This document shows, one piece after another, positions 1-64,000 of a stretch of 64,000 nt of DNA. The notes under the pieces are model-generated. The model worked only from the letters and a program-made list of their open reading frames with translations, was not told where the DNA came from and did not search any database. Both the position numbers and the translations under genes were made by a program. Numbering within the stretch: position 1 is the first letter of the stretch; every line of letters begins with the position of its first letter. Origin of the DNA: Thermoanaerobaculia bacterium (GTDB lineage: Bacteria > Acidobacteriota > Thermoanaerobaculia > Multivoradales > Multivoraceae); assembly GCA_963664405.1 (NCBI GenBank), contig OY761158.1, positions 3,936,001 through 4,000,000 on the forward strand, in the 5' to 3' direction.

Positions 1-1
1 G

Positions 2-940
2 CGTCTCTACGAGCGAGGAAGCGCGTGGATCGACGATCATCTGTGGAACGGCGAGTACTACATTCAGCTCATTCAGGGCCAGCCGCTCGAGGGCATCGCC
101 CCTGGTCTGTACCTGGCGGGTCGCAAGACCGGCGACCCGACTCGCCCCGTGAACCAGGTGGGCGAAGGCTGTTTGGTGGATCAGCTCCTGGGCCAGACAG
201 TGGCGGATGCTGCCGGTCTCGGCGACTTGCTTGATTCAGAGCACCTACGCGGTGCCCTCACCTCGATCCTCGACAACAACTTCAAGCGTGACCTCAGCGA
301 GCATGCCGGCGTTCTGCGCACCTACGCCCTCGGCGATGAGGCGGGCGTGGTGCTCTGCGATTTTTCCCGCCGTCCGCCGCCCGACACGCCTTTCTACTTC
401 TCCTCCGAGGTGTGGACCGGCTGCGAGTATCAGCTCGCGGCGAGCCTCTACCATCGCCGTCGTCTGAGCGAGGCCGACGAGATCGTGGAGGCGGTGCGCC
501 TGCGTCACGACGGGCTACGGCGCAACCCTTGGGACGAGGCAGAGTGCGGCCACCACTACGCCAGAGCGCTGGCGTCGTGGTATTGCGTCCTGGCTCTGTG
601 CGGCTTCAGTTACGGGGCCCACGACGAGCGTCTGGAGCTCGACCCGAAGCTTCCAGGTCCCATCCGGCGCGGCTTCTGGAGCGTACCCTCGGGATGGGGG
701 AGCTTCACCCACAGCGTTGAGCGAGAGGTCGGCGAGATAACAATCGAGGCGCTCGAGGGTCGGCTCGCCCTGCGTCATCTCGAGCTCGGAGGTGTCGAGG
801 GCTCGACGGAGGTCTCGGTCCGTCTCGGCTCTGTCGGGATCGGCGCTTCCGCGACCCGCGCCGATGACCGGATCCAGGTGGAGCTCGCCCAGCGCATCGA
901 GGTCGATGCGGGCCACACCCTGCGCCTGAGTATCTCTTAG
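2..940 (+). CDS. GH116 (non-lysosomal glucosylceramidase/beta-glucosidase-like) C-terminal part, 5'-truncated by window edge
   Basis: Frame open from base 2 (RLYERGSAWIDDHLWNGEYYIQ); motifs GCLVDQLLGQ, EVWTGCEY, RHDGLRRNPWDEAECGHHYARALASW. Confidence 0.85.
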   Translation, partial: RLYERGSAWIDDHLWNGEYYIQLIQGQPLEGIAPGLYLAGRKTGDPTRPVNQVGEGCLVDQLLGQTVADAAGLGDLLDSEHLRGALTSILDNNFKRDLSEHAGVLRTYALGDEAGVVLCDFSRRPPPDTPFYFSSEVWTGCEYQLAASLYHRRRLSEADEIVEAVRLRHDGLRRNPWDEAECGHHYARALASWYCVLALCGFSYGAHDERLELDPKLPGPIRRGFWSVPSGWGSFTHSVEREVGEITIEALEGRLALRHLELGGVEGSTEVSVRLGSVGIGASATRADDRIQVELAQRIEVDAGHTLRLSIS

Positions 941-1093
941 CTGCAGCCTCCTTCCCCCTGACAACGTAGGTGCTGACATGGCGAGAACTCTTCTCGACGG
1001 CGCGCGTGCGCTCCGTCTCACTGCCTTCGACGGTCTCCTTCAAGATCTGCGCTTTGCCCTGCGAAGCCTTCGCCGGAATCCTGGTTTTTCGGC

Positions 1094-1309
1094 TTGGTCC
1101 TGACCGGGGTGGGACTCGGTATCGGCGTCGTGCTCGCGCTGCTCATCGGGCGAAGTGTTGCGGTTGTGCTTTATGAGGTCAGCCCGAGCGATCCGGCGAC
1201 CTTCTTGCTCGCGTCGATCGTCCTGGCGGCGGTCGCCCTCGTCGCCGCGTATCTACCGGCGCGCCGCGCGACGCGCGTTGCACCGACTACGGCGTTGCGT
1301 TACGAGTGA
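1094..1309 (+). pseudogene. C-terminal fragment of ABC/FtsX-type permease (ADOP-like)
   Basis: Ends LYEVSPSDPATF...AAYLPARRATRVAPTTALRYE; rest of gene absent. Confidence 0.8.
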
Positions 1310-1338
1310 GGCGTTGACCAACTACGGCTGAGAGTCCT

Positions 1339-1761
1339 CTAGCCCTCGGGACACGCGCTCGACGTCGCAGCGGTCAGGGCGGCGCGAGGAGACAGCCCTA
1401 CATCGACGAAGCTCTCGATCTCGCGGAGGGTGAAGAGGCCCGGGGGAGCTTGGCCGAAGGTGTCAGTGCCGACGACGATGCGGGCGCCTGCCTGATGGAG
1501 TAAGAGAACATTCTTGCGCCGCGACTCGACCTGGACCGAGTTGGGACCGAAGAGAGCCGCAACTCCGAGCGTCGGAACATAGGACGCGTTCTTCTCGACC
1601 AACAGACGAGCCAGCCGATCGCCGTCCAGGGGGCTTTTGACACCGTGCTCCAGTCCCGCGGCTCCTGCTTCGAGCACCTCGATGGCACTTTCGACGTCTC
1701 CGGTGTGTACAGTCACCGGAAGCCCGAGCTTCGTCGCTTCGTGGAGAAGGGCGCGCATCAC
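1339..1761 (-). pseudogene. Amidohydrolase-family fragment
   Basis: GLPVTVH, GLEHG, YVPTL, IVVGTD, GLSPRAALTAAT motifs; both ends missing. Confidence 0.75.
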
Positions 1762-1831
1762 CTCCGGCCGCAGCTACTCGGCTAACTGTCGCCGCTCCCA
1801 CCCACAAGCTAGGTGGCCGATCTCTTGCTGG

Positions 1832-2173
1832 CTAGAGCTCACCTAGCCGGCGCAGCTTTTCGCCGACCTCGGTCAGGATGCTCGCGGGCAGCGGCCCGAG
1901 CGCGCGCACGAGCCGGCGGTTGTCGATCGCTCGGCTCTGGTCGATCATGACCTCGCACTCCTGCTGGTTGCCGCCGATTCCGCGAGGCAGCACGACACGC
2001 AGCTGATTCTCACCGGTGAGTCGAGTCGTGCACGGCAAGATCCAGGTCGAGGGGTGGCTGACCTCGTTCAGCAGGTCGGTCTGGATGACCAAGACGGGGC
2101 GGGTCTTGCCTGGCTCGGTCCCTGTGAGCGGGTCGAGATCCGCCAGGTAGAGCACCCCGCGTCGGGCTTTCAC
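1832..2173 (-). CDS. PemK/MazF-family toxin (type II TA)
   Basis: RRGVLYLADLDP.TGTEPGKTRPVLVIQ and DQSRAID motifs. Confidence 0.9.
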   Translation of the reverse strand: MKARRGVLYLADLDPLTGTEPGKTRPVLVIQTDLLNEVSHPSTWILPCTTRLTGENQLRVVLPRGIGGNQQECEVMIDQSRAIDNRRLVRALGPLPASILTEVGEKLRRLGEL

Positions 2174-2424
2174 GACTCGGACAGGCCCTCTCCGGAGAGG
2201 TGATCGAGCTCCTCGAGCTCTGCCGCGAGCGACGCGCGCGTAGCCAGGGACGCGCTGCGGTAGGCCTCGCGGAGCGCCTCCCTTTCGGTGACGTCGCGAA
2301 GCAGGCGCAGGCCGCGGCGCACCACCTCGACCTTGGTCTTCGCCTTGAGTTGCGCCTGGAGCTCGAGAACCAGCTTCAGCTCCGCGGGCGGCAGGGTGAT
2401 GCTCGATTTGGTATTCGATTTCAT
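2170..2424 (-). CDS. Cognate antitoxin (RHH/CopG-like)
   Basis: 84 aa, SSITLP...KVEVVRRGL; overlaps toxin start (GTGA). Confidence 0.75.
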   Translation of the reverse strand: MKSNTKSSITLPPAELKLVLELQAQLKAKTKVEVVRRGLRLLRDVTEREALREAYRSASLATRASLAAELEELDHLSGEGLSES

Positions 2425-2898
2425 ACCATTAGCATACCTGTTGTCCTCTGCTCGTCAAGGCTTTCGGTGGCGAGCCCGGTCAAGTCATGCTCACTCCCGA
2501 GCAGTGACGCTGGCCCTCGAGTGAGGTAGTCGCTTTACGACACACACTGATGAGAGCCTACTCCTCGACTCGCCCGAGAGGCTCCTACCACCCGAACGCG
2601 GAACTGGCGGAAAACTCTACGGACTCGAGCTGGCCCGTCGCCTCCTGCCGATTGTCGAGAGCCTCATGGCCACCCGTCTCGCCGCCGAGAAGGAAGCACG
2701 TCAGCTCCCCGAGTCCGACTGAGTCGTCGGACCGTCAACGCCATTTTCATCTCAACATCCGAGACTGCGATAGCATCGGTTGCGACGAATGGGAAACCCG
2801 GTGGACCCGGTAGCTATGTTCTGAGACTCTCCTGGCGGCGGCCGGATCTCGCGGTCTGTTTCTTTGTTCTCGCCCACGGAGCCTGGGTCGCGAGCCGG

Positions 2899-4638
2899 TT
2901 GCTCTATCCGGATCCGGCCCTTTATTACCCGTTCGAAGACGGAGACACAGCGGACTGGATCGCAAACGGGCTGTTTCTCGCCGGCTACGACGTTCGCTGT
3001 TCGGCGCGTCCTCCGCTCTTCCCCTTCCTGATCGCCGTTCTCTACCGGGCAGGGCTATTGGGGGTCCTTGCGGCGCTGGTGCAGCTGGCGACTCATCTGA
3101 CCACGCTGGGGCTTTACTTCACACTGGCGCGGCGTCACGGACGAGCGGTGGGAGGGATGGTCGCCGCCTGGTTTCTTCTCGGTAGTGACTGGCAGCGACT
3201 CTCCTTCACCTTAATGGCGGATGTGCCGGCCTCGTGTCTGCTGGCTTGGGCGTTGCTCGCTTGGCTAGCGCCGGAGGGAGCGCCGAGATACGTTCTCGCC
3301 GGCTTCTTCGCAGGTCTCTCGGCGGTTACCCAGCCGGTCGCCCTTCTTTTCGCTCTCCCGGCGGCGGGCGTCGTCATCGCCTTCGATCGTAGTCATCTGC
3401 GCTCTCCGCGTCTGTGGATAGGCGCGGCCCTCTTCGTCGCTCCCGCGCTCGCATGGCGGCTCTACCGCTCGATCGCCCTCGGTTTTAGTGGCGACGTTCT
3501 AACCCGGCATTGGAGCCTCATCGAGCTCCATGGCGACGCTCTTGGCTTCTATCTGTGGAGCTTCCTCGCCTTGGTCGGCATCCCCGCCGCCCTACTCGCT
3601 GTCTCGGGTCTCTGGTCACTACTGCGCCGCATGCGCCAAGATCCCGCCGCAGCTCTCATCGTTGGCGCCCTGGCCAGCATTCTCGTCTTCTTCATCTTCC
3701 TCTACGGTTTCGCGAGCGTTCGCTTTCTGAGCTACGTCGTTCCGTTGACCGCACTTTGTATGGGCGAGAGTTTGAGCCGGGCCGGGAGACGATGTCGCTG
3801 GCTGTTTGGGATGGCCGCGATCTTGTTCGTCGCCTGTCCGACTCCGGGTTCGATCGCCGACGCACATCGGGTGAGTCTGTGGCCTGCGCCCATGATCTGG
3901 GCGGAGGCTGGACCCGGTCGGGGGCCCTCGGGAGCCGTCGGCTTGCAGTCTGTGTCGCTGGTCACCAATCCTCGACTACCCTGGGAGGTCTCGAACTATG
4001 CCCTGCTCGAGCGGACGTGGCGAAAGGAGCGGCCCACCCGGGAGTTCGATCCTTCTCTCGTAGGGGGGGACCGCTCCGCTCTCCTCTTCTACAGCACTCT
4101 CGAGGAGGCACCGGCCCGCTCTCAAGCGATCCCGCTCGGCAATCTGTTGCACAAACAGGTCGGGTATCTTCCCGCCTCCGTCGCTGCGGCCCTGTCTCCG
4201 TTGGTCGAGCTCGAGTCAGTCGGGGGGCTTGCGGAGCACGTCCTCTACCGAGCGCGAGTTGCAGATGTTGATGACAGATGGATTTTCGCCGCTCGTGCTG
4301 GCAGTGTTTCGGCAGCGAGCTTGAGGCGGCGGGCACTGGATGAGACGCCGGCGGCGACTATCGCGGGCGACGATCTGGCTGTTGCCGAAGCGCTCGCCAG
4401 CGCCCTCGAGGGACGTCACATCGTCATCTATGCGAGCACGCGCGGCCTCCACATCTGGCAAGCGCTAGTGCCACTTCTGCTACGCCGAACTCCGGAGGTG
4501 GTGGTAGTGGAGCCCGAGCGCGCGTCGGACATCAAGCGGACTCTTGGGTCCGGCAAGCCGATGGGTGAGATCGCTGGCGTGCCGCTCGCCGAACATCGGC
4601 TCTTCGACTGGGATTGGGTGGTGCTGGGCGAGAGGTGA
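2899..4638 (+). CDS. Multi-pass membrane glycosyltransferase-like protein (GT-C/PMT-like); start uncertain
   Basis: RPPLFPFL loop, many hydrophobic segments, RFLSYVVP; frame is open further upstream. Confidence 0.65.
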   Translation: MLYPDPALYYPFEDGDTADWIANGLFLAGYDVRCSARPPLFPFLIAVLYRAGLLGVLAALVQLATHLTTLGLYFTLARRHGRAVGGMVAAWFLLGSDWQRLSFTLMADVPASCLLAWALLAWLAPEGAPRYVLAGFFAGLSAVTQPVALLFALPAAGVVIAFDRSHLRSPRLWIGAALFVAPALAWRLYRSIALGFSGDVLTRHWSLIELHGDALGFYLWSFLALVGIPAALLAVSGLWSLLRRMRQDPAAALIVGALASILVFFIFLYGFASVRFLSYVVPLTALCMGESLSRAGRRCRWLFGMAAILFVACPTPGSIADAHRVSLWPAPMIWAEAGPGRGPSGAVGLQSVSLVTNPRLPWEVSNYALLERTWRKERPTREFDPSLVGGDRSALLFYSTLEEAPARSQAIPLGNLLHKQVGYLPASVAAALSPLVELESVGGLAEHVLYRARVADVDDRWIFAARAGSVSAASLRRRALDETPAATIAGDDLAVAEALASALEGRHIVIYASTRGLHIWQALVPLLLRRTPEVVVVEPERASDIKRTLGSGKPMGEIAGVPLAEHRLFDWDWVVLGER

Positions 4639-4960
4639 TCGCATCAACGTGAGCGCATTCTGACCTCCTCTCGCTTGACCGCGTCCCGTAAACCTGGACC
4701 GGTTTTGGGGCGCCCGGGAGCCTTGACGTGCGACAACGGCACGGAATTCAACTCTCTCGGGCTTCGACTCCTGGGCTGGGAGGTGTGATGTCAGCGACCC
4801 CAGGCAGCCTTCGGCTGCTGCTTGGGTGCCAGCCGAAAATTTGGGGACGCGATGCGGACACCCGGCCGTCACCTGTTCGGGTGGCGCCTGGCTCGCGAAG
4901 ACGAGCCGAAGACGAGCCGGGCCTGCTAGCGGCTGTCATCTTGGACCAGTATTCGGCTAG

Positions 4961-6514
4961 GAGTCTGCGCGGCAGGAGTGCGGGTACGGTGAAGCTTCGA
5001 TCGCGCTGCAGAATGGACGCCGCATTGGGTTTCGGATGGCGGAGAGTGCGTTGAGCAAGCCTGACGAGGCGTCAGGAAGCGCGATGCGGGTCGTATAGTG
5101 AGCTCTAACTCGGTGGCATGGCCCGGAGCGGCTCATGAAGCCGCTTGGAGGACGTGGAAGCGCTTCAAGTTGACGGCCAGACACACCAGATCCCACTCGT
5201 GGCCGACATTGTCTTGGCCCCGGAGGCTGAATCGTCGGAAGCCCAGCACCTCTTTGATCCACCCGATCACCGGTTCCACGACCGCCTTGCGCCGTCGGTA
5301 GCGTTGCTTGCCGGCCTCGCTGGCGAGTTTGATCTGCATGCGGTGAGACGCTTCGAGCTGCGTACTCACTTCCCACTTCTTTCCCTCTCGACCCAAGGAG
5401 ATGTGAGCGTCAATGCTTCGCTCCTCGAGTTCGAGGAATGTCGCCTCGCTGCGATACCCCGCGTCCGCCAAGACCTGCTCGGGATCCTCCCCCAGCGCCG
5501 CCTTCGCCCGGGAGAGCAACGGCATCATCTGGTCCACGTCCGCGGCGTTGTTCGTCAGGCTCGTCGAGACGATCATCTGCGACTCTTCCTCCACCGCCAA
5601 CTGGCCGTTGTAGCACTGATCGTAGCCATGGACCGTTTTCATGATCCGACTCTGCGGATCGGTGAAGTTGTCTTGGGCCCGGTCCTCCGGAACACCGAAA
5701 TCGCGCGCGAAGGGGCGTCCGCGACGAGGCGGATCGTCGTCGTCATCCTCCGTACGGCCGCGCGCGCGGTCCTTCTCGGCCTGGCGCGCCTCGAGGCGCG
5801 CCTTCGCCTCCTGGATCTTCGCCAAGCGCTGCTCGCGCCGTTGCAGCTCGGCCGGCAGCTCATCGCCGCGCAGCTGCGCTCCATGCTCGGCATCCTCAGC
5901 CGTATCCACCGCCTCGGCCTGCGCCATCAGCGCGGCGATCTCCTCCTCCAGACGCTTCTCCTCCTCCAGCATTCGACCGTAGCTCATCGACTTGCGCTTG
6001 CTCGCGTTGGCCTTGACCTTCGTACCGTCCACCACCAACGTCCCCAGACGCAACACCCCGGCCTCACGCGCGATCTGCACCACCTGCACGAACAGTGCGT
6101 GGAAGGCCGCCAAATGAAGCTGACGAAACTCACAAATCGTGCGATGCGCCGGAGAGTTGCCCGCCGCCAGAAAACGATAGGCCACGTCCTCCTCGAGCTT
6201 GCGCGCGATGCCACGCGACGAATACGTCCCCGTCGCATACGCATACAGCAAAACCTTCACCATCATCCGAGGATCGAACGGCTGATTCCGACGACCATCC
6301 CCCTCGTAACGAGCGTAGAACGACGACAGATCCAGCGCCTCCACCGTCTCGGAGATGAAGTACACCAAGTGACCCTCCGGCAACCAGTCACGAGGGCTCG
6401 GAGCTAACAGATACAGCTGATCCGGGGCATACGGACGAAATGACGTTGGCATGCCACAACTCTACTCCGTCTTCGATCTCTTCACTAAACACTCCGTTTC
6501 TGCCGCGCAGACTC
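4961..6514 (-). mobile_element. IS1182-family insertion sequence
   Basis: Perfect 15-bp TIR GAGTCTGCGCGGCAG (4961-4975 / 6500-6514); CTAG duplicated on both flanks. Confidence 0.95.
5133..6452 (-). CDS. IS1182-family transposase
   Basis: DWLPEGHL, PRMMVKVLLYAY, SSRGIA, VDGTKVKANASK, LADAGY, RRKAVVEPV. Confidence 0.95.
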   Translation of the reverse strand: MPTSFRPYAPDQLYLLAPSPRDWLPEGHLVYFISETVEALDLSSFYARYEGDGRRNQPFDPRMMVKVLLYAYATGTYSSRGIARKLEEDVAYRFLAAGNSPAHRTICEFRQLHLAAFHALFVQVVQIAREAGVLRLGTLVVDGTKVKANASKRKSMSYGRMLEEEKRLEEEIAALMAQAEAVDTAEDAEHGAQLRGDELPAELQRREQRLAKIQEAKARLEARQAEKDRARGRTEDDDDDPPRRGRPFARDFGVPEDRAQDNFTDPQSRIMKTVHGYDQCYNGQLAVEEESQMIVSTSLTNNAADVDQMMPLLSRAKAALGEDPEQVLADAGYRSEATFLELEERSIDAHISLGREGKKWEVSTQLEASHRMQIKLASEAGKQRYRRRKAVVEPVIGWIKEVLGFRRFSLRGQDNVGHEWDLVCLAVNLKRFHVLQAAS

Positions 6515-7030
6515 CTAGTCGCCCACAATCTCCCAGACCTCCACGGTCAGGCCGGGAGGTTCATCATCATGCGAGGGTTGGAGCATGCCCCGAACGCGAA
6601 TCTTCTGGCCGAGCTCTTCGACGCTCGCTGCCAGGTCGTCGAAGTGTTCTCCACCACTCAGGACGAGCCCCTTCGGCTCATGAGCTAGTTCGAGGACAAG
6701 GAAATCCCCATCTTGGGACACCGGCCCAACCGCTGTGACTTCGATGTCCACTGCGGTGAATCCAGCATCCCGCACTTCTTTTCGAATTCTCTCTGGGTGG
6801 AAGCCGGTGCCCACCTTTGCTACGACCACGGCGGTTGCCGATGCGAAATCAACCTCGGCACGTTCGACGCCGTCCAGGCGTCGCAGGGCCCGTTCGGCCC
6901 CTCGCGCTCAGAGGGGTCACGTCAGGCCGTCGATTCCGAGCTCCGCTCGCTCGACCTGCGCCACGGCTGCCATTGCGGCCATGAGCCACAGCAGCAGTAC
7001 CGCCGATAGGACGCGTTTCGAATTGGTCAT
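6515..7030 (-). CDS. Secreted heavy-metal-associated (HMA) domain selenoprotein with UxxU motif, 171 aa
   Basis: RBS GAGAGG + ATG at 7030; signal peptide; ELGIDGLT-U-P-L-U-ARGAERALRRLDGVERAEVDF...IRKEVRDAGF; in-frame TGA at 6919-6917 and 6910-6908 occupy both Cys positions of GMTCxxC. Confidence 0.85.
6864..6916 (-). promoter_or_regulatory. Candidate bacterial SECIS hairpin(s) downstream of the two UGA codons
   Basis: Perfect stem CGACGCC-UGGAC-GGCGUCG (loop ~32 nt after 2nd UGA); weaker AGGGGCC-GAAC-GGGCCCU (loop ~22 nt after 1st UGA). Confidence 0.55.
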
Positions 7031-7057
7031 TGCGCCTCTCCCTTGTCCACTGTCATT

Positions 7058-7933
7058 CTAGAAAAGCCATCGTACGCCCAAGATGGCACTGACCTTGGGC
7101 TCTGGTTGAATTCCGTTCAAGTCGACGAAGACTGGAACCGGCAGCGAAAGCTCGAGCACGAACCGTCGCGAGAGCAGCAACTCGATTCCCGGCGAAACGT
7201 ATAGGACCGTTCCTCCGGAGTCCGACAAGGTTACACCGGCGACCTCCGAGCGAGCGACGGATTCCCCGTTCAGCTCGAGCACCGCCAGCGTCATCGGCTC
7301 TCCGGGCCCTTCGCGCGGGAAGACCCGGCGCAGGTACGCAAGATCGAAGCGAAATCGATCACCGGATCGAAGGCCGTCGTCATCCTCTCCACGCCGTGTG
7401 AACTGCACGTCGGAGACGATCCAGTCTGGATCGCGAATGTGCGAGAAGACGAGTCCCGCAATCACATCGGTAGAGCCCCTGCCGAAAGTACCGCCCGTGG
7501 GCAGCTTGAGGCCGATCTCGGGCGCGAGGCGCGTCGAACCCGCCCGTACGTTCCGACGCAGCACGTCGTAGCGGGCGAAGATCGTGCTGTCCGCCGTGCC
7601 GCTGCTGACTGTTCGCGCGCCTGAACCGTCCGGGTCGTTCCGCTCTAGCCGCACCAGCGGTGTCACCAGACTGAGACTGAGGTGAGGGCGCGCTCCCCAC
7701 ACAACAGCGTTGATACTGCGCCATCGCTCGAGGTGTTCATCCGGGCGCGGCTCTTCGAAAGCGTCGTACCGGACCAGCGATCGTACGAGAACTCCCCGGT
7801 TGAAGAGAGTGCGCCCCGAGGGCGCCACGATTTGCGCGCTCGCGAGCGCAGCGGGCGCGAGAACCAGGGCGGTCCCTACGGTGCACTTCAGCCACATGAC
7901 CGATGAACCTACGTACCGATCACGGTTTGTCAT
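7058..7933 (-). CDS. Putative outer-membrane beta-barrel transporter (MetA-pathway/phenol-degradation-like)
   Basis: Signal peptide, GTADSTIFARY, GLKLPTG, LYVSPG, C-terminal ILGVRWLF; ATG overlaps MerR stop. Confidence 0.7.
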   Translation of the reverse strand: MTNRDRYVGSSVMWLKCTVGTALVLAPAALASAQIVAPSGRTLFNRGVLVRSLVRYDAFEEPRPDEHLERWRSINAVVWGARPHLSLSLVTPLVRLERNDPDGSGARTVSSGTADSTIFARYDVLRRNVRAGSTRLAPEIGLKLPTGGTFGRGSTDVIAGLVFSHIRDPDWIVSDVQFTRRGEDDDGLRSGDRFRFDLAYLRRVFPREGPGEPMTLAVLELNGESVARSEVAGVTLSDSGGTVLYVSPGIELLLSRRFVLELSLPVPVFVDLNGIQPEPKVSAILGVRWLF

Positions 7934-8342
7934 GGCCACAGGATTGTGTGCCGTCGAGTGCGGCCAGAATCGCGCACTGCGACACGGGAGCCTCGCCATT
8001 ACATTTGGCGGTCAGTCGCTCTAGAAGACGGCGCATTTCCCTGAGCTCTACCAACCGGAGGTCGATCTCTGCGATGCGTGCCTCGGCGACAGCTTTCACC
8101 GAGCCGGCGTTCTGTCTGGAAGCGCGCAGCTCGAGAAGCTCCTTGATCTCGCTAAGCGAGAATCCGACTGCTTTCGCCCGGCGGATGAATCGCAGGCGCG
8201 ACACCGCTTCGGGGGGATACTGACGGTAGCCGGAGGAACTGCGAGGGGGCTCATCCAAGAGGCCCGTCTTTTCATAAAAACGCACGGTTTCCACACCGAC
8301 GTCTCCGGCGCGTGCGAGCTTGCCTATTGTGAGTCGCTGCAT
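7920..8342 (-). CDS. MerR-family metal-responsive regulator (CueR-like)
   Basis: TIGKLA...VETVRFYE.GLL, GYRQY, GFSLSEI; C-x8-C metal loop (CNGEAPVSQC) and SCGH tail; GGAGG RBS. Confidence 0.92.
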   Translation of the reverse strand: MQRLTIGKLARAGDVGVETVRFYEKTGLLDEPPRSSSGYRQYPPEAVSRLRFIRRAKAVGFSLSEIKELLELRASRQNAGSVKAVAEARIAEIDLRLVELREMRRLLERLTAKCNGEAPVSQCAILAALDGTQSCGHDKP

Positions 8343-8359
8343 CGACACCTCCAGATGAG

Positions 8360-8391
8360 AGCCTAAACCCTGGAGACAGGTACGGAGTCAA
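8360..8391 (-). promoter_or_regulatory. MerR-type long-spacer promoter/operator
   Basis: TTGACT-20 bp (CCGTACCTGTCTCCAGGGTT)-TAGGCT with imperfect dyad in the spacer. Confidence 0.8.
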
Positions 8392-8487
8392 ATGATGCGA
8401 CTCACAGAAACCGGCCCGGTCAACGCGACTCGCTGTCTGATTGCCGAACACTTCGTCATTGACACGCCGTTAAGTTTTTTGTTTTGT

Positions 8488-8536
8488 TGGTGGAGCCGAA
8501 GGGAATCGAACCCTCGACCTCTTGAATGCCATTCAA
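8488..8536 (-). mobile_element. att site: duplicated 3' 49 bp of tRNA-Ala(GGC), distal boundary of island B
   Basis: Identical to 54927-54975. Confidence 0.93.
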
Positions 8537-8776
8537 CCATGGGGGCGTTTGGCTGAGTTCTACGAGTGAGGCTCAGTTGCTCTGAGTCAGTAAGTACAGG
8601 GACTTACGGCTGCGTGCTCCTCGGATGAGCCAGTCGGAGTTGAGGCAGTTTGGCTGAGTTGATGAGCAGGAGGTGAGCAGCTCGTCGGGTAGGGGACCAG
8701 CGACGGCTTCAGATCGGTGCCATCCTGGAGCGGGCTCCCGCAGAGGTCGAAACGACGCCGGTGCTGAGAGGTCAGG

Positions 8777-8957
8777 TGTCGCACCTTCGCACATATTGCG
8801 ACAAACTGTCGTCTTTCGCCCCTGGGCCAACACGACAGTCCAACGTCTACGGGCCTTTCCGAGCATCGGTGGCGTCTTATGTGGTGGACTACGACACCAC
8901 GGATCGAGCTCTGGGCCGCTGATCCCAACGGGCGACGGGTAAGATGTGGCCAAGTCA
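8777..8957 (+). repeat. Box-site A (boxes at 8777-8803, 8807-8837, 8870-8896, plus downstream promoter-like module)
   Basis: TGTCG...CGACA boxes followed by GATCGAGCT...CTGATCC...GGTAAGATG. Confidence 0.75.
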
Positions 8958-11654
8958 ATGGTTCTAGAAGCTGGCACTCTCCTCGGCCACTACGAAGTGG
9001 TTTCCTCGCTTGGCGCGGGAGGCATGGGAGAGGTCTACCGAGCCAAGGACACGAAGCTCGGACGGGAGGTGGCGATCAAACTCCTGCTCGACGAGGTGTC
9101 CTCTGATCCGCAGCGTCTCGCTCGCTTCGAGCGCGAGGCGCGGGTCCTGGCTTCGCTGAATCACAACAACATAGCCACGCTCTACGGCTTCGAGAAGGAA
9201 GGCGACACCAGCTTCCTGGTCATGGAGCTGGTCGAGGGGGAAACGCTGGCAGAGCGCATCCAGCGCGGTGCGATGCCGATCGACGAGGCGCTGCCGCTCT
9301 TCTTGCAGATCGCCGAGGGGCTTGAGGCTGCTCACGAGAAGGGCGTCATCCACCGCGACCTGAAGCCGGCGAACATCAAGATCACCGACGACCGCCAGGT
9401 GAAGATCCTCGACTTCGGATTGGCTAAGGCCATGGCTCCGGTGGTCGATGCTAGCGATCCGACGATGTCGCAGTCCCCGACACTGACCCTCGCCGCGACC
9501 CGACGTGGCGAGATTCTCGGCACCGCCGCCTACATGAGTCCGGAGCAGGCGGCCGGTAAGACACTCGATAGGCGCACCGATGTCTGGGCCTTTGGTTGCT
9601 GCCTCTTCGAGGCGCTTTCGGGACATCGAGCCTTCGAGGCCGACACCGCTCCGCAGACGGTGGCCAAAGTCCTGGAAAGGGAGCCTCTATGGGAGGCGCT
9701 ACCGCCTACAGTTCCGTCCCCGGTCGAGCGCCTTCTTCGCCGGTGTCTGCGCAAGGATCTTCGGCAGCGCCTGCACGCCATCGCGGATGCCCGGATCGAG
9801 ATCGAGGAGACGTTCAGCGGCTCGGAGGGGCAGGGGTTTGCTGCGCAACCGGCGGGAGGCCTTCGGCTTCGCAAACTGGCCAGTTGGCTCGCAATAACGG
9901 CCGCCCTCGCGTTGGGCACTGGCGCATATCTCGCCAAGAGGTTCTGGGAGACAGCGCCGGCTGTGGAGAGGCCGCCATTAATCCAGTTCTCCCTGGAAGA
10001 GGTGCTCGACCCCGGTCTCGGGCTCTCGATAGACGAGGTCGATCGACCCTCCATCGCGTTCTCATCCGACGGTCAGCATGTCGTCTTTGTGGCGAAATCG
10101 GAGGACGGGATCCGGCGCCTCCACTTGCGCAAACTCGACGAGGTGCGCGGCAGCGAGCTCCCCGGAACGGAGGGCGCCACGACAGCCTTCTTTTCACCGA
10201 ACGGCCAGTGGATCGGCTTCTTTCAGAGGTGGAAGCTGAAGAAGTTGCCGATCGCCGGGGGGACGCCCCGTACCGTCAGCTCAGGGGGCATGTACGGGGC
10301 GAGCTGGGGGCCGGATGACACGATCGTCTTTCCTATCATCGACGTATCCGGCCTTTCGATCGTCTCGGCTCAAGGAGGAACGCCCGAGGTCCTGACGGTT
10401 GTCGATCGGGAAGCAGGCGAGTTCAGTCACCGGTGGCCCCAGTTCCTTCCTGGTGGCCAAGCGATCCTCCTAACTGTGGGCCGTTCCGGGAACTGGGATG
10501 AAGCCGCCATCGCAGTCCATTCTCTAGACACCGGCGAGCGTCACATCGTCATCGAAGGGGGCACACATGCACGCTACTCGCCCACCGGACACATCGTCTA
10601 TGGCCGTGGCGGTCGTTTATGGGCGGTTCCTTTCGACCTCGCTAGCCTCGAAGTGAACGGCCCCTCGGAGCTCCTACTCGAAGGTGTGGCCCAGAGCGGC
10701 TCGAACGGAATGGCCCAGTTCGCTCTGTCTGGTCACGGTTCCCTCGTCTACGCCCCCGGTACGGTGTACACACCAAACCTGCGACTGATCTGGGTCGACC
10801 GACAGGGGAACGCCGAGCCCCTGCCTGCTCCGCCTGGTCGCTATTTTCATCCTCGGCTCTCGCCGGACGGGCGTTCGATCGCCCTTGGCATCGATGACGT
10901 ACCGCCACATATCTGGCTCTACGACATCGCCCAGCAGATGAAGCCGAAGCGGTTCACCTTCGAGTCCTACAACCGCTTTCCTATCTGGACCCCCGATGGA
11001 GTCCACGTGACCTGGGCTTCACCACGAGGTGAGAATCTGCCGGACATCTGGTGGAAAGCAGCGAATGGAGGCGGTGGCTCAGATCAACTCACTCGGAGCC
11101 GGGAGGCCGTTCAAGTTCCCCTCGATTGGGCGCGCAACGGCCAGGTGCTCCTCTTGGACTCGAAGGGCGCTGCCGGAGAGCAAGACATCTGGTCTCTGTC
11201 GCTCGGTGAGGATCCAGCGGTCCAGCCCTTCGTCGCCACTGACGCACTCGAGACCAACGCCACGTTCTCCCCGGATGGCCTCTGGGTGGCGTATCAATCG
11301 GACGAGTCGGGAAGCTACGAGATTTACGTCCAGCCGTATCCCGGTCCGGGAGGAAAGATGCAGGTCTCGAGCGAAGGCGGCAAAAGCCCCGTCTGGTCTC
11401 GCGACGGAAGCGAGATCTTCTTCCGATCCGGAGAGCGGATGATGACTGTTGAGCTCCTATCCTTTGAGCCACTGCCACAGCTAGGAAGACCCAGGGAGCT
11501 GTTTCGTGGGATCTTCTCCGGAGGCTTCGCCTATTTTCGCGGCTACGACGTCTCCGCGGACGGCCAGCGCTTTCTCATGGCACAGCATGCAGATACGGCT
11601 CCGGAGCCCAAGCCGTTGATCGTGGTGATCAACTGGCCCGAGCTACTCGAATGA
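8958..11654 (+). CDS. Hanks-type Ser/Thr protein kinase with TM helix and TolB/PD40 beta-propeller
   Basis: LGAGGMGEVY, VAIK, HRDLKPAN, DFG, GTAAYMSPE; repeated FSPDG motifs. Confidence 0.95.
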   Translation: MVLEAGTLLGHYEVVSSLGAGGMGEVYRAKDTKLGREVAIKLLLDEVSSDPQRLARFEREARVLASLNHNNIATLYGFEKEGDTSFLVMELVEGETLAERIQRGAMPIDEALPLFLQIAEGLEAAHEKGVIHRDLKPANIKITDDRQVKILDFGLAKAMAPVVDASDPTMSQSPTLTLAATRRGEILGTAAYMSPEQAAGKTLDRRTDVWAFGCCLFEALSGHRAFEADTAPQTVAKVLEREPLWEALPPTVPSPVERLLRRCLRKDLRQRLHAIADARIEIEETFSGSEGQGFAAQPAGGLRLRKLASWLAITAALALGTGAYLAKRFWETAPAVERPPLIQFSLEEVLDPGLGLSIDEVDRPSIAFSSDGQHVVFVAKSEDGIRRLHLRKLDEVRGSELPGTEGATTAFFSPNGQWIGFFQRWKLKKLPIAGGTPRTVSSGGMYGASWGPDDTIVFPIIDVSGLSIVSAQGGTPEVLTVVDREAGEFSHRWPQFLPGGQAILLTVGRSGNWDEAAIAVHSLDTGERHIVIEGGTHARYSPTGHIVYGRGGRLWAVPFDLASLEVNGPSELLLEGVAQSGSNGMAQFALSGHGSLVYAPGTVYTPNLRLIWVDRQGNAEPLPAPPGRYFHPRLSPDGRSIALGIDDVPPHIWLYDIAQQMKPKRFTFESYNRFPIWTPDGVHVTWASPRGENLPDIWWKAANGGGGSDQLTRSREAVQVPLDWARNGQVLLLDSKGAAGEQDIWSLSLGEDPAVQPFVATDALETNATFSPDGLWVAYQSDESGSYEIYVQPYPGPGGKMQVSSEGGKSPVWSRDGSEIFFRSGERMMTVELLSFEPLPQLGRPRELFRGIFSGGFAYFRGYDVSADGQRFLMAQHADTAPEPKPLIVVINWPELLE

Positions 11655-11764
11655 TCGGCAAGCGCTTCATTTACCCTGCCCTAGAGTCCACACCCTTCGA
11701 AGCGGCGACACGCAGCGGAGTGGATTGGTTTCCATGTCCGGCAGGCGCTGGCGTGCCATGCTTA

Positions 11765-13769
11765 GGGTCGGCGCGGAAATAAGTTTCCAGTATCTGGGGT
11801 GACCATACCACTGCCCCCTTCTTCAGCCACCGCATAATCCTCCGGTACGCGCCTTGTTTGCAAGGTTTAGAGCTAGCATAGCCCTGCCCGCATTTGGTAT
11901 AGTTTTCCCTGTCACCTCTTTTGGAAGGGGAACTATACCAAATGGTACGAGCCGAAGATCGTGATGCAACAGTGCGCGAGCTCTTGATGAGCGAACAGAT
12001 GGCCACCATGGATGAGCTCAAGGACGCCATGGGAACCCGAGCCACCATGACGGTCTACCGTTCGCTGTCTCGATTGGGCTATTTGGCCAGCTACTCGGAT
12101 CGAGGGCGGTTCTATACCTTGAACGAGATTCCCGATTTCGACGATCTGGGTTTGTGGTCGTGCGGTTCGGCGAGGTTCAGTCGGCATGGCAGCCTCCTCG
12201 AAACTGCGGTGGCTGCCGTGGACCGGTCCGCTGCCGGCTATACGGCTTCTGAACTCGAGCTCCTGCTGCAGGTCGAGGTCAAGCACGCGATGTTGCACCT
12301 CGTTCGTCGCAAGAGAATCGTACGATCCAGAGTTGGGAATAGGTTCGTATACTTGTGCTCGGAAACAGGGCGCCGTCGTCAGCAGAAGCTGATGCGCAAC
12401 GAACGGCAGGCTCTCCAGGATGTAGCTGCCAGCCTCGTTCCAGAAGTGCTCCCCGAGGAGCTCAGGGCTGCCATCGTTTTATTCTTCAGCCTGCTAGACG
12501 AACGCCAGCGGCGGCTCTTCGCTGGCCTGGAAGCGACCAAGCTCGGGCATGGCGGCGACCGGAAGATCGCCGATCTTCTGGACCTGGACCCTCATACAGT
12601 CGCAAAAGGACGTCGCGAGCTCTTCGGCGGCTCCGTGGAGCGCGGAAGAGTTCGAAGAGCAGGCGGTGGCAACCAACGAGTGGAAAAAAAACGCCCGAGA
12701 TAGTCGATGGAATCCATTCCATACTCGAGGCCGATATAGCTGGTGATCCCATGTCATCAAAAAGATGGACGCACGAGACCGCTGCAAAGGTGGCCCAATG
12801 CCTTGCCGAACGCCTTGACATCATCGTATCGGCTACGGTGGTGCGTCGATTGCTCGCAGACCTGAACTATTCCCTCAAGAGCAATAGGAAATGTCTGTCT
12901 TCGGGGAACTCCCCAGATCGTGATGCACAGTTCAAGGCCATCAAGCGACTGCGCGAGGATTTCACAAGCGCTGGCGACCCGATCATCAGCGTCGATACGA
13001 AGAAGAAGGAGCTGATCGGTCGGTTCAAGAACCAGGGACAGACATGGTGCCGCGAGGCCAAGCGGGTCAAGGATCACGACTTCCGGTCCGAAGCTCTCGC
13101 CATCGCCTCCCCCTATGGGATCTACGATCTTCAGAGGAACTTCGGCGTTCTCGTCCTCGGACAGTCGTCGGACACGCCGGAGTTCGCTGTCAACAGCATC
13201 GCGACCTGGTGGCTCAAATACGGTCGATCTCACTATCCGGCGTCTCAGCGTCTCCTCATTCTTGCCGACAGCGGCGCAAGCAACGGCGCACGGCTTCGAG
13301 CCTGGAAGAAGTACCTCCAGGAGAAGCTCGTAGACAAGTGCGGCCTCATCATCACCGTCGCCCACTATCCAACTGGCACCAGTAAATGGAATCCCATCGA
13401 GCACAGGATGTTCAGCGAGATCAGCAAGAACTGGGCCGGAGTTCCTCTCGAGAGTTTCGAGATCCTCGTCAACCTCGTCCGCAACACGACGACATCCACC
13501 GGACTGCGCGTCGAGCCGTGCCGTGATCAACGCCAATACCAGAAAGGAGTCAGGGTATCGGACAAGGAAATGCTGCAGCTCGCGGTGGCCAGGAGCGACT
13601 TCCTAGGAAAGTGGAACTACACCCTCTCGCCGAGACCGCGAACCGAGCAGGAAGAGCTTGCCCCACAGCCTGGGCTCAGCTCACCACCACCTCCAATGCA
13701 GCGACCGCCCTGTGGCGCCTCGGCCTCACACGCTCCGGCGATAATGTGAAGTTATTTCCGCGCCGACCC
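11765..13769 (+). mobile_element. ISAzo13-family insertion sequence
   Basis: 18-bp TIR GGGTCGGCGCGGAAATAA; TTA duplicated on both flanks. Confidence 0.92.
11921..13749 (+). CDS. ISAzo13 transposase, two ORFs joined by a -1 frameshift at A8 (12684-12691); start approximate
   Basis: ORF1 ends LDERQRRLFAG...RRAGGG..VEKK; ORF2 continues AGDP, DRDAQF, ISVDTKKKELIG, HYPTGTSKWNPIEHRMF. Confidence 0.88.
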
Positions 13770-13847
13770 TTAGGGCGGTGTACAGCCAGGCAATCGCGCT
13801 CGCCCACCGGTTCGAAACGCCTCATACACTTTGATTGACGTGAGTGC

Positions 13848-13940
13848 TGTCGCGTTTCCTGGCGCTCTGCGACAGGTATAGCCGAAAGCAGATAACCCTC
13901 TGAGAGAAGGGGCTGTCGTGAAATTCGGTGGATCGCGACA
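13848..13940 (+). repeat. Box-site E (27-bp box / 39-bp spacer / 27-bp box)
   Basis: Boxes at 13848-13874 and 13914-13940. Confidence 0.85.
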
Positions 13941-13956
13941 GTCCACAAACGAGGAC

Positions 13957-14568
13957 TCAGAGCGCTTTCGTCATTCGATAGAACTTCAATGCCGGTATGG
14001 GCAAGCGCTTTGGCCAATGCGACTCGACGGTCATCCCGCGGCGCTCGTAGAATCCGCGGGCTCCCTCGTTCTTGCCTGAGACGTCGAGGGATAATCGAGT
14101 CGATCCACTTGCGCGAGCCCACTCTTCAGAATAGTCCATCAAGACGGCGCCGACGCCAGCGCCGCGAAGTTCTTTATCAACAGCGATGAACTGGATGTAG
14201 AAATCGCCATCGGCAATTGAATCGGTAATCCGCATCATCGGAGCAACCAGTATTTTCACGATCCTCATTCGTAGATGACGCCTACCCGCAGCCCGCTTCA
14301 AGGGTTGGTGCGAGGAACGGCGATGCTGCTCCGCGGTGTACCCCGCGACCATTCCCACGATGACGTCGTCACGTTCTGCGAAGGTCACATTCTGGTAGGA
14401 GAGGTCGTGGTCGGGCTGGGCGAACGCCGTGGCGAGTATGTGCCCGGCGCGGCGACCGAGCCAGAAGCCGAAGAAACCCTCAGCTGATTGGTCGACGTAG
14501 CGGGCGAATACCAGACCCTCTTCGAAGGTGGGGTTGGCGGCCCGAAGGGTTACCGAATGCTGATTCAT
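13957..14568 (-). CDS. GNAT-family acetyltransferase
   Basis: FYIQFIAVDKELRGAGVG, LSLDVSGKNEGARGFYERRG; ATG at 14568. Confidence 0.9.
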   Translation of the reverse strand: MNQHSVTLRAANPTFEEGLVFARYVDQSAEGFFGFWLGRRAGHILATAFAQPDHDLSYQNVTFAERDDVIVGMVAGYTAEQHRRSSHQPLKRAAGRRHLRMRIVKILVAPMMRITDSIADGDFYIQFIAVDKELRGAGVGAVLMDYSEEWARASGSTRLSLDVSGKNEGARGFYERRGMTVESHWPKRLPIPALKFYRMTKAL

Positions 14569-14716
14569 GATTGTCTGGCGAGATGCGACAAGAATAGCTC
14601 GTTCTGAATAAGCCCGCTCAGCGCCGCCGTGTCGTAGTTCTAGGTGAGGTGCGACATCACAATTCGAGCTCTGAGCCGCTGATCCACCGGGCGACGGGTA
14701 TGATGTCGCCAAGTCA
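14564..14716 (+). repeat. Box-site B plus promoter-like module
   Basis: Degenerate box 14564-14590, 39-bp spacer, box 14630-14656, TATGAT before kinase ATG. Confidence 0.8.
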
Positions 14717-17380
14717 ATGGCTCTAGAAGCTGGCACTCGCCTCGGCCACTACGAAGTGGTCTCCTCGCTCGGTGCGGGAGGCATGGGAGAAGTGTATCGA
14801 GCGAAGGACACGAAGCTCGGTCGCGAGGTAGCAGTCAAGCTCCTGCTCGACGAGGTCTCTTCTGACCCGGAGCGTCTAGCTCGCTTCGAGCGCGAGGCGC
14901 GGGTGCTCGCGTCACTCAACCACAAGAACATCGCCAGCCTCCACGCCTTCGAGCGAGAGGGTGACACGGGCTTCCTGGTCATGGAACTGGTCGAGGGCGA
15001 GACGCTGGCCGATCGGATCAGGAGAGGCGCAATCCCGGTCGATGAAGCGTTGCCGCTGTTCGTGCAGGTCGCCGAAGGCCTGGAGGCGGCACATGAGAAG
15101 GGAGTGATCCACCGGGATCTGAAGCCAGCCAACATCAAAATCTCGCCCGACGGTGTGGTCAAGATCCTGGACTTCGGCTTGGCCAAGGCCACTTCGCCAG
15201 ACCTCGATCCGGCCGCCGCGACGTTGTCGAACTCTCCGACGCTGACCCTAGCGGCGACGATGCGAGGGCAGATCCTCGGGACCGCCGCGTACATGGCCCC
15301 CGAACAGGCAAAAGGAAGTCCGGTCGACAAGCGAGCCGATCTCTGGGCCTTTGGCGCGTGCCTCTACGAGGCGATCACCGCGAAGCGCGCCTTCGACGGT
15401 AACGACGCCACCGATATCTTGGGGTCGGTCCTGAAGCTGGAGCCGGATTGGGATGCCCTACCGGCGGAGCTTCCGGACGCGCTGAAGCGAGTTCTGGAAC
15501 GTTGCCTAGCAAAGGACCCCCGTCAGCGGGCCCGAGACGCTGGCGATCTACGCCTTGACCTGGAGGCGGCTCCACGCGAGAAGCTCTCACTGTCGCCTGA
15601 GACTGCGAGGCCCGAGCACTCTCTCGTGCGATGGATTCCATGGCTCGTCGCCGCTGGTGCAATAGCCGTAGTCATCACCCTGATGGCGTCGCGCGACGAG
15701 GCCGAGCCGCAACCGCGTCCTATGACCAGAACGTCGATCGTGCTTCCCCTCGAGGCACCGCTCGCACCTCCGAGCTCCTTCCATCTGGCAATCGGCCGAA
15801 CCTCGTTGGCTCTGGCACCCGACGGCTCCTTCCTCGTTTACGTTGCCTGGGTCGACCACGCTCACCATCTCTATCGCCGTGACATGCGCTCCGGGGAGAT
15901 CACGCCCATGCAGGGGACAGAAGGGGCGCAGGGCCCTCTCTTCTCGCCCGACAGTCGGTGGGTGGGTTTCTTCGCCGACGGGCGACTCAAAAAAGTGCTC
16001 TTGGATGGCGGCGAGCCACAGGTGCTCGCCACCGCGGTCTGGGGTTCTGGCGCTGACTGGGGAAGCGATGGCCACATCTATTTCGCACCGACAGAGGCCA
16101 GCCGGATCTACCGGGTCCCAGAGAACGGTGGAGGCGCAGAGCCCGTCACCGTCTTGCCCAAGGACACGTTCATGCAGACGCATCCATGGCTCTTGCCTGG
16201 AACCCGTGACCTCATCCTCACCAGCCACTCCCAAAGGAGAAGGATTGTGTCTCGTGCGACGGTCAGTTCGTCCGAGGCTCCCTCCCTTCTGCTGGAGCGC
16301 GGCCACGGCGCACGCGTCTCTCCGAGCGGCCATCTGATCTTCATGGACGAAGGGCGACTCTTGGCCGTTGCGTACGATCGTGCCGACAAGAGTGTAGCCG
16401 GCACACCGATAGTGATCCTCGATGACGTGCGGAACGACAGTATGGCTGGACACATGTCGGCGACGTTCTCGAATAGCGGAACGCTGATATATCCGGGAGG
16501 GTCCGATATCTCTAGAGGGCGCTTCGTCTGGGCCGACCGTCAGGGAAATCGAGAACCTTTGAACCTTCCCGTGGCTTCCTACCAAGATTCCGACGTTTCG
16601 CCGGACGGTCGCACAATTGCCTATACCGTTCCCGAGGGTGTGGAGTCTCGCATCTGGGTCTACGACATCGAACGCGGGACAGCACGCCCGCTCACTCCAG
16701 GCTCTGGGCCGTTCTGGTCGAGCGTGAGCGACACCCTCTTCTACACCTCTTTCACCGATGCGGGACCGAGCGTCTGGCGCATCGGGGCCGAGGGCTCAGC
16801 ATCCCCGACGGAGGTTCTGCCTGCCCCGGCGCACCTCCAGACCCTGGGAGAGGTCGGAATCATCTATGACGTTCGCCAAGGCGACGTTTCCTTCGCGCCA
16901 TGGGCAGAGCAACTGGTGGCTGTAGATCTCGACGAGGCTCGACTGATCCTGGCCTCGGAGGCTCAGGAAACTTTCGCCGCGCTCTCGCCCGACGAGCGAT
17001 GGCTCGCCTACATGTCCGACGAGAGCGGTACTTGGGAGATCTATGTCACGGACTTCCCGGAGGCTTCGATCAAGCGCCGGGTTTCTACTGCCGGAGGCGA
17101 AGAGCCCCGTTGGAGCCCGGACGGAAGCGAGATCATCTGGCGCTTCGGCGTGGATTGGTTCTCCGTCGATTTCGACGACGGCGAGGAGATGAAGCTGGGC
17201 GCGCCCATGATCATCCTCTCGGGCCCCTTCATCAACGTCCCGGGGTGGTCCTGGGATTTCTCCCCCGACGGCCGGCGCTTCCTGGTGCTCGAGAACGAAG
17301 AGGCGAGCGAAGCGCTGACCGAGTTGGCCGTCATCCATGACTTCTTCGAAGAGGTCGAGAGGCTCGTGCCCACCGACTGA
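14717..17380 (+). CDS. Ser/Thr protein kinase with TolB/PD40 beta-propeller (paralog of 8958)
   Basis: Same kinase motifs; 5' end nearly identical to the first kinase. Confidence 0.95.
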   Translation: MALEAGTRLGHYEVVSSLGAGGMGEVYRAKDTKLGREVAVKLLLDEVSSDPERLARFEREARVLASLNHKNIASLHAFEREGDTGFLVMELVEGETLADRIRRGAIPVDEALPLFVQVAEGLEAAHEKGVIHRDLKPANIKISPDGVVKILDFGLAKATSPDLDPAAATLSNSPTLTLAATMRGQILGTAAYMAPEQAKGSPVDKRADLWAFGACLYEAITAKRAFDGNDATDILGSVLKLEPDWDALPAELPDALKRVLERCLAKDPRQRARDAGDLRLDLEAAPREKLSLSPETARPEHSLVRWIPWLVAAGAIAVVITLMASRDEAEPQPRPMTRTSIVLPLEAPLAPPSSFHLAIGRTSLALAPDGSFLVYVAWVDHAHHLYRRDMRSGEITPMQGTEGAQGPLFSPDSRWVGFFADGRLKKVLLDGGEPQVLATAVWGSGADWGSDGHIYFAPTEASRIYRVPENGGGAEPVTVLPKDTFMQTHPWLLPGTRDLILTSHSQRRRIVSRATVSSSEAPSLLLERGHGARVSPSGHLIFMDEGRLLAVAYDRADKSVAGTPIVILDDVRNDSMAGHMSATFSNSGTLIYPGGSDISRGRFVWADRQGNREPLNLPVASYQDSDVSPDGRTIAYTVPEGVESRIWVYDIERGTARPLTPGSGPFWSSVSDTLFYTSFTDAGPSVWRIGAEGSASPTEVLPAPAHLQTLGEVGIIYDVRQGDVSFAPWAEQLVAVDLDEARLILASEAQETFAALSPDERWLAYMSDESGTWEIYVTDFPEASIKRRVSTAGGEEPRWSPDGSEIIWRFGVDWFSVDFDDGEEMKLGAPMIILSGPFINVPGWSWDFSPDGRRFLVLENEEASEALTELAVIHDFFEEVERLVPTD

Positions 17381-17383
17381 GGT

Positions 17384-17550
17384 TGTCGCCTTTGCTGGCG
17401 GACCACGACAGGCATAGCTGAAAGTCGATAGGCCCAGAAATACTCGATCTGTCGCACTTCTCGGTGCCTTGCGACACCACAGATCGAGCTTTGAGCGACT
17501 GATCCCAACGGACGACCGGTAAGATGTTGCGAGGTCATGGTTCAAGAAGT
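17384..17550 (+). repeat. Box-site C plus promoter-like module and kinase-start relic
   Basis: Boxes 17384-17410 and 17450-17476, then module ending ATGGTTCAAGAAG. Confidence 0.85.
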
Positions 17551-17600
17551 AGTGCCTTTTCGTCTTCGATTCGGGTGATACCACGATAGGGGAGTAATTG

Positions 17601-19406
17601 ATGACAAGAGTCCGTCGCATTGCCGCGCTGACGGTCGGCGCATTGACTGCCACTTACGCCGCGGGTGCGGAGCGGAACGCCTATTTCGGTGATCTGCACA
17701 TCCATACGCGCTTTTCGTTCGACGCGTTCACCTTCGGCACCCGCGCGACACCCGACGACGCCTACCGTTATGCCCGCGGGGAGGCCATCAAACACCCCGC
17801 CGGCTTCGATATCCAGCTCGATCGGGCGCTCGACTTCTACGCCGTCACCGACCACGCCCGGTATCTCGGCAGGTGGTCGGCGATGATGGATCCCAATCAT
17901 CCTCTGGCGCAGAGTCCTGAAATCCAGCCCTTTTTCGATGCGGAAAAACTCGCCGCAACGGGCCTGTCCCGACAAACAGTCGTCCCCTTCTTCGAGGCCC
18001 ACCCCGACCCGGAGGCCACACGCTCGGCTTGGCGGGAGACCATCGCTTCGGCGGAGCGAAACTACGAGCCGGGCAAGCTCACCACCTTCGTGGGCTATGA
18101 ATACACGCCATCGGCGACCGGTGGGGGCAATCAACACCGAAATGTCATTTTCCGCAGTGCGAAAGCGCCGGAGGTACCCTTCTCTCGACTCGACTCGCCG
18201 AACCCCGAGGATCTCTGGGATTGGCTCGAGGGCTTGCGGGCACAGGGCATCGAGGCGCTGGCGATTCCCCACAACTCGAACCAGAGCGCCGGCCATAAGT
18301 TCGCGCGCCAGAAGAATTCGGGCGAGCCCTTCGACGCGGCCTATGCCCGGCTGCGGATGCGCAACGAGCCACTGGTCGAGGTCACACAGATCAAGGGCAC
18401 TTCGGAGACACACCCCCTGCTCTCGACCAACGACGAGTGGGCGAACTTCGAGATCGAGTATCTCCCCCCCGCCAATAGGAAGCCGGAGTACGTCCGTGGC
18501 AGCTATGTGCGCGATGCCTACCTGACCGGTCTCGAGCTCGAGGAGAACGAGGGGTTCAACCCCTACCGGTTCGGGATGATCGGCTCGAGCGACGGCCACA
18601 ATGGGGGCTCCGCTTATCAGGAGTCGAAGTTCTTCAGCAAGGTCGGTGTCTATGATGCGACGCCGGAGCTGCGCGGCTCTGTGCCCGCGGGGAGTGCTCA
18701 GGCCCGGGGCGACGTCTCACAGCCCACGGGAATGGCTGAAAGGTTGCCAACCTGGGGCGCTTCGGGCTTGGCGGGCGTGTGGGCCGAGGAGAACACCCGC
18801 GAATCGATCTATGACGCGTTCCGCCGCAAAGAGACCTTCGCCACTAGCGGGCCGCGCATCCGGGTGCGTTTGTTCGCCAGCTACGACTTCAAGGGCGATG
18901 CGCTCGAAGACAAGGATCTGATGGCAAAGGCCTACGAGCACGGTGTGCCGATGGGCGCCGATCTCCCGGCCCGTCGCCGCGGCGCACCCCAGTTCCTGGT
19001 CTGGGCGGTGCAGGACCCCGAGTCGACGAAACTCCAGCGCCTGCAGGTGATCAAGGGCTGGATCGAGGCCGGCCGGCCGCAGGAGCGGGTCTATGATGTG
19101 GCCTGCTCGGACGGTCTCGAGGTCGACCGCCAAACTCATCGCTGCCCCGACAACGGCGCCGAGGTGGATCTTGCGGACTGCAGCGTCAGCGCCAACCTCG
19201 GCGCGGCGCAGCTCGAAACTCTCTGGACCGATCCCGACTTCGACTGCCGTCAACGTGCCTTCTACTATGTGCGCGTGCTCGAGAATCCGTCTTGCCGCTG
19301 GTCCACCTGGGATGCACTGCGTGCGGGCACGCCGCCTCGACCCGGTCTTGCGACCACGCTTCAGGAGCGCGCCTTTTCGTCTCCGATTTGGTTGATACCA
19401 CGGTAA
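17601..19406 (+). CDS. DUF3604-family secreted PHP-like metallohydrolase
   Basis: AYFGDLHIHT.FSFDA, LDFYAVTDHA, QHRNVIFR, IPHNSNQS, QIKGTSETHP, QERAFSSPIW. Confidence 0.9.
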   Translation: MTRVRRIAALTVGALTATYAAGAERNAYFGDLHIHTRFSFDAFTFGTRATPDDAYRYARGEAIKHPAGFDIQLDRALDFYAVTDHARYLGRWSAMMDPNHPLAQSPEIQPFFDAEKLAATGLSRQTVVPFFEAHPDPEATRSAWRETIASAERNYEPGKLTTFVGYEYTPSATGGGNQHRNVIFRSAKAPEVPFSRLDSPNPEDLWDWLEGLRAQGIEALAIPHNSNQSAGHKFARQKNSGEPFDAAYARLRMRNEPLVEVTQIKGTSETHPLLSTNDEWANFEIEYLPPANRKPEYVRGSYVRDAYLTGLELEENEGFNPYRFGMIGSSDGHNGGSAYQESKFFSKVGVYDATPELRGSVPAGSAQARGDVSQPTGMAERLPTWGASGLAGVWAEENTRESIYDAFRRKETFATSGPRIRVRLFASYDFKGDALEDKDLMAKAYEHGVPMGADLPARRRGAPQFLVWAVQDPESTKLQRLQVIKGWIEAGRPQERVYDVACSDGLEVDRQTHRCPDNGAEVDLADCSVSANLGAAQLETLWTDPDFDCRQRAFYYVRVLENPSCRWSTWDALRAGTPPRPGLATTLQERAFSSPIWLIPR

Positions 19407-19627
19407 AGCGTGGGCCTGAGTCAGGGTTTCCTCGAAGCGGCACCCACGCTTGACTCGGGCAGAGTCGGCACTGTGAGCGGGCCGCAGTGCCGGGTTGTCG
19501 CCGCCTCCTTGTTCTTGTGGATGTTGCGGAAGTCGGAGGTCTTTATGACCCCCATGAATTCGCGCAAGCTGGGGTAGCGCACGATGTGGAGGCGCCAGGA
19601 TGGGCTCTATCTCCCACCGACCGATGG

Positions 19628-19720
19628 TGTCGTGATTCCTGGCGCTCTGCGACAGGTATAGCCGAAAGCAGATAACCCTCTGAGAGAAGGGGCTGTCGTG
19701 AAATTCGGTGCTTTGCGACA
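19628..19720 (+). repeat. Box-site F
   Basis: Boxes 19628-19654 and 19694-19720; 75 bp identical to site E. Confidence 0.85.
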
Positions 19721-19767
19721 GCTCCGAATCAGCTAGCGAGGGCTAGCGATAGACTTGCGCCTACTCA

Positions 19768-19845
19768 ATGGCGCTAGAACCAGGCACACGCCTCGGTCCC
19801 TACGAGATCGTCGAGCTGCGCGGGAAGGGCGGCATGAGAGAGGTC
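19768..19845 (+). pseudogene. N-terminal remnant of a third Ser/Thr kinase
   Basis: MALEPGTRLGPYEIVELRGKGGMREV, after which similarity is lost. Confidence 0.8.
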
Positions 19846-19913
19846 TGTAGTACTGGGTTTAAGTGGCCGCTCTTCCCCTGCCCGACCTCCTGTATGCTCT
19901 CTGTCGCTCCCAT

Positions 19914-21038
19914 TGTGGGGGGCGAAAATCCTATCTGTCTCACGCAGCGAGTCGTCTGCGGTATCGATGGTGGAGTCCACCGACCTGCGGGAACGCGATC
20001 ACATGGCCCATCTCGGGTGGCTCTACCGCGCGAGGCACGGGACAGTTGTTGTCCAGGGACCGGTGAGTGCGCGCGTCATGGTAGTAGTTGACGTAGCTGC
20101 GAAGAACTCGGCGGAGGTGCTGCTCATTGAGGACCAAGACATGGTCGAGGCACTCTCGACGGATGGAGCCGATCAGCCGTTCGCAATACGGATTCTGCCA
20201 GGGCGAGTGCGGCGCAGTCTTGACCTCCTCGATGCCGATCGCCTCGATGCATCTGGCGAACTCACCAAGGAACTTCGTGTCGTTGTCACGGAGTAGGTAG
20301 CGAGGGGCGGTGTCGTAGGGAAACGCCTCGAGGAGTTGTCGAGCGGTCCAGGCGCTGGACGGCGCGTCGGTCACGTTCCAGTGGATGATTCTGCGGCGGT
20401 CGTGCGACATGACGAGCAGCACGAAGAGGACTCGAAACGTCGCCGTCGGTACGGTGAAGAAGTCGATGGCGACCGTGTCCTCGAGGTGATTGTCGAGGAA
20501 CGTTCGCCAGGTTTGGGACGGTGGGGTCCCTCGCTTTGGCCTGTATTTGGCAACGGTGGAGTCGGTCAAGCTGATGCCGAGCTTGGCGAGCTCGGACTGG
20601 ATGCGCCGCTTGCCCCAGGTCGGATTGGCGTTCCACATGTCGCGGATCAGCTTGCGCTGTTCGGGATCAATCCTCGGCCGCCCGCCCTTGGACCGGCTTT
20701 TCCGGCGCCAGTAGTACCTGAATCCAGCGCGATGCCATTTGACGACAGTGGCAGGTTGGACCAGTTGGAGCACCTCGCTCCACCTTGGCCACACGCACTT
20801 CAGCCCGATCCAAAAGAGTCGGTCTTGGTCTTCGAGTTGGGGCTTCTTTGACAGGCGATGAAGCACTGCGAGTTGGTGGCGAAGAGCGAGGTTCTCGAGC
20901 GCCAGATCGCACCTCGGCCCGAGAGCCGAGACGGCGCTGCGAAAGATGGTTCGGAGTAGTTCCCACATAGGATGCCGACTCTACCGACCGGTACGGAAGG
21001 TGAGTGATTTCAGGGCGGACGGGTATTCGCCCCCCACA
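19914..21038 (-). mobile_element. IS with integrase-core (rve) transposase, IS481-like
   Basis: TIR TGTGGGGGGCGAA(A/T)A(T/C)CC at both ends; no target duplication seen. Confidence 0.85.
19940..20968 (-). CDS. Integrase-core-domain transposase
   Basis: LENLALRHQL, AIDFFTVPT, YLLRDND, SPWQNPYCERLIGSIRRECLDH, GGLHHRY. Confidence 0.92.
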   Translation of the reverse strand: MWELLRTIFRSAVSALGPRCDLALENLALRHQLAVLHRLSKKPQLEDQDRLFWIGLKCVWPRWSEVLQLVQPATVVKWHRAGFRYYWRRKSRSKGGRPRIDPEQRKLIRDMWNANPTWGKRRIQSELAKLGISLTDSTVAKYRPKRGTPPSQTWRTFLDNHLEDTVAIDFFTVPTATFRVLFVLLVMSHDRRRIIHWNVTDAPSSAWTARQLLEAFPYDTAPRYLLRDNDTKFLGEFARCIEAIGIEEVKTAPHSPWQNPYCERLIGSIRRECLDHVLVLNEQHLRRVLRSYVNYYHDARTHRSLDNNCPVPRAVEPPEMGHVIAFPQVGGLHHRYRRRLAA

Positions 21039-21124
21039 GCCGCCCAATCCGGCGCCCTTCGGCTCAGGAGAGGGTACCGCCTCATTCACTCGGTAGGTTT
21101 TGCGGATGCAGTATTATGAGATCG

Positions 21125-21412
21125 ATGAAGGATGCCATGCTGTCCCGCCACCGCGACGAGATCCTGCGGATCGCAGCCGCACACGGAGCGAGCCACATCC
21201 GCGTTTTCGGCTCGCGTGCGAGAGGTGAGGGCGGAGCCGAGAGTGACATCGACCTGCTGCTCGACCTCGAAGCGGGTCGCTCTTTGCTCGACCTGATCGG
21301 CCTCGAGCAGGCGATCGAGGACTTGACTCAGCTCGAAGTCGACGTGGTCACAACCGGTGGGCTTTCCCCATATCTGCGAGATCGGGTCGTGGCCGAGGCT
21401 GTTCCGCTTTGA
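21125..21412 (+). CDS. Minimal nucleotidyltransferase antitoxin (MntA-like)
   Basis: VFGSRARGE...SDIDLL, VDVVT. Confidence 0.9.
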   Translation: MKDAMLSRHRDEILRIAAAHGASHIRVFGSRARGEGGAESDIDLLLDLEAGRSLLDLIGLEQAIEDLTQLEVDVVTTGGLSPYLRDRVVAEAVPL

Positions 21413-21750
21413 GCCGGGACGAGCTCTACCTTCGACACATCCTCGACGCCATCCGAACCATCGAGCAGTACATCGCCGCGGGGCGGGAGGCCTTCATGGG
21501 CGATCCGATGCGTCAGGACGCGGTCATGAGACGGCTCGAGATTATCGGTGAAGCCACGAAGCAGCTCTCCAGGGAGGTGACGGCAGACAGACCCGAGATT
21601 CCGTGGCGCAGGGTGGCCGGTCTGCGGGATCGCCTCATCCACGGATACGCGAGCGTCGATCTCGACACGGTCTGGGAGGTCACGGTGCGCGACCTGCCGG
21701 CCTTCAAGGGCGCCATCGCGACCATGTTGGAGGAGTCCGACCCTTTCTAG
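21409..21750 (+). CDS. HEPN/DUF86 ribonuclease toxin (HepT-like)
   Basis: YLRHILDAI, LEIIGEA, IPWRRVAGLRDRLIHGY (RxxxxH). Confidence 0.92.
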   Translation: MSRDELYLRHILDAIRTIEQYIAAGREAFMGDPMRQDAVMRRLEIIGEATKQLSREVTADRPEIPWRRVAGLRDRLIHGYASVDLDTVWEVTVRDLPAFKGAIATMLEESDPF

Positions 21751-21879
21751 CGCTACTGGAGCCGTAGGCCGCCAAGTGGCCGGTTGCCATATGGCACGTA
21801 TTGGCTTCACAACGAGGTGGCGAAGCGGTTGTGTGCGGGTGAGGGAGTCGCTAGAGGCACCCTCCGAGGTCGGTTCTGA

Positions 21880-22959
21880 TCCGCCATCGCCTTCGCTGCC
21901 CCAAGAGACATCCCGAGGACGCCGAGCGGCAAGCCAGACCTGTCGGGCAACTACGAGCTCCGCTTTCTTACCCCCTTCCAGCGCGATGCCGAGCACGGCA
22001 CCAGGATGTATATGAGCTCCGAGGAGGCGAAGGAGGTCGAGGAGGCTGCCGCCAGGAGGGTCCTACCGGAGGATGTGACGATCAATTCGAACCGCGAGCT
22101 TCCGCCGGCCGGGGGTACCGGAGTGCGTGGCAACGTGGGCGGCTACAACCAGTTCATTTGGTTCGACAGGGTCACCACGACCTTTGCCGTCGACGGAAAG
22201 TTCCGCGCCTCGATCCTCACCGACCCTTCGCATGGCCGGCTGCCGCCGCTCACCGAAACGGGCAAGCAGTGGCGCGAGGGAATGCAGCGGCGCTACAACC
22301 ACAACCCCGGGGGGGCCTGGTGGCTGGAGACCGGTGAGGATCTCTACGATCATCCCGAGGTTCAGAACCTGGGTATGCGCTGCATCTACAACACCGCGGC
22401 GACGGTGCCGGTGCGCCAGACCGGCGGCTACAACAACGTCAAGACCATCACCCAGACCGATACGCACGTGGTGATCCTCGTCGAGTGGTTCCACTGGCCT
22501 CGCATCATCCGTCTCGGCGCTGAGGGGCGTCGCCCCGAGCATCTGCCGGCGGAGATCCACTCCTTCAGCGGAGACTCGATCGGCTGGTGGGAGGGCGATC
22601 CCGCCGGAGGCGACGACACCCTGGTCGTCGACACCACCAACTTTCGCCGCCAGGGCGAGGCTCCGGTAGCGAGTGACCGCCGTCGCGCGGGGCGCGAACA
22701 GAACTTCCTGCGCGAGCCGGGAACGCCCCACGAGGGCTTGCACGTCGTGGAACGCTTCACGGCCACCGACGACGGCCTCTTCTACGAGTTCACCGTCGAA
22801 GATCCCGACTACACCGCGCCCTACAGCGGCTCACTGCCCTGGCCGCGAACCGACAGCAAGCTCTACGAGTACGCCTGCCACGAGGGCAACTACTCGATGG
22901 GCAACATGCTGCGCGGGGCGCGGTTGGCGGAGCAGGAGTGGCTCGAAGCGAACCGCTAG
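21880..22959 (+). pseudogene. Conserved secreted hypothetical protein, 5'-truncated
   Basis: Frame reads AIAFAAPRDIPRTPSGKPDLSG with no start codon; GDSIGWWEG..DTLVVDTTNF, YEYACHEGNY. Confidence 0.65.
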
Positions 22960-23135
22960 CCTGGACGATTCATGAGGGTCCGTAGCGAGGTGCCGCAGAT
23001 GCCCGGAGATACAAGGCGTCGCGACCGAGGGCACCGCAGGCGTATTTGGCAGTACGTCGAGGAGCCCGAACGAGCGCAACGCAGTAGATTCGGGCAGCTG
23101 CGGCACCGCAGTAGGAGCTTCATGAATAATCCAGG
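22960..23135. mobile_element. MITE-like element (176 bp)
   Basis: TIR CCTGGA(CG/TT)ATTCATGA, CTAG on both flanks, long internal inverted repeat, no ORF. Confidence 0.8.
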
Positions 23136-23202
23136 CTAGAGGCTAGCTCACCTCCGCCATCTCGTCGAGACGAAGATCCAGGGCTACCCGGGCCGAAAGA
23201 CC

Positions 23203-23243
23203 GTCTCGAGGCGGGGACGCAACCGCGCCACCCGCCTCGAGAC
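23203..23243. terminator. Hairpin between convergent genes
   Basis: 13-bp stem GTCTCGAGGCGGG/CCCGCCTCGAGAC; weak U tract. Confidence 0.45.
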
Positions 23244-23256
23244 AGAGCTCAGAAAC

Positions 23257-25980
23257 CTAGAAACGAATCCCAACCTTGAGACGAAACTCGCGCGGCCGCT
23301 GCCAGGCCAGGAGCGAGTTGATGGGCTGAAGGGTATTGGTGTCGATCTCGAGCACCTCCTGCTGGTCGGTGATGTTGGCGACCTCGAAGCCGAGCTGCCC
23401 CTCCACTGGACCCTTGATCGGAAACGACCACATCGCCGAGAAGTCGAGCGTATAGATGCCGTCCAGCTGCTGGCCGTCGCGCGGCTCGACGCGGGTCGAG
23501 GTGTCGATCTCGAGACCGGTCACCGGATGCGCTACGGTGGTGGCGGCAGTCCCGCCGAAGTACCTGCCGGAGCTGACGGCGAAAAAGCCACCCAGGGTCA
23601 GGGCCTGCTTGCCGAACTGAAAGCGCTTCATGGCGATGAGGTTGAGCCGGTCGATATCGTGACGCAGGTGCCCGGCCCGGAACCTGGCGGTGGCGTCGGT
23701 CGCGCCAGGTGCAATACCCGCGTCCTGCACCGTTTGGTTCGGCAGCTCGAGGCCGCCGAGGCCCTCGAACAGATCCTCGAGGCTGTCGTTGGTGTCGGTA
23801 TTCCCTTCGGCGTCGCCCACCGTCAGGTTGGACCGGAACGTCCAGCCGCCGCGGAACCTGCGATTGAGCTCGAGGCTGACTGCCGAATATTCGCGAAAGG
23901 CACCGGGCCAGTTGCGGACCACGCGCGCTATGGCCGTGCCGTCGTCGATGTACTGGTCGTTGCCGAAGAAGAGGTCGTCGGTCTCGTGGTACACCAGGCT
24001 CGACTTGAAGACCCAGTTCTGCGCCAGCTGCCAGTCCACGCCAACCGCGACCTGGTCCTTGTAGGGGAGGTCGACCGGCTGCAGGGTCTGGGTCGCGAAG
24101 GCCGGCCTCCTGCTCGTGCGGAAAATATCGTAGCGCTCGGTGGCGGGATTCCAATTGAACTCGTCGTAGCTCTGATTCCCAACGGGTAGCGCACTGAACT
24201 CGCGGAAGGCGAAATCCAGGCCGATGTTCTGGTAGTAGCGCCCGACGCTGCCGCGCACCAGCAGCTTGCCGTCGGCATTGACGTCGTAGACCACGGTCAG
24301 ACGGGGTGCGATGTCGTCGGAATCGTGGATCTGCGTGCCGACGTCGTTGTCGATCGTCTCGGCGTCGTAGCGCACGCCCATGTGGAGGCTCCAGCGATCA
24401 CCGACGTCGAGGCGGTCCTGCACATAGGCCGAGCTCTCGATAGCGTCGCTGCGCGACGCCACGGACGGCAAGAAGACCCGCTTGCGCTGCGGTGTCTGGA
24501 AGCCTCCGGGGCATTCAAAACAGAAGTTTCTGCCGCGATACTCCTTGCCCGGGTTGCCCAAATTCTCGAACGCGATGTCCTGGATGTCGATGCCGAACTT
24601 GATCTCGTTGCGCCCTTTGAACAAGGTCGCCGAGCCATGGGCCGTGTCGCGAGGGAAGGTGTTGTGGCCGATCCCCTGGCCGCTCACCACGCCGTTAAAG
24701 CGAACGTTACTTTGCGCCCGATCGCGGTAGCGGAAATTGTTGTCGACCGGATTGTCGGAGCACTCGGGGCACAGTGTCGCCGGATCCTTGGGGAATTTGA
24801 GAGTGCGAGGAAAGAGATCCTTGCGCTCGGATACCTTGACCTCGATGAAGGTCGAGCTGGTAGCGGCGAAGCTCCAGCTCCCGGTCAGTACCTGCGCGTA
24901 GAGCGGACGGGCCGTGATGGCAGCACGGTCGCCGGTGCGAAAGGTGGCGGCGAGGGAGTCGCCGCGCGAATCGATCCACGTCCCCGCCAGCTGGTGGCGA
25001 TCGCTAGGCTGGTAGTTGAGCTTGAGGATGCGGGGCTCCGAGGTGCGACTGTTGTCAACCACCTCGCCGCTCGCCAATTGGTCCAGGAGGTTCTCGGTCA
25101 TATCGGCGTAGGCGGCAAAGAACCACGCCTTTTGGCGCAAGATGGGCCCGCCCAGCGACGTCTCGTAGTTGTTGACCTGGTCGTCCGGTCGCTCCAACCC
25201 GAACTGGTCCTCGGCTCTCCACTTCGGATTCTGGCCGACGTAGAGAAAATCGCCGTGAAAGTTGTTGGTGCCGGTCTTGACGGTCGAGTTGATGATGCCG
25301 CCGCTCACCCGGCCGTACTCGGCGCCGAAGCCCATCTGTTCGAGGCTGGTCTCCGACAGCGCCGACGCCGGCATGACTACGCGCGCCGCGCCCCCCGTCC
25401 GGGTGTTCGAGGTGTCCACACCTTCGATCAAGACCTGCGTCTCGGTGTAAATGCCGCCGTTGATTCCGGGCGTAGTGTCGCGCTCGTTTCTGTTCACCAC
25501 GCCGGGAAGCGCGCGAAGGGTGGAGGCATAGAAGCGACTCTCGAAGGCAACGTTCTCGATCACCTCCGACTTCAGTGAGCTGACGGAGCCGGTTTCGTAC
25601 TTGCTTATCAGCGCCGCTTCGCCGGTGACGGTGATCTCTTCCGCGCTTCCCCCTTCCAAAGTGAGGTCGACGCCACGGCGCTGACCCGGAGCGAGCGTGG
25701 TCGCCAGCTCGGCCGCCCCCAGCCCCTCCAGCTCTGCGGTGACGGTGAACTCCCCTGCCTGCAGGAGCGCGAAGCGATACCGCCCTGCGGCATCGGACAT
25801 GGTGCTCGTCGTTCGCTGCGGACCGGCCAGGGTCACCGTCGCCCCGGGCAGGGCTTGCCCCTGGGCGTCGAGGACGCGGCCGTCGATGGTTGCGGTCGAC
25901 GGACCGTCCGCCGCTAGCGGTAGAGCGCATACGGCGATGGCGCAGATGCAAATAAGTGACCTAAGTGCGATTGCCTTCAT
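23257..25980 (-). CDS. TonB-dependent receptor with carboxypeptidase-regulatory-like domain (Oar-type)
   Basis: Signal peptide, GRVLDAQGQALPGATVTL, AEYGRVSGGIIN...KTGTNNFHG, C-terminal PREFRLKVGIRF. Confidence 0.9.
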   Translation of the reverse strand: MKAIALRSLICICAIAVCALPLAADGPSTATIDGRVLDAQGQALPGATVTLAGPQRTTSTMSDAAGRYRFALLQAGEFTVTAELEGLGAAELATTLAPGQRRGVDLTLEGGSAEEITVTGEAALISKYETGSVSSLKSEVIENVAFESRFYASTLRALPGVVNRNERDTTPGINGGIYTETQVLIEGVDTSNTRTGGAARVVMPASALSETSLEQMGFGAEYGRVSGGIINSTVKTGTNNFHGDFLYVGQNPKWRAEDQFGLERPDDQVNNYETSLGGPILRQKAWFFAAYADMTENLLDQLASGEVVDNSRTSEPRILKLNYQPSDRHQLAGTWIDSRGDSLAATFRTGDRAAITARPLYAQVLTGSWSFAATSSTFIEVKVSERKDLFPRTLKFPKDPATLCPECSDNPVDNNFRYRDRAQSNVRFNGVVSGQGIGHNTFPRDTAHGSATLFKGRNEIKFGIDIQDIAFENLGNPGKEYRGRNFCFECPGGFQTPQRKRVFLPSVASRSDAIESSAYVQDRLDVGDRWSLHMGVRYDAETIDNDVGTQIHDSDDIAPRLTVVYDVNADGKLLVRGSVGRYYQNIGLDFAFREFSALPVGNQSYDEFNWNPATERYDIFRTSRRPAFATQTLQPVDLPYKDQVAVGVDWQLAQNWVFKSSLVYHETDDLFFGNDQYIDDGTAIARVVRNWPGAFREYSAVSLELNRRFRGGWTFRSNLTVGDAEGNTDTNDSLEDLFEGLGGLELPNQTVQDAGIAPGATDATARFRAGHLRHDIDRLNLIAMKRFQFGKQALTLGGFFAVSSGRYFGGTAATTVAHPVTGLEIDTSTRVEPRDGQQLDGIYTLDFSAMWSFPIKGPVEGQLGFEVANITDQQEVLEIDTNTLQPINSLLAWQRPREFRLKVGIRF

Positions 25981-26407
25981 GATCCGGTCCTTCAGTTTCT
26001 CGACCTTGGCGTGACCACCGAGCCGTTCTGTGGGCACAGCGGCCTAACGTAGCCACTACTCGAATTCTTTTGGTAATGATACCTCATGCCGGTCGAGTTG
26101 ACACAATGTTTAGAGATCTTGTTGCGAATACAATGCCAATCCACATGTTGTGTACTGGGGGGGGGCTGACGCAGGTCGGATACCATATGTTGTGTTTTAG
26201 CTAGAACCCCATACTCAAAAAAATGCATCGATATTCAAAGTTTTGGATATCCGGACCGTTTGAGGATGAAGGCAAAGTGATCGTTCTGGTCCTGAAAAGC
26301 GCGAACGAGGCCTAGGCGCCCAGAGCCACCAGAAGCTCCACTACAAGTACCAACACTCTTCGATCTGGCACATCGAGTACTCCCTCGACGATCTCCCCGT
26401 CGAGGAG

Positions 26408-26674
26408 GTGCTCCACAACGACTATGTCGCCATGATCGCTCTGTACGGGCAGCTAGTGGAGAGCGACCTCGTACCCGATCCGGCAACGCTCGCCGAAGGC
26501 CTTGCGGATCCCCCTAGCGAGGCCGTGGTTACCAGTTTCGAGGAGTGGAGGCCATCTAGTAAAGGCAAGAGCCCAGGTCTTGTTGTTTCCCTAAGCTTGA
26601 CGCCTTCGGGGGAGGACCACTCACAAAGATTCTTCGACATCATCACGGGGCGCGAACAGCGCGCCATCCCATGA
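26408..26674 (+). CDS. Hypothetical protein or fragment
   Basis: 88-aa ORF ending at the edge of box-site D; no recognised motif. Confidence 0.3.
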   Translation: MLHNDYVAMIALYGQLVESDLVPDPATLAEGLADPPSEAVVTSFEEWRPSSKGKSPGLVVSLSLTPSGEDHSQRFFDIITGREQRAIP

Positions 26675-26833
26675 TATTTTCACCCCACGGCCACGACGAG
26701 AGTCCAACATCTACGGGCTCTAGCGAGCACCGCTGTCGTCTTCTGTGGTGCCTTGCGACACCACAGATCGAGCTTTGAGCGACTGATCCCAACGGACGAC
26801 CGGTAAGATGTTGCCAAGTCATGGTTCAAGAAG
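26672..26833 (+). repeat. Box-site D (A-like left part, C-like right part)
   Basis: Box 26734-26760; upstream resembles 8807-8882, downstream resembles 17463 onward. Confidence 0.8.
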
Positions 26834-26889
26834 CAGTAGCGCGCCTTTTCGTCTTCGATTCGGGTGATACCACGATAGGGGAGTAATTG

Positions 26890-28730
26890 ATGACAAGAGT
26901 CCATCGCATTGCCGCGCTGACGGTCGGCGCATTGACTGCCACTTACGCCGCGGGTGCGGAGCGGAACGCCTATTTCGGTGATCTGCACATCCATACGCGC
27001 TTTTCGTTCGACGCGTTCACCTTCGGCACCCGCGCGACACCCGACGACGCATACCGTTATGCCCGCGGGGAGGCGATCAAACACCCCGCCGGCTTCGATA
27101 TTCAGCTCGATCGGCCGCTCGACTTCTACGCCGTCACCGACCACGCCCGGTATCTCGGCAGGTGGTCGGCGATGATGGATCCCAATCATCCTCTGGCGCA
27201 GAGTCCTGAAATCCAGCCCTTTTTCGATGCGAAAAAACTCGCCGAGACGGGTGTGTCCCGACAAACAGCCGTCCGTGGCAGGAGCTTCTTCACCGCCCAT
27301 CCCGACCCGGAGGCCACACGTTCGGCTTGGCGGGAGACCATCGCTTCGGCGGAGCGAAATTACGAGCCGGGCAAGCTCACCACGTTCGTCGCCTACGAAT
27401 ACACGTCATCGGGGACCGATGGGGGCAATCAACACCGCAACGTCATTTTCCGCAGTGCGAAAGCGCCGGAGGTACCCTTCTCTCGACTCGACTCGCCGAA
27501 CCCCGAAGATCTGTGGGACTGGCTCGAGGGCTTGCGCGCACAGGGCATCGAGGCGCTGGCGATCCCCCATAACTCGAACCAAAGCGCAGGCCATAAGTTC
27601 GCGCGCCAGAAGAATTCGGGCGAGCCCTTCGACGCGGCCTATGCCCGGCTGCGGATGCGCAACGAGCCACTGGTCGAGGTCACACAGATCAAGGGCACTT
27701 CGGAGACACACCCCCTGCTCTCGACCAACGACGAGTGGGCGAACTTCGAGATCGAGTTTCTCCCCCCCGCCAATAGGAAGCTTGAGTACGTCCGTGGCAG
27801 CTATGTGCGCGAAGCCTACCTGACCGGTCTCGAGCTCGAGGAAAACGAGGGCTTCAACCCTTACCGCTTCGGGATGATCGGCTCGAGCGACGGCCACAAT
27901 GGGGGCTCCGCTTATCAGGAGTCGAAGTTCTTCAGCAAGCTCGGTGTCCTTGATGCGACGCCGGAGCTGCGCGGCTCTGTGCCCGCGGGGGGTGCTCAGG
28001 CCTGGGGCGACGTTTCACAGACCACGGGAAGGGCTGCCAGGGTGCCAAAGCCTCCAAGCCAAAGGGGCGGCCAGACCTGGGGCGCTTCGGGCTTGGTGGC
28101 GTGTGGACCGAGGAGAACACCCGCGAATCGATCTATGACGCGTTCCGCCGCAAAGAGACGTTCGCCACTAGCGGGCCGCGCATCCGGGTGCGTTTGTTCG
28201 CCAGCTACGACTTCAAGGGCGATGCGCTCGAAGACAAGGATCTGATGGCAAAGGCCTACGAGCACGGTGTGCCGATGGGCGCCGACCTCCCGGCCCGTCG
28301 CCGCGGCGCACCCCAGTTCCTGGTCTGGGCGGTGCAGGACCCCGAGTCGACGAAACTCCAGCGCCTGCAGGTGATCAAGGGCTGGATCGAGGCCGGCCGG
28401 CCGCAGGAGCGGGTCTACGATGTCGCCTGCTCGGACGGTCTCGAGGTCGACCGCCAAACTCATCGCTGCCCCGACAACGGCGCCGAGGTGGATCTTGCGG
28501 ACTGCAGCGTCAGCGCCAACCTCGGCGCGGCGCAGCTCGAAACTCTCTGGGCCGATCCCGACTTCGACCGCCGTCAACGTGCCTTCTACTATGTGCGCGT
28601 GCTCGAGAATCCGTCTTGCCGCTGGTCCACCTGGGACGCCATCCGGGCGGGCACGCCGCCTCGACCCGGTCTTGCGACCACGCTTCAGGAGCGCGCCTTT
28701 TCGTCTCCGATTTGGTTGATCCCACGGTAA
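26890..28730 (+). pseudogene. Second DUF3604 copy, frameshifted near 28098
   Basis: Near-identical to 17601-19406; 1-nt deletion in GGCTTGGTGGCGTGTGG versus GGCTTGGCGGGCGTGTGG. Confidence 0.88.
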
Positions 28731-28951
28731 AGCGTGGGCCTGAGTCAGGGTTTCCTCGAAGCGGCACCCACGCTTGACTCGGGCAGAGTCGGCACTGTGA
28801 GCGGGCCGCAGTGCCGGGTTGTCGCCGCCTCCTTGTTCTTGTGGATGTTGCGGAAGTCGGAGGTCTTTATGACCCCCATGAATTCGCGCAAGCTGGGGTA
28901 GCGCACGATGTGGAGGCGCCAGGATGGGCTCTATCTCCCACCGACCGATGG

Positions 28952-29085
28952 TGTCGTGATTCCCGGCGGTCTGCGACACGCATAGCCGGAAGCAGATAAG
29001 CCTTCGAGCAGAGGTGTTGTCGTGAAATTCGGTGCTCTGCGACAGCACAGGTCGAGCTCCGATCCGCTGATCCCACGGGCGAGGC
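28952..29085 (+). repeat. Box-site G
   Basis: Boxes 28952-28978 and 29018-29044, 39-bp spacer, partial downstream module. Confidence 0.85.
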
Positions 29086-29190
29086 ACGGGAGGTCGAGGC
29101 CGAGCTGCGACGGCTCCTGGCGCGAGCATCAGGTGCGATCGGTGCCAGATCTGAGCGCCGCTTTCCGTCTCTTGTCTTCGAGGGGAGGCA

Positions 29191-29299
29191 ATGGCAGAGG
29201 CGGCTCACAGCCAGGTCTATCGCCGGCGGCGGCCGGAGCGGAGCGTGGCGTACCGCGCCTTGACACACCACTTCGAGCGCTTCCTCCAGGTCTACGATG
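29191..29299 (+). pseudogene. N-terminus of IS91-like (HUH) transposase
   Basis: YRRRRPERSVAYRALTHHFERFLQVYD. Confidence 0.65.
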
Positions 29300-30297
29300 G
29301 CGCTGTCGGGCTCGTGGGGGCCGTTGTAGTCACCGAAAGCGAAGGGCAGCAGATGCTTCTTCCCGACTGCGCTCAGAGGCGGCATGCGACCGTTCGGAGG
29401 GTCGGTGAGAACGGAGTTGCGGTATTTACCGTCGACAGCAAAAGCCGTCGAGCCCAAGTCGAGAAAGACTTTGAAGGCTCCGCCTACATTAGTCCTCGAT
29501 CGACAAAACGGCTTCTGTTTTGTTGCCGTTCTCGTCGAGGACGAATCGCTCCTTGACTGCAGTCATGCCCCTAGGCCTCTGGGCGCCTCGCGCAAGGGCG
29601 CGGAACCCATGGTCAGCTCCGCCATGGCAGAATCAGGTGCTCTCGCTTAGGAGCTTTTCATGCACGGCATCTCGAGCACGGAGCCTCCCACTCAATCACC
29701 AGGGCATCGCGAGGATCCCGGGTGGCAAATTCCGCATGGGCTCCGAGGATTGCTACCTCGAGGAACGGCCCGCGCAGCCGCCACCCGGCTGGACACCCCG
29801 GTGTCGAGCCTCGACATCCTGCCGACCGCGCTCGCGGCGGCGGGGCAAAGCACCGGCCGACCTCGCCCTCGACGGTCACAATCTCCTGCCGCTGTTCGCG
29901 GATGGCTCGGTGCAGTACGATCGCTTCGTGTGGCGCAACTACCCGACCGTAGCGGTGCGACAGGGGGATATGAAGCTCATCAAGCCCAATCAGGACGAGG
30001 TCTTCTTGTCACCGAGGAATGAGGGACTTCCCCACCAAGGAAGATGTGCTCCTAACATTGTACGTCGAGCTCATGCAGCTGCGCTGCTTTTTGATAAAAT
30101 GGGTGGAGGTCTTCGACGCTCGACCCCGCGAGCGCTTCGTCGCTATCGCCGAGATCAACGCCATTCTCTTCCCTCACCCCTATAGCTTAGGGCTCATCGC
30201 CCTTGTAGCAAACGTCGCCGCTCGTGCCTCGGCGGAGGTGAAGCAGCGGATGACCGAGATCAGCGAGGACTTTCATCGCGTCAGGAGGGTGGTATAG
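29300..30297. pseudogene. Run of gene fragments: paralog of the 21880 protein (-), FGE-sulfatase, sulfatase C-terminus, TetR-like piece (+)
   Basis: AFAVDGKYRNSVLTDPPNGRMPPL; IPGGKFRMGSE; PVSSLDILPT/LDGHNLLP/AVRQGDMKL; FPTKEDVL. Confidence 0.6.
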
Positions 30298-30302
30298 CGA
30301 CA

Positions 30303-33278
30303 ATGAACATGAAACACACTGTCCTGGCCTTGCTCGCGGTCGGCTGGGTCGCGACTGCAGCCTCGCCTCAACAGGGCGCGAAAGGTGGCGAATGGCGGGA
30401 GTTCGGCGGCGACAAGGGCTCGTCGAAGTACTCGCCCCTATCCCAGATCGACGCTTCGAACTTCTCCCAGCTGGAGGTGGCCTGGCGTTGGGAGTCAGCG
30501 GACCTGCTGGTCGATGAGAAATCTCCCTATCCGCGGCAGAAGTTCCGCTCGACCCCGTTGATGGTGAAGGGTGTCGTTTACGTACCCACCGAGCTGAGCC
30601 AGCTGGCAGCGCTCGACGCCGGCACTGGCGAGCAGCTCTGGCTCTACGACCCCAAGAGCTACGACCAGGGTAAACCGGCGCAGCCCAACTACTACACCCG
30701 TTCGGTGGTGTATTGGACCGACGGCGAGGCCGGCGAGGCCGGTGGAATCGAGCGCATCATCATGGCGACGATCGGTAGACAGCTGGTGTCGATCGACGCC
30801 GTGACCGGACGCCCCGATCCCACTTTCGGCGAGGGCGGCATCGTCGATCTGTCGCGAGACTTGGGCCGCGAAGGCATCGCCATCCGCAACATCAGTCACG
30901 GAGTGCCGGCCATTGTAGTCCGCGACACCATCGTCCTCGGCTCGAGAGTCTTCGACCTGCCCCCGCGCGACAACAGCCCGCCAGGGCATATCCGCGCCTA
31001 CGACGTGCGCACCGGCAAGCTCAAGTGGCGCTTCCACACCATCCCGCAGGAGGGCGAGGATTTCGTCGACGCCTGGGAGAACGAGTCGTGGAGAACGGCG
31101 GGGAACACCAATGCCTGGGCACCGCTCAGCGCCGACGAGGAGCTCGGCTATGTCTACGTCGGCACCTCGACCCCGACTAACGATTTCTACGGCGGCCACC
31201 GTCACGGCGACAACGTCTACGCCGAGAGCTTGATCTGCATCGATGTCAGCACCGGCAAGCGTGTCTGGCACTTTCAGACCGTGCACCACGGGATCTGGGA
31301 CTACGACATCGCCTCGGCGCCGAACCTGATCGATGTGGTTGTCGACGGCCGACTGGTCAAGGCCGTGGCGCAGGTGTCGAAGACGGCTTTTACCTATGTC
31401 TTCGACCGCGTCACCGGGGAGCCGCTGTGGCCGATCGAAGAGCGGCCGGTGAACAACAACTCGCCGGTTCCGGGCGAGCGACTCTCGCCGACTCAGCCCT
31501 TTCCGACCAAGCCGCCGGCCTTCGACCGCCAGGGCTTGGTTGTCGACGATCTGATCGACTTCACTGGCGAGCTACGACAGGAGGCCCTCGAGATCGCGAA
31601 AGGATACGTCATGGGGCCGATGTTCCCGCCTGTGATCGTCAGCGGCGAGGGGGGCAAGGACGCGGCGATCGTTCTGCCCAGCGCCGGCGGCGGAGCGAAC
31701 CACGCGGGTGCCTCGATCGACCCCGCGACCGGGATTCTCTACGTCCCGTCATCGACGAGAGTGTCTGCAATGGCGGTGGTGAAGCCAGACCCGGCGCGAT
31801 CCGATTGGCGATATGTCCTCGATTCTTTTCGCGGCGTCGAAGGACCCCAGGGGCTGCCGCTCGTCAAGCCTCCCTACGGGCGCATCACCGCGATCGATCT
31901 TGGGACCGGCCAGCACGCCTGGCAGATTCCGTTCGGCGACGGCCCGACCCGCCACCCTGCGATCAAGCACCTCGACCTCGGCCCGCTGGGCAACTCGCGG
32001 GTCGCAAACGAGGGTGGGCTCCTGGTCACCAGGACCTTGCTCATCGGCTACGTCCATAAGCAGGACGACCTGGGCAAAGAGCTGCTCGGTGGTACGCGCC
32101 TGCATGCCTATGACAAGACCAGCGGCAAGCTTCTGGCGGAGCTCGAGGTCGCCGCCACTCTGCACAGTGCGCCGATGACCTATCTGCACCAGGGTCGTCA
32201 GTACATCGTCATCGCGGGTGGCGACGCGAAAGGGAGGCAGAGTCCGGCGCAGAAGGCAGAGCTGTTGGCGTTCGCACTGCCCGCGGCCATCGCTCCAGTG
32301 GTCTCTGCGGCGGAGCCTGTGGTCCGAGTGGAGCGACTCCTCGATCGACCCATCATCACGCCCGATCTGCATCCCTCGATCGGTGAGAATATCCAGGGCC
32401 CCTCTGCGATCCGAGTGCCCGACTGGGTCGAGGATCGACTCGGCGACTACTATCTCTACTTCGCCGATCACAAAGGACTCTACATCCGGCTCGCCTACGC
32501 CAATGAGCTCGAGGGGCCGTGGTCGATTCATCCACCGGGCAGTCTGCAGATCAAAGGTTCCCACTTCCTGACCGAGCCACCCGAAGTCGCGCCGGAAGTT
32601 CTTGCCGAGATTGCCGCTCGGAGGCGCGGCAACATGTCTCACAGCGTGCTCACGGAGATCACGACCCCGCACATCGCATCTCCCGACGTCCACGTCGACT
32701 CTGCGAAGCGACGGATTGTGATGTATTTCCACGGCTTGAATGATGTCGGAACCCAGCGAACACGAGTCGCCACATCGAGTAACGGTATCGACTTCAAAAC
32801 CCAGCCCCAGACACTCGGGCGCAGTTACTTTCGGGTCTTCGATTACAAGGGCACGACCTACTCGCTGGTCAGCGGCGGTGTCCTCTGGCGTTCGAAGGAC
32901 CGTTTTCGTGACTTCGAGTCGGGGCCGGACCTGTTCACGGGGAATCTGCGCCACGCAGCGCTGTTGAAGCGGGGCGACACCCTCTGGGTGTTTTATTCAC
33001 AGCGGGGCGACGCACCCGAGCGGATTCTGCTGAGTCGCATCGAGCTCTCCGCCGACTGGCTCGACTGGAAGGCCAGCGAAGCGGTCGAGGTGTTGAGGCC
33101 GGAGCACGATTGGGAAGGCGCCGATGCTCCAAGCGTCCCGTCGGTGGGTAGCACCGCCTACGGGCACGTGAATCAGCTGCGCGATCCGGCCATCCTCGAG
33201 GACGACGGGCGCATCTTCCTGTTCTATGCCGTGGCCGGAGAAAGCGGGATCGCACTTGCGGAAGTGTTCATCGATTGA
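30303..33278 (+). CDS. PQQ-dependent (glucose-type) dehydrogenase fused to a C-terminal glycosidase-like beta-propeller
   Basis: GSSKYSPLSQI, PGHIRAYDVRTG, WHFQTVHHGIWDYD, APMTYLHQGRQY; then NIQGPS, YYLYFADHKG, HIASPDVH, QLRDPAI. Confidence 0.85.
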   Translation: MNMKHTVLALLAVGWVATAASPQQGAKGGEWREFGGDKGSSKYSPLSQIDASNFSQLEVAWRWESADLLVDEKSPYPRQKFRSTPLMVKGVVYVPTELSQLAALDAGTGEQLWLYDPKSYDQGKPAQPNYYTRSVVYWTDGEAGEAGGIERIIMATIGRQLVSIDAVTGRPDPTFGEGGIVDLSRDLGREGIAIRNISHGVPAIVVRDTIVLGSRVFDLPPRDNSPPGHIRAYDVRTGKLKWRFHTIPQEGEDFVDAWENESWRTAGNTNAWAPLSADEELGYVYVGTSTPTNDFYGGHRHGDNVYAESLICIDVSTGKRVWHFQTVHHGIWDYDIASAPNLIDVVVDGRLVKAVAQVSKTAFTYVFDRVTGEPLWPIEERPVNNNSPVPGERLSPTQPFPTKPPAFDRQGLVVDDLIDFTGELRQEALEIAKGYVMGPMFPPVIVSGEGGKDAAIVLPSAGGGANHAGASIDPATGILYVPSSTRVSAMAVVKPDPARSDWRYVLDSFRGVEGPQGLPLVKPPYGRITAIDLGTGQHAWQIPFGDGPTRHPAIKHLDLGPLGNSRVANEGGLLVTRTLLIGYVHKQDDLGKELLGGTRLHAYDKTSGKLLAELEVAATLHSAPMTYLHQGRQYIVIAGGDAKGRQSPAQKAELLAFALPAAIAPVVSAAEPVVRVERLLDRPIITPDLHPSIGENIQGPSAIRVPDWVEDRLGDYYLYFADHKGLYIRLAYANELEGPWSIHPPGSLQIKGSHFLTEPPEVAPEVLAEIAARRRGNMSHSVLTEITTPHIASPDVHVDSAKRRIVMYFHGLNDVGTQRTRVATSSNGIDFKTQPQTLGRSYFRVFDYKGTTYSLVSGGVLWRSKDRFRDFESGPDLFTGNLRHAALLKRGDTLWVFYSQRGDAPERILLSRIELSADWLDWKASEAVEVLRPEHDWEGADAPSVPSVGSTAYGHVNQLRDPAILEDDGRIFLFYAVAGESGIALAEVFID

Positions 33279-33707
33279 AGCCGGGACGGCAGTGCATGTA
33301 CTAACGAGGCTCGAGCCAGTTCCCGCCCTGCATCACTCGTGCGATCTTGCGCGTGTTGCCGATGTCGGCGACGAAGTCGCCGGGGGGACCTTGTGGATGG
33401 AGCTGCGCTATCCCTGGGAGGCTTCGCTGGACGAGCTGCTCGCACGCGTACGCAAGGGCCCGGCGCGCGGGTGAGGGTGAAGAGGCCAAGCGCCGAGGCC
33501 TCTCAGCGACCGGGCTGGCGAGATGAGCCCGGGTGGAGCAGGAGCCGCAGGTTGACGAGCCGTGTGAGCCAGTCCACCCAAGTGCTCAGAATAGGACGGG
33601 CTCAGTCTCCGGTGCTAGGGTGAGGTTGTGAGCCCCGTCGAGGAGCAGTACCGGCGAGAGATCGCGACCTGGTCCGGCGCCCGGCGTGTCGAGAGATGGG
33701 AGCGAGC

Positions 33708-33935
33708 TCACCCTCTCTTCATGAGTAGTCGTAAGGAGGCCTCTACCATACCGCGGTCTTCGGTGATGTTCGCGTCCTTGTCGGGATGCACCCGCAGATA
33801 CCAGGGATTCCACACCCACGGCTCGAGAAACGCCTCCGGATCACTCACCGTCGCTTCCCACTTGAGCACGTCGCCCATCCGCGTGTAGCGCTCGGTGGCC
33901 TCCATGCGAGGCACGCCGGACGGAAAGCAGTGCAT
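33708..33935 (-). pseudogene. Fragment of a secreted hypothetical protein family
   Basis: TERYTRMGDVLKWEATVSDPEAFLEPW resembles the C-terminus of the 21880 family. Confidence 0.5.
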
Positions 33936-34034
33936 CTCCGGGTCTTCCTGGTTGCCGAATCCTGTCGTAGGACCGAGGCGAAACTGCTAGGATGTGTTGA
34001 CCAAGAACCGTATCGAGAGATGGAGGCAGGCACC

Positions 34035-35474
34035 ATGACGACCATGCGGAGTTCGTGCTGGACGCCAGTCGTGTTGCCAGCGTTGCTCACGTTGGCGGTT
34101 GCCACGCTGGTGGCGTTCCCCCTGCCTGCGGCCGGGCAGGTCGCGACGCAGGAACCGGTGACATACACCAAAGACATCGCACCGATTCTGCAGCGGAGCT
34201 GCCAGCACTGCCACAACCCTGACTCCGTCGCACCGATGTCATTGCTCACCTACGACGAGGTGCGCCCGTGGGTGAGGGCTATCAAATACCGAACCGGGCT
34301 GCGCAGCAAGCCAGAAGTGATGCCCCCGTGGTTCATCGAGAAGGACATCGGCATCGAGGACTACAACGGCGACATCTCCCTGAGCGAGGAAGAGATCGCG
34401 AAGATTGCCAGGTGGGCCGACAGCGGAGCCCCCCGCGGCAATCCGGCCGACCTGCCGCCGCCGATCAAGTTCGTTGGCGCACACGAATGGCAGATCGGCG
34501 AGCCGGACTTGATCATCTCGTCTCCCGAAGTGGAGGTCAGCGGCACGGCTCCCGACTGGTGGGGCCCGATCGGGCAGACACCGACAGGCTTGACCGAGGA
34601 CCGATACGTCGCGGTGATCGAGATGAAGGAAGTGAGCGACTTCGAGGGGACACCTGAGAGATATGGGATCGGTGGGCTCTATGTCATTCACCACGTCATC
34701 TACGACATGGTCGATGCCAACGGCGAACCGGACGACACGGCGGTCAGGGGGTGGCCTATCCACGAAGTGGGGCGCAACGCCCACTTCTTCCATCCGGAGG
34801 CAGGCAAGCTGCTGAAGGCCGGCTCGAAAATCAACTTCACCTCCGCCCATCTCCACTCGAACGGCAGACACATGCGGGCGCGGCTGGACATCGGCCTGAA
34901 GTTCCATCCGAAGGGGTATGAGCCGACGCTGAACATCCGGCGCTATCTCCCCGGCGTGCTCGACCTCGATATCCGGCCGATGGAGGCGAACCAGAAGTTC
35001 GAAGCGTTCATGACGCTCACGGAGCACGTGAAGATGACGGTGTTCGAGCCCCATATGCATGCCGCCGGGGTGAGAATGTGTATGGGCGCGATCTGGGGGA
35101 GCGTGGTCGAGACGCTCACGTGCGCCGGCTACAATCACAGCTGGGTCAGGGTCTATACGTATGCGGCCGACGCGGCGCCGCTGCTGCCGAAGGGCACGAT
35201 CTTGCGCATCACCGGCTATTTCGACAACACGCCGGCGAACAAGAACGTCTCCGACCCCAGAAACTGGTCCGGGTTGGGCCACCGCTCGATCGACAACATG
35301 ATGATCAACCTCGGGGAAGGCATCTCCCTGACCGACGAGGAGTACCAGCAAGAGCTGGCCGAGCGACGGGCGAAACTCCAGCTTGCCGAGGGGCAGATGG
35401 TGCCGGGCTGTCCACAGTGTGCCTACCGCTTGATTCCGAGTTTGACCGCCGACGACAGCCAGGACCAGCAGTAA
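34035..35474 (+). CDS. Secreted cytochrome c / copper type II monooxygenase-like protein
   Basis: VTYTKDIAPILQRSCQHCH (CxxCH), MPPW, VIHHV, PHMHAAG. Confidence 0.8.
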   Translation: MTTMRSSCWTPVVLPALLTLAVATLVAFPLPAAGQVATQEPVTYTKDIAPILQRSCQHCHNPDSVAPMSLLTYDEVRPWVRAIKYRTGLRSKPEVMPPWFIEKDIGIEDYNGDISLSEEEIAKIARWADSGAPRGNPADLPPPIKFVGAHEWQIGEPDLIISSPEVEVSGTAPDWWGPIGQTPTGLTEDRYVAVIEMKEVSDFEGTPERYGIGGLYVIHHVIYDMVDANGEPDDTAVRGWPIHEVGRNAHFFHPEAGKLLKAGSKINFTSAHLHSNGRHMRARLDIGLKFHPKGYEPTLNIRRYLPGVLDLDIRPMEANQKFEAFMTLTEHVKMTVFEPHMHAAGVRMCMGAIWGSVVETLTCAGYNHSWVRVYTYAADAAPLLPKGTILRITGYFDNTPANKNVSDPRNWSGLGHRSIDNMMINLGEGISLTDEEYQQELAERRAKLQLAEGQMVPGCPQCAYRLIPSLTADDSQDQQ

Positions 35475-35515
35475 CTGACCGCTTTGCGTGGAATGTGCCC
35501 TTCAGGAGGCAGACG

Positions 35516-36437
35516 ATGATGAGCGTAAGGCGTCTTCCGGGGCCCATCGTGACAGGCTGCGTTCTCGGTGTGATCATGGCTGCGGTGTTGGCAACGCAGT
35601 CGCGGACCAGCGCCCAGGTGGCGCAGGCGACCGGTCAGAATATCGCAGCGGTGTACGAAGGGTGGGAGCAGAATCCCGACGGGTCGTACAATCTCCTGTT
35701 CGGGTACTTCAACCGGAACTGGGAGGAGGAGATCGACGTGGCGATCGGCCCGGACAACGCGATCGAGCCGGGCGGACCCGATCAGGGACAGCCGACTCAC
35801 TTTCAGCCGAGACGCAATCGGTTCGTCTTCAAGGTTCGCGTCCCCGAAGACTTCGGCGACAGAGAGGTGGTGTGGACGCTCACCAGTCACGGGAAGACCG
35901 AGCGGGCGTACGCGACGCTCCACCCCGATTACTCCGTCGATGACCAAGTGATCATGAACAACAACGGCGCGGGCGGCGGCGGCGGGGGCGCGTACAACGT
36001 TTTGGGGAACAAACCGCCCGTGCTCGAAGGTGGAGAGCGACAAGATCCGATCCGTCAAGGTGGGGCAACCGGTCACGTTGACCACGTTCGCCAGTGATGA
36101 TGGGGTGCCGAAGCGGCGAGCCATGAAGCCGCCCCGTGTCGGCACCCGTCGCGAAGTGACCCCCAACAGCGCGAGCGGGCTGCGCCTCTCCTGGTTCGTG
36201 TACCGAGGCGCCGCCAAGGTAACCTTCGATCCAGCGCAGATCAAGGTCTGGGAGGACCACAGAGACGGTGCCAACTCGGCGTGGTCCGCGGGCTGGGGAC
36301 CACCGCCGGTGCCTCCGGACGGCAAGTGGGTCAGCCGGGCGACGTTCAGCGACCCCGGCACCTACGTGCTGCGGTGTCTCGCCCATGACGGCGGCCTCAT
36401 GACGCACGAGGATGTGACCTTCGTGGTCAACCGTTAG
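35516..36437 (+). pseudogene. Conserved secreted hypothetical protein, frameshift near 36025
   Basis: YEGWEQNPDGS..FGYFNRN continues in another frame to PGTYVLRCLAHDG. Confidence 0.7.
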
Positions 36438-36512
36438 AGCCGGGAGCCCGGGAGCGGTAACCTCCCAGGCCACCCGGCTCGATATGGGCGACACGACGCC
36501 TTCTGACGCCCG

Positions 36513-36970
36513 CTACCTCGACACCAGGTAGGTCATCTTGACGGCCAGCTGCCGATTCCGCAGCCACGGCACACCGGGCACGTCCATGCGCAGCTCGTCG
36601 TAAGCGACGTAGATGTCACTTCCCGGGCTGTAGATCCAGTTGAACCGGACGCTCGTGCTCACCCCAGACGTCGAGGAGTTGTACTGCGACAAGGTGCGCA
36701 GGGTCATCCGCGGCGACAGCGCCAGATCGAAGCGGAGCAATGCAAGGTCGGCGACGAACGCGCCCCCCGGCAGCTCGACGTCGCTCCGCAGGAACGCCGC
36801 CTCGGCCGCGACCGAGCTCGTCGCCCGCAACCCGATGGTCGCCTCGATGTCGATCCGCGTGCCGTCGAAGAACGTCTGGGGGGAGTAGCGAAGCCGGCTA
36901 TAGACGCGGCGCGATGGATCACTGGTGTACCGAAAGTTCCATTCGCCGAAGCGATAGGTGCTCGATGCAG
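36513..36970 (-). pseudogene. C-terminal fragment of a DUF5916-like outer-membrane protein
   Basis: QYNS..SVRFNWIYSPGSDIYVAYDE..RQLAVKMTYL. Confidence 0.7.
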
Positions 36971-36978
36971 AGCCGTTT

Positions 36979-37371
36979 TTAACTTCCATAACCTTCTCCA
37001 AGTTGATAAGACATTTTTTGAAATAATGTATGATTATACTTTGTATCTGTTCTATGTAAGTAAAGCGACTGCCTTTGAATTTGAGCTCCCAATTCTTCCC
37101 AGTCTTCATTTGAATTCGGGATAAAGATTTTTAGAAATTTTCCATTGAGCTGGTAGGCTCTAAGGGTCTGGGGGTATAAATCAGGAGCCTGTTTGAAATC
37201 TAAAGTTTCAACCACCGGTACTACAAAAGTGTAGTCCGGGCATTCACCATTCACTTTAAAACCAGACCTGAATTTATCCCAATCTCCCTTTGGCCAGGCA
37301 TCTTTACTCCAGTCCGTCAGTTTATTCAGGACTTCACAATTAACACCCAGCTCTGCCATTAAGGGAATCAA
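36979..37371 (-). pseudogene. Low-GC foreign gene fragment
   Basis: Abrupt AT-rich patch with different codon usage. Confidence 0.4.
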
Positions 37372-37471
37372 TCGATATAAATGATCTGCATGACGCTGTG
37401 GACTACTTACAAAGCCAATGAGCCTGACTCCTGAATCCTTGCTCCAGTCGCCTTTCCTTCGCGAAGATGCT

Positions 37472-37745
37472 CTAACGTCGATTGATCAGCACGAGTCCCG
37501 TTCCAACCAGGCTGAGCGCGAGCAGGAACCGCCAGGTCAGCAGGTCGTCGAAGATCAGCCACCCAAAGAAGACGCCAAAGATCGGCGCGAGCAAACTAAA
37601 TGAGGACATGTTACTGACGGAATAGATCCGTAATATCCATAGCCACATCAGAAAACCAAAGCCGGCGATCGCGACCACCTGAAACGAAAAGACACCGACG
37701 ATCAGCGGCGTGACCTCGCGGACGGTATCGCCAGCCAGCGGTGCT
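37472..37745 (-). pseudogene. DMT/EamA transporter C-terminal fragment
   Basis: FGFLMWLWIL..SFSLLAPIFGVFFGWLIFDD. Confidence 0.75.
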
Positions 37746-37763
37746 AGCGAGAGGAGAACAACT

Positions 37764-38412
37764 GCGTTTCGAGCCGACCTTCGGCTACCTTCGCAGCGTG
37801 GTCGCAAGGGTGGTGTACCGGTACTTGGACTGCGGCCTTCTCGAACAGGGCTTCGCCCGCCTCAAGTGCGAGGGATGCGGTCAGAGCGCAATCGTCGCGT
37901 TCTCCTGCAAACAGCGCTGCGTATGCCCCTCATGCCACCAGAAGCGAGAGCTTCTGTGGGCTGAGGGGGCCGGTGAAGAGCTGCTCGAGGACGTGCCTCA
38001 CCGCCAGGTCGTCTTCACGATCCCCAAACGGCTCCGCATCTTCTTCCGCTACGACCGCAAGCTGCTCGGAGAGCTGGCGAGTTGCGCCTGGCGAGCCCTT
38101 CGGCTTTACCTGGTCGCTTCATTCGACCGCGGAGACATGGTCCCAGGAGGGATCGGCTTCATCCAGACGTCCGGGGAGCTGTTGCGATTTCACCCACATA
38201 TCCACGTCCTGATGGCCGATGGCGCCGGGCTCCCTGACGGGACCTTTCGACACCTTCTCTACTTCGACGCTGAGAAGGTGGAGCGCCTCTTCCGAGCCGA
38301 GGTGCTCAGGATGCTGCTCGAGAAGGGACGGATCGACGCTGACACGGTGGACAACATGCTCTCCTGGCCGCACAGCGGCTTGTGGACCCACGGCTCGGTG
38401 CGGGCTGAGGAC
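37764..38412 (+). pseudogene. IS91-like rolling-circle transposase, middle part
   Basis: YLDCG..GFARLKCEGC..FSCKQRCVCPSC, HRQVVFTIPKRLR, HUH motif HPHIHVL; C-terminus missing. Confidence 0.88.
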
Positions 38413-38723
38413 CTTGTTGGCGGGAATCCAGGCGGAACCCCAAGAGCCGGAGCCCCTCGCTCACTCACCGCCAGCCCCCGAGCTGGTCTATGAGCCTGTC
38501 TGAGACACCCATCCCTGCCGACACAAAGAGCGCCTGACGCTCCCGGGGGACCCTCGACTCCTCTGGCCCCCCTCCGGGGACTCCCGGGGGGCCCCGCTGC
38601 CGCGCACGCCCCCAAGCACTCTCGCGACCCACCTGCCGCCAGGCCCGCGCACTCTAATCCCGCTGTCGAGCCACCGAGAAGTGACCCCCAGGACCTCCAG
38701 CTCTCGCCCAGGCCTCCGAAAAC

Positions 38724-38750
38724 CCTCATGCTCCTCATGCTCCTCATGCT
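38724..38750 (+). repeat. Tandem repeat CCTCATGCT x3
   Basis: Three exact 9-mers just before AAAAGCGATTTCCTACCC. Confidence 0.7.
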
Positions 38751-38851
38751 CAGAAAAGCGATTTCCTACCCGTACCCCCCCGCGCTTCGTCGCAGGACCT
38801 ACTGATAGAGTCCCGCCTCACAAAGTCAACAGAAAGCATCGGAGTACCTCC

Positions 38852-40657
38852 ATGGAGAGCGTCGTAAAACCGCTCGTGTCCCGATTGACGGCTCTCGTCG
38901 TCGCTTTCGTCACCTTGTGCTGTGCGTCACTGGTGACTGCCGAAGTGCCGTCGTCACGCGACTTCACACCGGTTACCGACGCCATGCTCCAGGATCCGGC
39001 GCCGGGGGACTGGCTGATGTTCCGCCGCACCCTCGACAGCTGGGGCTACAGCCCACTGGATGAGATCCACCGGGAGAACGTGGATGAGCTGCGCATGGTC
39101 TGGTCGCGCGCCCTGACCGAGAACACCGGAGAGGCGACGCCGCTGGCATACGCCGGAGTCCTCTATGTTCCCAACACAAACGATGTCATTCAGGCGATCG
39201 ATGCCATAACCGGCGACCTCATCTGGGAGTACCGGCGCGACCTGCCGGATGATCTCTATGGCTATGTCGGGGGCAACGCCGCCAACAACCGGAACATCGC
39301 CATCTACGACCGACTGATCATCAACACCAGCGACGACAACTACGCTTTCGCTCTCGATGCGGTGACCGGCGAGATCGTTTGGGAAACGAAGATCCACGAC
39401 TACAAGATCAACCCGGCCACCCACAGCTCGGGACCGATCATCGCCGATGGCAAGGCGGTCTCTGGACGGAGCTGCCGACCGTGGGGCGGGCCGGACGCCT
39501 GCGTCATGATCGCCCACGACGCGCGTACCGGAAAGGAACTGTGGCGGAGACGCACGATGCCGGCTCCGGGAGAGCCCGGTGACGAGACCTGGGGCGACGT
39601 CCCGGATGAGAAGCGACAGCACGTCGGCACGTGGGGGGTGCCGAGCTACGACCCCGAGCTGAAACTGCTCTACTTCGGCACCGGGGTCACCTCGCCGGCG
39701 CCGAAGTTCCTGCTCGGCGGCATCGAGAAGACACACCTCTACCACAACTCGACGCTTGCGCTCGATGCCGAGTCGGGCAAGCTCGAGTGGTACTACCAGC
39801 ATATGAACGACCACTGGGACCTGGACCATCCCTTCGAGCGCATCCTCGTCGATACGGTGGTTAAACCCGACCCCGAAGCTGTGCGCTGGATCAAGCCGGG
39901 GCTCAAAGCGGGAGAAGTCCGCAAAGTGATGACCGGTATTCCGGGCAAGACCGGACTGGTCTACACCCTCGACCGCGAGACCGGCGAGTTCCTGTGGGCG
40001 ACGCCGACCGTCCCCCAGAACGTGATCGAGCACATCGACGGCGCCACCGGCAAAGCGACCGAGAATAGAGAGCTCATCTTCACTGAGCTCGAGCAGGAAA
40101 TGCTTGTGTGCCCCTCCTGGGCGGGCGGGAAGGACTGGGAGGCCGGCGCCTACAGCCCCCTGACCAAGATGATGTACTTTCCACTGCGCCAAGCCTGCGC
40201 CAGCATGTTGGTAACTGGCAACCTCGACAGCCCGCGGGCGCAAGCCATGGCGCAGAGAGTCTCCACCTACTCGCTCGCGGCCAACCACATGCTGGCACCA
40301 GGTACCGACCAGCTCGGAACCGTGCGCGCGATCTCGGTGGAGACCGGCACGACGAAATGGCTGTGGGAAACGCGACCCGCAACCTTCTCGCTCGTGGCCA
40401 CCGGCGGCGGGCTCGTCTTCGGTGGTGACGAGAACGGGCGCTTCAGGGCCTTCGACGACGAGACCGGCGAGGTGCTGTGGGAGATCAATCTCGGATCTCC
40501 GGTCATGGGCTTCCCGATCACCTATGCCGTCGACGGACAACAGTATGTAGCCGTCTCGACCGGCCCGGGCAGAACGACCAATCTCCGCATGACACCCGAC
40601 CTCCACCCGAGCCGCGGCAGCAATCTTTTCGTGTTTGCACTCCCCCGCCGAAACTGA
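38852..40657 (+). CDS. PQQ-dependent dehydrogenase (alcohol-dehydrogenase-like)
   Basis: DWLMFRRT..WGYSPL, YQHMNDHWDLD, GFPITYAVDGQQYVAV, LFVFALP. Confidence 0.9.
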   Translation: MESVVKPLVSRLTALVVAFVTLCCASLVTAEVPSSRDFTPVTDAMLQDPAPGDWLMFRRTLDSWGYSPLDEIHRENVDELRMVWSRALTENTGEATPLAYAGVLYVPNTNDVIQAIDAITGDLIWEYRRDLPDDLYGYVGGNAANNRNIAIYDRLIINTSDDNYAFALDAVTGEIVWETKIHDYKINPATHSSGPIIADGKAVSGRSCRPWGGPDACVMIAHDARTGKELWRRRTMPAPGEPGDETWGDVPDEKRQHVGTWGVPSYDPELKLLYFGTGVTSPAPKFLLGGIEKTHLYHNSTLALDAESGKLEWYYQHMNDHWDLDHPFERILVDTVVKPDPEAVRWIKPGLKAGEVRKVMTGIPGKTGLVYTLDRETGEFLWATPTVPQNVIEHIDGATGKATENRELIFTELEQEMLVCPSWAGGKDWEAGAYSPLTKMMYFPLRQACASMLVTGNLDSPRAQAMAQRVSTYSLAANHMLAPGTDQLGTVRAISVETGTTKWLWETRPATFSLVATGGGLVFGGDENGRFRAFDDETGEVLWEINLGSPVMGFPITYAVDGQQYVAVSTGPGRTTNLRMTPDLHPSRGSNLFVFALPRRN

Positions 40658-40697
40658 ATCACGCGTCATCCCAGTGATCTACTTCCACCGAGGGCTC

Positions 40698-41388
40698 GTG
40701 CACAGATCATTGACTGGCCTCATCTTCATCGCACTCGCGTGTGGGCACCTTGCCTGCACCGAACCTCCCGAGCAAGTGCCCTCGCCGACCTCGGGCACGC
40801 CCGCAGCCGAGCGGCCGAACTTCGTCATCATCTTTGCCGACGATCAGGGCTATGGCGACCTGGGGGCCAGGGATCATTCCGCCGGGACGAGTGACCTCCG
40901 AGGTCGCAACCACCATGGATCTCCTACCCACCTTCATCACCATGGCTGGCGCTTCCCTGCCCGACGACCGCACCCTCGACGGCCATGACATCTCACCGCT
41001 CTTGTTGGGCGAACCTGACGCCGAGAGCCCGTACGAGGCCTTCTACTATCACACCGAGACCCATCTCGATGCGGTGCGCAGCGGGCCGTGGAAGCTCGTC
41101 TTCCCGCGCCCCGGTCGTGACGATGCCGAGTGGCTCGTGTCGAAGAGCGGGAACTTCCTCGGCGAGATTCTGCGGCCGGTAGAGGAGCTCGAGCTCTACA
41201 ACCTGGAAGACGATATCGGCGAGAGTCACAACCTGCGAGACCTCCATCCCGAAGTGGTGGCTCGTCTCGAGAGACTGGCGGAATCGGCCCGGCAGGAATT
41301 GGGCGACTACGACCGCATCGGCAAGGGGGTGCGGTTTTTCGAAGATGGGCCTAGGTGGCCGCGGCGACAGAAGTGGATCACCCACTAG
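40698..41388 (+). pseudogene. Arylsulfatase with large internal deletion
   Basis: RPNFVIIFADDQGYGDLG joined out of frame to PGIIPPG..MDLLPTF..AVRSGPWKL..LYNLEDDIGE; catalytic CxPxR absent. Confidence 0.85.
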
Positions 41389-41597
41389 GGGAGCGCGAAG
41401 GCCACGAGCTGCGCTTTCTCTGTCTGGTCGCCGAAAAGCGCCCTCGAAGTACCAGACCCGCCGCCGGCCGGCACGACGATGTACTGGCGGCCCTGGTGCA
41501 TGTAGGTCATCGGCACCCCGTGTAGGGTGGCCTCCGTCTCCACCTCCGCCAGCACCCTGCCGGTCGCTTTGTCGTAGGCCTGAAGGATGCTGCCGCT
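41385..41597 (-). pseudogene. C-terminal fragment of a PQQ dehydrogenase (not in ORF track)
   Basis: Reverse strand reads LQAYDKATGRVLAEV..GVPMTYMHQGRQYIVV..LVAFALP*. Confidence 0.8.
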
Positions 41598-41687
41598 TGC
41601 CCGACGGGTGTCACGGCGGACGACATTCGATTCGTCGCGTCAAACGGCACTGTTCCCGGTCTTGGATGTCAGGGGTTTGGGCCCCCA

Positions 41688-42004
41688 ATGGCGAGCGGCC
41701 CCGTGACGGTGCGTGGGAAGAACCGAGCCCTCCCCCTAAAGGCGGAAATCTTCGACGATGGCTTTGAAATTGAGGGTGGAGACATTGTCGCCCCACCCGT
41801 GATCCAGGTCCTCTTTGATTCCGGTGTCGGCGGAGCGCTCGACGTGACCGGTGAAGCCCTGCCCTCTGGTCAGGGAACCGACGGCAACCAGTTTGAATTC
41901 ACGACAAGCGGAATCTGGCAGTTCAACCTGAAGACGAAGAATCACACCGCGGCGGGTACCTATACGGTCACGATGGAGTCAGGCGACGATGCCGAGTACG
42001 GCAT
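41688..42004 (+). pseudogene. PxKF-like Ig domain fragment interrupted by IS
   Basis: ALPLKAEIFD...WQFNLKTK..GTYTVT. Confidence 0.5.
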
Positions 42005-42044
42005 CGGAACCTGTCAAGAACTTTGAGACACCTTGAGTCATAAA

Positions 42045-43049
42045 TTAGTGAAGGTCCTCTTCGGTCGAGGCCGGCGGATCCTCAGGCCGGTTGATATAAA
42101 CGGTTCCAGGTAAAGGCGCGACGATGGGTCGCCCTCGGAGGAAGCGTTCTGGGTGAGTTTGGAAGGCGCCATCGAGCGCGACTTGCCGTGCGGCAAGGAC
42201 CTGCTCCGCTCGACCGTGGTGGACGCCGTGCGGCGTCAGGTGGGCGATCCCACCGTGGCGGTGCTCGGTGTTGTACCAAGGGAAGAAGGTCCTGCAGAAA
42301 GCCTGGGCGGCCTCCTGGCTGGCGAATCGGGAGGGGAAGCTCGGGTGGTACTTGAGGGTCTTGAACTGGGCCTCGGAAAAGGGGTTGTCGTCACAGACCT
42401 GGGGCCGGCTGAGCGACTGAGTGAGTCCCAGATCGGCGAGCAGCTGAGCCGTGCACTTGGCGGTCATCGGGGAGCCCCGATCGCTGTGCAGGGTGAGCAC
42501 CTCAGGTTTGACGTCGTGCTTGCAGCAGGTCTCCTCGATGAGGCGACCGGCGAGATTGGCGTTCTCGCGGGGCGCGAGCATCCAGCCGACGACGTAGCGG
42601 CTGAAGATGTCGAGCAGGACGTAGAGGTAGTAGTAGCTCCACTTCTCAGGACCCCGCAATCGGGTGATATCCCAGGACCAGACTTGGTTGGGGGCGGCCG
42701 CCACCAGCTCCGGCTTGGTGTAGTCGGGGTGGCGAAGCTGGTTACGCCGTTCGCGCACCGGCGCTCGCGCAGCGAGGATGCGGTACATGGTCCTCTCCGA
42801 GCAGAGGTAGCGTTGCTCGTCCAGGAGCGTGGCGACGACCTCGGCGGGGGCACGGTCGACAAAGCGAGGCGAGTCCAGGACGCCCAGGACGGCTTGGCGC
42901 TCGTCCTCGCTCAGAGCCCGGGCAGGTGTTGGCCGGGGCTGCGGCCCGGTAGATGGCTTCCGACGACGGTACAGGGTCGCCCGTGCCACGCCGAGAGCGA
43001 CACAGGACGGCTTGACGCCGACCTGCAGCGCCAATTCGGCTGCGGCCAT
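42045..43049 (-). CDS. IS3-family transposase OrfB
   Basis: PNQVWSWDIT, LDIFSRYVVGW, LHSDRGSPM, DNPFSEAQFKTLKY. Confidence 0.93.
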   Translation of the reverse strand: MAAAELALQVGVKPSCVALGVARATLYRRRKPSTGPQPRPTPARALSEDERQAVLGVLDSPRFVDRAPAEVVATLLDEQRYLCSERTMYRILAARAPVRERRNQLRHPDYTKPELVAAAPNQVWSWDITRLRGPEKWSYYYLYVLLDIFSRYVVGWMLAPRENANLAGRLIEETCCKHDVKPEVLTLHSDRGSPMTAKCTAQLLADLGLTQSLSRPQVCDDNPFSEAQFKTLKYHPSFPSRFASQEAAQAFCRTFFPWYNTEHRHGGIAHLTPHGVHHGRAEQVLAARQVALDGAFQTHPERFLRGRPIVAPLPGTVYINRPEDPPASTEEDLH

Positions 43050-43585
43050 CAGGAGCTCCTCCCGTCCTCGAGGTTGAAGCCCAGCAGCCCGGCAACTTTT
43101 CCCTGCACTTCGAGGATCAGCTCTGCCTTGCGCAGCGCCTCGCGAGTACGGGATAGCTCCTTTTCCAGTTGCTCGACCTTCTTGGCCAGCGGATTGCCGG
43201 ACTTCGCCTTGCGCCCTCGCCTTCGGCCCAGCCTTCGCAGAGCGCCGGTCCTGCGTGCCCTGCGCCAGGCCGTCAGGTGGGAGCTGTACAATCCCTCGCG
43301 ACGCAGGATCGCGCCGATGTCGCCAGGCGTGGCCACTTCGACTTCCTCGAGGATTCGCAGCTTGTACTCGGCCGTGAAGGTTCGCCGCGTTGGCTTGGCG
43401 ACCACCTCAGGATCCAACACAGGGCTCGGCCGCGCCCAGATGGCGCACGCTGCTGCGTCTCCGTGCTCGCTACGCTCGCCCGTCGGCGCCTCCGCGGACC
43501 CCAGCTGGGCGCACGGGGGAAGCTGGGAAACCTCCTCCTCGCCCCGGACCGCAATGGACGTGCCTGCTGATCTCATCTCTTGCAT
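43049..43585 (-). CDS. IS3-family transposase OrfA (start uncertain)
   Basis: RRTFTAEYKLRIL, GAILRREGLYSSHLTAWR; TGATG coupling to OrfB. Confidence 0.85.
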   Translation of the reverse strand: MQEMRSAGTSIAVRGEEEVSQLPPCAQLGSAEAPTGERSEHGDAAACAIWARPSPVLDPEVVAKPTRRTFTAEYKLRILEEVEVATPGDIGAILRREGLYSSHLTAWRRARRTGALRRLGRRRGRKAKSGNPLAKKVEQLEKELSRTREALRKAELILEVQGKVAGLLGFNLEDGRSS

Positions 43586-43821
43586 CTTCCTCTCTTCAGA
43601 CATCAGGTTTCACCTCTCCGCCCTACTCTATTTAAGGGGTGGCGAGATGTCTCAAGCATCTTGGCAGAGAGGGCATCGACCCAACGTGTACCGCAGTGTT
43701 CATCGTCGAGTAGAGGCCTGTCTTCCGACTCTAGAACAGAGCCGATGCCCAAGTGGGATTCGGCCCTCTTTCTTGGTGCGTCAGGCAGTAAGTCCTGGAT
43801 AAGCGACGAAGATGCTCGAGA

Positions 43822-43955
43822 TGCACCTTTCCTAGTGGAAGGTGCAATGGACAACATCGTCAGTGTCGTGAAATCTGGCGAGGTGCGACACGTATAGCCG
43901 GAAGCGGATAAGCCTCCGGTAACGCTGAGCTGCACCTCTTCTAGTGGAAGGTGCA
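43822..43955 (+). repeat. Box-site H flanked by two TGCACC-N13-GGTGCA palindromes
   Basis: Box 43864-43890 with conserved spacer; palindromes at 43822-43846 and 43931-43955. Confidence 0.75.
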
Positions 43956-44165
43956 ACGGGCGATACATTGATTTGTGCGTAGCTGGAAGGTGCGCAGATG
44001 GGACGGGTGGCGGCGGCCAGTCCTCGCCCCTAGTGCTGCACCGTCAAACGTTGCCCCGTTGCGCGTCGAGGAGCAGGCCGCCTACCTATACAGGTGTTTG
44101 GCGAGGGCGTTTGATACAGCTGTGGCTACTCCGTCGATGCTAGCGAAGCCGCAGCTCAAGATGAC

Positions 44166-44960
44166 CTAGTCGCCGACCTGGTCCTCGGGGTTGGCGATCG
44201 CGTCGCGCAGATCGTCCAAATAGGACCGTAGCGTCTGGCCGGTCAGTGGGAGAACGAAGTCCTTTCGATTCCTACTCAGCTCAACGATGGACCCTCTTTC
44301 TCGCCCCTCGCTCACCTGCTTCGCCAGCTCCCAAGCGAAGAGATCAGCCGCCTCGAGAGCGCGCACGGATCCCTTGTCTGCGAATGTGTAAGACGTGCGA
44401 CCGAACCTCTCCCGGAAGTAGGGGGAGTCGCCGATGGCCCGCATGAATTCGTTGGCCTCGGCCTCATGACGATTGCCAGCCTCAAAGAAATAGGCAATCG
44501 AGCTGATGCTCTGCTTCCTCGCCCACTGCGCAACGCCAAGTGCCACGAGGTAGCAACAGATCGAATAGGCGGTTCTGAAGCCTCGCTGCTCTATGGGCGG
44601 CATGGTGCTCAGCTCGTTCATGTTCAACGCCACGGCTCCACCATAGACGGTGCGTCTCCTGACTAGCTTCACCGCACCCTTGATGTATCGATCAGCCTCG
44701 TCCTGGTCGAGATCGGAGAACTCTCCGCGGCGCGCCGCGAGATCGGTCATATGGAAGATGCGATCCCCGAACAGGCGCGACCATTCCTTCTCGAACGTCT
44801 TGGCCTCGGCAGGAAAGAACACATAGCCCGCAACACAGAATGTGCCATCCTCGCGCTCGCTCTCGTCGAAATAGGCTTGGAGTATCAGGGCTAGCCCCTC
44901 TTGGGAAGACGGAGACGTGACGGTTCTCGACGAGAAAGGCCATCCTCTCGTGACTCCCAA
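44166..44960 (-). CDS. DUF3800-like protein (start uncertain)
   Basis: AYFDES..FCVAGY; LEAADLFAW. Confidence 0.7.
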   Translation of the reverse strand: MGVTRGWPFSSRTVTSPSSQEGLALILQAYFDESEREDGTFCVAGYVFFPAEAKTFEKEWSRLFGDRIFHMTDLAARRGEFSDLDQDEADRYIKGAVKLVRRRTVYGGAVALNMNELSTMPPIEQRGFRTAYSICCYLVALGVAQWARKQSISSIAYFFEAGNRHEAEANEFMRAIGDSPYFRERFGRTSYTFADKGSVRALEAADLFAWELAKQVSEGRERGSIVELSRNRKDFVLPLTGQTLRSYLDDLRDAIANPEDQVGD

Positions 44961-45156
44961 GGGTGCCTCTCAGGGGAACGATCCTGGCCCGATGTCTGAG
45001 CCCTCGGCGGAGATCGTCGCCGCGGCAGAGGTCGAGATCGAAGAAAGCGACAGGCCCCGTGGAGGTCTAGCTGTCGGCGCTTTCGGCCCCGAGTCCGAAA
45101 ACGACTAGAGGACCACACTTCTCGGTTCCCTCGAAGCTGCAACGAAAGAAGGAGAG

Positions 45157-45459
45157 TCAGGTGGGGCGATGCCGGACGCGGCGGAGACCGAATTCCCTGG
45201 CGTACTCCACCTCTTTGTCCGCTAGAACGATATCGAGGCTCGATCGGAGCTGCGGCGGCACTGAATCCGGGTCGGCCGGTACGATACAGACGAAGGAGCC
45301 TGCCCCCTCGGACATTGACCGCCATGGGCCGTCCGGAGAGTCAGCGATCTTGACGTGCAGTTGGATCCGCTCTCCGCTGGAGGCATCCACGAAGAGTGTG
45401 TCAACGGGTTGGCCATGAGCCCGCCTCTCTTCCGGGAGTGAAAGTACATCTCCACTCAT
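45157..45459 (-). CDS. Hypothetical protein
   Basis: 100-aa ORF with GAGG RBS. Confidence 0.4.
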   Translation of the reverse strand: MSGDVLSLPEERRAHGQPVDTLFVDASSGERIQLHVKIADSPDGPWRSMSEGAGSFVCIVPADPDSVPPQLRSSLDIVLADKEVEYAREFGLRRVRHRPT

Positions 45460-45679
45460 TGGTCCTCTCGCCCCTCGCGCGTAGTTGCGATAAGCAAGGA
45501 ATATAGGCGAGAGGCTACACCAATCGAGCCCAATTTCGGACCAGACGGCCGTCCCAGAGAGTCTCGCTGGGGGTCGAGAGGGCGCTTCATGTTGGTACCT
45601 ATGTGGTACCTATTAAAGGAGGATGTCGACGGAGTGCTGTGACCGTAAACCCTATCTCTTGTATTTATAAGGGTTGGGA

Positions 45680-45729
45680 TGGTGGAGCCGAAGGGAATCG
45701 AACCCTCGACCTCTTGAATGCCATTCAAG
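45680..45729 (-). mobile_element. att site: duplicated 3' 50 bp of tRNA-Ala(GGC) between islands A and B
   Basis: Identical to 54927-54976; adjacent to integrase. Confidence 0.95.
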
Positions 45730-45889
45730 GGGTAGAGGTTTGCTGGAGTTTGCTACAGTTTGTGTTTCATAGTTCTGTAGGCATTTCTTTTAGTTCTGTT
45801 TGCTGGAGTTTGTTGGTGTTTGCGTCCACGTGATTGCTATATGATTGCCGACTAGATTGCTGGGCTACTCTTCTGGAAGACCGCTGGCG

Positions 45890-47119
45890 ATGCGAAAGCG
45901 AATCACAAAGCGCTCGGTCGACAGTCTCGAGCCGGGTCCACGAGCTGTCTTCCTCTGGGATACCGAGATCTCGGGATTCGGCTGCAAGGTGACCCCTGCG
46001 GGCCGGAAGGTCTACATCTTTCAGTACCGAGTTCGGGGGCAGAGCAACAAGACCGCTCCCAAACGGGTGACCCTCGGCAAACACGGAGAGCTGACTCCTG
46101 ACACAGCTCGGAAACGGGCAGCGCTCCTCAAGCTCGACGTGAGAGCCGGCACCGACCCCGCAGCCGTCTGGAGGGCTGGTGAGGCGCCCACCGTATCGGA
46201 CCTGGCTGAGCAGTTTCTCGAGAAGTACCTCCCGACCAAGAAGCGCCCACCTCGGGACTCGACGATCGCCTACTACGAGACTCTCTTCCGCTGCCACGTC
46301 GTTCCAGAGCTCGGTCGAAAGCGCGTCGACGCAGTCACCTCCGCGGACGTGGACCATCTTCACTCCGGGATGCGGTCTACTCCCTACATCGCCAACCGGA
46401 CCCTCTCGCTGCTGCAGCAGGCCTTCGACCAGGCCGAACGCTGGGGCTGGCGGAAACAACACACGAATCCGGCCATTCACATCGACCGCTATCCCGAAGA
46501 GCGTCGCGGCGAGAGGAAAGAAGTCATGCTTTCCGCCGACCAGATGGCGAAGCTTCTCGAGGCGATCGATCTGGAAGAGGCAGCAGGCACAGACTCAGTG
46601 GCGTGTGCCGCAACCCGCGTCGCCTTCTGGACCGGGTGGCGCATCGGCGAGGTGCTGCGCCTAGAGTGGGCGAATCTCGATCTCGAAAGAGGCAGCGCAA
46701 GACTGTTAATGACGAAGACGGCGCGAGAAGAGTATCGCCAGCTCCCAGCCGAGGCAATCAGCGTTCTCCAGGCCCTCCCAAGGACAACTCGATGGGCGTT
46801 CCCCGGACGAGATCTCGAGAGTCACCTCACCACCGTCCGCAAGCCCTGGTCTTCCATCCGAGAACGAGCGGGCCTCGACAATCTCGATGGCCTCGGCCCT
46901 CTCCGACTCCACGACCTCCGGCACAACGTAGTGAGCTGGGACGTGTCCCGTGGTGTTCCTCTGGAGATCGCCGGTAAGAATGTCGGGCACCGCTCTCGGC
47001 GCTCAACCGAGGTCTATGCCCACTTCGCGCCGGACGCACTCAAGCGTGCGGCTGATGAACGCGCGGAAGCCATGCGTACGGCAGTCGAGGCGTCGAGGGG
47101 CCCGGCGGACACTGAATGA
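45890..47119 (+). CDS. Tyrosine integrase with arm-binding domain
   Basis: LWDTEISGFG; catalytic TGWRIGE, LHDLRH, GHRS..TEVY. Confidence 0.95.
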   Translation: MRKRITKRSVDSLEPGPRAVFLWDTEISGFGCKVTPAGRKVYIFQYRVRGQSNKTAPKRVTLGKHGELTPDTARKRAALLKLDVRAGTDPAAVWRAGEAPTVSDLAEQFLEKYLPTKKRPPRDSTIAYYETLFRCHVVPELGRKRVDAVTSADVDHLHSGMRSTPYIANRTLSLLQQAFDQAERWGWRKQHTNPAIHIDRYPEERRGERKEVMLSADQMAKLLEAIDLEEAAGTDSVACAATRVAFWTGWRIGEVLRLEWANLDLERGSARLLMTKTAREEYRQLPAEAISVLQALPRTTRWAFPGRDLESHLTTVRKPWSSIRERAGLDNLDGLGPLRLHDLRHNVVSWDVSRGVPLEIAGKNVGHRSRRSTEVYAHFAPDALKRAADERAEAMRTAVEASRGPADTE

Positions 47120-47569
47120 GCGTTCGCCCGTTTTTCGCACCATACGGGCGAGGGTGAGCTGGTGTTCCTGCGCTTACTCGAGCTGCGTGACGACGGGGTG
47201 GTCGGCATCACGGAGACCGTGCTCGAGTACGTGCCCTCTCGCGAGTCCCAGATCGCGGTCCTTCACAGCCGTCACCTCTTCCGGCAGGGCTGGCGCTACC
47301 AGGAGCTCCTCAACCTACTCGAGGTGGCCTAGTTCAAGAGGGTGGAAGCCTTCGGAGGCTTTGCGCAGCAGCCGTTCGAGCGATGGAATCGGAGGAGCTG
47401 GTGCTGGTTGCGAAGTAGACGGATCACAGGAGTGCAGGCCCGAAGGCCCGACTTGGCGGCATGAGATCTGCGGTCCTTGAATGAAAATCTGGGTTGGAAG
47501 ACGTCGAGAAAACAACCAGTTTTTCACCGATTCGTCCGTAAGCGGCAGGACCCTTGGCAGTCCCCGGTT

Positions 47570-47881
47570 CTAGGGGATCTCAACTTGGATGTCTTCCCCG
47601 TCCACTCTTACCTCGTAGCATGCCACCTCCTGCGGCGCGGGAGGGCTGAGGTTCTTCCCCGTGCACAGGTCAAAACTCGCTCTGTGCCAAGGGCAGGTGA
47701 CGGTTGTCCCATCGAGTGAGCCTTCGGAGAGCGGGCCTCCTCTGTGCGTGCAGGTGCCGCCGATGGCATAGAACACCCCATCCACGTTGAACAGTGCGAT
47801 CTTTAAGTCCTGAACCTCAACAGCCTTGCCTTGCCCAGGAGGAAGATCCTTCCTCTCTGCTACCTTGTGAAAAGTCCCCAT
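47570..47881 (-). CDS. Rieske [2Fe-2S] ferredoxin
   Basis: CTHRGGPL...CPWH. Confidence 0.93.
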   Translation of the reverse strand: MGTFHKVAERKDLPPGQGKAVEVQDLKIALFNVDGVFYAIGGTCTHRGGPLSEGSLDGTTVTCPWHRASFDLCTGKNLSPPAPQEVACYEVRVDGEDIQVEIP

Positions 47882-48026
47882 CGCTAACGTTCCTCCGTGA
47901 TGGCGAGATTAGCCGTCGCTCTCGGCGGTGTTTCTAGCCTGGTCGAGCCGGCGCCGGAAGACCCCCATCGCCTCGACCCCCTGTTCCAAGCCTCTGAGAC
48001 ACGCTCGTGGAGAGCCATCCGATGGC

Positions 48027-48278
48027 TCAGGGAGCTTCGAGGTCGAAGGCTTCGTAGTTCTTCGCAATCCAGGATTGCCACTTGTCTGGAACCTCTTCGT
48101 CGGCGACGATGGCTTCCACTGGGCAGGCGTCGACGCAGAGTCCGCAGTCGATGCACTCTTCCGGATGGATGAAGAGCGTTTCCCACTCGTCCTTGTCGTA
48201 GATGCAGTCCACCGGGCAGACCTCGACGCAGGCCGTATCTTTGACCCCGACGCAGGGCTCCATAATGATGTATGTCAA
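48027..48278 (-). CDS. fdxA: Dicluster (7Fe-type) ferredoxin
   Basis: CVGVKDTACVEVCPVDCI...ECIDCGLCVDACPVEAI. Confidence 0.9.
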   Translation of the reverse strand: MTYIIMEPCVGVKDTACVEVCPVDCIYDKDEWETLFIHPEECIDCGLCVDACPVEAIVADEEVPDKWQSWIAKNYEAFDLEAP

Positions 48279-48347
48279 ATCGAGTCTCCGTTATCTTTTC
48301 TCACTACCTAAAGAGGGGCTGAAACACCCTCCCTCCTTTCGCAGGTC

Positions 48348-49034
48348 TCAATGACCCTTGGAAGAGGACGATGTGTTCGAGCCACGTACCTCTGTCGAAA
48401 ACGTGACCGCGTACGTACAGGTCGCGTCGCCGTCCGGCATGAAGGCCTCCCGCTCCAAGCGGGCACCTAGAAGATCACTCAGCAACGCACTCTCTGCCTG
48501 GCAGGGGAGCTTGCAAACATCAACTAGGCCACAGAGCGGACAGTGGTATATGCGGAGTCGGGGTGGGCCTGTTTGACCGCCCGCTACGTCAGCCAGGAAT
48601 CCTTGATCCGTGAGAATCTCGGCGACCGCCTCCAACCTGTCGCTGGGGTCAAGGTCGCGAACTTGTGCCTGCAGGTCTTCGCGCTGACTCGCACCCCACG
48701 CCTCGAAGAACTCCACCAAGAGACCCTGGTGGCCGTTCCCGATCAAATAGGAGACGAGCTCTCTAAGCAGCTTTCGCTCCCGTTGAGGAAAGAGCTCTTC
48801 GCCCAGAGCGCTCAGCCGGTATTGAACTTCGGGTCGGCCGGCACCGCTTCGCCTCACGCCCGTCCGCACGACTAGACCGAGGCCCTTCAGGGTCTTTAGA
48901 TGGTCGCGCATCGTCTCCCGAGCGAGAACAATCTCTTCCCCAAGCTCGGATAGAGTGGCTTCCCCCTTGAGCTTAAGGCTCTCCAGAAGCAGCCGCTGGC
49001 TTTCTCCCAGTCCTGGGCCAAAGAACGAGCTCAT
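48348..49034 (-). CDS. SufR-like winged-HTH regulator
   Basis: RDHLKTL..GAGRPEVQY.LS..G.ELFP; HCP...C..E...GDATCTY. Confidence 0.8.
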   Translation of the reverse strand: MSSFFGPGLGESQRLLLESLKLKGEATLSELGEEIVLARETMRDHLKTLKGLGLVVRTGVRRSGAGRPEVQYRLSALGEELFPQRERKLLRELVSYLIGNGHQGLLVEFFEAWGASQREDLQAQVRDLDPSDRLEAVAEILTDQGFLADVAGGQTGPPRLRIYHCPLCGLVDVCKLPCQAESALLSDLLGARLEREAFMPDGDATCTYAVTFSTEVRGSNTSSSSKGH

Positions 49035-49094
49035 ACCGCCTAGCCTAGGTAGGCGAAGTGACGATGTCAAGATAAAAGTGGATGAAAGCACTAA

Positions 49095-49115
49095 AATAGC
49101 CAGAATTCTGCTATT
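49095..49115. promoter_or_regulatory. Candidate operator in divergent promoter
   Basis: Near-palindrome AATAGCCAGAATTCTGCTATT. Confidence 0.4.
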
Positions 49116-49132
49116 CTAGCCGTGAGCTTGGC

Positions 49133-49489
49133 ATGACCGTTTTGACCCAAGAAGAGTGCGTTGCCTGCCGGCGGGATGCTCCTACGGTCAGTGAGTCGGA
49201 AGCCTCGCAGCTCAAACCCCAGATTCCGGAATGGGTGCTCGTTTCGCCGGATGGGGTTCAGCGTCTCGAGCGCGAGTTTCGCTTTGCGGACTTCTCTCAG
49301 GCACTCGCCTTTACGGTGAAAGTCGGTGAGCTTGCCGAGGGCGAAGGCCACCACCCGGCGCTCCTAACCGAATGGGGTCGCGTCACCGTGAGCTGGTGGA
49401 CGCACAAGATCCGTGGATTGCACCGCAACGACTTCATCATGGCCTCGAAGACAGACCTCCTCTTCCAGGGTCTTCGGCCCGCTGAGTAG
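49133..49489 (+). CDS. phhB: Pterin-4a-carbinolamine dehydratase
   Basis: [37 protein letters not shown]. Confidence 0.92.
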
Positions 49490-49530
49490 CCAAAGACGGT
49501 GGAGGCTCAGCGGAACCAGAACAGCAAAGC

Positions 49531-49896
49531 ATGAATAGAGATACATTGACGGTCCAGCCACCAGAAGGCCCAGTCGTCCTGACTGAGAGGGCCGTCACCA
49601 TGGTGAAACTGACGCGGGACCAGGAGGGTCTTGACCCCTCCTGTGGCCTGCGGGTAGGCGTCCGAGGCGGCGGTTGTAGTGGCTTTGAGTATGTGCTCGA
49701 TTTCGAGCACGAGCCTCGTGCGGATGACGTCGTCCTCGAGTATGACGATCTACGCGTGTTTGTGGATTCAGTGAGCCGCCGCTACCTCGAGGGCACGACA
49801 CTCGACTACAGTCTGGGTATGAGTGGAACCGGCTTCAAATTCGACAACCCGGCAGCTACTGGATCGTGCGGGTGCGGGTCATCATTCACAGCCTGA
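49531..49896 (+). CDS. iscA: A-type Fe-S carrier (IscA/HesB)
   Basis: LRVGVRGGGCSGFEY, FKFDNP...SCGCGSSF. Confidence 0.92.
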   Translation: MNRDTLTVQPPEGPVVLTERAVTMVKLTRDQEGLDPSCGLRVGVRGGGCSGFEYVLDFEHEPRADDVVLEYDDLRVFVDSVSRRYLEGTTLDYSLGMSGTGFKFDNPAATGSCGCGSSFTA

Positions 49897-49996
49897 GGGT
49901 TTAGCGATGGGTGGTCGAGATGGGGGGGGTTCTGGGAATCCTGAGGGTGGGTTTCCTTTAACGGCTGGGACAACGGCACCCTGGACTGGAAGCGAT

Positions 49997-50500
49997 ATGC
50001 CGAACGAACCGTCTTTCCTGACCAGCCGACTCGAGGAGGCCCTTGGCTGGGCCCGCAAGTTCTCGATCTTCCAGTACCCCTTCGTGACTGCGTGCTGCGG
50101 GATGGAGTACATGGCGACGGCTTGCGCTCACTACGACGTTGACCGCTTCGGAGCCGGCCTCCCGAGATTCTCGCCGCGCCAGGCCGACGTGCTCTTCGTG
50201 GTGGGTACGATCAGTCACAAGCTGGCGCCAGTCTTGGTACGCATCCATGAGCAGATGGCCGACCCCAAGTGGGTAGTCGCCTTCGGCGTCTGCACGTGCA
50301 CGGGCGGTTTCTATGACAACTACGCGACGGTGATGGGCATCGACACGATCATGCCGGTGGACGTCTACATACCGGGATGCCCGCCACGGCCGGAGATGGT
50401 GCTCGACGGTCTGATGAAGCTCCAAGACAAGATCCAGGACCAGCACACGACTGGCAAGAAGCCCCCAGCCGAGAGCCGCCCCGAGATCCTCGAGACATGA
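49997..50500 (+). CDS. nuoB: Stand-alone NADH-quinone oxidoreductase subunit B homolog
   Basis: TACCGME, RFSPRQAD, PKWVVAFGVC, PVDVYIPGCPPRPE. Confidence 0.92.
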   Translation: MPNEPSFLTSRLEEALGWARKFSIFQYPFVTACCGMEYMATACAHYDVDRFGAGLPRFSPRQADVLFVVGTISHKLAPVLVRIHEQMADPKWVVAFGVCTCTGGFYDNYATVMGIDTIMPVDVYIPGCPPRPEMVLDGLMKLQDKIQDQHTTGKKPPAESRPEILET

Positions 50501-50574
50501 ACAGCTCCTCGTTGATTCTGCGGCCTGCTCCAGAGCCTCCGGAGACGACGTCCGCCTGATGGGGAGAGACTTGC

Positions 50575-51786
50575 ATGGCATCGCTTAACGTTTTGTCGCA
50601 AGAGGGTACGAGGCCCGAACGTCCCTCCGGGCAACTGTCGGCGATCGATAACCTCGTCGCGGTGGCCAGCGGAAAAGGGGGTGTTGGAAAGTCGACCGTC
50701 GCGGTCAATCTGGCCTTGGCCATGCGCGAATTGAGTTTGCGTGTTGGTATTGTGGATGCCGACATTCTGGGGCCCAGTGTGCCCACGATGCTCGGCCTAC
50801 CGGCAGGACAACCGCCGTCGTCTGGCGATGGCCAAACCTTGATTCCTCCCGAGGCTCATGGCGTAAAAGCCATCTCGATGGGGATGTTCACCGGCCACGA
50901 CCAGCCGGCCATTTTGCGAGGCCCCATGGTCTCCAAGTACATTCAGCTCTTCTTCGAGGGCGTTACATGGGGCGAACTGGATTGTCTGCTCATCGATCTC
51001 CCGCCCGGTACGGGAGATACCCAGCTCACCCTCGCGCAGCAGATCCCCCTGTCGGGCGCCATTATCGTCACCACACCGCAAGATGTCAGTCTCAACATCG
51101 CTCGCCGCGGGTTGCGGATGTTTCAGACAGTCAATGTTCCCATTCTTGGAATCGTTGAAAACATGAGCGGATTCGTCTGCCCTCACTGCGACAAGACAAC
51201 GGATGTGTTTCGGTCCGGTGGTGGGCTTAGAATGGGGCGCGAACTGGGTGTGCCTTTCTTGGGCGCGGTTCCCTTGGATGCCGAGATTGTTCTCAGCGGG
51301 GATCAGGGCGTCCCGATCGTCGTTTCAAAGCCCAAGTCTCGGGCATACGACGCATACATCGATATAGCAACCACTCTCATTACCCAGCTGGGGGCCAATC
51401 CAAAACCGGCGCTTCGGCCCTTCGTGTGGAACTGGTCGACTGGCGAAGGCGCGCCGAAGTGGTTGAAGGAAGCGGCCCACAAAGACGGCGATCCGAATAC
51501 CCCCATCGGGTTGCGGAGAAAGGACGCCAAGACACTGGAGATCCTCTGGAGCGACGGAGCCCTCCACCAGTACAACGCTCGGAATCTGCGGTTGGCCTGT
51601 CCGTGCGCCCAGTGCCTCGAGGAGATAACTGGACGCAAGGTTCTCGATCCCGAAACGGTGAAGGAAGACATCGAACCCCGCGTCATTTCGAGCGTAGGGC
51701 GCTACGCCATCACGATTCAGTGGACCGACGGTCACAGCACCGGCATTTATCCTTTCGAACGGCTGCGCGAAAAGGTGAGCCCATGA
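50575..51786 (+). CDS. apbC: Mrp/ApbC Fe-S carrier ATPase with C-terminal DUF971
   Basis: VASGKGGVGKST, DLPPGTGD, ENMS..CPHC; LRLACPCAQC..GRYA..WTDGHSTGIY. Confidence 0.92.
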   Translation: MASLNVLSQEGTRPERPSGQLSAIDNLVAVASGKGGVGKSTVAVNLALAMRELSLRVGIVDADILGPSVPTMLGLPAGQPPSSGDGQTLIPPEAHGVKAISMGMFTGHDQPAILRGPMVSKYIQLFFEGVTWGELDCLLIDLPPGTGDTQLTLAQQIPLSGAIIVTTPQDVSLNIARRGLRMFQTVNVPILGIVENMSGFVCPHCDKTTDVFRSGGGLRMGRELGVPFLGAVPLDAEIVLSGDQGVPIVVSKPKSRAYDAYIDIATTLITQLGANPKPALRPFVWNWSTGEGAPKWLKEAAHKDGDPNTPIGLRRKDAKTLEILWSDGALHQYNARNLRLACPCAQCLEEITGRKVLDPETVKEDIEPRVISSVGRYAITIQWTDGHSTGIYPFERLREKVSP

Positions 51787-51909
51787 CGACCGCCACGTTG
51801 CACAGCGACCCGTTCACCATGCCAAGACTCGTCCTTTACTCGTGACCGCGGAAACGTACCGGGTGTCAAGGAACATCATCTTTGACGACCCCTGTCTGGT
51901 TTCTTTGTA

Positions 51910-53687
<1,778 letters not shown>

Positions 53688-53691
<4 letters not shown>

Positions 53692-54881
53692 AGTGGGCCT
53701 GCGCGCTGTCGACCCAGCCGGACCTCGAAGCCGCCTTCACTGAAGCAACCGAGGTTCTCGAGCAAGAGCTCGGATCTCTCGACGTAGATCTGGTAGTCGC
53801 ATTCGTTTCCCCGCATCACGAGGGTGAGTGGCGGCGGCTGCCGGAGATGCTCGGTGGGCGGTTCACAAACTCCGTGCAGCTCGGGTGCACGGCGAATGGA
53901 GTCGTCGGTGGCGGACGCGAAGTCGAGGGCAGCCCGGCTCTCTCGGTAACAGCAGCGAGCTTGCCGGGAGTGGATGTTCTCCCCTTCATCGTCGAACCCG
54001 GCGACCCCCCTGACCAGCCGGAGCCCGGCACGGTCTTTGGCCGGCTAGTGGAGGACCTCGACGGCGGAATACCGCACTTCGTCCTCCTCCCGGACCCCTT
54101 CTCGTGCGCCGTGGAGCCTCTGCTGGGCCTCCTCGACCGGGCTTTTCCTAGCAGCGTCAAGATCGGCGGTCTTGCGAGCGGTGGCCGGAAGCCCAACGGC
54201 AACTTGCTTTGGTCGGGCGATGAAGTGACCACTGAGGGTGCCGTGGGCGTTGCGCTGCGGGGCGCTCTGCGCCTCGAGACCCTTGTCGCCCAGGGATGCA
54301 GGCCGATCGGTCAGCCGGTTTTCGTGACGAGCTGCCGGGACAACCTCATCTTCGAGCTCGACGGCAAGCGGCCTCTCGAAGTCTTACAGGAGCTCTATGA
54401 GACGGCAGAAGCTCGCGATCGTGAACTCTTCCGTCATTCTCTCTTTCTCGGGGTGGGCATGAGAGAGGGAGAAACGGAATACCAGGTAGGGGACTTCCTC
54501 GTTCGGAATCTCCTCAAGATCGACCAGACAAGCGGGGCCATCGCCGTAGCTGCTCAGGTCGAGCAAGGTACGGTCGTTCAGTTCCATCTGCGCGATGCGG
54601 CAACCTCGGCGGAGGATCTCGAGGCACATCTCGCAGACCTCTCCCGCGAGTCGGCGCCTGAGGGGGCCCTACTGTTCTCCTGCCTCGGGCGAGGCGAACA
54701 TCTCTACGGGCAGCCGGATCACGATAGTCGGGCCTTCGCGTCTCGGTGCGGCCACGTACCCCTTGGCGGTTTCTTCTGCAACGGGGAGATCGGGCCGGTT
54801 CAGGGGAGGACCTTCCTCCACGGCTACACCTCTTCCTTTGGGCTCTTTCGCACACCCCGCGGGTCCGTGAACTCGGGCTAG
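53688..54881 (+). CDS. FIST-domain (NosP-like) sensor protein
   Basis: [46 protein letters not shown]. Confidence 0.92.
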
Positions 54882-54926
54882 CTGGCGCGGTCTTCAGGCT
54901 CGAAGTGCATCCTACGCGGGTTAGTC

Positions 54927-55002
<76 letters not shown>

Positions 55003-55021
55003 ACGCGTCAAAGAGCGAGTC

Positions 55022-55051
55022 ACTCTAGCCGCTGGTTTACGACAGTGTCAA
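55022..55051 (-). promoter_or_regulatory. Sigma-70 promoter of tRNA-Ala
   Basis: TTGACA-18 bp-TAGAGT. Confidence 0.7.
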
Positions 55052-55071
55052 TGAATTCCGCCGAGGCCTGC

Positions 55072-55527
55072 TCAGTTCCCCTGGCGAATTAGGCTGCGCG
55101 CTTCATTGAGCTGGGTGTTGACCTGATCTAAGGTCCGCGCTGCGTTGAGTGGCGGCTCGCCGCCTCGCACCGCCGAACCGAAATCCCCGACGACTCCACT
55201 GAGGGTCGAGAGGGCATCTCCGGCAAGGCGACAGGAGTCGAGGGAGCAGGAGCACGCGTCTTGAGCTGCTGAGATCTGGTCGTATACACCGTTGGCGAAA
55301 CTGTCCCACGACCCTTCGTCGATGGGAGGGGTGGAGAAGGCGCGCATGCCGGAACCGAAGGTCTCACTTGCGCGATCGGCCGCCCCCACGCAGTCGTCCC
55401 CGGACTCTCCCATGTCGCTGAGATTGGACTCGGCTCGATCGCCGGTTGCAGTCAGCTTTGGCAGCAGTTGGGTGTATCCGAAGTAGAGGACGGCGGCTAG
55501 GACTGCGAACTTTATGATCGCTTGCAT
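55072..55527 (-). CDS. Membrane-anchored hypothetical protein
   Basis: GGAGG RBS, N-terminal TM segment, 4 Cys. Confidence 0.7.
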   Translation of the reverse strand: MQAIIKFAVLAAVLYFGYTQLLPKLTATGDRAESNLSDMGESGDDCVGAADRASETFGSGMRAFSTPPIDEGSWDSFANGVYDQISAAQDACSCSLDSCRLAGDALSTLSGVVGDFGSAVRGGEPPLNAARTLDQVNTQLNEARSLIRQGN

Positions 55528-55712
55528 TGGGGGTTCCTCCTCCGACGGTTTGCGCTTGGGCCCGGCCCGGTTAGCCCATTATGACGCCGCGCGCCGAGAA
55601 CACCCAATTGAACGCCTTCGTATGACGTCCTCCCCGCTCTGGCAAGCGGAGGCTCGGGGCGATAGAGTAGTCGAGCGGGTGGTTCGCTTCTGGGCTCGCG
55701 AGCAGGTTGGAG

Positions 55713-56162
55713 ATGTCGCAAACAACGCGTACCGACTTCACCAGGTTGGCGTCCGCCGACGTGAGCTCTGAGAGCTCGACGTCGTCAGCGGGGGCCAATG
55801 TGGCCGTACCCCGGTGCTCAACGCTCGACGGGTTCGCCGAAGAGATCTCGCTCAGGGGCGGTGTGAACATCACCGGCCTCGAGCCGATCACTCCGTTGAT
55901 CGTCCGCACCGAGAACACGGTCTATCGCATCACGGTTCTCGAGCCTTACCGGTTCAGGATCTTGGTGCAGGGGGGAAGCTACTTTCCCGAGGCAACACCG
56001 GCCCATCTGCAGGGCTCGGGCTTCGGAGGGAGTCTCCTCAAGCAGGGCTGGATCGGCCAGGGCTTGCGCATGGAGATCTGCACTGACGACAATCGAATCA
56101 TCACTTCTCGAGTGCGGTCGATGGAGATCGAGGCCGACGCTTCGCTTCCAGGCCCTTTCTAG
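55713..56162 (+). CDS. Hypothetical protein
   Basis: VRTENTVYRI..VQGGSYFPE..GSGFGGSLLK.GWIG.GLRME pattern; plausible codon usage. Confidence 0.7.
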   Translation: MSQTTRTDFTRLASADVSSESSTSSAGANVAVPRCSTLDGFAEEISLRGGVNITGLEPITPLIVRTENTVYRITVLEPYRFRILVQGGSYFPEATPAHLQGSGFGGSLLKQGWIGQGLRMEICTDDNRIITSRVRSMEIEADASLPGPF

Positions 56163-56245
56163 GCTCTGAGATTGAGAGGCGCGTGACCGCCTCTGCGCAA
56201 GTTTCGGTCGATTGGCGGGTTTCACCGCCTGAAGGGAGACACGTG

Positions 56246-58264
56246 ATGTCGATAGCAAGGACGGCTCAGCTCTGGACTCTGGTGCTCGTCTGCGCTGTCT
56301 CCATCGCTGCCCCGGGGTGGGGCGCCGAGGCCAAATTGCCCTGGGCAGCAGCGGGTTTGACCGAGCGTCAGGCCGCTGCCCACCTCTTGGATCGATTTGC
56401 TTATGGGCCCCGGCCCGGTGAGATCGATCGCGTTGTCGACAAGGGCCTCGAAACCTGGCTCGAGGAACAGCTGCAAGGAAGAGTTGACGACTCTGAATTC
56501 CTTGCCCGGGTCGCGATGCTCGACATCTGGAGCATGTCGAGTGAAGAGATACTGAAGACCTTCCCCTCTCCCCCCCGGGTCCGCCGCGAGGCCCAGCAGG
56601 CGGGGGTCCTGTCTGCCGACGCTCCGCCTCCAGGCCCGCCGCCGGAGGGGCAGTCCGCACCGTCCGCCGAGCGTCGCGAGCAGAGCCGCAAGCTGCAGGA
56701 GTTTTCTCGCGAGAAGGGCTATCGGAACCAGCGGGAGCTTCTCGGTCAGCTGATGGCTCACAAGCTCTTTCAGGCTGTCTATTCTCAGCGTCAGCTCGAG
56801 GCAGTGCTCACCGATTTCTGGTTCAACCACTTCAATGTTTCGATGACCGACAACCAGAGTCGCGTCCACTTGCTCGCCTATGAGCGCGATGCCATCCGCC
56901 CCGGCGTGCTGGGGAGCTTCCATGAGCTTCTGGTGGAGACGGCCGCCCATCCGGCCATGCTCACGTATCTCGATAACGCCCAGTCGACCGCGAAGGAAGG
57001 TGTGAGAACTACGGCCGAGATGAAGATGGCCGAGCTCGGTCAGCCGAGGGGGAACGGCCGTCGTGGCTTGGGATCGCGCCCCGGTGGGATGCAACGACCG
57101 CAGCAGAATAATAGGCCGCGGGGGCTCAACGAGAATTTTGCCCGCGAGCTCATGGAGCTTCACACCCTCGGAGTGGACGGCGGCTATACCCAGGAGGATG
57201 TGATCGAAGTGGCGCGTGCTTTCACCGGCTGGTCGGTTCTTCCTCAGGGACCGCAGGGCGCACGCGCGCGCCAGCAAATGGAGCGGATGCAGGCGATGGG
57301 AATGGTCGGTTTCACCATCCGCGACGCTTTCATCTTCCGAGCCGATGCTCACGACGCCGAGCCCAAGAAGGTGCTCGGTAGGAAACTGCCCGCTGGGCGT
57401 GGGATCGAAGATGGGCTCGAGGTGCTCGAGCTGCTTGCCAGCCGGCCTGAGACGGCCGGCCACCTGAGTCACAAGCTGGCCGTGCGCTTCGTCTCTGACG
57501 AGCCGCCGGCAACTCTCGAGAAGCGCCTGACCGAGGCCTATCTTTCCTCCGGTGGGAACATCAGTGTCGTTCTGCGGAGTCTTGCCTACGCGCCGGAATT
57601 CTGGGCGGACGACGCTCGACGCCAGAAGATCAAGTCTCCCTTCGAGGTGGCGGTCTCGGCTGTGCGGGCCCTCGGTGCCGAGGTGACCGACCCCGGCGAT
57701 CTGGTGGAGTGGGTGTCGAGAATGGGTGAGCCGCTCTACGCTTACCAGGCGCCAACCGGCTACCCGGACCGGGCCGACGCCTGGGTCAACACCGGCTCGC
57801 TGCTGACTCGCATGAACTTCGGCCTCAACCTGGCCACCGGACGAGTGCTCGGAGTGGAGCACGATCTCGCTGCCCTTAACCGGAACCGCGAACCGGCATC
57901 GCTCGAGGACGCGCTGGCTACCTATGCTGCTTTGCTGATGCCCGAGCGGGACCTGGAAGCGACCCTGGAGCGGTTGCAGCCGATGGTAAGCGACCCGGAG
58001 GCCCTGAACCGTCTCACCGAGGCGGCGCCGGATGAAGGCGCCGATACCCCCGCGCCGCGGCGGCGTTATGGACAGCTGCGCACGCCTCAGATGGAAGCCG
58101 ACAACGAGATGATGGCAGAGATGCGAGCCGGCGGGCCCGACGCCCAGCAAGCGCAGCGACGAATGCGCCGACGCATGCGGGAGATGTCCGCTCTGGAGCC
58201 TCCAAGCCCACTGGAGAACATCGTGGGTGTGATCTTGGGCTCTCCCGAGTTTCAGCGGCAATGA
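56246..58264 (+). CDS. DUF1800-family secreted protein
   Basis: HLLDRFAYGPRPG, DFWFNHFNV, PAMLTYLDN, NENFARELMELHTLG, SPEFQ. Confidence 0.93.
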   Translation: MSIARTAQLWTLVLVCAVSIAAPGWGAEAKLPWAAAGLTERQAAAHLLDRFAYGPRPGEIDRVVDKGLETWLEEQLQGRVDDSEFLARVAMLDIWSMSSEEILKTFPSPPRVRREAQQAGVLSADAPPPGPPPEGQSAPSAERREQSRKLQEFSREKGYRNQRELLGQLMAHKLFQAVYSQRQLEAVLTDFWFNHFNVSMTDNQSRVHLLAYERDAIRPGVLGSFHELLVETAAHPAMLTYLDNAQSTAKEGVRTTAEMKMAELGQPRGNGRRGLGSRPGGMQRPQQNNRPRGLNENFARELMELHTLGVDGGYTQEDVIEVARAFTGWSVLPQGPQGARARQQMERMQAMGMVGFTIRDAFIFRADAHDAEPKKVLGRKLPAGRGIEDGLEVLELLASRPETAGHLSHKLAVRFVSDEPPATLEKRLTEAYLSSGGNISVVLRSLAYAPEFWADDARRQKIKSPFEVAVSAVRALGAEVTDPGDLVEWVSRMGEPLYAYQAPTGYPDRADAWVNTGSLLTRMNFGLNLATGRVLGVEHDLAALNRNREPASLEDALATYAALLMPERDLEATLERLQPMVSDPEALNRLTEAAPDEGADTPAPRRRYGQLRTPQMEADNEMMAEMRAGGPDAQQAQRRMRRRMREMSALEPPSPLENIVGVILGSPEFQRQ

Positions 58265-58295
58265 CTTCTGCGGACGCGAAGGAAGGAGTGAGCTG

Positions 58296-59576
58296 ATGAT
58301 CGATCGACGTGCTTTTTTCAAGGCAGGTGGGCTGAGTCTGGTTGCTGTAGGAGCCGGCTCACTATCGGGTGGGCCTCTTTTTTTGGCCCGAACCGCTCTC
58401 GCTGCAGCCGGCCCCACCGGCCACCAGCGACGAAAGGTGTTGGTGTCGATCTTCCAGCGTGGCGCGATGGACGGTCTGATGGCGGTGCCTCCGCTCGAGG
58501 AGGAGAAGCTGCTCAAGAGGTACCGGCCCCAGCTCGCGATGGCTGGAGCCCGAAGCGGGGGAGAGAACCGGGTTCTCGACCTGGGCAACGGATTCGGCCT
58601 CCATCCGGCCCTTGGCGCTCTCGAGCCGCTTTGGAAGGACAGCCGGTTGGCGATCGCACATCAGGTGGGGTCGCCCGACGCGACTCGCTCGCACTTCGAT
58701 GCCCAGGACTACATGGAGACCGGAACGCCGGGGCGAAAAGGAACTCCCTCCGGTTGGCTCAATCGAGTGAGTGGCCTGCTGGGCCATGAGAGTACGCCCT
58801 TTCGCTCGGTGTCGATGACGTCGGCGCTGCCGCGCTCCCTGTATGGCCCCGAGCAGGCGCTTGCGATCTCGCGGCTCGAAGATTTCAAGTTGCGTTTGCC
58901 CGGCGCCGATCGGGTGGCCGCGGTGGCGGGCGAAGGCTTCGAGGCTCTCTACGAAGAGGCCTCACAGGAGCTCTTACGCGAGACAGGGGCCGACACCTTC
59001 GATGCGGTGAAAGTGCTTTCCGATCTCGATCTGCGCAACTATCGGCCGGCCGCTGGAGTGAGCTATCCCAGCAGCCCACTCGGCACCGCCCTCCGGCAGA
59101 TCGCTCTCTTGATCAAGTCGGATGTCGGTCTCGAGGTGGCCTTCACCGAGAGCGGAGGCTGGGACACTCACGTCCAGCAGGGGACCACGAACGGCAGCTT
59201 CAATCGTCGCGCCCGCGATCTGGCGGACTCGATCGCCGCTTTCTGGCGGGACCTGGGGCAGCACCAAGACGAGGTGGTGCTCACGACCATGACCGAGTTC
59301 GGTCGCACCGTAAAGCAGAACGGCTCCGGCGGCACCGATCACGGTCATGGGTCATGCCTCTTCGTGCTCGGCAACAAGGTGCGCGGCGGCGAGGTGCACG
59401 GCGGAATCGAGGGTTTAGACCAGGACCTTCTCTATGAGGGTCGAGATCTTCCGGTCAGCGTGGACTTCCGCTCTGTATTCTCGGAGCTTGCCGGTGCTCA
59501 CCTCGGTGTGCCGACGGGTCAGGAGCTCTTCCCAGGCTGGCAGGGGTCGTCGATCCCACTCTTTCAGCGCGCCTGA
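58296..59576 (+). CDS. DUF1501-family Tat-exported protein
   Basis: RRAFFK Tat motif, RGAMDGL, RSHFDAQ, GGWDTH, EFGRTV..NG..GTDHGHG. Confidence 0.93.
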   Translation: MIDRRAFFKAGGLSLVAVGAGSLSGGPLFLARTALAAAGPTGHQRRKVLVSIFQRGAMDGLMAVPPLEEEKLLKRYRPQLAMAGARSGGENRVLDLGNGFGLHPALGALEPLWKDSRLAIAHQVGSPDATRSHFDAQDYMETGTPGRKGTPSGWLNRVSGLLGHESTPFRSVSMTSALPRSLYGPEQALAISRLEDFKLRLPGADRVAAVAGEGFEALYEEASQELLRETGADTFDAVKVLSDLDLRNYRPAAGVSYPSSPLGTALRQIALLIKSDVGLEVAFTESGGWDTHVQQGTTNGSFNRRARDLADSIAAFWRDLGQHQDEVVLTTMTEFGRTVKQNGSGGTDHGHGSCLFVLGNKVRGGEVHGGIEGLDQDLLYEGRDLPVSVDFRSVFSELAGAHLGVPTGQELFPGWQGSSIPLFQRA

Positions 59577-59683
59577 CGGCGAGCCACAAGGAGCGAGTCC
59601 TCGCGTCGAGTCTGAAACTTTCTTCGTCGAGATTCCGTTCTTGTGAGAGAGACGGAGTCATTCAACTTGATTGGAGAAAGCTG

Positions 59684-60271
59684 ATGCAAAGAGAGCCTAG
59701 ACAGAGCAGAGCTCTTGTCCCTATAGCGTTTGCGATTATCGCGTCGATTCTGATTGCCACACCGGGCCTGCTGGCGCAGGAGCGTTGGTTGCACGTACGA
59801 GTCAGCGAGGAGGGTACGGATGCTGTCGAAGTCAGCGTCAACCTTCCTCTCACCTTGATCGAGTCGGCGCTGGCGCTGATTCCGGCGGAGGTCGAGGAGG
59901 AGATCCGGATGGAGCTCAACGAAGTGGACTTCGATATGGAGGAGCTGCGAGCGTTCTGGCGAGAGGCTCGCAACACCGACGACGCGACCTTTGTGACGGT
60001 GGAGTCCGAGGAGGAGTCGATACGCGTGGCGAAGGAAGGAGACTTTCTCGTAGCCGAGACCACCGAGCTTCGCGAGGGTGGGGCTGAGGTCAGCGTCCGT
60101 TTCCCTTTCGAGATCCTCGACGCTCTTTTTGAGGGCGAGGAGAACAAGCTCGATCTAGCGGGGGCGGTGCGCGCCTTGGCCGAGCACGGCGATGGCGACA
60201 TCGTCACGGTCAAAGACGGAGAGACCCGAGTGCGCGTCTGGGTCGACGACGACAACGAGTCGGTTCGTTAG
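59684..60271 (+). CDS. Secreted hypothetical protein
   Basis: Signal peptide, WLHVRV..VSVNLPL, acidic. Confidence 0.75.
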   Translation: MQREPRQSRALVPIAFAIIASILIATPGLLAQERWLHVRVSEEGTDAVEVSVNLPLTLIESALALIPAEVEEEIRMELNEVDFDMEELRAFWREARNTDDATFVTVESEEESIRVAKEGDFLVAETTELREGGAEVSVRFPFEILDALFEGEENKLDLAGAVRALAEHGDGDIVTVKDGETRVRVWVDDDNESVR

Positions 60272-60278
60272 GCTTGTC

Positions 60279-60731
60279 ATGATCAAGATCATCAGTCTCT
60301 TTTTCTTGATCAGCATCGCGATGTGCACCGCGACTGTGGTGGCCGGCACGGCCTACCTGGTGGTGGGTGGCATCGCGGTTTGCGAGGTTGAGACACCGGA
60401 GGTGTCTCTCACCATCCCGGTCCCTACTCAGCTCGCCGATGCCGGCCTCCTGCTCGCCCGCTTCAACCTGCCGCGGGACAGCGAGTGGAGCGAGATGCGC
60501 GATGAGATCGCGCCCTTCATGCCGGCGATTCGCTCAGCGCTGAACGCATTGGCCAGCGTGAAGGACGGCACCACTCTAGTCTCGGTGGAGACCGAGGATG
60601 AGACCGTCTTGATCGCGAAGCGTGGCGGCCGCTTCCACGTGGACGTCGATGCTCCGGACGCTACCGTCCACGTTTCCGTGCCTGCGCGCTCGATGAAGCG
60701 TATCGCCCGCGGGGTCCCGGAGCTTTTATAG
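60279..60731 (+). CDS. Hypothetical membrane-anchored protein
   Basis: Follows previous gene by 7 bp; similar V-S-V-P motifs. Confidence 0.7.
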   Translation: MIKIISLFFLISIAMCTATVVAGTAYLVVGGIAVCEVETPEVSLTIPVPTQLADAGLLLARFNLPRDSEWSEMRDEIAPFMPAIRSALNALASVKDGTTLVSVETEDETVLIAKRGGRFHVDVDAPDATVHVSVPARSMKRIARGVPELL

Positions 60732-60756
60732 CCTCCAAGGCGGTACAATCTCGCGC

Positions 60757-60856
60757 GGAAGCGCTCGGGGGCTGGTGCCTCCCGCGGTCTTCAAAACCGT
60801 AGTTCGGCTCTGGTTTCAGGGTCGAGGGTGGGTTCGATTCCCATGCGCTTCCGCCA
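60757..60856 (+). tRNA. selC: tRNA-Sec (UCA)
   Basis: 8-bp acceptor GGAAGCGC/GCGCTTCC, 6-bp D stem with TGGT loop, CTTCAAA anticodon loop, long variable arm, 5-bp T stem, GCCA end; TACAAT upstream. Confidence 0.95.
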
Positions 60857-61072
60857 TTTTGCGGGCGCATAGCGTGCAATGGCGTAAGCGAATGGGAAGT
60901 CGGAACTCGCGCCCCCTGGCGGGGCCGCTCGGAACGATTCCCATGCGCTCGTGCGGTGAGCGCTTTGCGCCCACCTGGAGGAGGTTTGGAGTGGGCCGAC
61001 AATCGGCTGGCACCAGCTCGGCTGGGAGCCGCGGGGTCGCGGTCGCTGTGATTGGAGTAGGGTACGCGAACC

Positions 61073-61954
61073 ATGCCCACGTTCGAGGCTCTTGGCGGCT
61101 TGCGGTACGCGGCCGCGTACCCGTATGAGTTCGCCAAGCATCTCCGGGCCAGAACCGGCCCCATCCGCATCGCTCAACGGGCCCTCGCCAGAGTCGATTC
61201 TCCCGTCACCGAGAACGACAGAGCCCTGCTGGCTCTGCGGGGGATTCATCGCGGTCGGAGGTGTTTTGTCGTCGGCAACGGGCCGAGTTTGCGCCTCACA
61301 GATCTGACGGCGATCTGCGACGACATCACCATCGCCTCGAACCGAATCTTCCTCGCTCTCGGTGATGTGTCATGGAGGCCCACCTATTACACCGTTACAG
61401 ATCCGCTTTACTCAGAGCTCGACCGCGACCGCATTGCCAGGCTCGATCTCGTCAAGATCTTTCCCGACTATATGCGTCGTATTCTCGGGCGTGGTACACC
61501 GCAAGGCGCGCAGGGTTCGACTCTTTTCTATCGCCCGCTTCGCTCGCGGTTCACGCCCTCCGGCGAGTATCTCGGTCGCTTTTCAGCGGACGCACTCAAG
61601 GGCTTCCATCCTGGGCGGTCGGTGACCGTCCTGAACATCCAGCTTGCTCACTATCTCGGTTGCAATCCGATCTATCTGATCGGCGTCGACGGACACTACA
61701 GGCTCTCCGGCGAGGTTGAGCACCGCGCGCCCTACGGGAAGATCCTCGTGAGCCGCGGCGAGCTCAACCACTTTCATGAGGACTACCGCGCCCCCGGCGA
61801 GCCCTATCAGGTTCCCGAACCGGAGCTCGTCGAGGCCGGCCTCAGAGCCTGCCGCGAGTATCTCGAGGCCGAGGCTGTCGACCTCCGCAATGCATCGCGC
61901 TCGACCCGGGTTCAGGCTCTGGAGTGTGTGAGTCTCGACGAGTTGATCGGATGA
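61073..61954 (+). CDS. DUF115/MptE-like Rossmann-fold transferase (glycan modification)
   Basis: RCFVVGNGPSL, TIASNRIF, QLAHYLGCNPIYLIGVD, NHFH.DY. Confidence 0.8.
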   Translation: MPTFEALGGLRYAAAYPYEFAKHLRARTGPIRIAQRALARVDSPVTENDRALLALRGIHRGRRCFVVGNGPSLRLTDLTAICDDITIASNRIFLALGDVSWRPTYYTVTDPLYSELDRDRIARLDLVKIFPDYMRRILGRGTPQGAQGSTLFYRPLRSRFTPSGEYLGRFSADALKGFHPGRSVTVLNIQLAHYLGCNPIYLIGVDGHYRLSGEVEHRAPYGKILVSRGELNHFHEDYRAPGEPYQVPEPELVEAGLRACREYLEAEAVDLRNASRSTRVQALECVSLDELIG

Positions 61955-62775
61955 CGGCGGCGGAACCAATCATGTTTCCCAAGATCCTGCATCAGACCTG
62001 GAAGACGGTGGATCTATCGGGCGTCCCTGAGTTCGAGATGTGCTCGGAATCGTGGAGGAGGCATCACCCCGACTATGAGTACCGGCTCTGGGACGACACA
62101 GCCAATCGGGAGTTCGTCGGTGAGAGGTTCGAGTGGTATCTCGAGACCTGGCTGTCGTTCGACAAGAACATCAAGCGGCTGGACTCCATCCGCTACATGT
62201 GGATGCATCAATACGGAGGCATCTACGCGGATCTGGACATGGAATGCTTGCAAAACCTTAAGCCGCTGATCGACGAGCACCGGGATCGCGAGATCCTGCT
62301 CTTCTGCGACTTCGATCGTGATGGCACCTGCCTGTCGGTGAACCCCGCACTGATCGTCTCCAAACCGGGCTCAAAGTTCTGGCGCAACATCCTCGAGTAC
62401 GCGGGCGAGCACAGCGACCGGTTCGTGACTCACTGTACTGGTCCCGGCGCCCTTGGAGTCGTTGCGCGTCAGCACAGGGAGGAGTTCGACATCGCTTTTC
62501 TCGACCAGAACGAGCTCATTGTCCGCAAGTCGAAGAAGGATGTCTATCGACGGATCCCAGGCAACGAGAACGACTGGGAGACCTATCGGGATGTGTACTG
62601 CACCACCGAGAAGCCGGCCAAGTACTACGAGGACAAGAAGCGGAAGTACGTGGCCGATTGGCACGGGACCCCCGCGCAGTACCGGTGGCGCAACGAATAC
62701 GGCAAATGGGGCGCGAGAATCCAACGGGCCTGGAAGGGAGCGCCGTCGGCCCGCAAGTGGCAGTTCTGGCGGTGA
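61951..62775 (+). CDS. GT32 (DXD, Och1-like) glycosyltransferase
   Basis: PKILHQTWK, YGGIYADLDMECL, TGPGAL. Confidence 0.9.
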   Translation: MTAAEPIMFPKILHQTWKTVDLSGVPEFEMCSESWRRHHPDYEYRLWDDTANREFVGERFEWYLETWLSFDKNIKRLDSIRYMWMHQYGGIYADLDMECLQNLKPLIDEHRDREILLFCDFDRDGTCLSVNPALIVSKPGSKFWRNILEYAGEHSDRFVTHCTGPGALGVVARQHREEFDIAFLDQNELIVRKSKKDVYRRIPGNENDWETYRDVYCTTEKPAKYYEDKKRKYVADWHGTPAQYRWRNEYGKWGARIQRAWKGAPSARKWQFWR

Positions 62776-62781
62776 GACTCG

Positions 62782-63122
62782 ATGGTCGGGATCGGGCACC
62801 TGCGCGAGCGACATCGCGGCCGAAGCGTCGCGATTCTGGGGTCGTCTCGCTCGTCAGGGGGGCGACGATCTCCGGTGTGGCTGCCCAGCTGGCCCTTGTC
62901 ATGGGCGCGGCCGAGATCCATCTCTATGGATGCTCCTTCGGCACGCTCCCGGGGGATTCCCACTACGCCTACGACAACCGCCAGGAACCCGGCGGGATCG
63001 ACGCGAACCAGGTCCGGCGGATGGACTACGTCCTGTCGGAGATCGGCAGTTGGGGTGTTCGCATCTACAGCCACGGCTGGACCACGTTGAAGTATCCAGG
63101 TGCGTGGCGCGCCGACGCGTAG
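62782..63122 (+). pseudogene. Internally deleted DUF115-like gene
   Basis: HRGRSVAILGS joined out of frame to ATISGVAAQLALVMGAAEIHLYGC. Confidence 0.6.
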
Positions 63123-63313
63123 CCGGGTCCAGAGCGGATGCCAGGAGCGTGCCTACACCTCGCCGATCTGGTACATGCCGTAGAGCTGCGGCGGGGTCGA
63201 GGAGGCTGCGGCGCGCAGCTCGGGAGCTAGCACCCAGACTGACTTCGCAGGTGTGTCGAGTGGCCATCGGAGGCCGCTCCCGATGAGACTCGGTGCCCCA
63301 GGGCTGGGTGCAC

Positions 63314-64000
63314 TCAGCCCTGGGGCACCAGCCGGTAGATCGCGGAGTCGAGGTCGGAGGAGAGGTAGATCACGCCGGTTGTCGACAGCGCGAGGCCGGT
63401 GGAGAAGAAGGGCGGGCCCCAGCCCTCGGGAAGCGGCAGGCCGATGGGCAGGTCGGTCGCGAGGACGCGCCGGCGCCCGGTCGCGGGCTCGAAAAGCGAC
63501 AGGCTTCGGGCCCCGACCTCCGCGACCAGCACCTGGCCCGAGGCTGTGACGGCGATCCCTTCCGGCTGGTCGAGACCGCTGGCGACGACGCGGCGCTCGC
63601 CGCTCGCGAGGTCGACCTCCGTGAGTCGGCCGGCGCCCGCCTCGGTCACCCACACTCGTCCCGGCGGACCGGCGGCGAGGCCCGCCACCCGATCGAGCCC
63701 TGTGGCCACCGGCCGCGGCTCCTTGCCGGGAGCGAGCTCGACCAGGTGACCCGAGTCGAGCTCCCCCACCAGGAAGCGATTGCCGCCGAGGGCGAGCGCC
63801 GCGCCGGGGCCGGCGAGCGTGTGGCGCTCGAGTACCGCGGCGGTAGCGCGATCGAGCACCTGGGTGGCGCCGTCGACGAAAAACGCCACTAGCACGCGCT
63901 CGGCGCCGACCGCGATCGTTGCCGGGTTGATGGTGTCGTCGCCGTAGACCTGGGCCCGAGTGCGCACCTCGCCGGTGGCGGGGTCGACCGTGCGCCACGA
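63314..64000 (-). CDS. NHL/SMP-30-like beta-propeller protein, C-terminal part
   Basis: Repeats VATGLDRVAGLA, VASGLDQPEGIAV; runs off the window. Confidence 0.75.
   Translation of the reverse strand, partial: SWRTVDPATGEVRTRAQVYGDDTINPATIAVGAERVLVAFFVDGATQVLDRATAAVLERHTLAGPGAALALGGNRFLVGELDSGHLVELAPGKEPRPVATGLDRVAGLAAGPPGRVWVTEAGAGRLTEVDLASGERRVVASGLDQPEGIAVTASGQVLVAEVGARSLSLFEPATGRRRVLATDLPIGLPLPEGWGPPFFSTGLALSTTGVIYLSSDLDSAIYRLVPQG

Follow-up and report, generated by a model that had tools for sequence, protein, structure and literature searches.

A double-selenocysteine HMA-OB gene beside a predicted outer-membrane barrel gene in a Thermoanaerobaculia bacterium, with tandem hairpins downstream of its two UGA codons

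Organization of the locus

The window, that is, the whole 64,000-nucleotide stretch of DNA that was analysed, carries on its minus strand a cassette headed by the gene of a MerR-family regulator (7920..8348), followed by the gene of an outer-membrane beta-barrel protein (7058..7897) and, in the same operon, by the gene of a UxxU HMA selenoprotein of 171 residues (6515..7030), where U stands for selenocysteine (Sec). The stop of the barrel gene, at 7058, lies 27 nt before the ATG of the selenoprotein gene. The frame of the latter, read directly from the sequence, runs from this ATG (7030-7028) to a TAG stop (6517-6515) and is open save for two TGA codons. The first-pass annotation had placed a start codon with a ribosome-binding site at 7030, and this is borne out by the open frame and by a Shine-Dalgarno-like GGGAGAGG (7035..7042, minus strand) 4 nt 5' of the ATG. 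The ORF listing under table 11 gives only a 104-aa C-terminal piece (6829..6515), as that annotation had pointed out, and a large protein collection contains no more of the gene than the same 104-aa call (P0002).

On its 3' side, the selenoprotein gene is bordered by an IS1182-family insertion sequence with 22-nt inverted repeats (4954..6521, minus strand), whose transposase (6452..5133) scores 363.6 bits against NCBIfam transpos_IS1182. Its insertion site is the CTAG of which the selenoprotein TAG stop is part. An IS-free allele is found in two of the sequencing runs described below (X7 and X8), and the stop codon and the C-terminus are unchanged by the insertion. Neither merT, merA nor a P-type ATPase gene lies beside the selenoprotein gene in the window.

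The selenoprotein

When TGA is translated as U, the product reads ...IDGLT-U-P-L-U-ARGAERALRRLDGV... and consists of a signal peptide, an HMA domain and an OB-fold domain. The signal peptide, MTNSKRVLSAVLLLWLMAAMAAVA / QVE, covers residues 1-24 (6959..7030, minus strand) and contains a helix (residues 4-20) in the AlphaFold2 (AF2) model; its cleavage site was placed from the A-x-A pattern and is thus a probable one. A hydrophobic N-terminus is present in every member of the family. The two TGA codons, at 6917..6919 (Sec38) and 6908..6910 (Sec41), both on the minus strand and separated by 6 nt, occupy the first and second Cys positions of the HMA CxxC motif. The presence of a signal peptide and the location of both TGAs on the Cys codons had been predicted from the sequence, and they are supported by the translation, by the Pfam match and by the protein alignment presented below.

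The HMA domain (residues 33-91; 6758..6934, minus strand) matches PF00403 with an E-value of 5.6e-10 and a score of 39.9 bits, for a gathering threshold of 24.8. The AF2 model of the selenoprotein, computed from the alignment of its homologs, has a mean pLDDT of 92.4 and predicts the beta-alpha-beta-beta-alpha-beta order of an HMA domain (E25-34, H39-50, E55-61, E66-71, H81-88, E92-); U38 and U41 are placed where helix 1 begins. Foldseek retrieves HMA structures for this part of the model, namely 3dxs, MerP (1osd) and CopZ (6ff2), with TMt values of about 0.8-0.89. The C-terminal domain (residues 92-168; 6527..6757, minus strand), which, like the conserved outer-membrane partner gene, was left out of the first-pass annotation, is predicted to be an OB-fold-like beta domain, since its strands span residues 92-168 in the model and the Foldseek matches are OB proteins: Stn1 (4joi), the N-terminal regions of AspRS and LysRS, and an OBody (4gla). 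Most relatives of the subfamily carry in this domain, according to their translations, the motif L-H-P-S-H-x-x-x-P-P-G-L-T-V-E, at whose site the window protein has Q-P-S-H.

The barrel protein and the regulator

The product of the gene upstream of the selenoprotein gene has 279 residues, a signal peptide and a C-terminal ...RWLF. Its AF2 model (pLDDT 88), as we read it, has 12 strands, and its predicted barrel fold resembles that of the COG4313 channel 4rl8: Foldseek matches it to FapF (5o67/5o65) and to 4rl8_C with TM values of 0.67-0.74 (TMq 0.71 and TMt 0.74 for 4rl8_C) at 12-15% identity. By sequence, it matches no NCBIfam model and no Pfam family, PF13557 included, even at E<=10. A homolog in another locus (L122) has a weak PF13557 match (E 3.1e-6), and in the ESM Atlas 85% of the members of the cluster nearest to the barrel protein carry PF13557. 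We know of no link of COG4313 or FapF channels to metals or to HMA proteins.

A homolog of the barrel gene adjoins the HMA gene in most loci found by protein searches. Among the matches listed by the DNA pattern search described below, 57 of 104 loci have a barrel homolog no more than 2.5 kb away, and its occurrence varies with the motif, again among the matches listed: 18 of 19 loci for UPLU, the motif of the window, 9/9 for UPIU, 8/9 for UGLU and 3/3 for USLU, compared with 1/11 for UNFU and 0/6 for UATU. The MerR-OMP-HMA gene order recurs in another locus (L116). Other related loci carry a MerT-HMA fusion, a MerA-like oxidoreductase (a flavoprotein) together with a CsoR-like repressor, CDF efflux pumps, and zf_CopZ. 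A scan of 78 neighbouring ORFs revealed no Dsb- or thioredoxin-type partner. A gene for an NHL-repeat beta-propeller stands beside the HMA gene in 8 of the 14 UPLU loci examined; the window is without it.

The regulator matches Pfam MerR_1, MerR-DNA-bind and MerR and has the helix-turn-helix, the dimerisation helix and the C-terminal Cys pair of the MerR family. It scores 105-124 bits against the NCBIfam models of ZntR, MerR, CueR and CadR, about equally for the Zn, Hg, Cu and Cd/Pb models, and below the cut-off of every one of these equivalogs. It was aligned with the chains 5gpe (PbrR-like), 6jgv (CadR) and 5crl (MerR), and the CueR structure 1q05 was among those listed. In these alignments C116 and C125 correspond to the loop cysteines of 5crl, 6jgv and 5gpe, while the third Cys of these three chains aligns with N80/A81 of the regulator. 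Lack of this third Cys is what we take to be the pattern of monovalent-ion sensors in the MerR family, and we use it as a lead only.

Sec/Cys exchange and integrity of the gene

Six-frame searches of 61 relatives and of 401 genomes of the phylum gave many matches. Matches at E<=1e-6 were obtained in 80 of the 401 genomes (a tally that includes G108) and, as read from the search table, a match with two in-frame TGAs occurs in 21 genomes, that of the window included. From these searches 36 loci were extracted, 4 of which are unrelated HMA proteins or without a match. The others share the same architecture and comprise 14 UxxU, 2 UxxC (UAVC), 2 CxxU (CGFU) and 14 CxxC forms. The collection of homologs that had been proposed as a check of the selenoprotein reading thus yields all four possible forms. 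In the 28-row alignment, where identity to the window protein ranges from 26 to 44%, no column is invariant save C38 and C41, each occupied by Cys or Sec in every row. The in-frame UGAs are therefore aligned with the cysteines of homologs, and the protein is conserved on both sides of them.

The reliability of the two TGAs was examined in contigs from four public runs belonging to four studies. The gene is identical to that of the window in the contigs of two studies (X1 and X4), and those of the two others (X7 and X8) carry a variant roughly 2% diverged, with 40 substitutions and 1 insertion over 6515-8360, none of which falls within 6908-6919, the interval that holds both TGAs. Codons TGC or TGT in the reads would have spoken against Sec; the contigs of all four runs show TGA. 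A truncated copy of the motif region is present elsewhere in the same genome.

The use of TGA as a sense codon throughout the genome was considered and rejected, since in many homologs the frame ends shortly beyond the aligned C-terminus at a TGA, which was taken as a stop. An alternative genetic code was rejected also on account of the long ORFs of the window, which are intact under table 11.

We conclude that the UxxU selenoprotein gene is real and intact, with both UGAs on HMA metal-ligand positions. The opposite view, namely that the locus is a pseudogene or that the TGAs are assembly or sequencing errors, the product being a 37-residue peptide or a GTG-initiated piece of 104 aa, can draw on the automatic gene calling, which yields the 104-aa piece alone, on the IS element that abuts the gene and on the truncated motif-region copy. 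Nevertheless, the four runs from four studies all carry both TGAs, which excludes the sequencing-error and pseudogene readings, and the IS insertion spares the stop codon and the C-terminus. Moreover, TGAs stand at the same codons in 14 of the 36 loci and, among the matches listed by the pattern search, in 105 further genes whose flanking protein sequence is conserved, and half an HMA domain or the OB piece alone would not be expected to fold as modelled. We regard this view as having a negligible chance of being right.

A tandem hairpin element downstream of the UGAs

A stretch of 76 nt whose 5' end lies immediately ahead of UGA1 folds into a pair of neighbouring hairpins (MFE -36.3 kcal/mol, z -2.26). 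HP1, GGGGCC-GAACG-GGCCCU (6885..6901, minus strand), begins at a distance of 15 nt from UGA1 and of 6 nt from UGA2; HP2, CGACGCC-UGGAC-GGCGUCG (6865..6883, minus strand), starts 24 nt after UGA2. Since 5 of 200 shuffles are equally stable in a single-sequence fold, it is the conservation of the hairpins, and not the single fold, that excludes chance. In an alignment of the 14 UxxU genes found by protein similarity, 91.8% of the cells form standard pairs, compared with 33-48% when the partners are slid by 1-3 columns. Changes on both sides are seen in 6 of the 13 pairs (4 of 6 in HP1 alone), and the covariation score is reached by none of 500 column shuffles.

Kinship among the sequences may inflate such shuffle statistics, and for this reason a control was added in which the same columns were compared with those of CxxC homologs. 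The 14 UxxU genes form on average 5.14 of the 6 pairs of HP1 and 6.79 of the 7 pairs of HP2, the 14 CxxC homologs 3.64/6 and 2.36/7, and the 2 UxxC genes 3.5/6 and 1.5/7. Thus the hairpins are near-universal among UxxU genes and missing at the same columns of CxxC homologs; the first-pass annotation, which had noticed hairpins at a SECIS-like distance, finds here both their compensatory changes and their loss where Cys replaces Sec.

The core of HP2, CGCC-NGGNN-GGCG, is invariant among the UxxU genes. HP2 overlaps the conserved peptide R-L-[DE]-G-V, and a share of its conservation could accordingly be protein-level. However, one of the CxxC homologs (L045) has the R-L-D-G-V peptide as well and yet forms just 4 of the 7 HP2 pairs, and variants that encode R-Q-A-G-V retain HP2 with a different loop, which indicates that HP2 is constrained at the RNA level and not solely via the peptide. 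Further evidence comes from the 105 UxxU genes among the matches listed by the pattern search. Their HP1 window has an MFE of -10.59 kcal/mol, as against -4.79 for shuffles, whereas the corresponding values for 16 chance matches in the same listing are -3.68 and -3.99. The outer pair of HP2, which the search pattern leaves free, covaries in these 105 listed genes (GC 43, AU 34, CG 12, GU 8).

From the spacing, the likeliest assignment is that of HP1 to UGA1 and of HP2 to UGA2. It fits the single-Sec forms, in which, by eye, the UGA is followed at 12-13 nt by a single hairpin. The unevenness of the spacing in the window, 15 nt for the first couple and 24 nt for the second, is a point against the reading. 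A search of Rfam gave no SECIS family at 6400-7100 with E<=10, only two chance snoRNA rows; what lies just downstream of the UGAs is therefore a conserved stem-loop element without a match to an Rfam SECIS family.

Selenium machinery

The genome (6.78 Mb, one contig) was searched for the genes of selenocysteine synthesis and insertion. selB (339.8 bits), selA (423.1 bits) and selD (362.1 bits, with one in-frame TGA of its own) all score above their curated cut-offs, so that a check suggested at the outset comes out positive. The tRNA-Sec gene that had been noticed in the window is confirmed by ARAGORN and by Rfam RF01852 (72.4 bits, as against a threshold of 47); it has the anticodon TCA and lies at 60757..60856 on the plus strand. 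selA, selB, selD and tRNA-Sec are thus all found in the same genome. Among 17 genomes with Sec forms, 2 are without a selA above the cut-off (G140, 99% complete, and G366, 96%). Presence of the machinery does not discriminate between the forms, since selA is found in 15 of these 17 genomes and in 11 of 12 genomes with CxxC forms only. In the literature, we found no experimental report of selenium incorporation or metal binding for any member of the family.

Spread of the family

The invariant columns of the alignment of 14 UxxU genes define a DNA pattern, TGA-N6-TGA-N22-T-N4-CGCC-N-GG-NN-GGCGT, which occurs once in the window and in none of 100 shuffles of it. In GTDB, with one genome per species, the pattern is found at 120 loci at least. 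Among the 121 matches listed, 105 are UxxU ORFs of the HMA type and the other 16 are chance matches. These 105 listed ORFs have a hydrophobic or lipoprotein-like N-terminus, the motif G-x-x-U-x-x-U and 63-541 residues after it (about 130 in the sorted list), a tail length that probably corresponds to the HMA domain plus a second domain. According to the record titles, the genes, at least 105 in number, come from taxa including Acidobacteriota (many orders), Planctomycetota, Methylomirabilota, Nitrospirota (Nitrospiraceae), Verrucomicrobiia and Armatimonadota, and also, among the matches listed, Gemmatimonadota, Desulfobulbia, Tectomicrobia and others. A word-based protein search, on the other hand, returned four proteins at E<=1e-5, namely the 104-aa stub of the gene itself, two unnamed proteins and one to which JGI gives the name CopZ. 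The family escapes this type of search because its genes are miscalled.

Comparison with known systems

The closest described counterpart of the window protein is NF041115, 'UxxU_metal_bind', an HMA-type domain in which both ligand cysteines are replaced by Sec, as in U38-P-L-U41. It is the second-best NCBIfam match of the window protein (40.7 bits; residues 24-72 match positions 1-49 of the profile), which falls far below the 95-bit cut-off and so outside the equivalog. Likewise, the cut-off is reached by none of 28 family members and, among the matches listed, by none of the 105 genes found with the pattern (25 scanned, with a top score of 52.8 bits; 80 scanned, with none at E<=1e-16). The model has 74 positions and a single domain, in contrast with the 171 residues of the window protein, its OB-fold domain and its conserved outer-membrane partner. 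NCBIfam also holds NF045683, 'MerT_CopZ_Se'. UxxU selenoproteins of the HMA kind are listed, beside NF041115, in tables of two reviews. The motif had been called rare in the first-pass annotation, whose selenoprotein reading is upheld; as these entries show, selenoproteins of this HMA kind were already on record. The main text of Zhang & Gladyshev (2007), which is cited as a source, contains neither 'UxxU' nor 'mercuric reductase'; the candidate of that paper may belong to the HMA-OB family. The preprint of Haft (2022) mentions neither HMA nor CopZ. In the literature, as far as it was accessible, we found neither an HMA-OB selenoprotein described nor any account of such a protein paired with an outer-membrane channel, and supplements may hold more. 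The window protein probably works in the manner of the catalogued UxxU HMA proteins, but it belongs to a larger two-domain HMA-OB family, outside the NF041115 equivalog, for which we found neither a model nor a description. What was known already is the UxxU HMA kind; the HMA-OB form, the outer-membrane partner and the tandem hairpin element are added here.

MerP (TIGR02052; PDB 1osd, 1afi) resembles the window protein in its signal peptide, its HMA fold with a loop of the GMTCxxC type and its periplasmic location, and the fold matches reach TMt values of 0.77-0.82. It differs in that the window protein scores 34.9 bits against a cut-off of 92.55, has Sec for both Cys and carries an extra OB domain. 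As far as the neighbourhood goes, the window gene adjoins genes of MerR, the outer-membrane barrel and IS1182, not merT/merA, and the protein is not classed as a MerP. The best sequence match (44.8 bits) and the best fold matches are to chaperones of the CopZ/Atx1 type and the N-terminal HMA domains of P1B ATPases (NF047957; 3dxs, 6ff2, 2qif), which have the same ligand geometry. The score is under the 85-bit cut-off and, unlike the window protein, these proteins are cytoplasmic, Cys-based and devoid of an OB domain. SelL also has two Sec two residues apart, a likeness that is limited to the spacing of the motif: it is a eukaryotic protein with a thioredoxin-like fold and a SECIS in the 3'-UTR.

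Proposed function and alternative explanations

Taken as a whole, the locus is in all likelihood best explained by an intact UxxU HMA-OB selenoprotein gene whose exported product binds soft metal, is under MerR control and is partnered with the barrel protein. In the scheme that we propose, a MerR-type sensor would switch on the cassette in response to a soft metal. The hairpins would then recruit SelB carrying Sec-tRNA, and both UGAs would be read as selenocysteine. The signal peptide would export the product to the periplasm, where the two selenolates of the HMA domain would hold the metal, Hg(II) or Cu(I)/Ag(I)/Au(I), between them. The OB-fold domain at the C-terminus may dock or pass the metal on. 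Its most plausible partner is the outer-membrane channel of 12 strands encoded in the same operon, and its contact with this barrel would serve export or controlled passage of the metal. Capture of soft metal in the periplasm is thus the function that we infer, and binding of the HMA-OB protein to the barrel is suggested by the gene neighbourhood. A wider proposal, which we put forward tentatively and hold to be possible rather than probable, is that HMA-OB selenoprotein and FapF/COG4313-like barrel form a selenium-dependent pathway of the cell envelope, hitherto undescribed, by which a soft metal or an organometal would be captured in the periplasm and passed through the outer membrane, present in at least 6 phyla, and that the tandem hairpins each recode one UGA.

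One may object that the cassette is devoted to mercury, the selenoprotein being a counterpart of MerP that supplies Hg(II) to a MerT/MerA pathway encoded elsewhere and no partner of the barrel. MerP is indeed among the best NCBIfam matches (TIGR02052, 34.9 bits) and 1osd among the fold matches, one related locus has the MerT-HMA fusion and another the MerA-like enzyme, and selenolates bind Hg(II) extremely tightly, as is established chemistry. However, the MerP score is far under the 92.55 cut-off, MerP has no OB domain, the cassette is without merT/merA, the regulator has no counterpart of the third Cys found in the MerR, CadR and PbrR-like chains, and the conserved partner is an outer-membrane barrel (in 18/19 UPLU loci among the matches listed), not MerT. 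We consider a dedicated mercury protein of this kind doubtful, while granting it some weight.

A quite different possibility, which we hold to be improbable, is that the UxxU motif is a diselenide/selenol redox centre, of a periplasmic oxidoreductase or a redox sensor, with the HMA fold as a mere scaffold. In the tables of the reviews, most catalogued bacterial selenoproteins with UxxU or UxxC are thiol/selenol oxidoreductases; a diselenide would form easily in the oxidising periplasm, and the operon of the window includes no metal transporter. Yet the fold is that of HMA, not thioredoxin-like, and the cassette is headed by a homolog of the MerR-family metal sensors. In addition, related loci carry the MerT-HMA, MerA-like, CsoR-like, CDF and zf_CopZ genes, and the 78 neighbouring ORFs comprise no Dsb/thioredoxin-type partner. 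Between a metal chaperone and a diselenide redox switch, the choice would therefore fall on the former, the context favouring metal.

Implications

No established view is overturned by these data, UxxU HMA proteins having been catalogued before. Nevertheless, since gene callers stop at codon 38, a double-selenocysteine family of at least 105 genes is largely invisible to annotation. If each hairpin recodes one UGA as proposed, the tandem element would be a natural model for the handling of closely spaced UGAs by bacterial SelB, and the existence of a strongly conserved, searchable RNA element makes the decoding of two UGAs 6 nt apart directly testable. In the same way, the reason for having Sec instead of Cys at a metal site can be tested directly, as the four Cys/Sec combinations occur on one scaffold. 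Compared with thiolates, pairs of selenolates are expected to have a far higher affinity for Hg, Cu, Ag and Au. The family sits in phyla of soil, groundwater and marine environments, and HMA-OB selenoproteins could matter for the cycling of metals, possibly of mercury, in Acidobacteriota, Planctomycetota and Methylomirabilota.

Features at the borders of the cassette

The selenoprotein gene ends at a mobile element. An IS1182-family element occupies positions 4954-6521 of the window, with inverted repeats of 22 nt at its two ends (4954-4975 and 6500-6521) and a transposase gene at 6452..5133 (363.6 bits), and its insertion point is exactly the palindromic CTAG that holds the TAG stop codon of the selenoprotein gene. 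In contigs from two public sequencing runs, X7 and X8, the allele is IS-free: the stretch to the left of 4954 runs straight into 6515. Only some strains thus carry the insertion, and comparison of the two alleles shows that the end of the selenoprotein ORF is the same with or without it.

At the other border, about 140 nt upstream of merR, lies a fragment resembling the 3' end of a tmRNA (8488-8538, minus strand; it contains GGTTCGATTCCC…CTCCACCA), whose Rfam tmRNA score of 23.6 bits is below the gathering score. It shares 27 of 33 nucleotides with the 3' terminus of the true ssrA gene of this genome, about 570 kb away. The fragment may be what is left of the attachment site of an ssrA-targeting island, one that would have delivered the cassette. 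The cassette is also adjoined, on the opposite strand, by a gene for a 902-aa Ser/Thr protein kinase fused to PD40/TolB-like beta-propeller repeats (8946-11654, plus strand), which has no evident link to the selenoprotein finding.

Related sequences elsewhere in the genome

The motif region occurs a second time on the same contig (3336459-3336593, plus strand; about 3004-3123 of extracted locus L034). It reads SRIDGLT-U-P-L-U-ARGAERSLRRLDGVESAEIDF, with 80% identity over 40 aa, and retains both TGAs and sequence like the HP1 and HP2 hairpins; a separate contig in runs X1 and X4 carries it too. This copy has no signal peptide, and its similarity to the window gene breaks off after about 45 residues; it therefore resembles a gene remnant.

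The best selD match in the genome (388007-388930, plus strand) has one in-frame TGA, so that SelD too is likely to be a selenoprotein. The genome also carries another selD-like gene, at 565727-566650, that has no TGA.

Additional features of related loci

In locus L040/L102, from a genome titled Vicinamibacterales, the UxxU HMA-OB frame continues without a stop into a region of roughly 400 residues that matches BNR_2 weakly, the result of a fusion or of an overlooked stop codon.

Among 14 UPLU-type loci examined in the genome_contigs collection, eight (L067, L078, L102, L111, L120, L127, L132 and L154) have a gene for an NHL-repeat six-bladed beta-propeller (about 320-580 aa) immediately adjoining the UxxU gene, in several cases between it and the barrel gene. 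The window lacks such an NHL-repeat gene. The NHL-repeat beta-propeller probably serves as a third component of this module.

Follow-up and report, generated by a model that had tools for sequence, protein, structure and literature searches.

Genes and boxes in the window

The window, that is, the whole stretch of 64,000 nucleotides (64 kb) analysed here, belongs to a Thermoanaerobaculia bacterium (GCA_963664405.1, contig OY761158.1, positions 3,936,001 to 4,000,000). It carries an array of genes separated by 27-bp inverted repeats, called boxes, with the pattern TGTCG-N8-GGYG-N5-CGACA. The centre is GGCG in box 1 and GGTG in box 2. The main features are listed below.

8777..8803, + strand: head box 0, TGTCG-N17-CGACA without GGYG centre, first subsite of the array head; it opens 8 heads genome-wide
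8808..8838, + strand: head box 0b, 31-bp TGTCG-N21-CGACA, 4 bp past box 0
8870..8896, + strand: head box 2, GGTG centre, left arm TGGCG (one mismatch), 93 bp from the start of box 0
8897..8945, + strand: conserved leader from box 2 to the kinase start codon, GATCGAGCTnTGAGCCGCTGATCC...GGTAAGATGT..., repeat families D7 and D8
8946..11654, + strand: Ser/Thr kinase with PD40 beta-propeller repeats, putative cassette gene, 902 aa, one of 30 paralogous array ORFs
13848..13940, + strand: double box; box 1 13848-13874 (GGCG), 39-bp linker with ATAGC-N9-ATA, box 2 13914-13940 (GGTG)
13957..14568, - strand: GNAT acetyltransferase, putative cassette gene in reverse orientation, start set at ATG 14568
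14564..14656, + strand: double box; degenerate box 1 14564-14590 (GGCG and right arm retained, left arm lost), intact box 2 14630-14656
14717..17380, + strand: Ser/Thr kinase-PD40, putative cassette gene, 887 aa
17384..17476, + strand: double box; box 1 17384-17410, box 2 17450-17476
17598..19406, + strand: DUF3604 protein, putative cassette gene, 602 aa
19628..19720, + strand: double box; box 1 19628-19654, box 2 19694-19720
26678..26760, + strand: head-like remnant (partial box 0b) and box 2 26734-26760, opening a second DUF3604 copy
28952..29044, + strand: double box; box 1 28952-28978, box 2 29018-29044
43864..43912, + strand: lone box 1 (43864-43890) with the start of an ATAGC-N9-ATA linker, without box 2

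Eleven exact boxes are present in the window (starts at 13848, 13914, 14630, 17384, 17450, 19628, 19694, 26734, 28952, 29018 and 43864), all of them on the + strand, and none appeared in 100 dinucleotide-preserving shuffles. When up to two mismatches were allowed, 18 boxes were found versus a shuffle mean of 2.03. The box pattern described by the first-pass annotation of this DNA is therefore non-random in the window, and the single direction that it ascribed to the cored boxes holds for all the exact ones. It had also reported GGCG and GGTG boxes paired exactly 39 bp apart at five loci, and these pairs were found again (13848/13914, 14564/14630, 17384/17450, 19628/19694 and 28952/29018), the box 1 at 14564 having a degenerate left arm with TTCAT for TGTCG.

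Two details had to be corrected. The spacer, given as ATAGC-N8-ATA, has no match in the window; its true form is ATAGC-N9-ATA (equal to ATAGC-N8-[GA]ATA), with seven matches, six of which start 3 bp after a box 1 while the seventh (16473) lies within a kinase gene. Moreover, the site at 8777, counted as an ordinary box locus, is instead a 120-bp head of three boxes: a 27-bp core-less one, a 31-bp one and a box 2 with one mismatch. The heads of four arrays (A, B, W and H) retain box 0b, as does the related genome G008.

The close abutment of genes and boxes was observed as previously described. The kinase at 14717-17380 finishes 3 bp ahead of box 17384, the GNAT stop at 13957 is 16 bp past the box 13914-13940, and the likely GNAT start codon (CAT at 14566-14568) is within the degenerate box 14564-14590. 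On the 3' side of the double box 19628..19720, the 5' end of a kinase is truncated by an IS (rve transposase, 19940-20968). The repeat family of the head-like remnant (D10) matches 8814-8957 at 81%, and the lone box at 43864, the final box of the window's array, is located beside an IS3-like element.

Boxes and arrays across the genome

A scan of the genome and its relatives, proposed at the first pass, gave 88 exact boxes in the whole genome, 77 of them outside the window, versus 0 for the reversed-pattern control. The earlier claim that boxes do not occur outside the island is thus right within the window and wrong for the genome; among 40 relatives, G008 alone has box-like sites. TGTCG-N17-CGACA is found at 118 genomic sites, compared with 6-32 at other spacings and 1-14 for control words (counts halved, since each palindromic site had been scored on both strands). 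The genomic arms are TGTCGY...RCGACA, with TGTCG, GGYG and CGACA invariant in exact boxes, and the inner arm positions are weakly and asymmetrically conserved, which differs from classical core sites.

The boxes are inverted repeats that all point in the direction of transcription, and 10 of 16 distinct linkers carry a short GC-rich hairpin. These features would suit structured RNA or single-strand hairpins (terminators, processing sites or REP-like elements). Nevertheless, positions 6 and 22 vary independently (TA 11, TG 10, CA 17, CG 16 and CC 1 of 55), inner positions pair in just 16-37 of 55 with no covariation past the 5-bp arms, a terminator-like T run is absent, and an Rfam search gave no match at E<=1. 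End or termination sites of IS91-like rolling-circle elements were considered together with hairpins, given a 2.6-kb element (IS91-type Y2 transposase and tyrosine recombinase) present in five copies, four of them in or beside arrays and one within a linker. However, the IS ends adjoin CCTTA in the linker and not the box centre. The 13 Y1_Tnp (Y1 transposase) matches all lie away from the arrays, which speaks against REP/RAYT or IS200/IS605. Hairpins or IS91-like ends are therefore most unlikely as an explanation of the boxes.

Genome-wide, the boxes fall into about eight groups, with a single orientation per group. All 27 mixed box pairs closer than 80 bp run from box 1 to box 2, 19 of them at 66 bp start-to-start. 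The boxes separate 30 Ser/Thr-kinase-PD40 paralogues and many unrelated genes, which encode a methyltransferase, an MFS transporter, DUF1326, an extra sigma-70, a Na/H exchanger, a zincin, an amidohydrolase, PLD, a cupin, DUF3047, DUF3604 and GNAT. Most cassettes consist of a paralogous kinase gene and its own leader, and the arrays have therefore grown in part by tandem duplication. The comparison of the genome's heads showed no gene common to their upstream side.

Regarding the position of boxes relative to genes, the gap between the end of box 2 and the following ORF measures 58-61 bp in 13 of 30 cases. Such a fixed distance of about 60 bp before the next start codon would be consistent with boxes that a dimeric DNA-binding protein uses as operators or upstream activating sites to control the kinase genes jointly, the arrays having grown by ordinary duplication; this protein could be a recombinase-like protein acting as a mere repressor. 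The 120-bp head, with several boxes that share one arm motif at varied spacings upstream of first genes, and the presence of head-like modules upstream of other genes in another genus point in the same direction. However, box 1 adjoins gene 3' ends, with 23 of 46 cases beginning 1-13 bp past the stop codon of the preceding gene, and regulation as the whole explanation of the boxes is considered rather improbable, also in view of the results that follow.

Crossover signature at the box centres

Among 3828 site pairs, the left flank was at least 90% alike in 8 and the right flank in 29, and in none were both flanks alike. Sites 28161 and 759557, for example, are 100% identical as far as TGGCG and 27% identical past it. 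In the box 1 pairs alike in the right flank only (n=8), identity was at background (12-50%) at box positions 6-13 and 75-100% at positions 18-22, and the pairs alike in the left flank only (n=8) showed the reverse profile. The left half of a box follows the DNA upstream of it, the right half follows the DNA downstream, and similarity changes over in the GGYG centre, at positions 14-17, which is a signature of site-specific crossover.

Furthermore, of the 10 ends of the duplicated segments of the genome (non-IS, >=300 bp, 93% identity; n=5), 9 are located within a box in one or more copies. One of these units, of 3.8 kb and 99.7% identity, has two box 1 centres as its limits. In the window, the DUF3604 unit, from box 2 centre to box 1 centre, has its second copy at 26747-28965, and the 97% repeat shared with 26747-26837 (family D8) starts at 17463, which is the GGTG centre of box 2. 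Operators give no account of a flank homology that switches exactly at the box centre, nor of duplicated units that end in boxes. Logan contigs, in which the organism is present at about 5-8x and which break at repeats, showed no recombination products, circles or rearrangements between strains.

A candidate tyrosine recombinase

The statement of the first-pass annotation that no cognate recombinase is evident in the window is right for a box-linked enzyme; the window does contain a P4-type island integrase (45845-47119) and several transposases. The search for recombinase genes that co-occur with the boxes, also suggested there, led to a family of tyrosine recombinases of about 175 aa encoded beside them. 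In this genome (G000) the only intact gene of this catalytic-domain-only, Xer-like protein is located at an array tail outside the window (G000:5456065-5456598). Its open frame starts 8 bp after the box 1 at 5456690, and the gene start is within about 90 bp of the box. In addition, a gene fragment with 78% identity is found 30 bp past the end of the box 1-like site 782905, and a C-terminal fragment 217 bp upstream of head D. Among the 40 relatives, only G008 encodes a specific homologue, about 310 bp from a box 1-like site, so that site and enzyme co-occur within two related genomes.

The protein matches PF00589 with 102 bits and has no counterpart of the N-terminal core-binding domain present in Xer, Cre and IntI. 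R43, K67, H127, R130, H153 and Y162 are invariant in eight aligned family members, including the G000 protein; that every recombinase catalytic residue is retained also counts against a mere repressor bound to operators. The scores are below the cut-offs of the specific models: 68.4 bits for TIGR02249 (cut-off 265), 47 bits for PRK15417 (cut-off 435), 94 bits for XerC (cut-off 335) and 93 bits for XerD (cut-off 330).

In metagenomes, the family comprises 879 proteins at E<=1e-15, labelled only as XerD-like. A set of 80 metagenomic loci (428,721 bp) encoding homologues with 55-92% identity contained TGTCG-N17-CGACA 42 times, versus 0 for two control words and 0-3 at other spacings, and 28 of these loci have a box less than 700 bp upstream of the recombinase gene. 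The consensus of these boxes is TGTCGCYTTCT-N5-AAAAnRCGACA, an 11-5-11 inverted repeat. Many of the loci are plasmid-like, on replicons that also encode ParA, ParB and RepA. In these relatives, one box overlaps a promoter-like -35/-10 pair (TTGCGT-N17-TACAAT), which favours operators and indicates that box binding may serve regulation there. Hence, the operator alternative already raised at the first pass may describe a second role of the boxes.

The association with a tyrosine recombinase also bears on a reading in which a serine resolvase or invertase (Tn3, Sin or beta type) would use the boxes as res-like sites. The first-pass analogy with Sin/beta sites stands as to layout: as in res, several dimer-sized subsites with varied half-site spacing are present within about 120 bp (head boxes of 27, 31 and 27 bp), there are two subsites, 39 bp apart, at the junctions, and the TGTC of the arm presumably resembles a resolvase half-site. 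The analogy fails as to the enzyme, since the boxes are associated with a tyrosine recombinase and have no resolvase as a regular neighbour. Among 12 Resolvase-domain matches in the genome, one was found within 160 bp of a box: a small resolvase gene (6509415-6510104) that finishes 160 bp from the last box of array H. It is the only one of four small resolvase genes near a box, and it lies beside an IS21-like transposase. No TGTCG-type sites were found upstream of the resolvase genes, and no resolvase was found among the annotated recurrent neighbour clusters of the box-linked metagenomic loci. Besides, a 2-bp crossover centred on the dyad would not suit a site of odd length (27 bp). Serine resolvase sites are thus very unlikely.

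The ends of the duplicated units, the half-box switch and the co-occurrence of motif and enzyme in the 80 loci argue for the first-pass proposal that the boxes may be site-specific recombination sites delimiting cassettes. The same co-occurrence suggests that the protein of about 175 aa could be the cognate enzyme that cuts them.

Comparison with known recombination systems

The arrays resemble integrons in being co-oriented, in their mostly single-gene cassettes of diverse functions, in having a site at the gene 3' end and a distinct platform or head per array, and in the linked tyrosine recombinase. The attC sites of integrons are 57-141 bp long, carry RYYYAAC/GTTRRRY boxes and fold as single strands. 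In contrast, the sites described here are 27-bp inverted repeats of double-stranded type (TGTCG...CGACA) in which GTTRRRY ends were not seen, and the enzyme, of about 175 aa without N-terminal domain, scores far under the integron-integrase cut-offs. Other differences are the junctions with two sites of different centres, the leader carried by most cassettes, the number of arrays (at least eight per genome) and a recombinase gene inside or at the tail of an array instead of divergent from the head.

The dif/Xer site consists of 28 bp, with an 11-bp XerC arm, a 6-bp centre and an 11-bp XerD arm. The boxes belong to the same size class (27 versus 28 bp) with 11-bp arms and a short centre, and their 11-5-11-like scheme is set beside the Xer 11-6-11 scheme by layout only. 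The first-pass annotation had stated that the boxes match neither attC nor dif, which agrees with the absence of GTTRRRY ends and with the arms that it described as unrelated to dif. The pdif sites alternate in orientation, unlike the cored boxes of an array, which are all in direct orientation. Passages from two articles describe dif modules (pdif sites, XerC/XerD) on Acinetobacter plasmids (PMC13141974, PMC6449649); there, as here, the sites bound discrete gene modules found shuffled between replicons, and a passage from a third describes IS elements that target the site neighbourhood (PMC10132070), a further likeness. The present system differs in its chromosomal location, long arrays, two site classes and conserved linker, and in the separate minimal recombinase linked to it instead of the host XerC/XerD.

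The boxes are also similar to Xer and Cre core sites in their inverted arms, their short asymmetric centre and the homology switch between positions 13 and 18, and the candidate enzyme has the R-K-H-R-H-Y catalytic residues of this class. Cre/loxP and ResD/rfsF are plasmid multimer-resolution systems in which a tyrosine recombinase has its site adjacent. The metagenomic homologues likewise adjoin a presumed site on ParA/ParB/RepA replicons, whereas here the site has spread to 88-118 chromosomal copies that bound cassettes, and Cre and ResD are about twice as large as the present enzyme.

Proposed mechanism and implications

Sequence comparison leads us to propose, with a probability of about 60%, that this is a chromosomal cassette-shuffling system, which would work like integrons or dif modules and be a member of neither. 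Each box would be a 27-bp core recombination site with two inverted arms of about 11 bp (outer TGTCGY conserved) and a short asymmetric centre between them, TGGCG in box 1 and GGTG in box 2, most likely recognised by the small catalytic-domain-only Xer-like recombinase. On plasmid-like replicons, the one to three boxes beside the homologue are probably a multimer-resolution site doubling as operator. In this genome the sites would have multiplied and now bound gene cassettes in at least eight co-oriented arrays, the proposed order being a head (box 0, box 0b, box 2) followed by repeated leader, gene, box 1, 39-bp linker and box 2.

Strand exchange within the centre could have moved or copied units between arrays, each unit starting in either a box 1 or a box 2 and ending in a box 1. 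The two centres would be heterospecific, box 1 pairing with box 1 only and box 2 with box 2 only, and a gene between box 2 and box 1 would consequently be safe from deletion while exchange is still possible. We infer that the system is still active. A more complete version is possible, although tentative: an undescribed cassette system based on a minimal recombinase of about 175 aa borrowed from plasmids, with 27-bp heterospecific GGCG/GGTG sites and modules exchanged among at least eight arrays, which would shuffle around 30 sensor Ser/Thr kinases and accessory genes as an independent invention of the integron idea.

To our knowledge, the formation of single-gene cassette arrays by site-specific recombination has been well studied only in integrons and, more recently, in dif modules. 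If the proposal is true, this would be a third such system, with an unusually small and different recombinase, a double-site junction and sensor kinases as main cargo as new traits, and cassette shuffling would have evolved more than once. Should the site classes be truly heterospecific, enzyme and sites could provide a compact cassette-exchange tool. Finally, the proposal would assign a role to the 175-aa recombinase family that is widespread in metagenomes and would account for the presence of 30 tandem kinase-PD40 paralogues in one genome.

Box sites in the window and along the genome

The exact 27-bp box, TGTCG-N8-GGYG-N5-CGACA, occurs 11 times in the window, on the + strand every time, and never in 100 dinucleotide-preserving shuffles; when up to two mismatches are allowed, the window holds 18 matches versus a shuffle mean of 2.0. 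The first-pass annotation had described boxes paired exactly 39 bp apart, box 1 with a GGCG centre followed by box 2 with a GGTG centre, and genes abutting them tightly. Both descriptions agree with the present data, the pairing at five window loci. At locus 14564, box 1 is found without its left arm. The linker motif, given previously as ATAGC-N8-ATA, actually reads ATAGC-N9-ATA, and the 8777 locus, previously listed as one more site of the same kind, differs from the rest, being a 120-bp head of three boxes, in which a 27-bp box lacking the core comes first, then a 31-bp TGTCG-N21-CGACA box and finally a box 2.

About 10 of 16 distinct linkers form a short hairpin of high GC content in their second half (for example, window 13892-13913 and 19672-19693). 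The stems differ in sequence (CGCCG/CGGCG, CCCCG/CGGGG and CCCTCT/GAAGGG, among others), the mean z is -1.3, and the opposite strand behaves similarly. Moreover, the lone box 1 at 43864 has TAGTGGAAGGTGCAA-like repeat words on both sides (window 43833-43998) and lies beside an IS3-like element (42045-43603); these repeats are possibly IS ends.

Concerning the genome as a whole, the window is a piece of one 6.78-Mb contig, and the earlier statement that no cored boxes were found outside the island is true of the window only: the genome carries 88 exact boxes (55 GGCG and 33 GGTG) versus 0 matches to the reversed control pattern. The less specific pattern TGTCG-N17-CGACA gives 118 sites, versus approximately 1-32 for other spacings and control words; the N17 spacing counts were halved, as the pattern equals its own reverse complement. 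A sample of 400 genomes from the class yielded no double box.

Arrays and their cassettes

The boxes are clustered in about eight arrays, each of a single orientation and all opening with the same three-box head. Wherever a box 1 and a box 2 lie within 80 bp of each other, box 1 comes first (27 of 27 pairs), with a start-to-start distance of 66 bp in 19 of the 27; one additional close pair consists of two box 1 sites. The upstream stop codon lies 1-13 bp before the start of box 1 in 23 of 46 cases, and the end of box 2 is followed by the next ORF after 58-61 bp in 13 of 30, while at some junctions box 1 stands alone and the next gene follows directly.

Thirty ORFs located between boxes belong to one family, Ser/Thr kinases with PD40 repeats. 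Unrelated cassette genes, a few of them in reverse orientation, encode GNAT, DUF3604, methyltransferase, MFS transporter, DUF1326, a third sigma-70 paralogue, Na/H exchanger, zincin, amidohydrolase, PLD, cupin and DUF3047 proteins. The first DUF3604 copy in the window is intact (602 aa); the second (window 26887-28730) is broken into two ORFs, 26887-28245 and 28101-28730. The genome holds three full-length RpoD-like sigma-70 paralogues with 65-74% identity, one of which is an array C cassette flanked by two box 1 sites, and another is found in the second island of the window:

RpoD-like sigma-70 paralogues (G000, the source genome, is numbered along its whole length)
window 51919-53607
G000 771143-772834
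G000 3477312-3479009

Probable exchange at box centres

Comparison of the sites with one another revealed that the left half of a box tracks the DNA upstream of it and the right half the DNA that lies downstream. Among 3828 site pairs, at least 90% is shared over the left 100 bp in 8 and over the right 100 bp in 29, and both flanks are shared in none. Sites 28161 and 759557, for instance, are identical through TGGCG and show 27% identity past that point. In the eight box 1 pairs with only the right flank in common, identity stays at a background of 12-50% over positions 6-13 and reaches 75-100% over positions 18-22; the eight with only the left flank in common give the mirror image of this profile. 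Box 2 pairs follow the same pattern (35 right-only, 3 left-only, 0 both).

Duplicated segments point to the same position. Five duplicated segments, IS excluded, with a length of 300 bp or more and at least 93% identity were counted within and between arrays, and boxes contain nine of their ten ends in one copy or more. The duplicated units include:

Duplicated units with ends in boxes
3.8 kb, 99.7% identity: between successive box 1 centres
873 bp: between two box 1 sites
582 bp: starts at a box 1 centre
DUF3604 of the window, high-identity block: from box 2 centre (17463/26747) to approximately the box 1 centre

Boxes make up about 1% of the sequence of the duplicated regions, and the words common to them are shorter than homologous recombination requires. 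These breakpoints are most simply explained by exchange at the box centre.

Public sequencing data were also considered. In the Logan contigs of runs X7, X8, X10 and X12 over window 8700-26700, the organism is present at about 5-8x among others; these contigs end at repeats, and none of the 15 joints listed (there are 106 further ones) is a box-centre joint. Contig L062, of a near relative, has 87% DNA identity to the source genome at the recombinase described below, the similarity starting about 15 bp upstream of box 1; a clean break at the box was thus not observed in this one contig.

Other readings of the boxes were weighed against exchange. If they acted as RNA hairpins or REP-like elements, the variable inner arm positions could represent compensatory changes, but the full count over 55 + 33 boxes shows none: the two halves lack covariation past the 5-bp arms, and positions 6 and 22 combine freely. 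A role as sigma-54 or sigma-70 promoters, or as terminators, was discarded because the spacing does not fit and a consensus scan of the junctions was empty. Given the lack of covariation, of an Rfam match for the boxes and of a promoter or terminator consensus at the junctions, the RNA hairpin or REP-like reading is unlikely.

A candidate recombinase and its relatives

The first-pass annotation had proposed a search for a recombinase co-occurring with the boxes. The genome has 25 tyrosine-recombinase matches, and a single box-linked one stands out, adjoining box 1 at the tail of array G:

G000 5456065-5456682: candidate recombinase, 206-codon open frame, probably 174-178 aa

Its frame starts 8 bp after box 1, and a box 2-like site then follows; the 175-aa protein itself is assigned to G000 5456065-5456598. 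Past the tail of array C, a recombinase fragment with 78% identity follows a box 1-like site at a distance of 30 bp from its end, and a C-terminal fragment is located 217 bp upstream of head D. Judging by its sequence, the candidate protein is the catalytic domain of an Xer-like recombinase and nothing more. It is matched best by XerA_Arch (117 bits, below the cut-off of 220) and by the catalytic domains of XerA and XerD with solved structures, and all catalytic residues are conserved.

Among 40 relatives, a specific homologue was found in G008 only (53-75% identity, frameshifted, about 310 bp from a box 1-like site), and no other relative carries convincing boxes and head-like modules. A sample of 400 genomes from the phylum contained no homologue at E<=1e-21. 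Metagenomes supplied a large and uniform family of 879 proteins at E<=1e-15, with a length of 175 aa in nearly all of the 120 best, and the site co-occurs with the enzyme family there. In 80 homologue-encoding loci (428,721 bp), TGTCG-N17-CGACA appears 42 times, versus 0 for two control words and 0-3 for other spacings, and 28 of the 80 have a box within 700 bp upstream of the recombinase gene, at least 300 bp of upstream sequence being present in 70. A weight matrix built from the metagenomic sites gave 106 matches versus 1 in shuffled sequence, counted on both strands, so palindromic sites may count twice. The consensus, TGTCGCYTTCT-N5-AAAAnRCGACA, has the form of a tyrosine-recombinase core site, an inverted repeat in an 11-5-11 arrangement.

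Judging from their neighbouring genes, which encode ParA-like proteins (18 loci), RPA-family RepA (10 loci), ParB, HicAB and SocA, many of these loci look plasmid-like. Each group of boxes there has two or three members inside about 120 bp and ends with a box that overlaps a promoter-like TTGCGT-N17-TACAAT, an arrangement suggesting that the group may serve in multimer resolution and also act as an operator. TACAAT or TATAAT occurs in the box closest to the recombinase operon, and TTGCGT precedes it by 17 bp in the adjoining half-box:

Promoter-like pairs inside boxes (metagenomic loci; others exist)
L139 3571-3692
L071 5195-5316

An integrated plasmid was considered and rejected, no RepA (PF10134) being found in the genome.

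Islands and mobile elements

The surroundings of the window array look like two integrative islands in tandem at tRNA-Ala, whose 59-bp 3' end is present in three direct copies (90-100%). The box array begins 240 bp inside the outer island.

Features of the tRNA-Ala region (window)
8479-8537, 45671-45729 and 54918-54976: copies of the tRNA-Ala 3' end
54927-55002: tRNA-Ala(GGC)
45845-47119: P4-type integrase, Arm-DNA-bind_3 and Phage_integrase domains

A tRNA-Sec gene is located at window 60757-60856. The IS at window 11764-13438 (ISAZ013-type transposase, 12355-13749) is present in a high number of copies, with a contig depth of about 120-250 across four public runs versus about 5-8 for neighbouring unique sequence.

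Furthermore, a 2.6-kb element encoding a tyrosine recombinase (286-316 aa) and an IS91-type Y2 transposase has five copies, four of them in or beside box arrays:

2.6-kb IS91-type element (G000, outside the window)
34789-37391
41380-43976
596846-599449
615110-617712
887165-889767

Its right end abuts CCTTA or CCATA in four of the five copies, and one copy divides a 40-bp linker between box 1 and box 2 into 22 + 18 bp. As its ends abut the linker CCTTA and not the box centre, it was rejected as the agent of exchange and kept only as an IS targeting the linker. A resolvase near array H was also discarded: it lies beside an IS21-like transposase, has a paralogue elsewhere and shows no TGTCG-type sites upstream.

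Relation to known systems and proposed mechanism

The literature searched contained no description of the boxes, the 175-aa recombinase family or the kinase cassette arrays. The system would work like an integron, yet without attC and without IntI, or like the dif modules of Acinetobacter plasmids (PMC13141974, PMC6449649). The boxes, though, all face the same way within an array instead of alternating, and the box-linked enzyme is neither XerC nor XerD. In these defining features the box system departs from integrons and dif modules alike. Regarding the analogy with Sin/beta-type res sites drawn earlier, the boxes do share the arrangement in several subsites, but a linked serine recombinase is lacking.

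The sites, their arrays, the central breakpoints and the co-occurrence of site and enzyme family are direct observations; in the mechanism proposed to account for them, the 175-aa recombinase would bind the box arms and exchange strands in the centre. Tyrosine recombinases such as Cre, Flp and Xer require identical overlap regions; hence, box 1 (TGGCG) should pair with box 1 only and box 2 (GGTG) with box 2 only. Pairing of this kind would protect a gene between box 2 and box 1 from deletion by its own flanking sites, and the gene could still swap between arrays through two exchanges. Alternatively, it could travel within a unit that spans from one box 1 to another. Units of both kinds, box 2 to box 1 and box 1 to box 1, were observed duplicated. 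The boxes may also have a regulatory role, in addition to exchange or instead of it.
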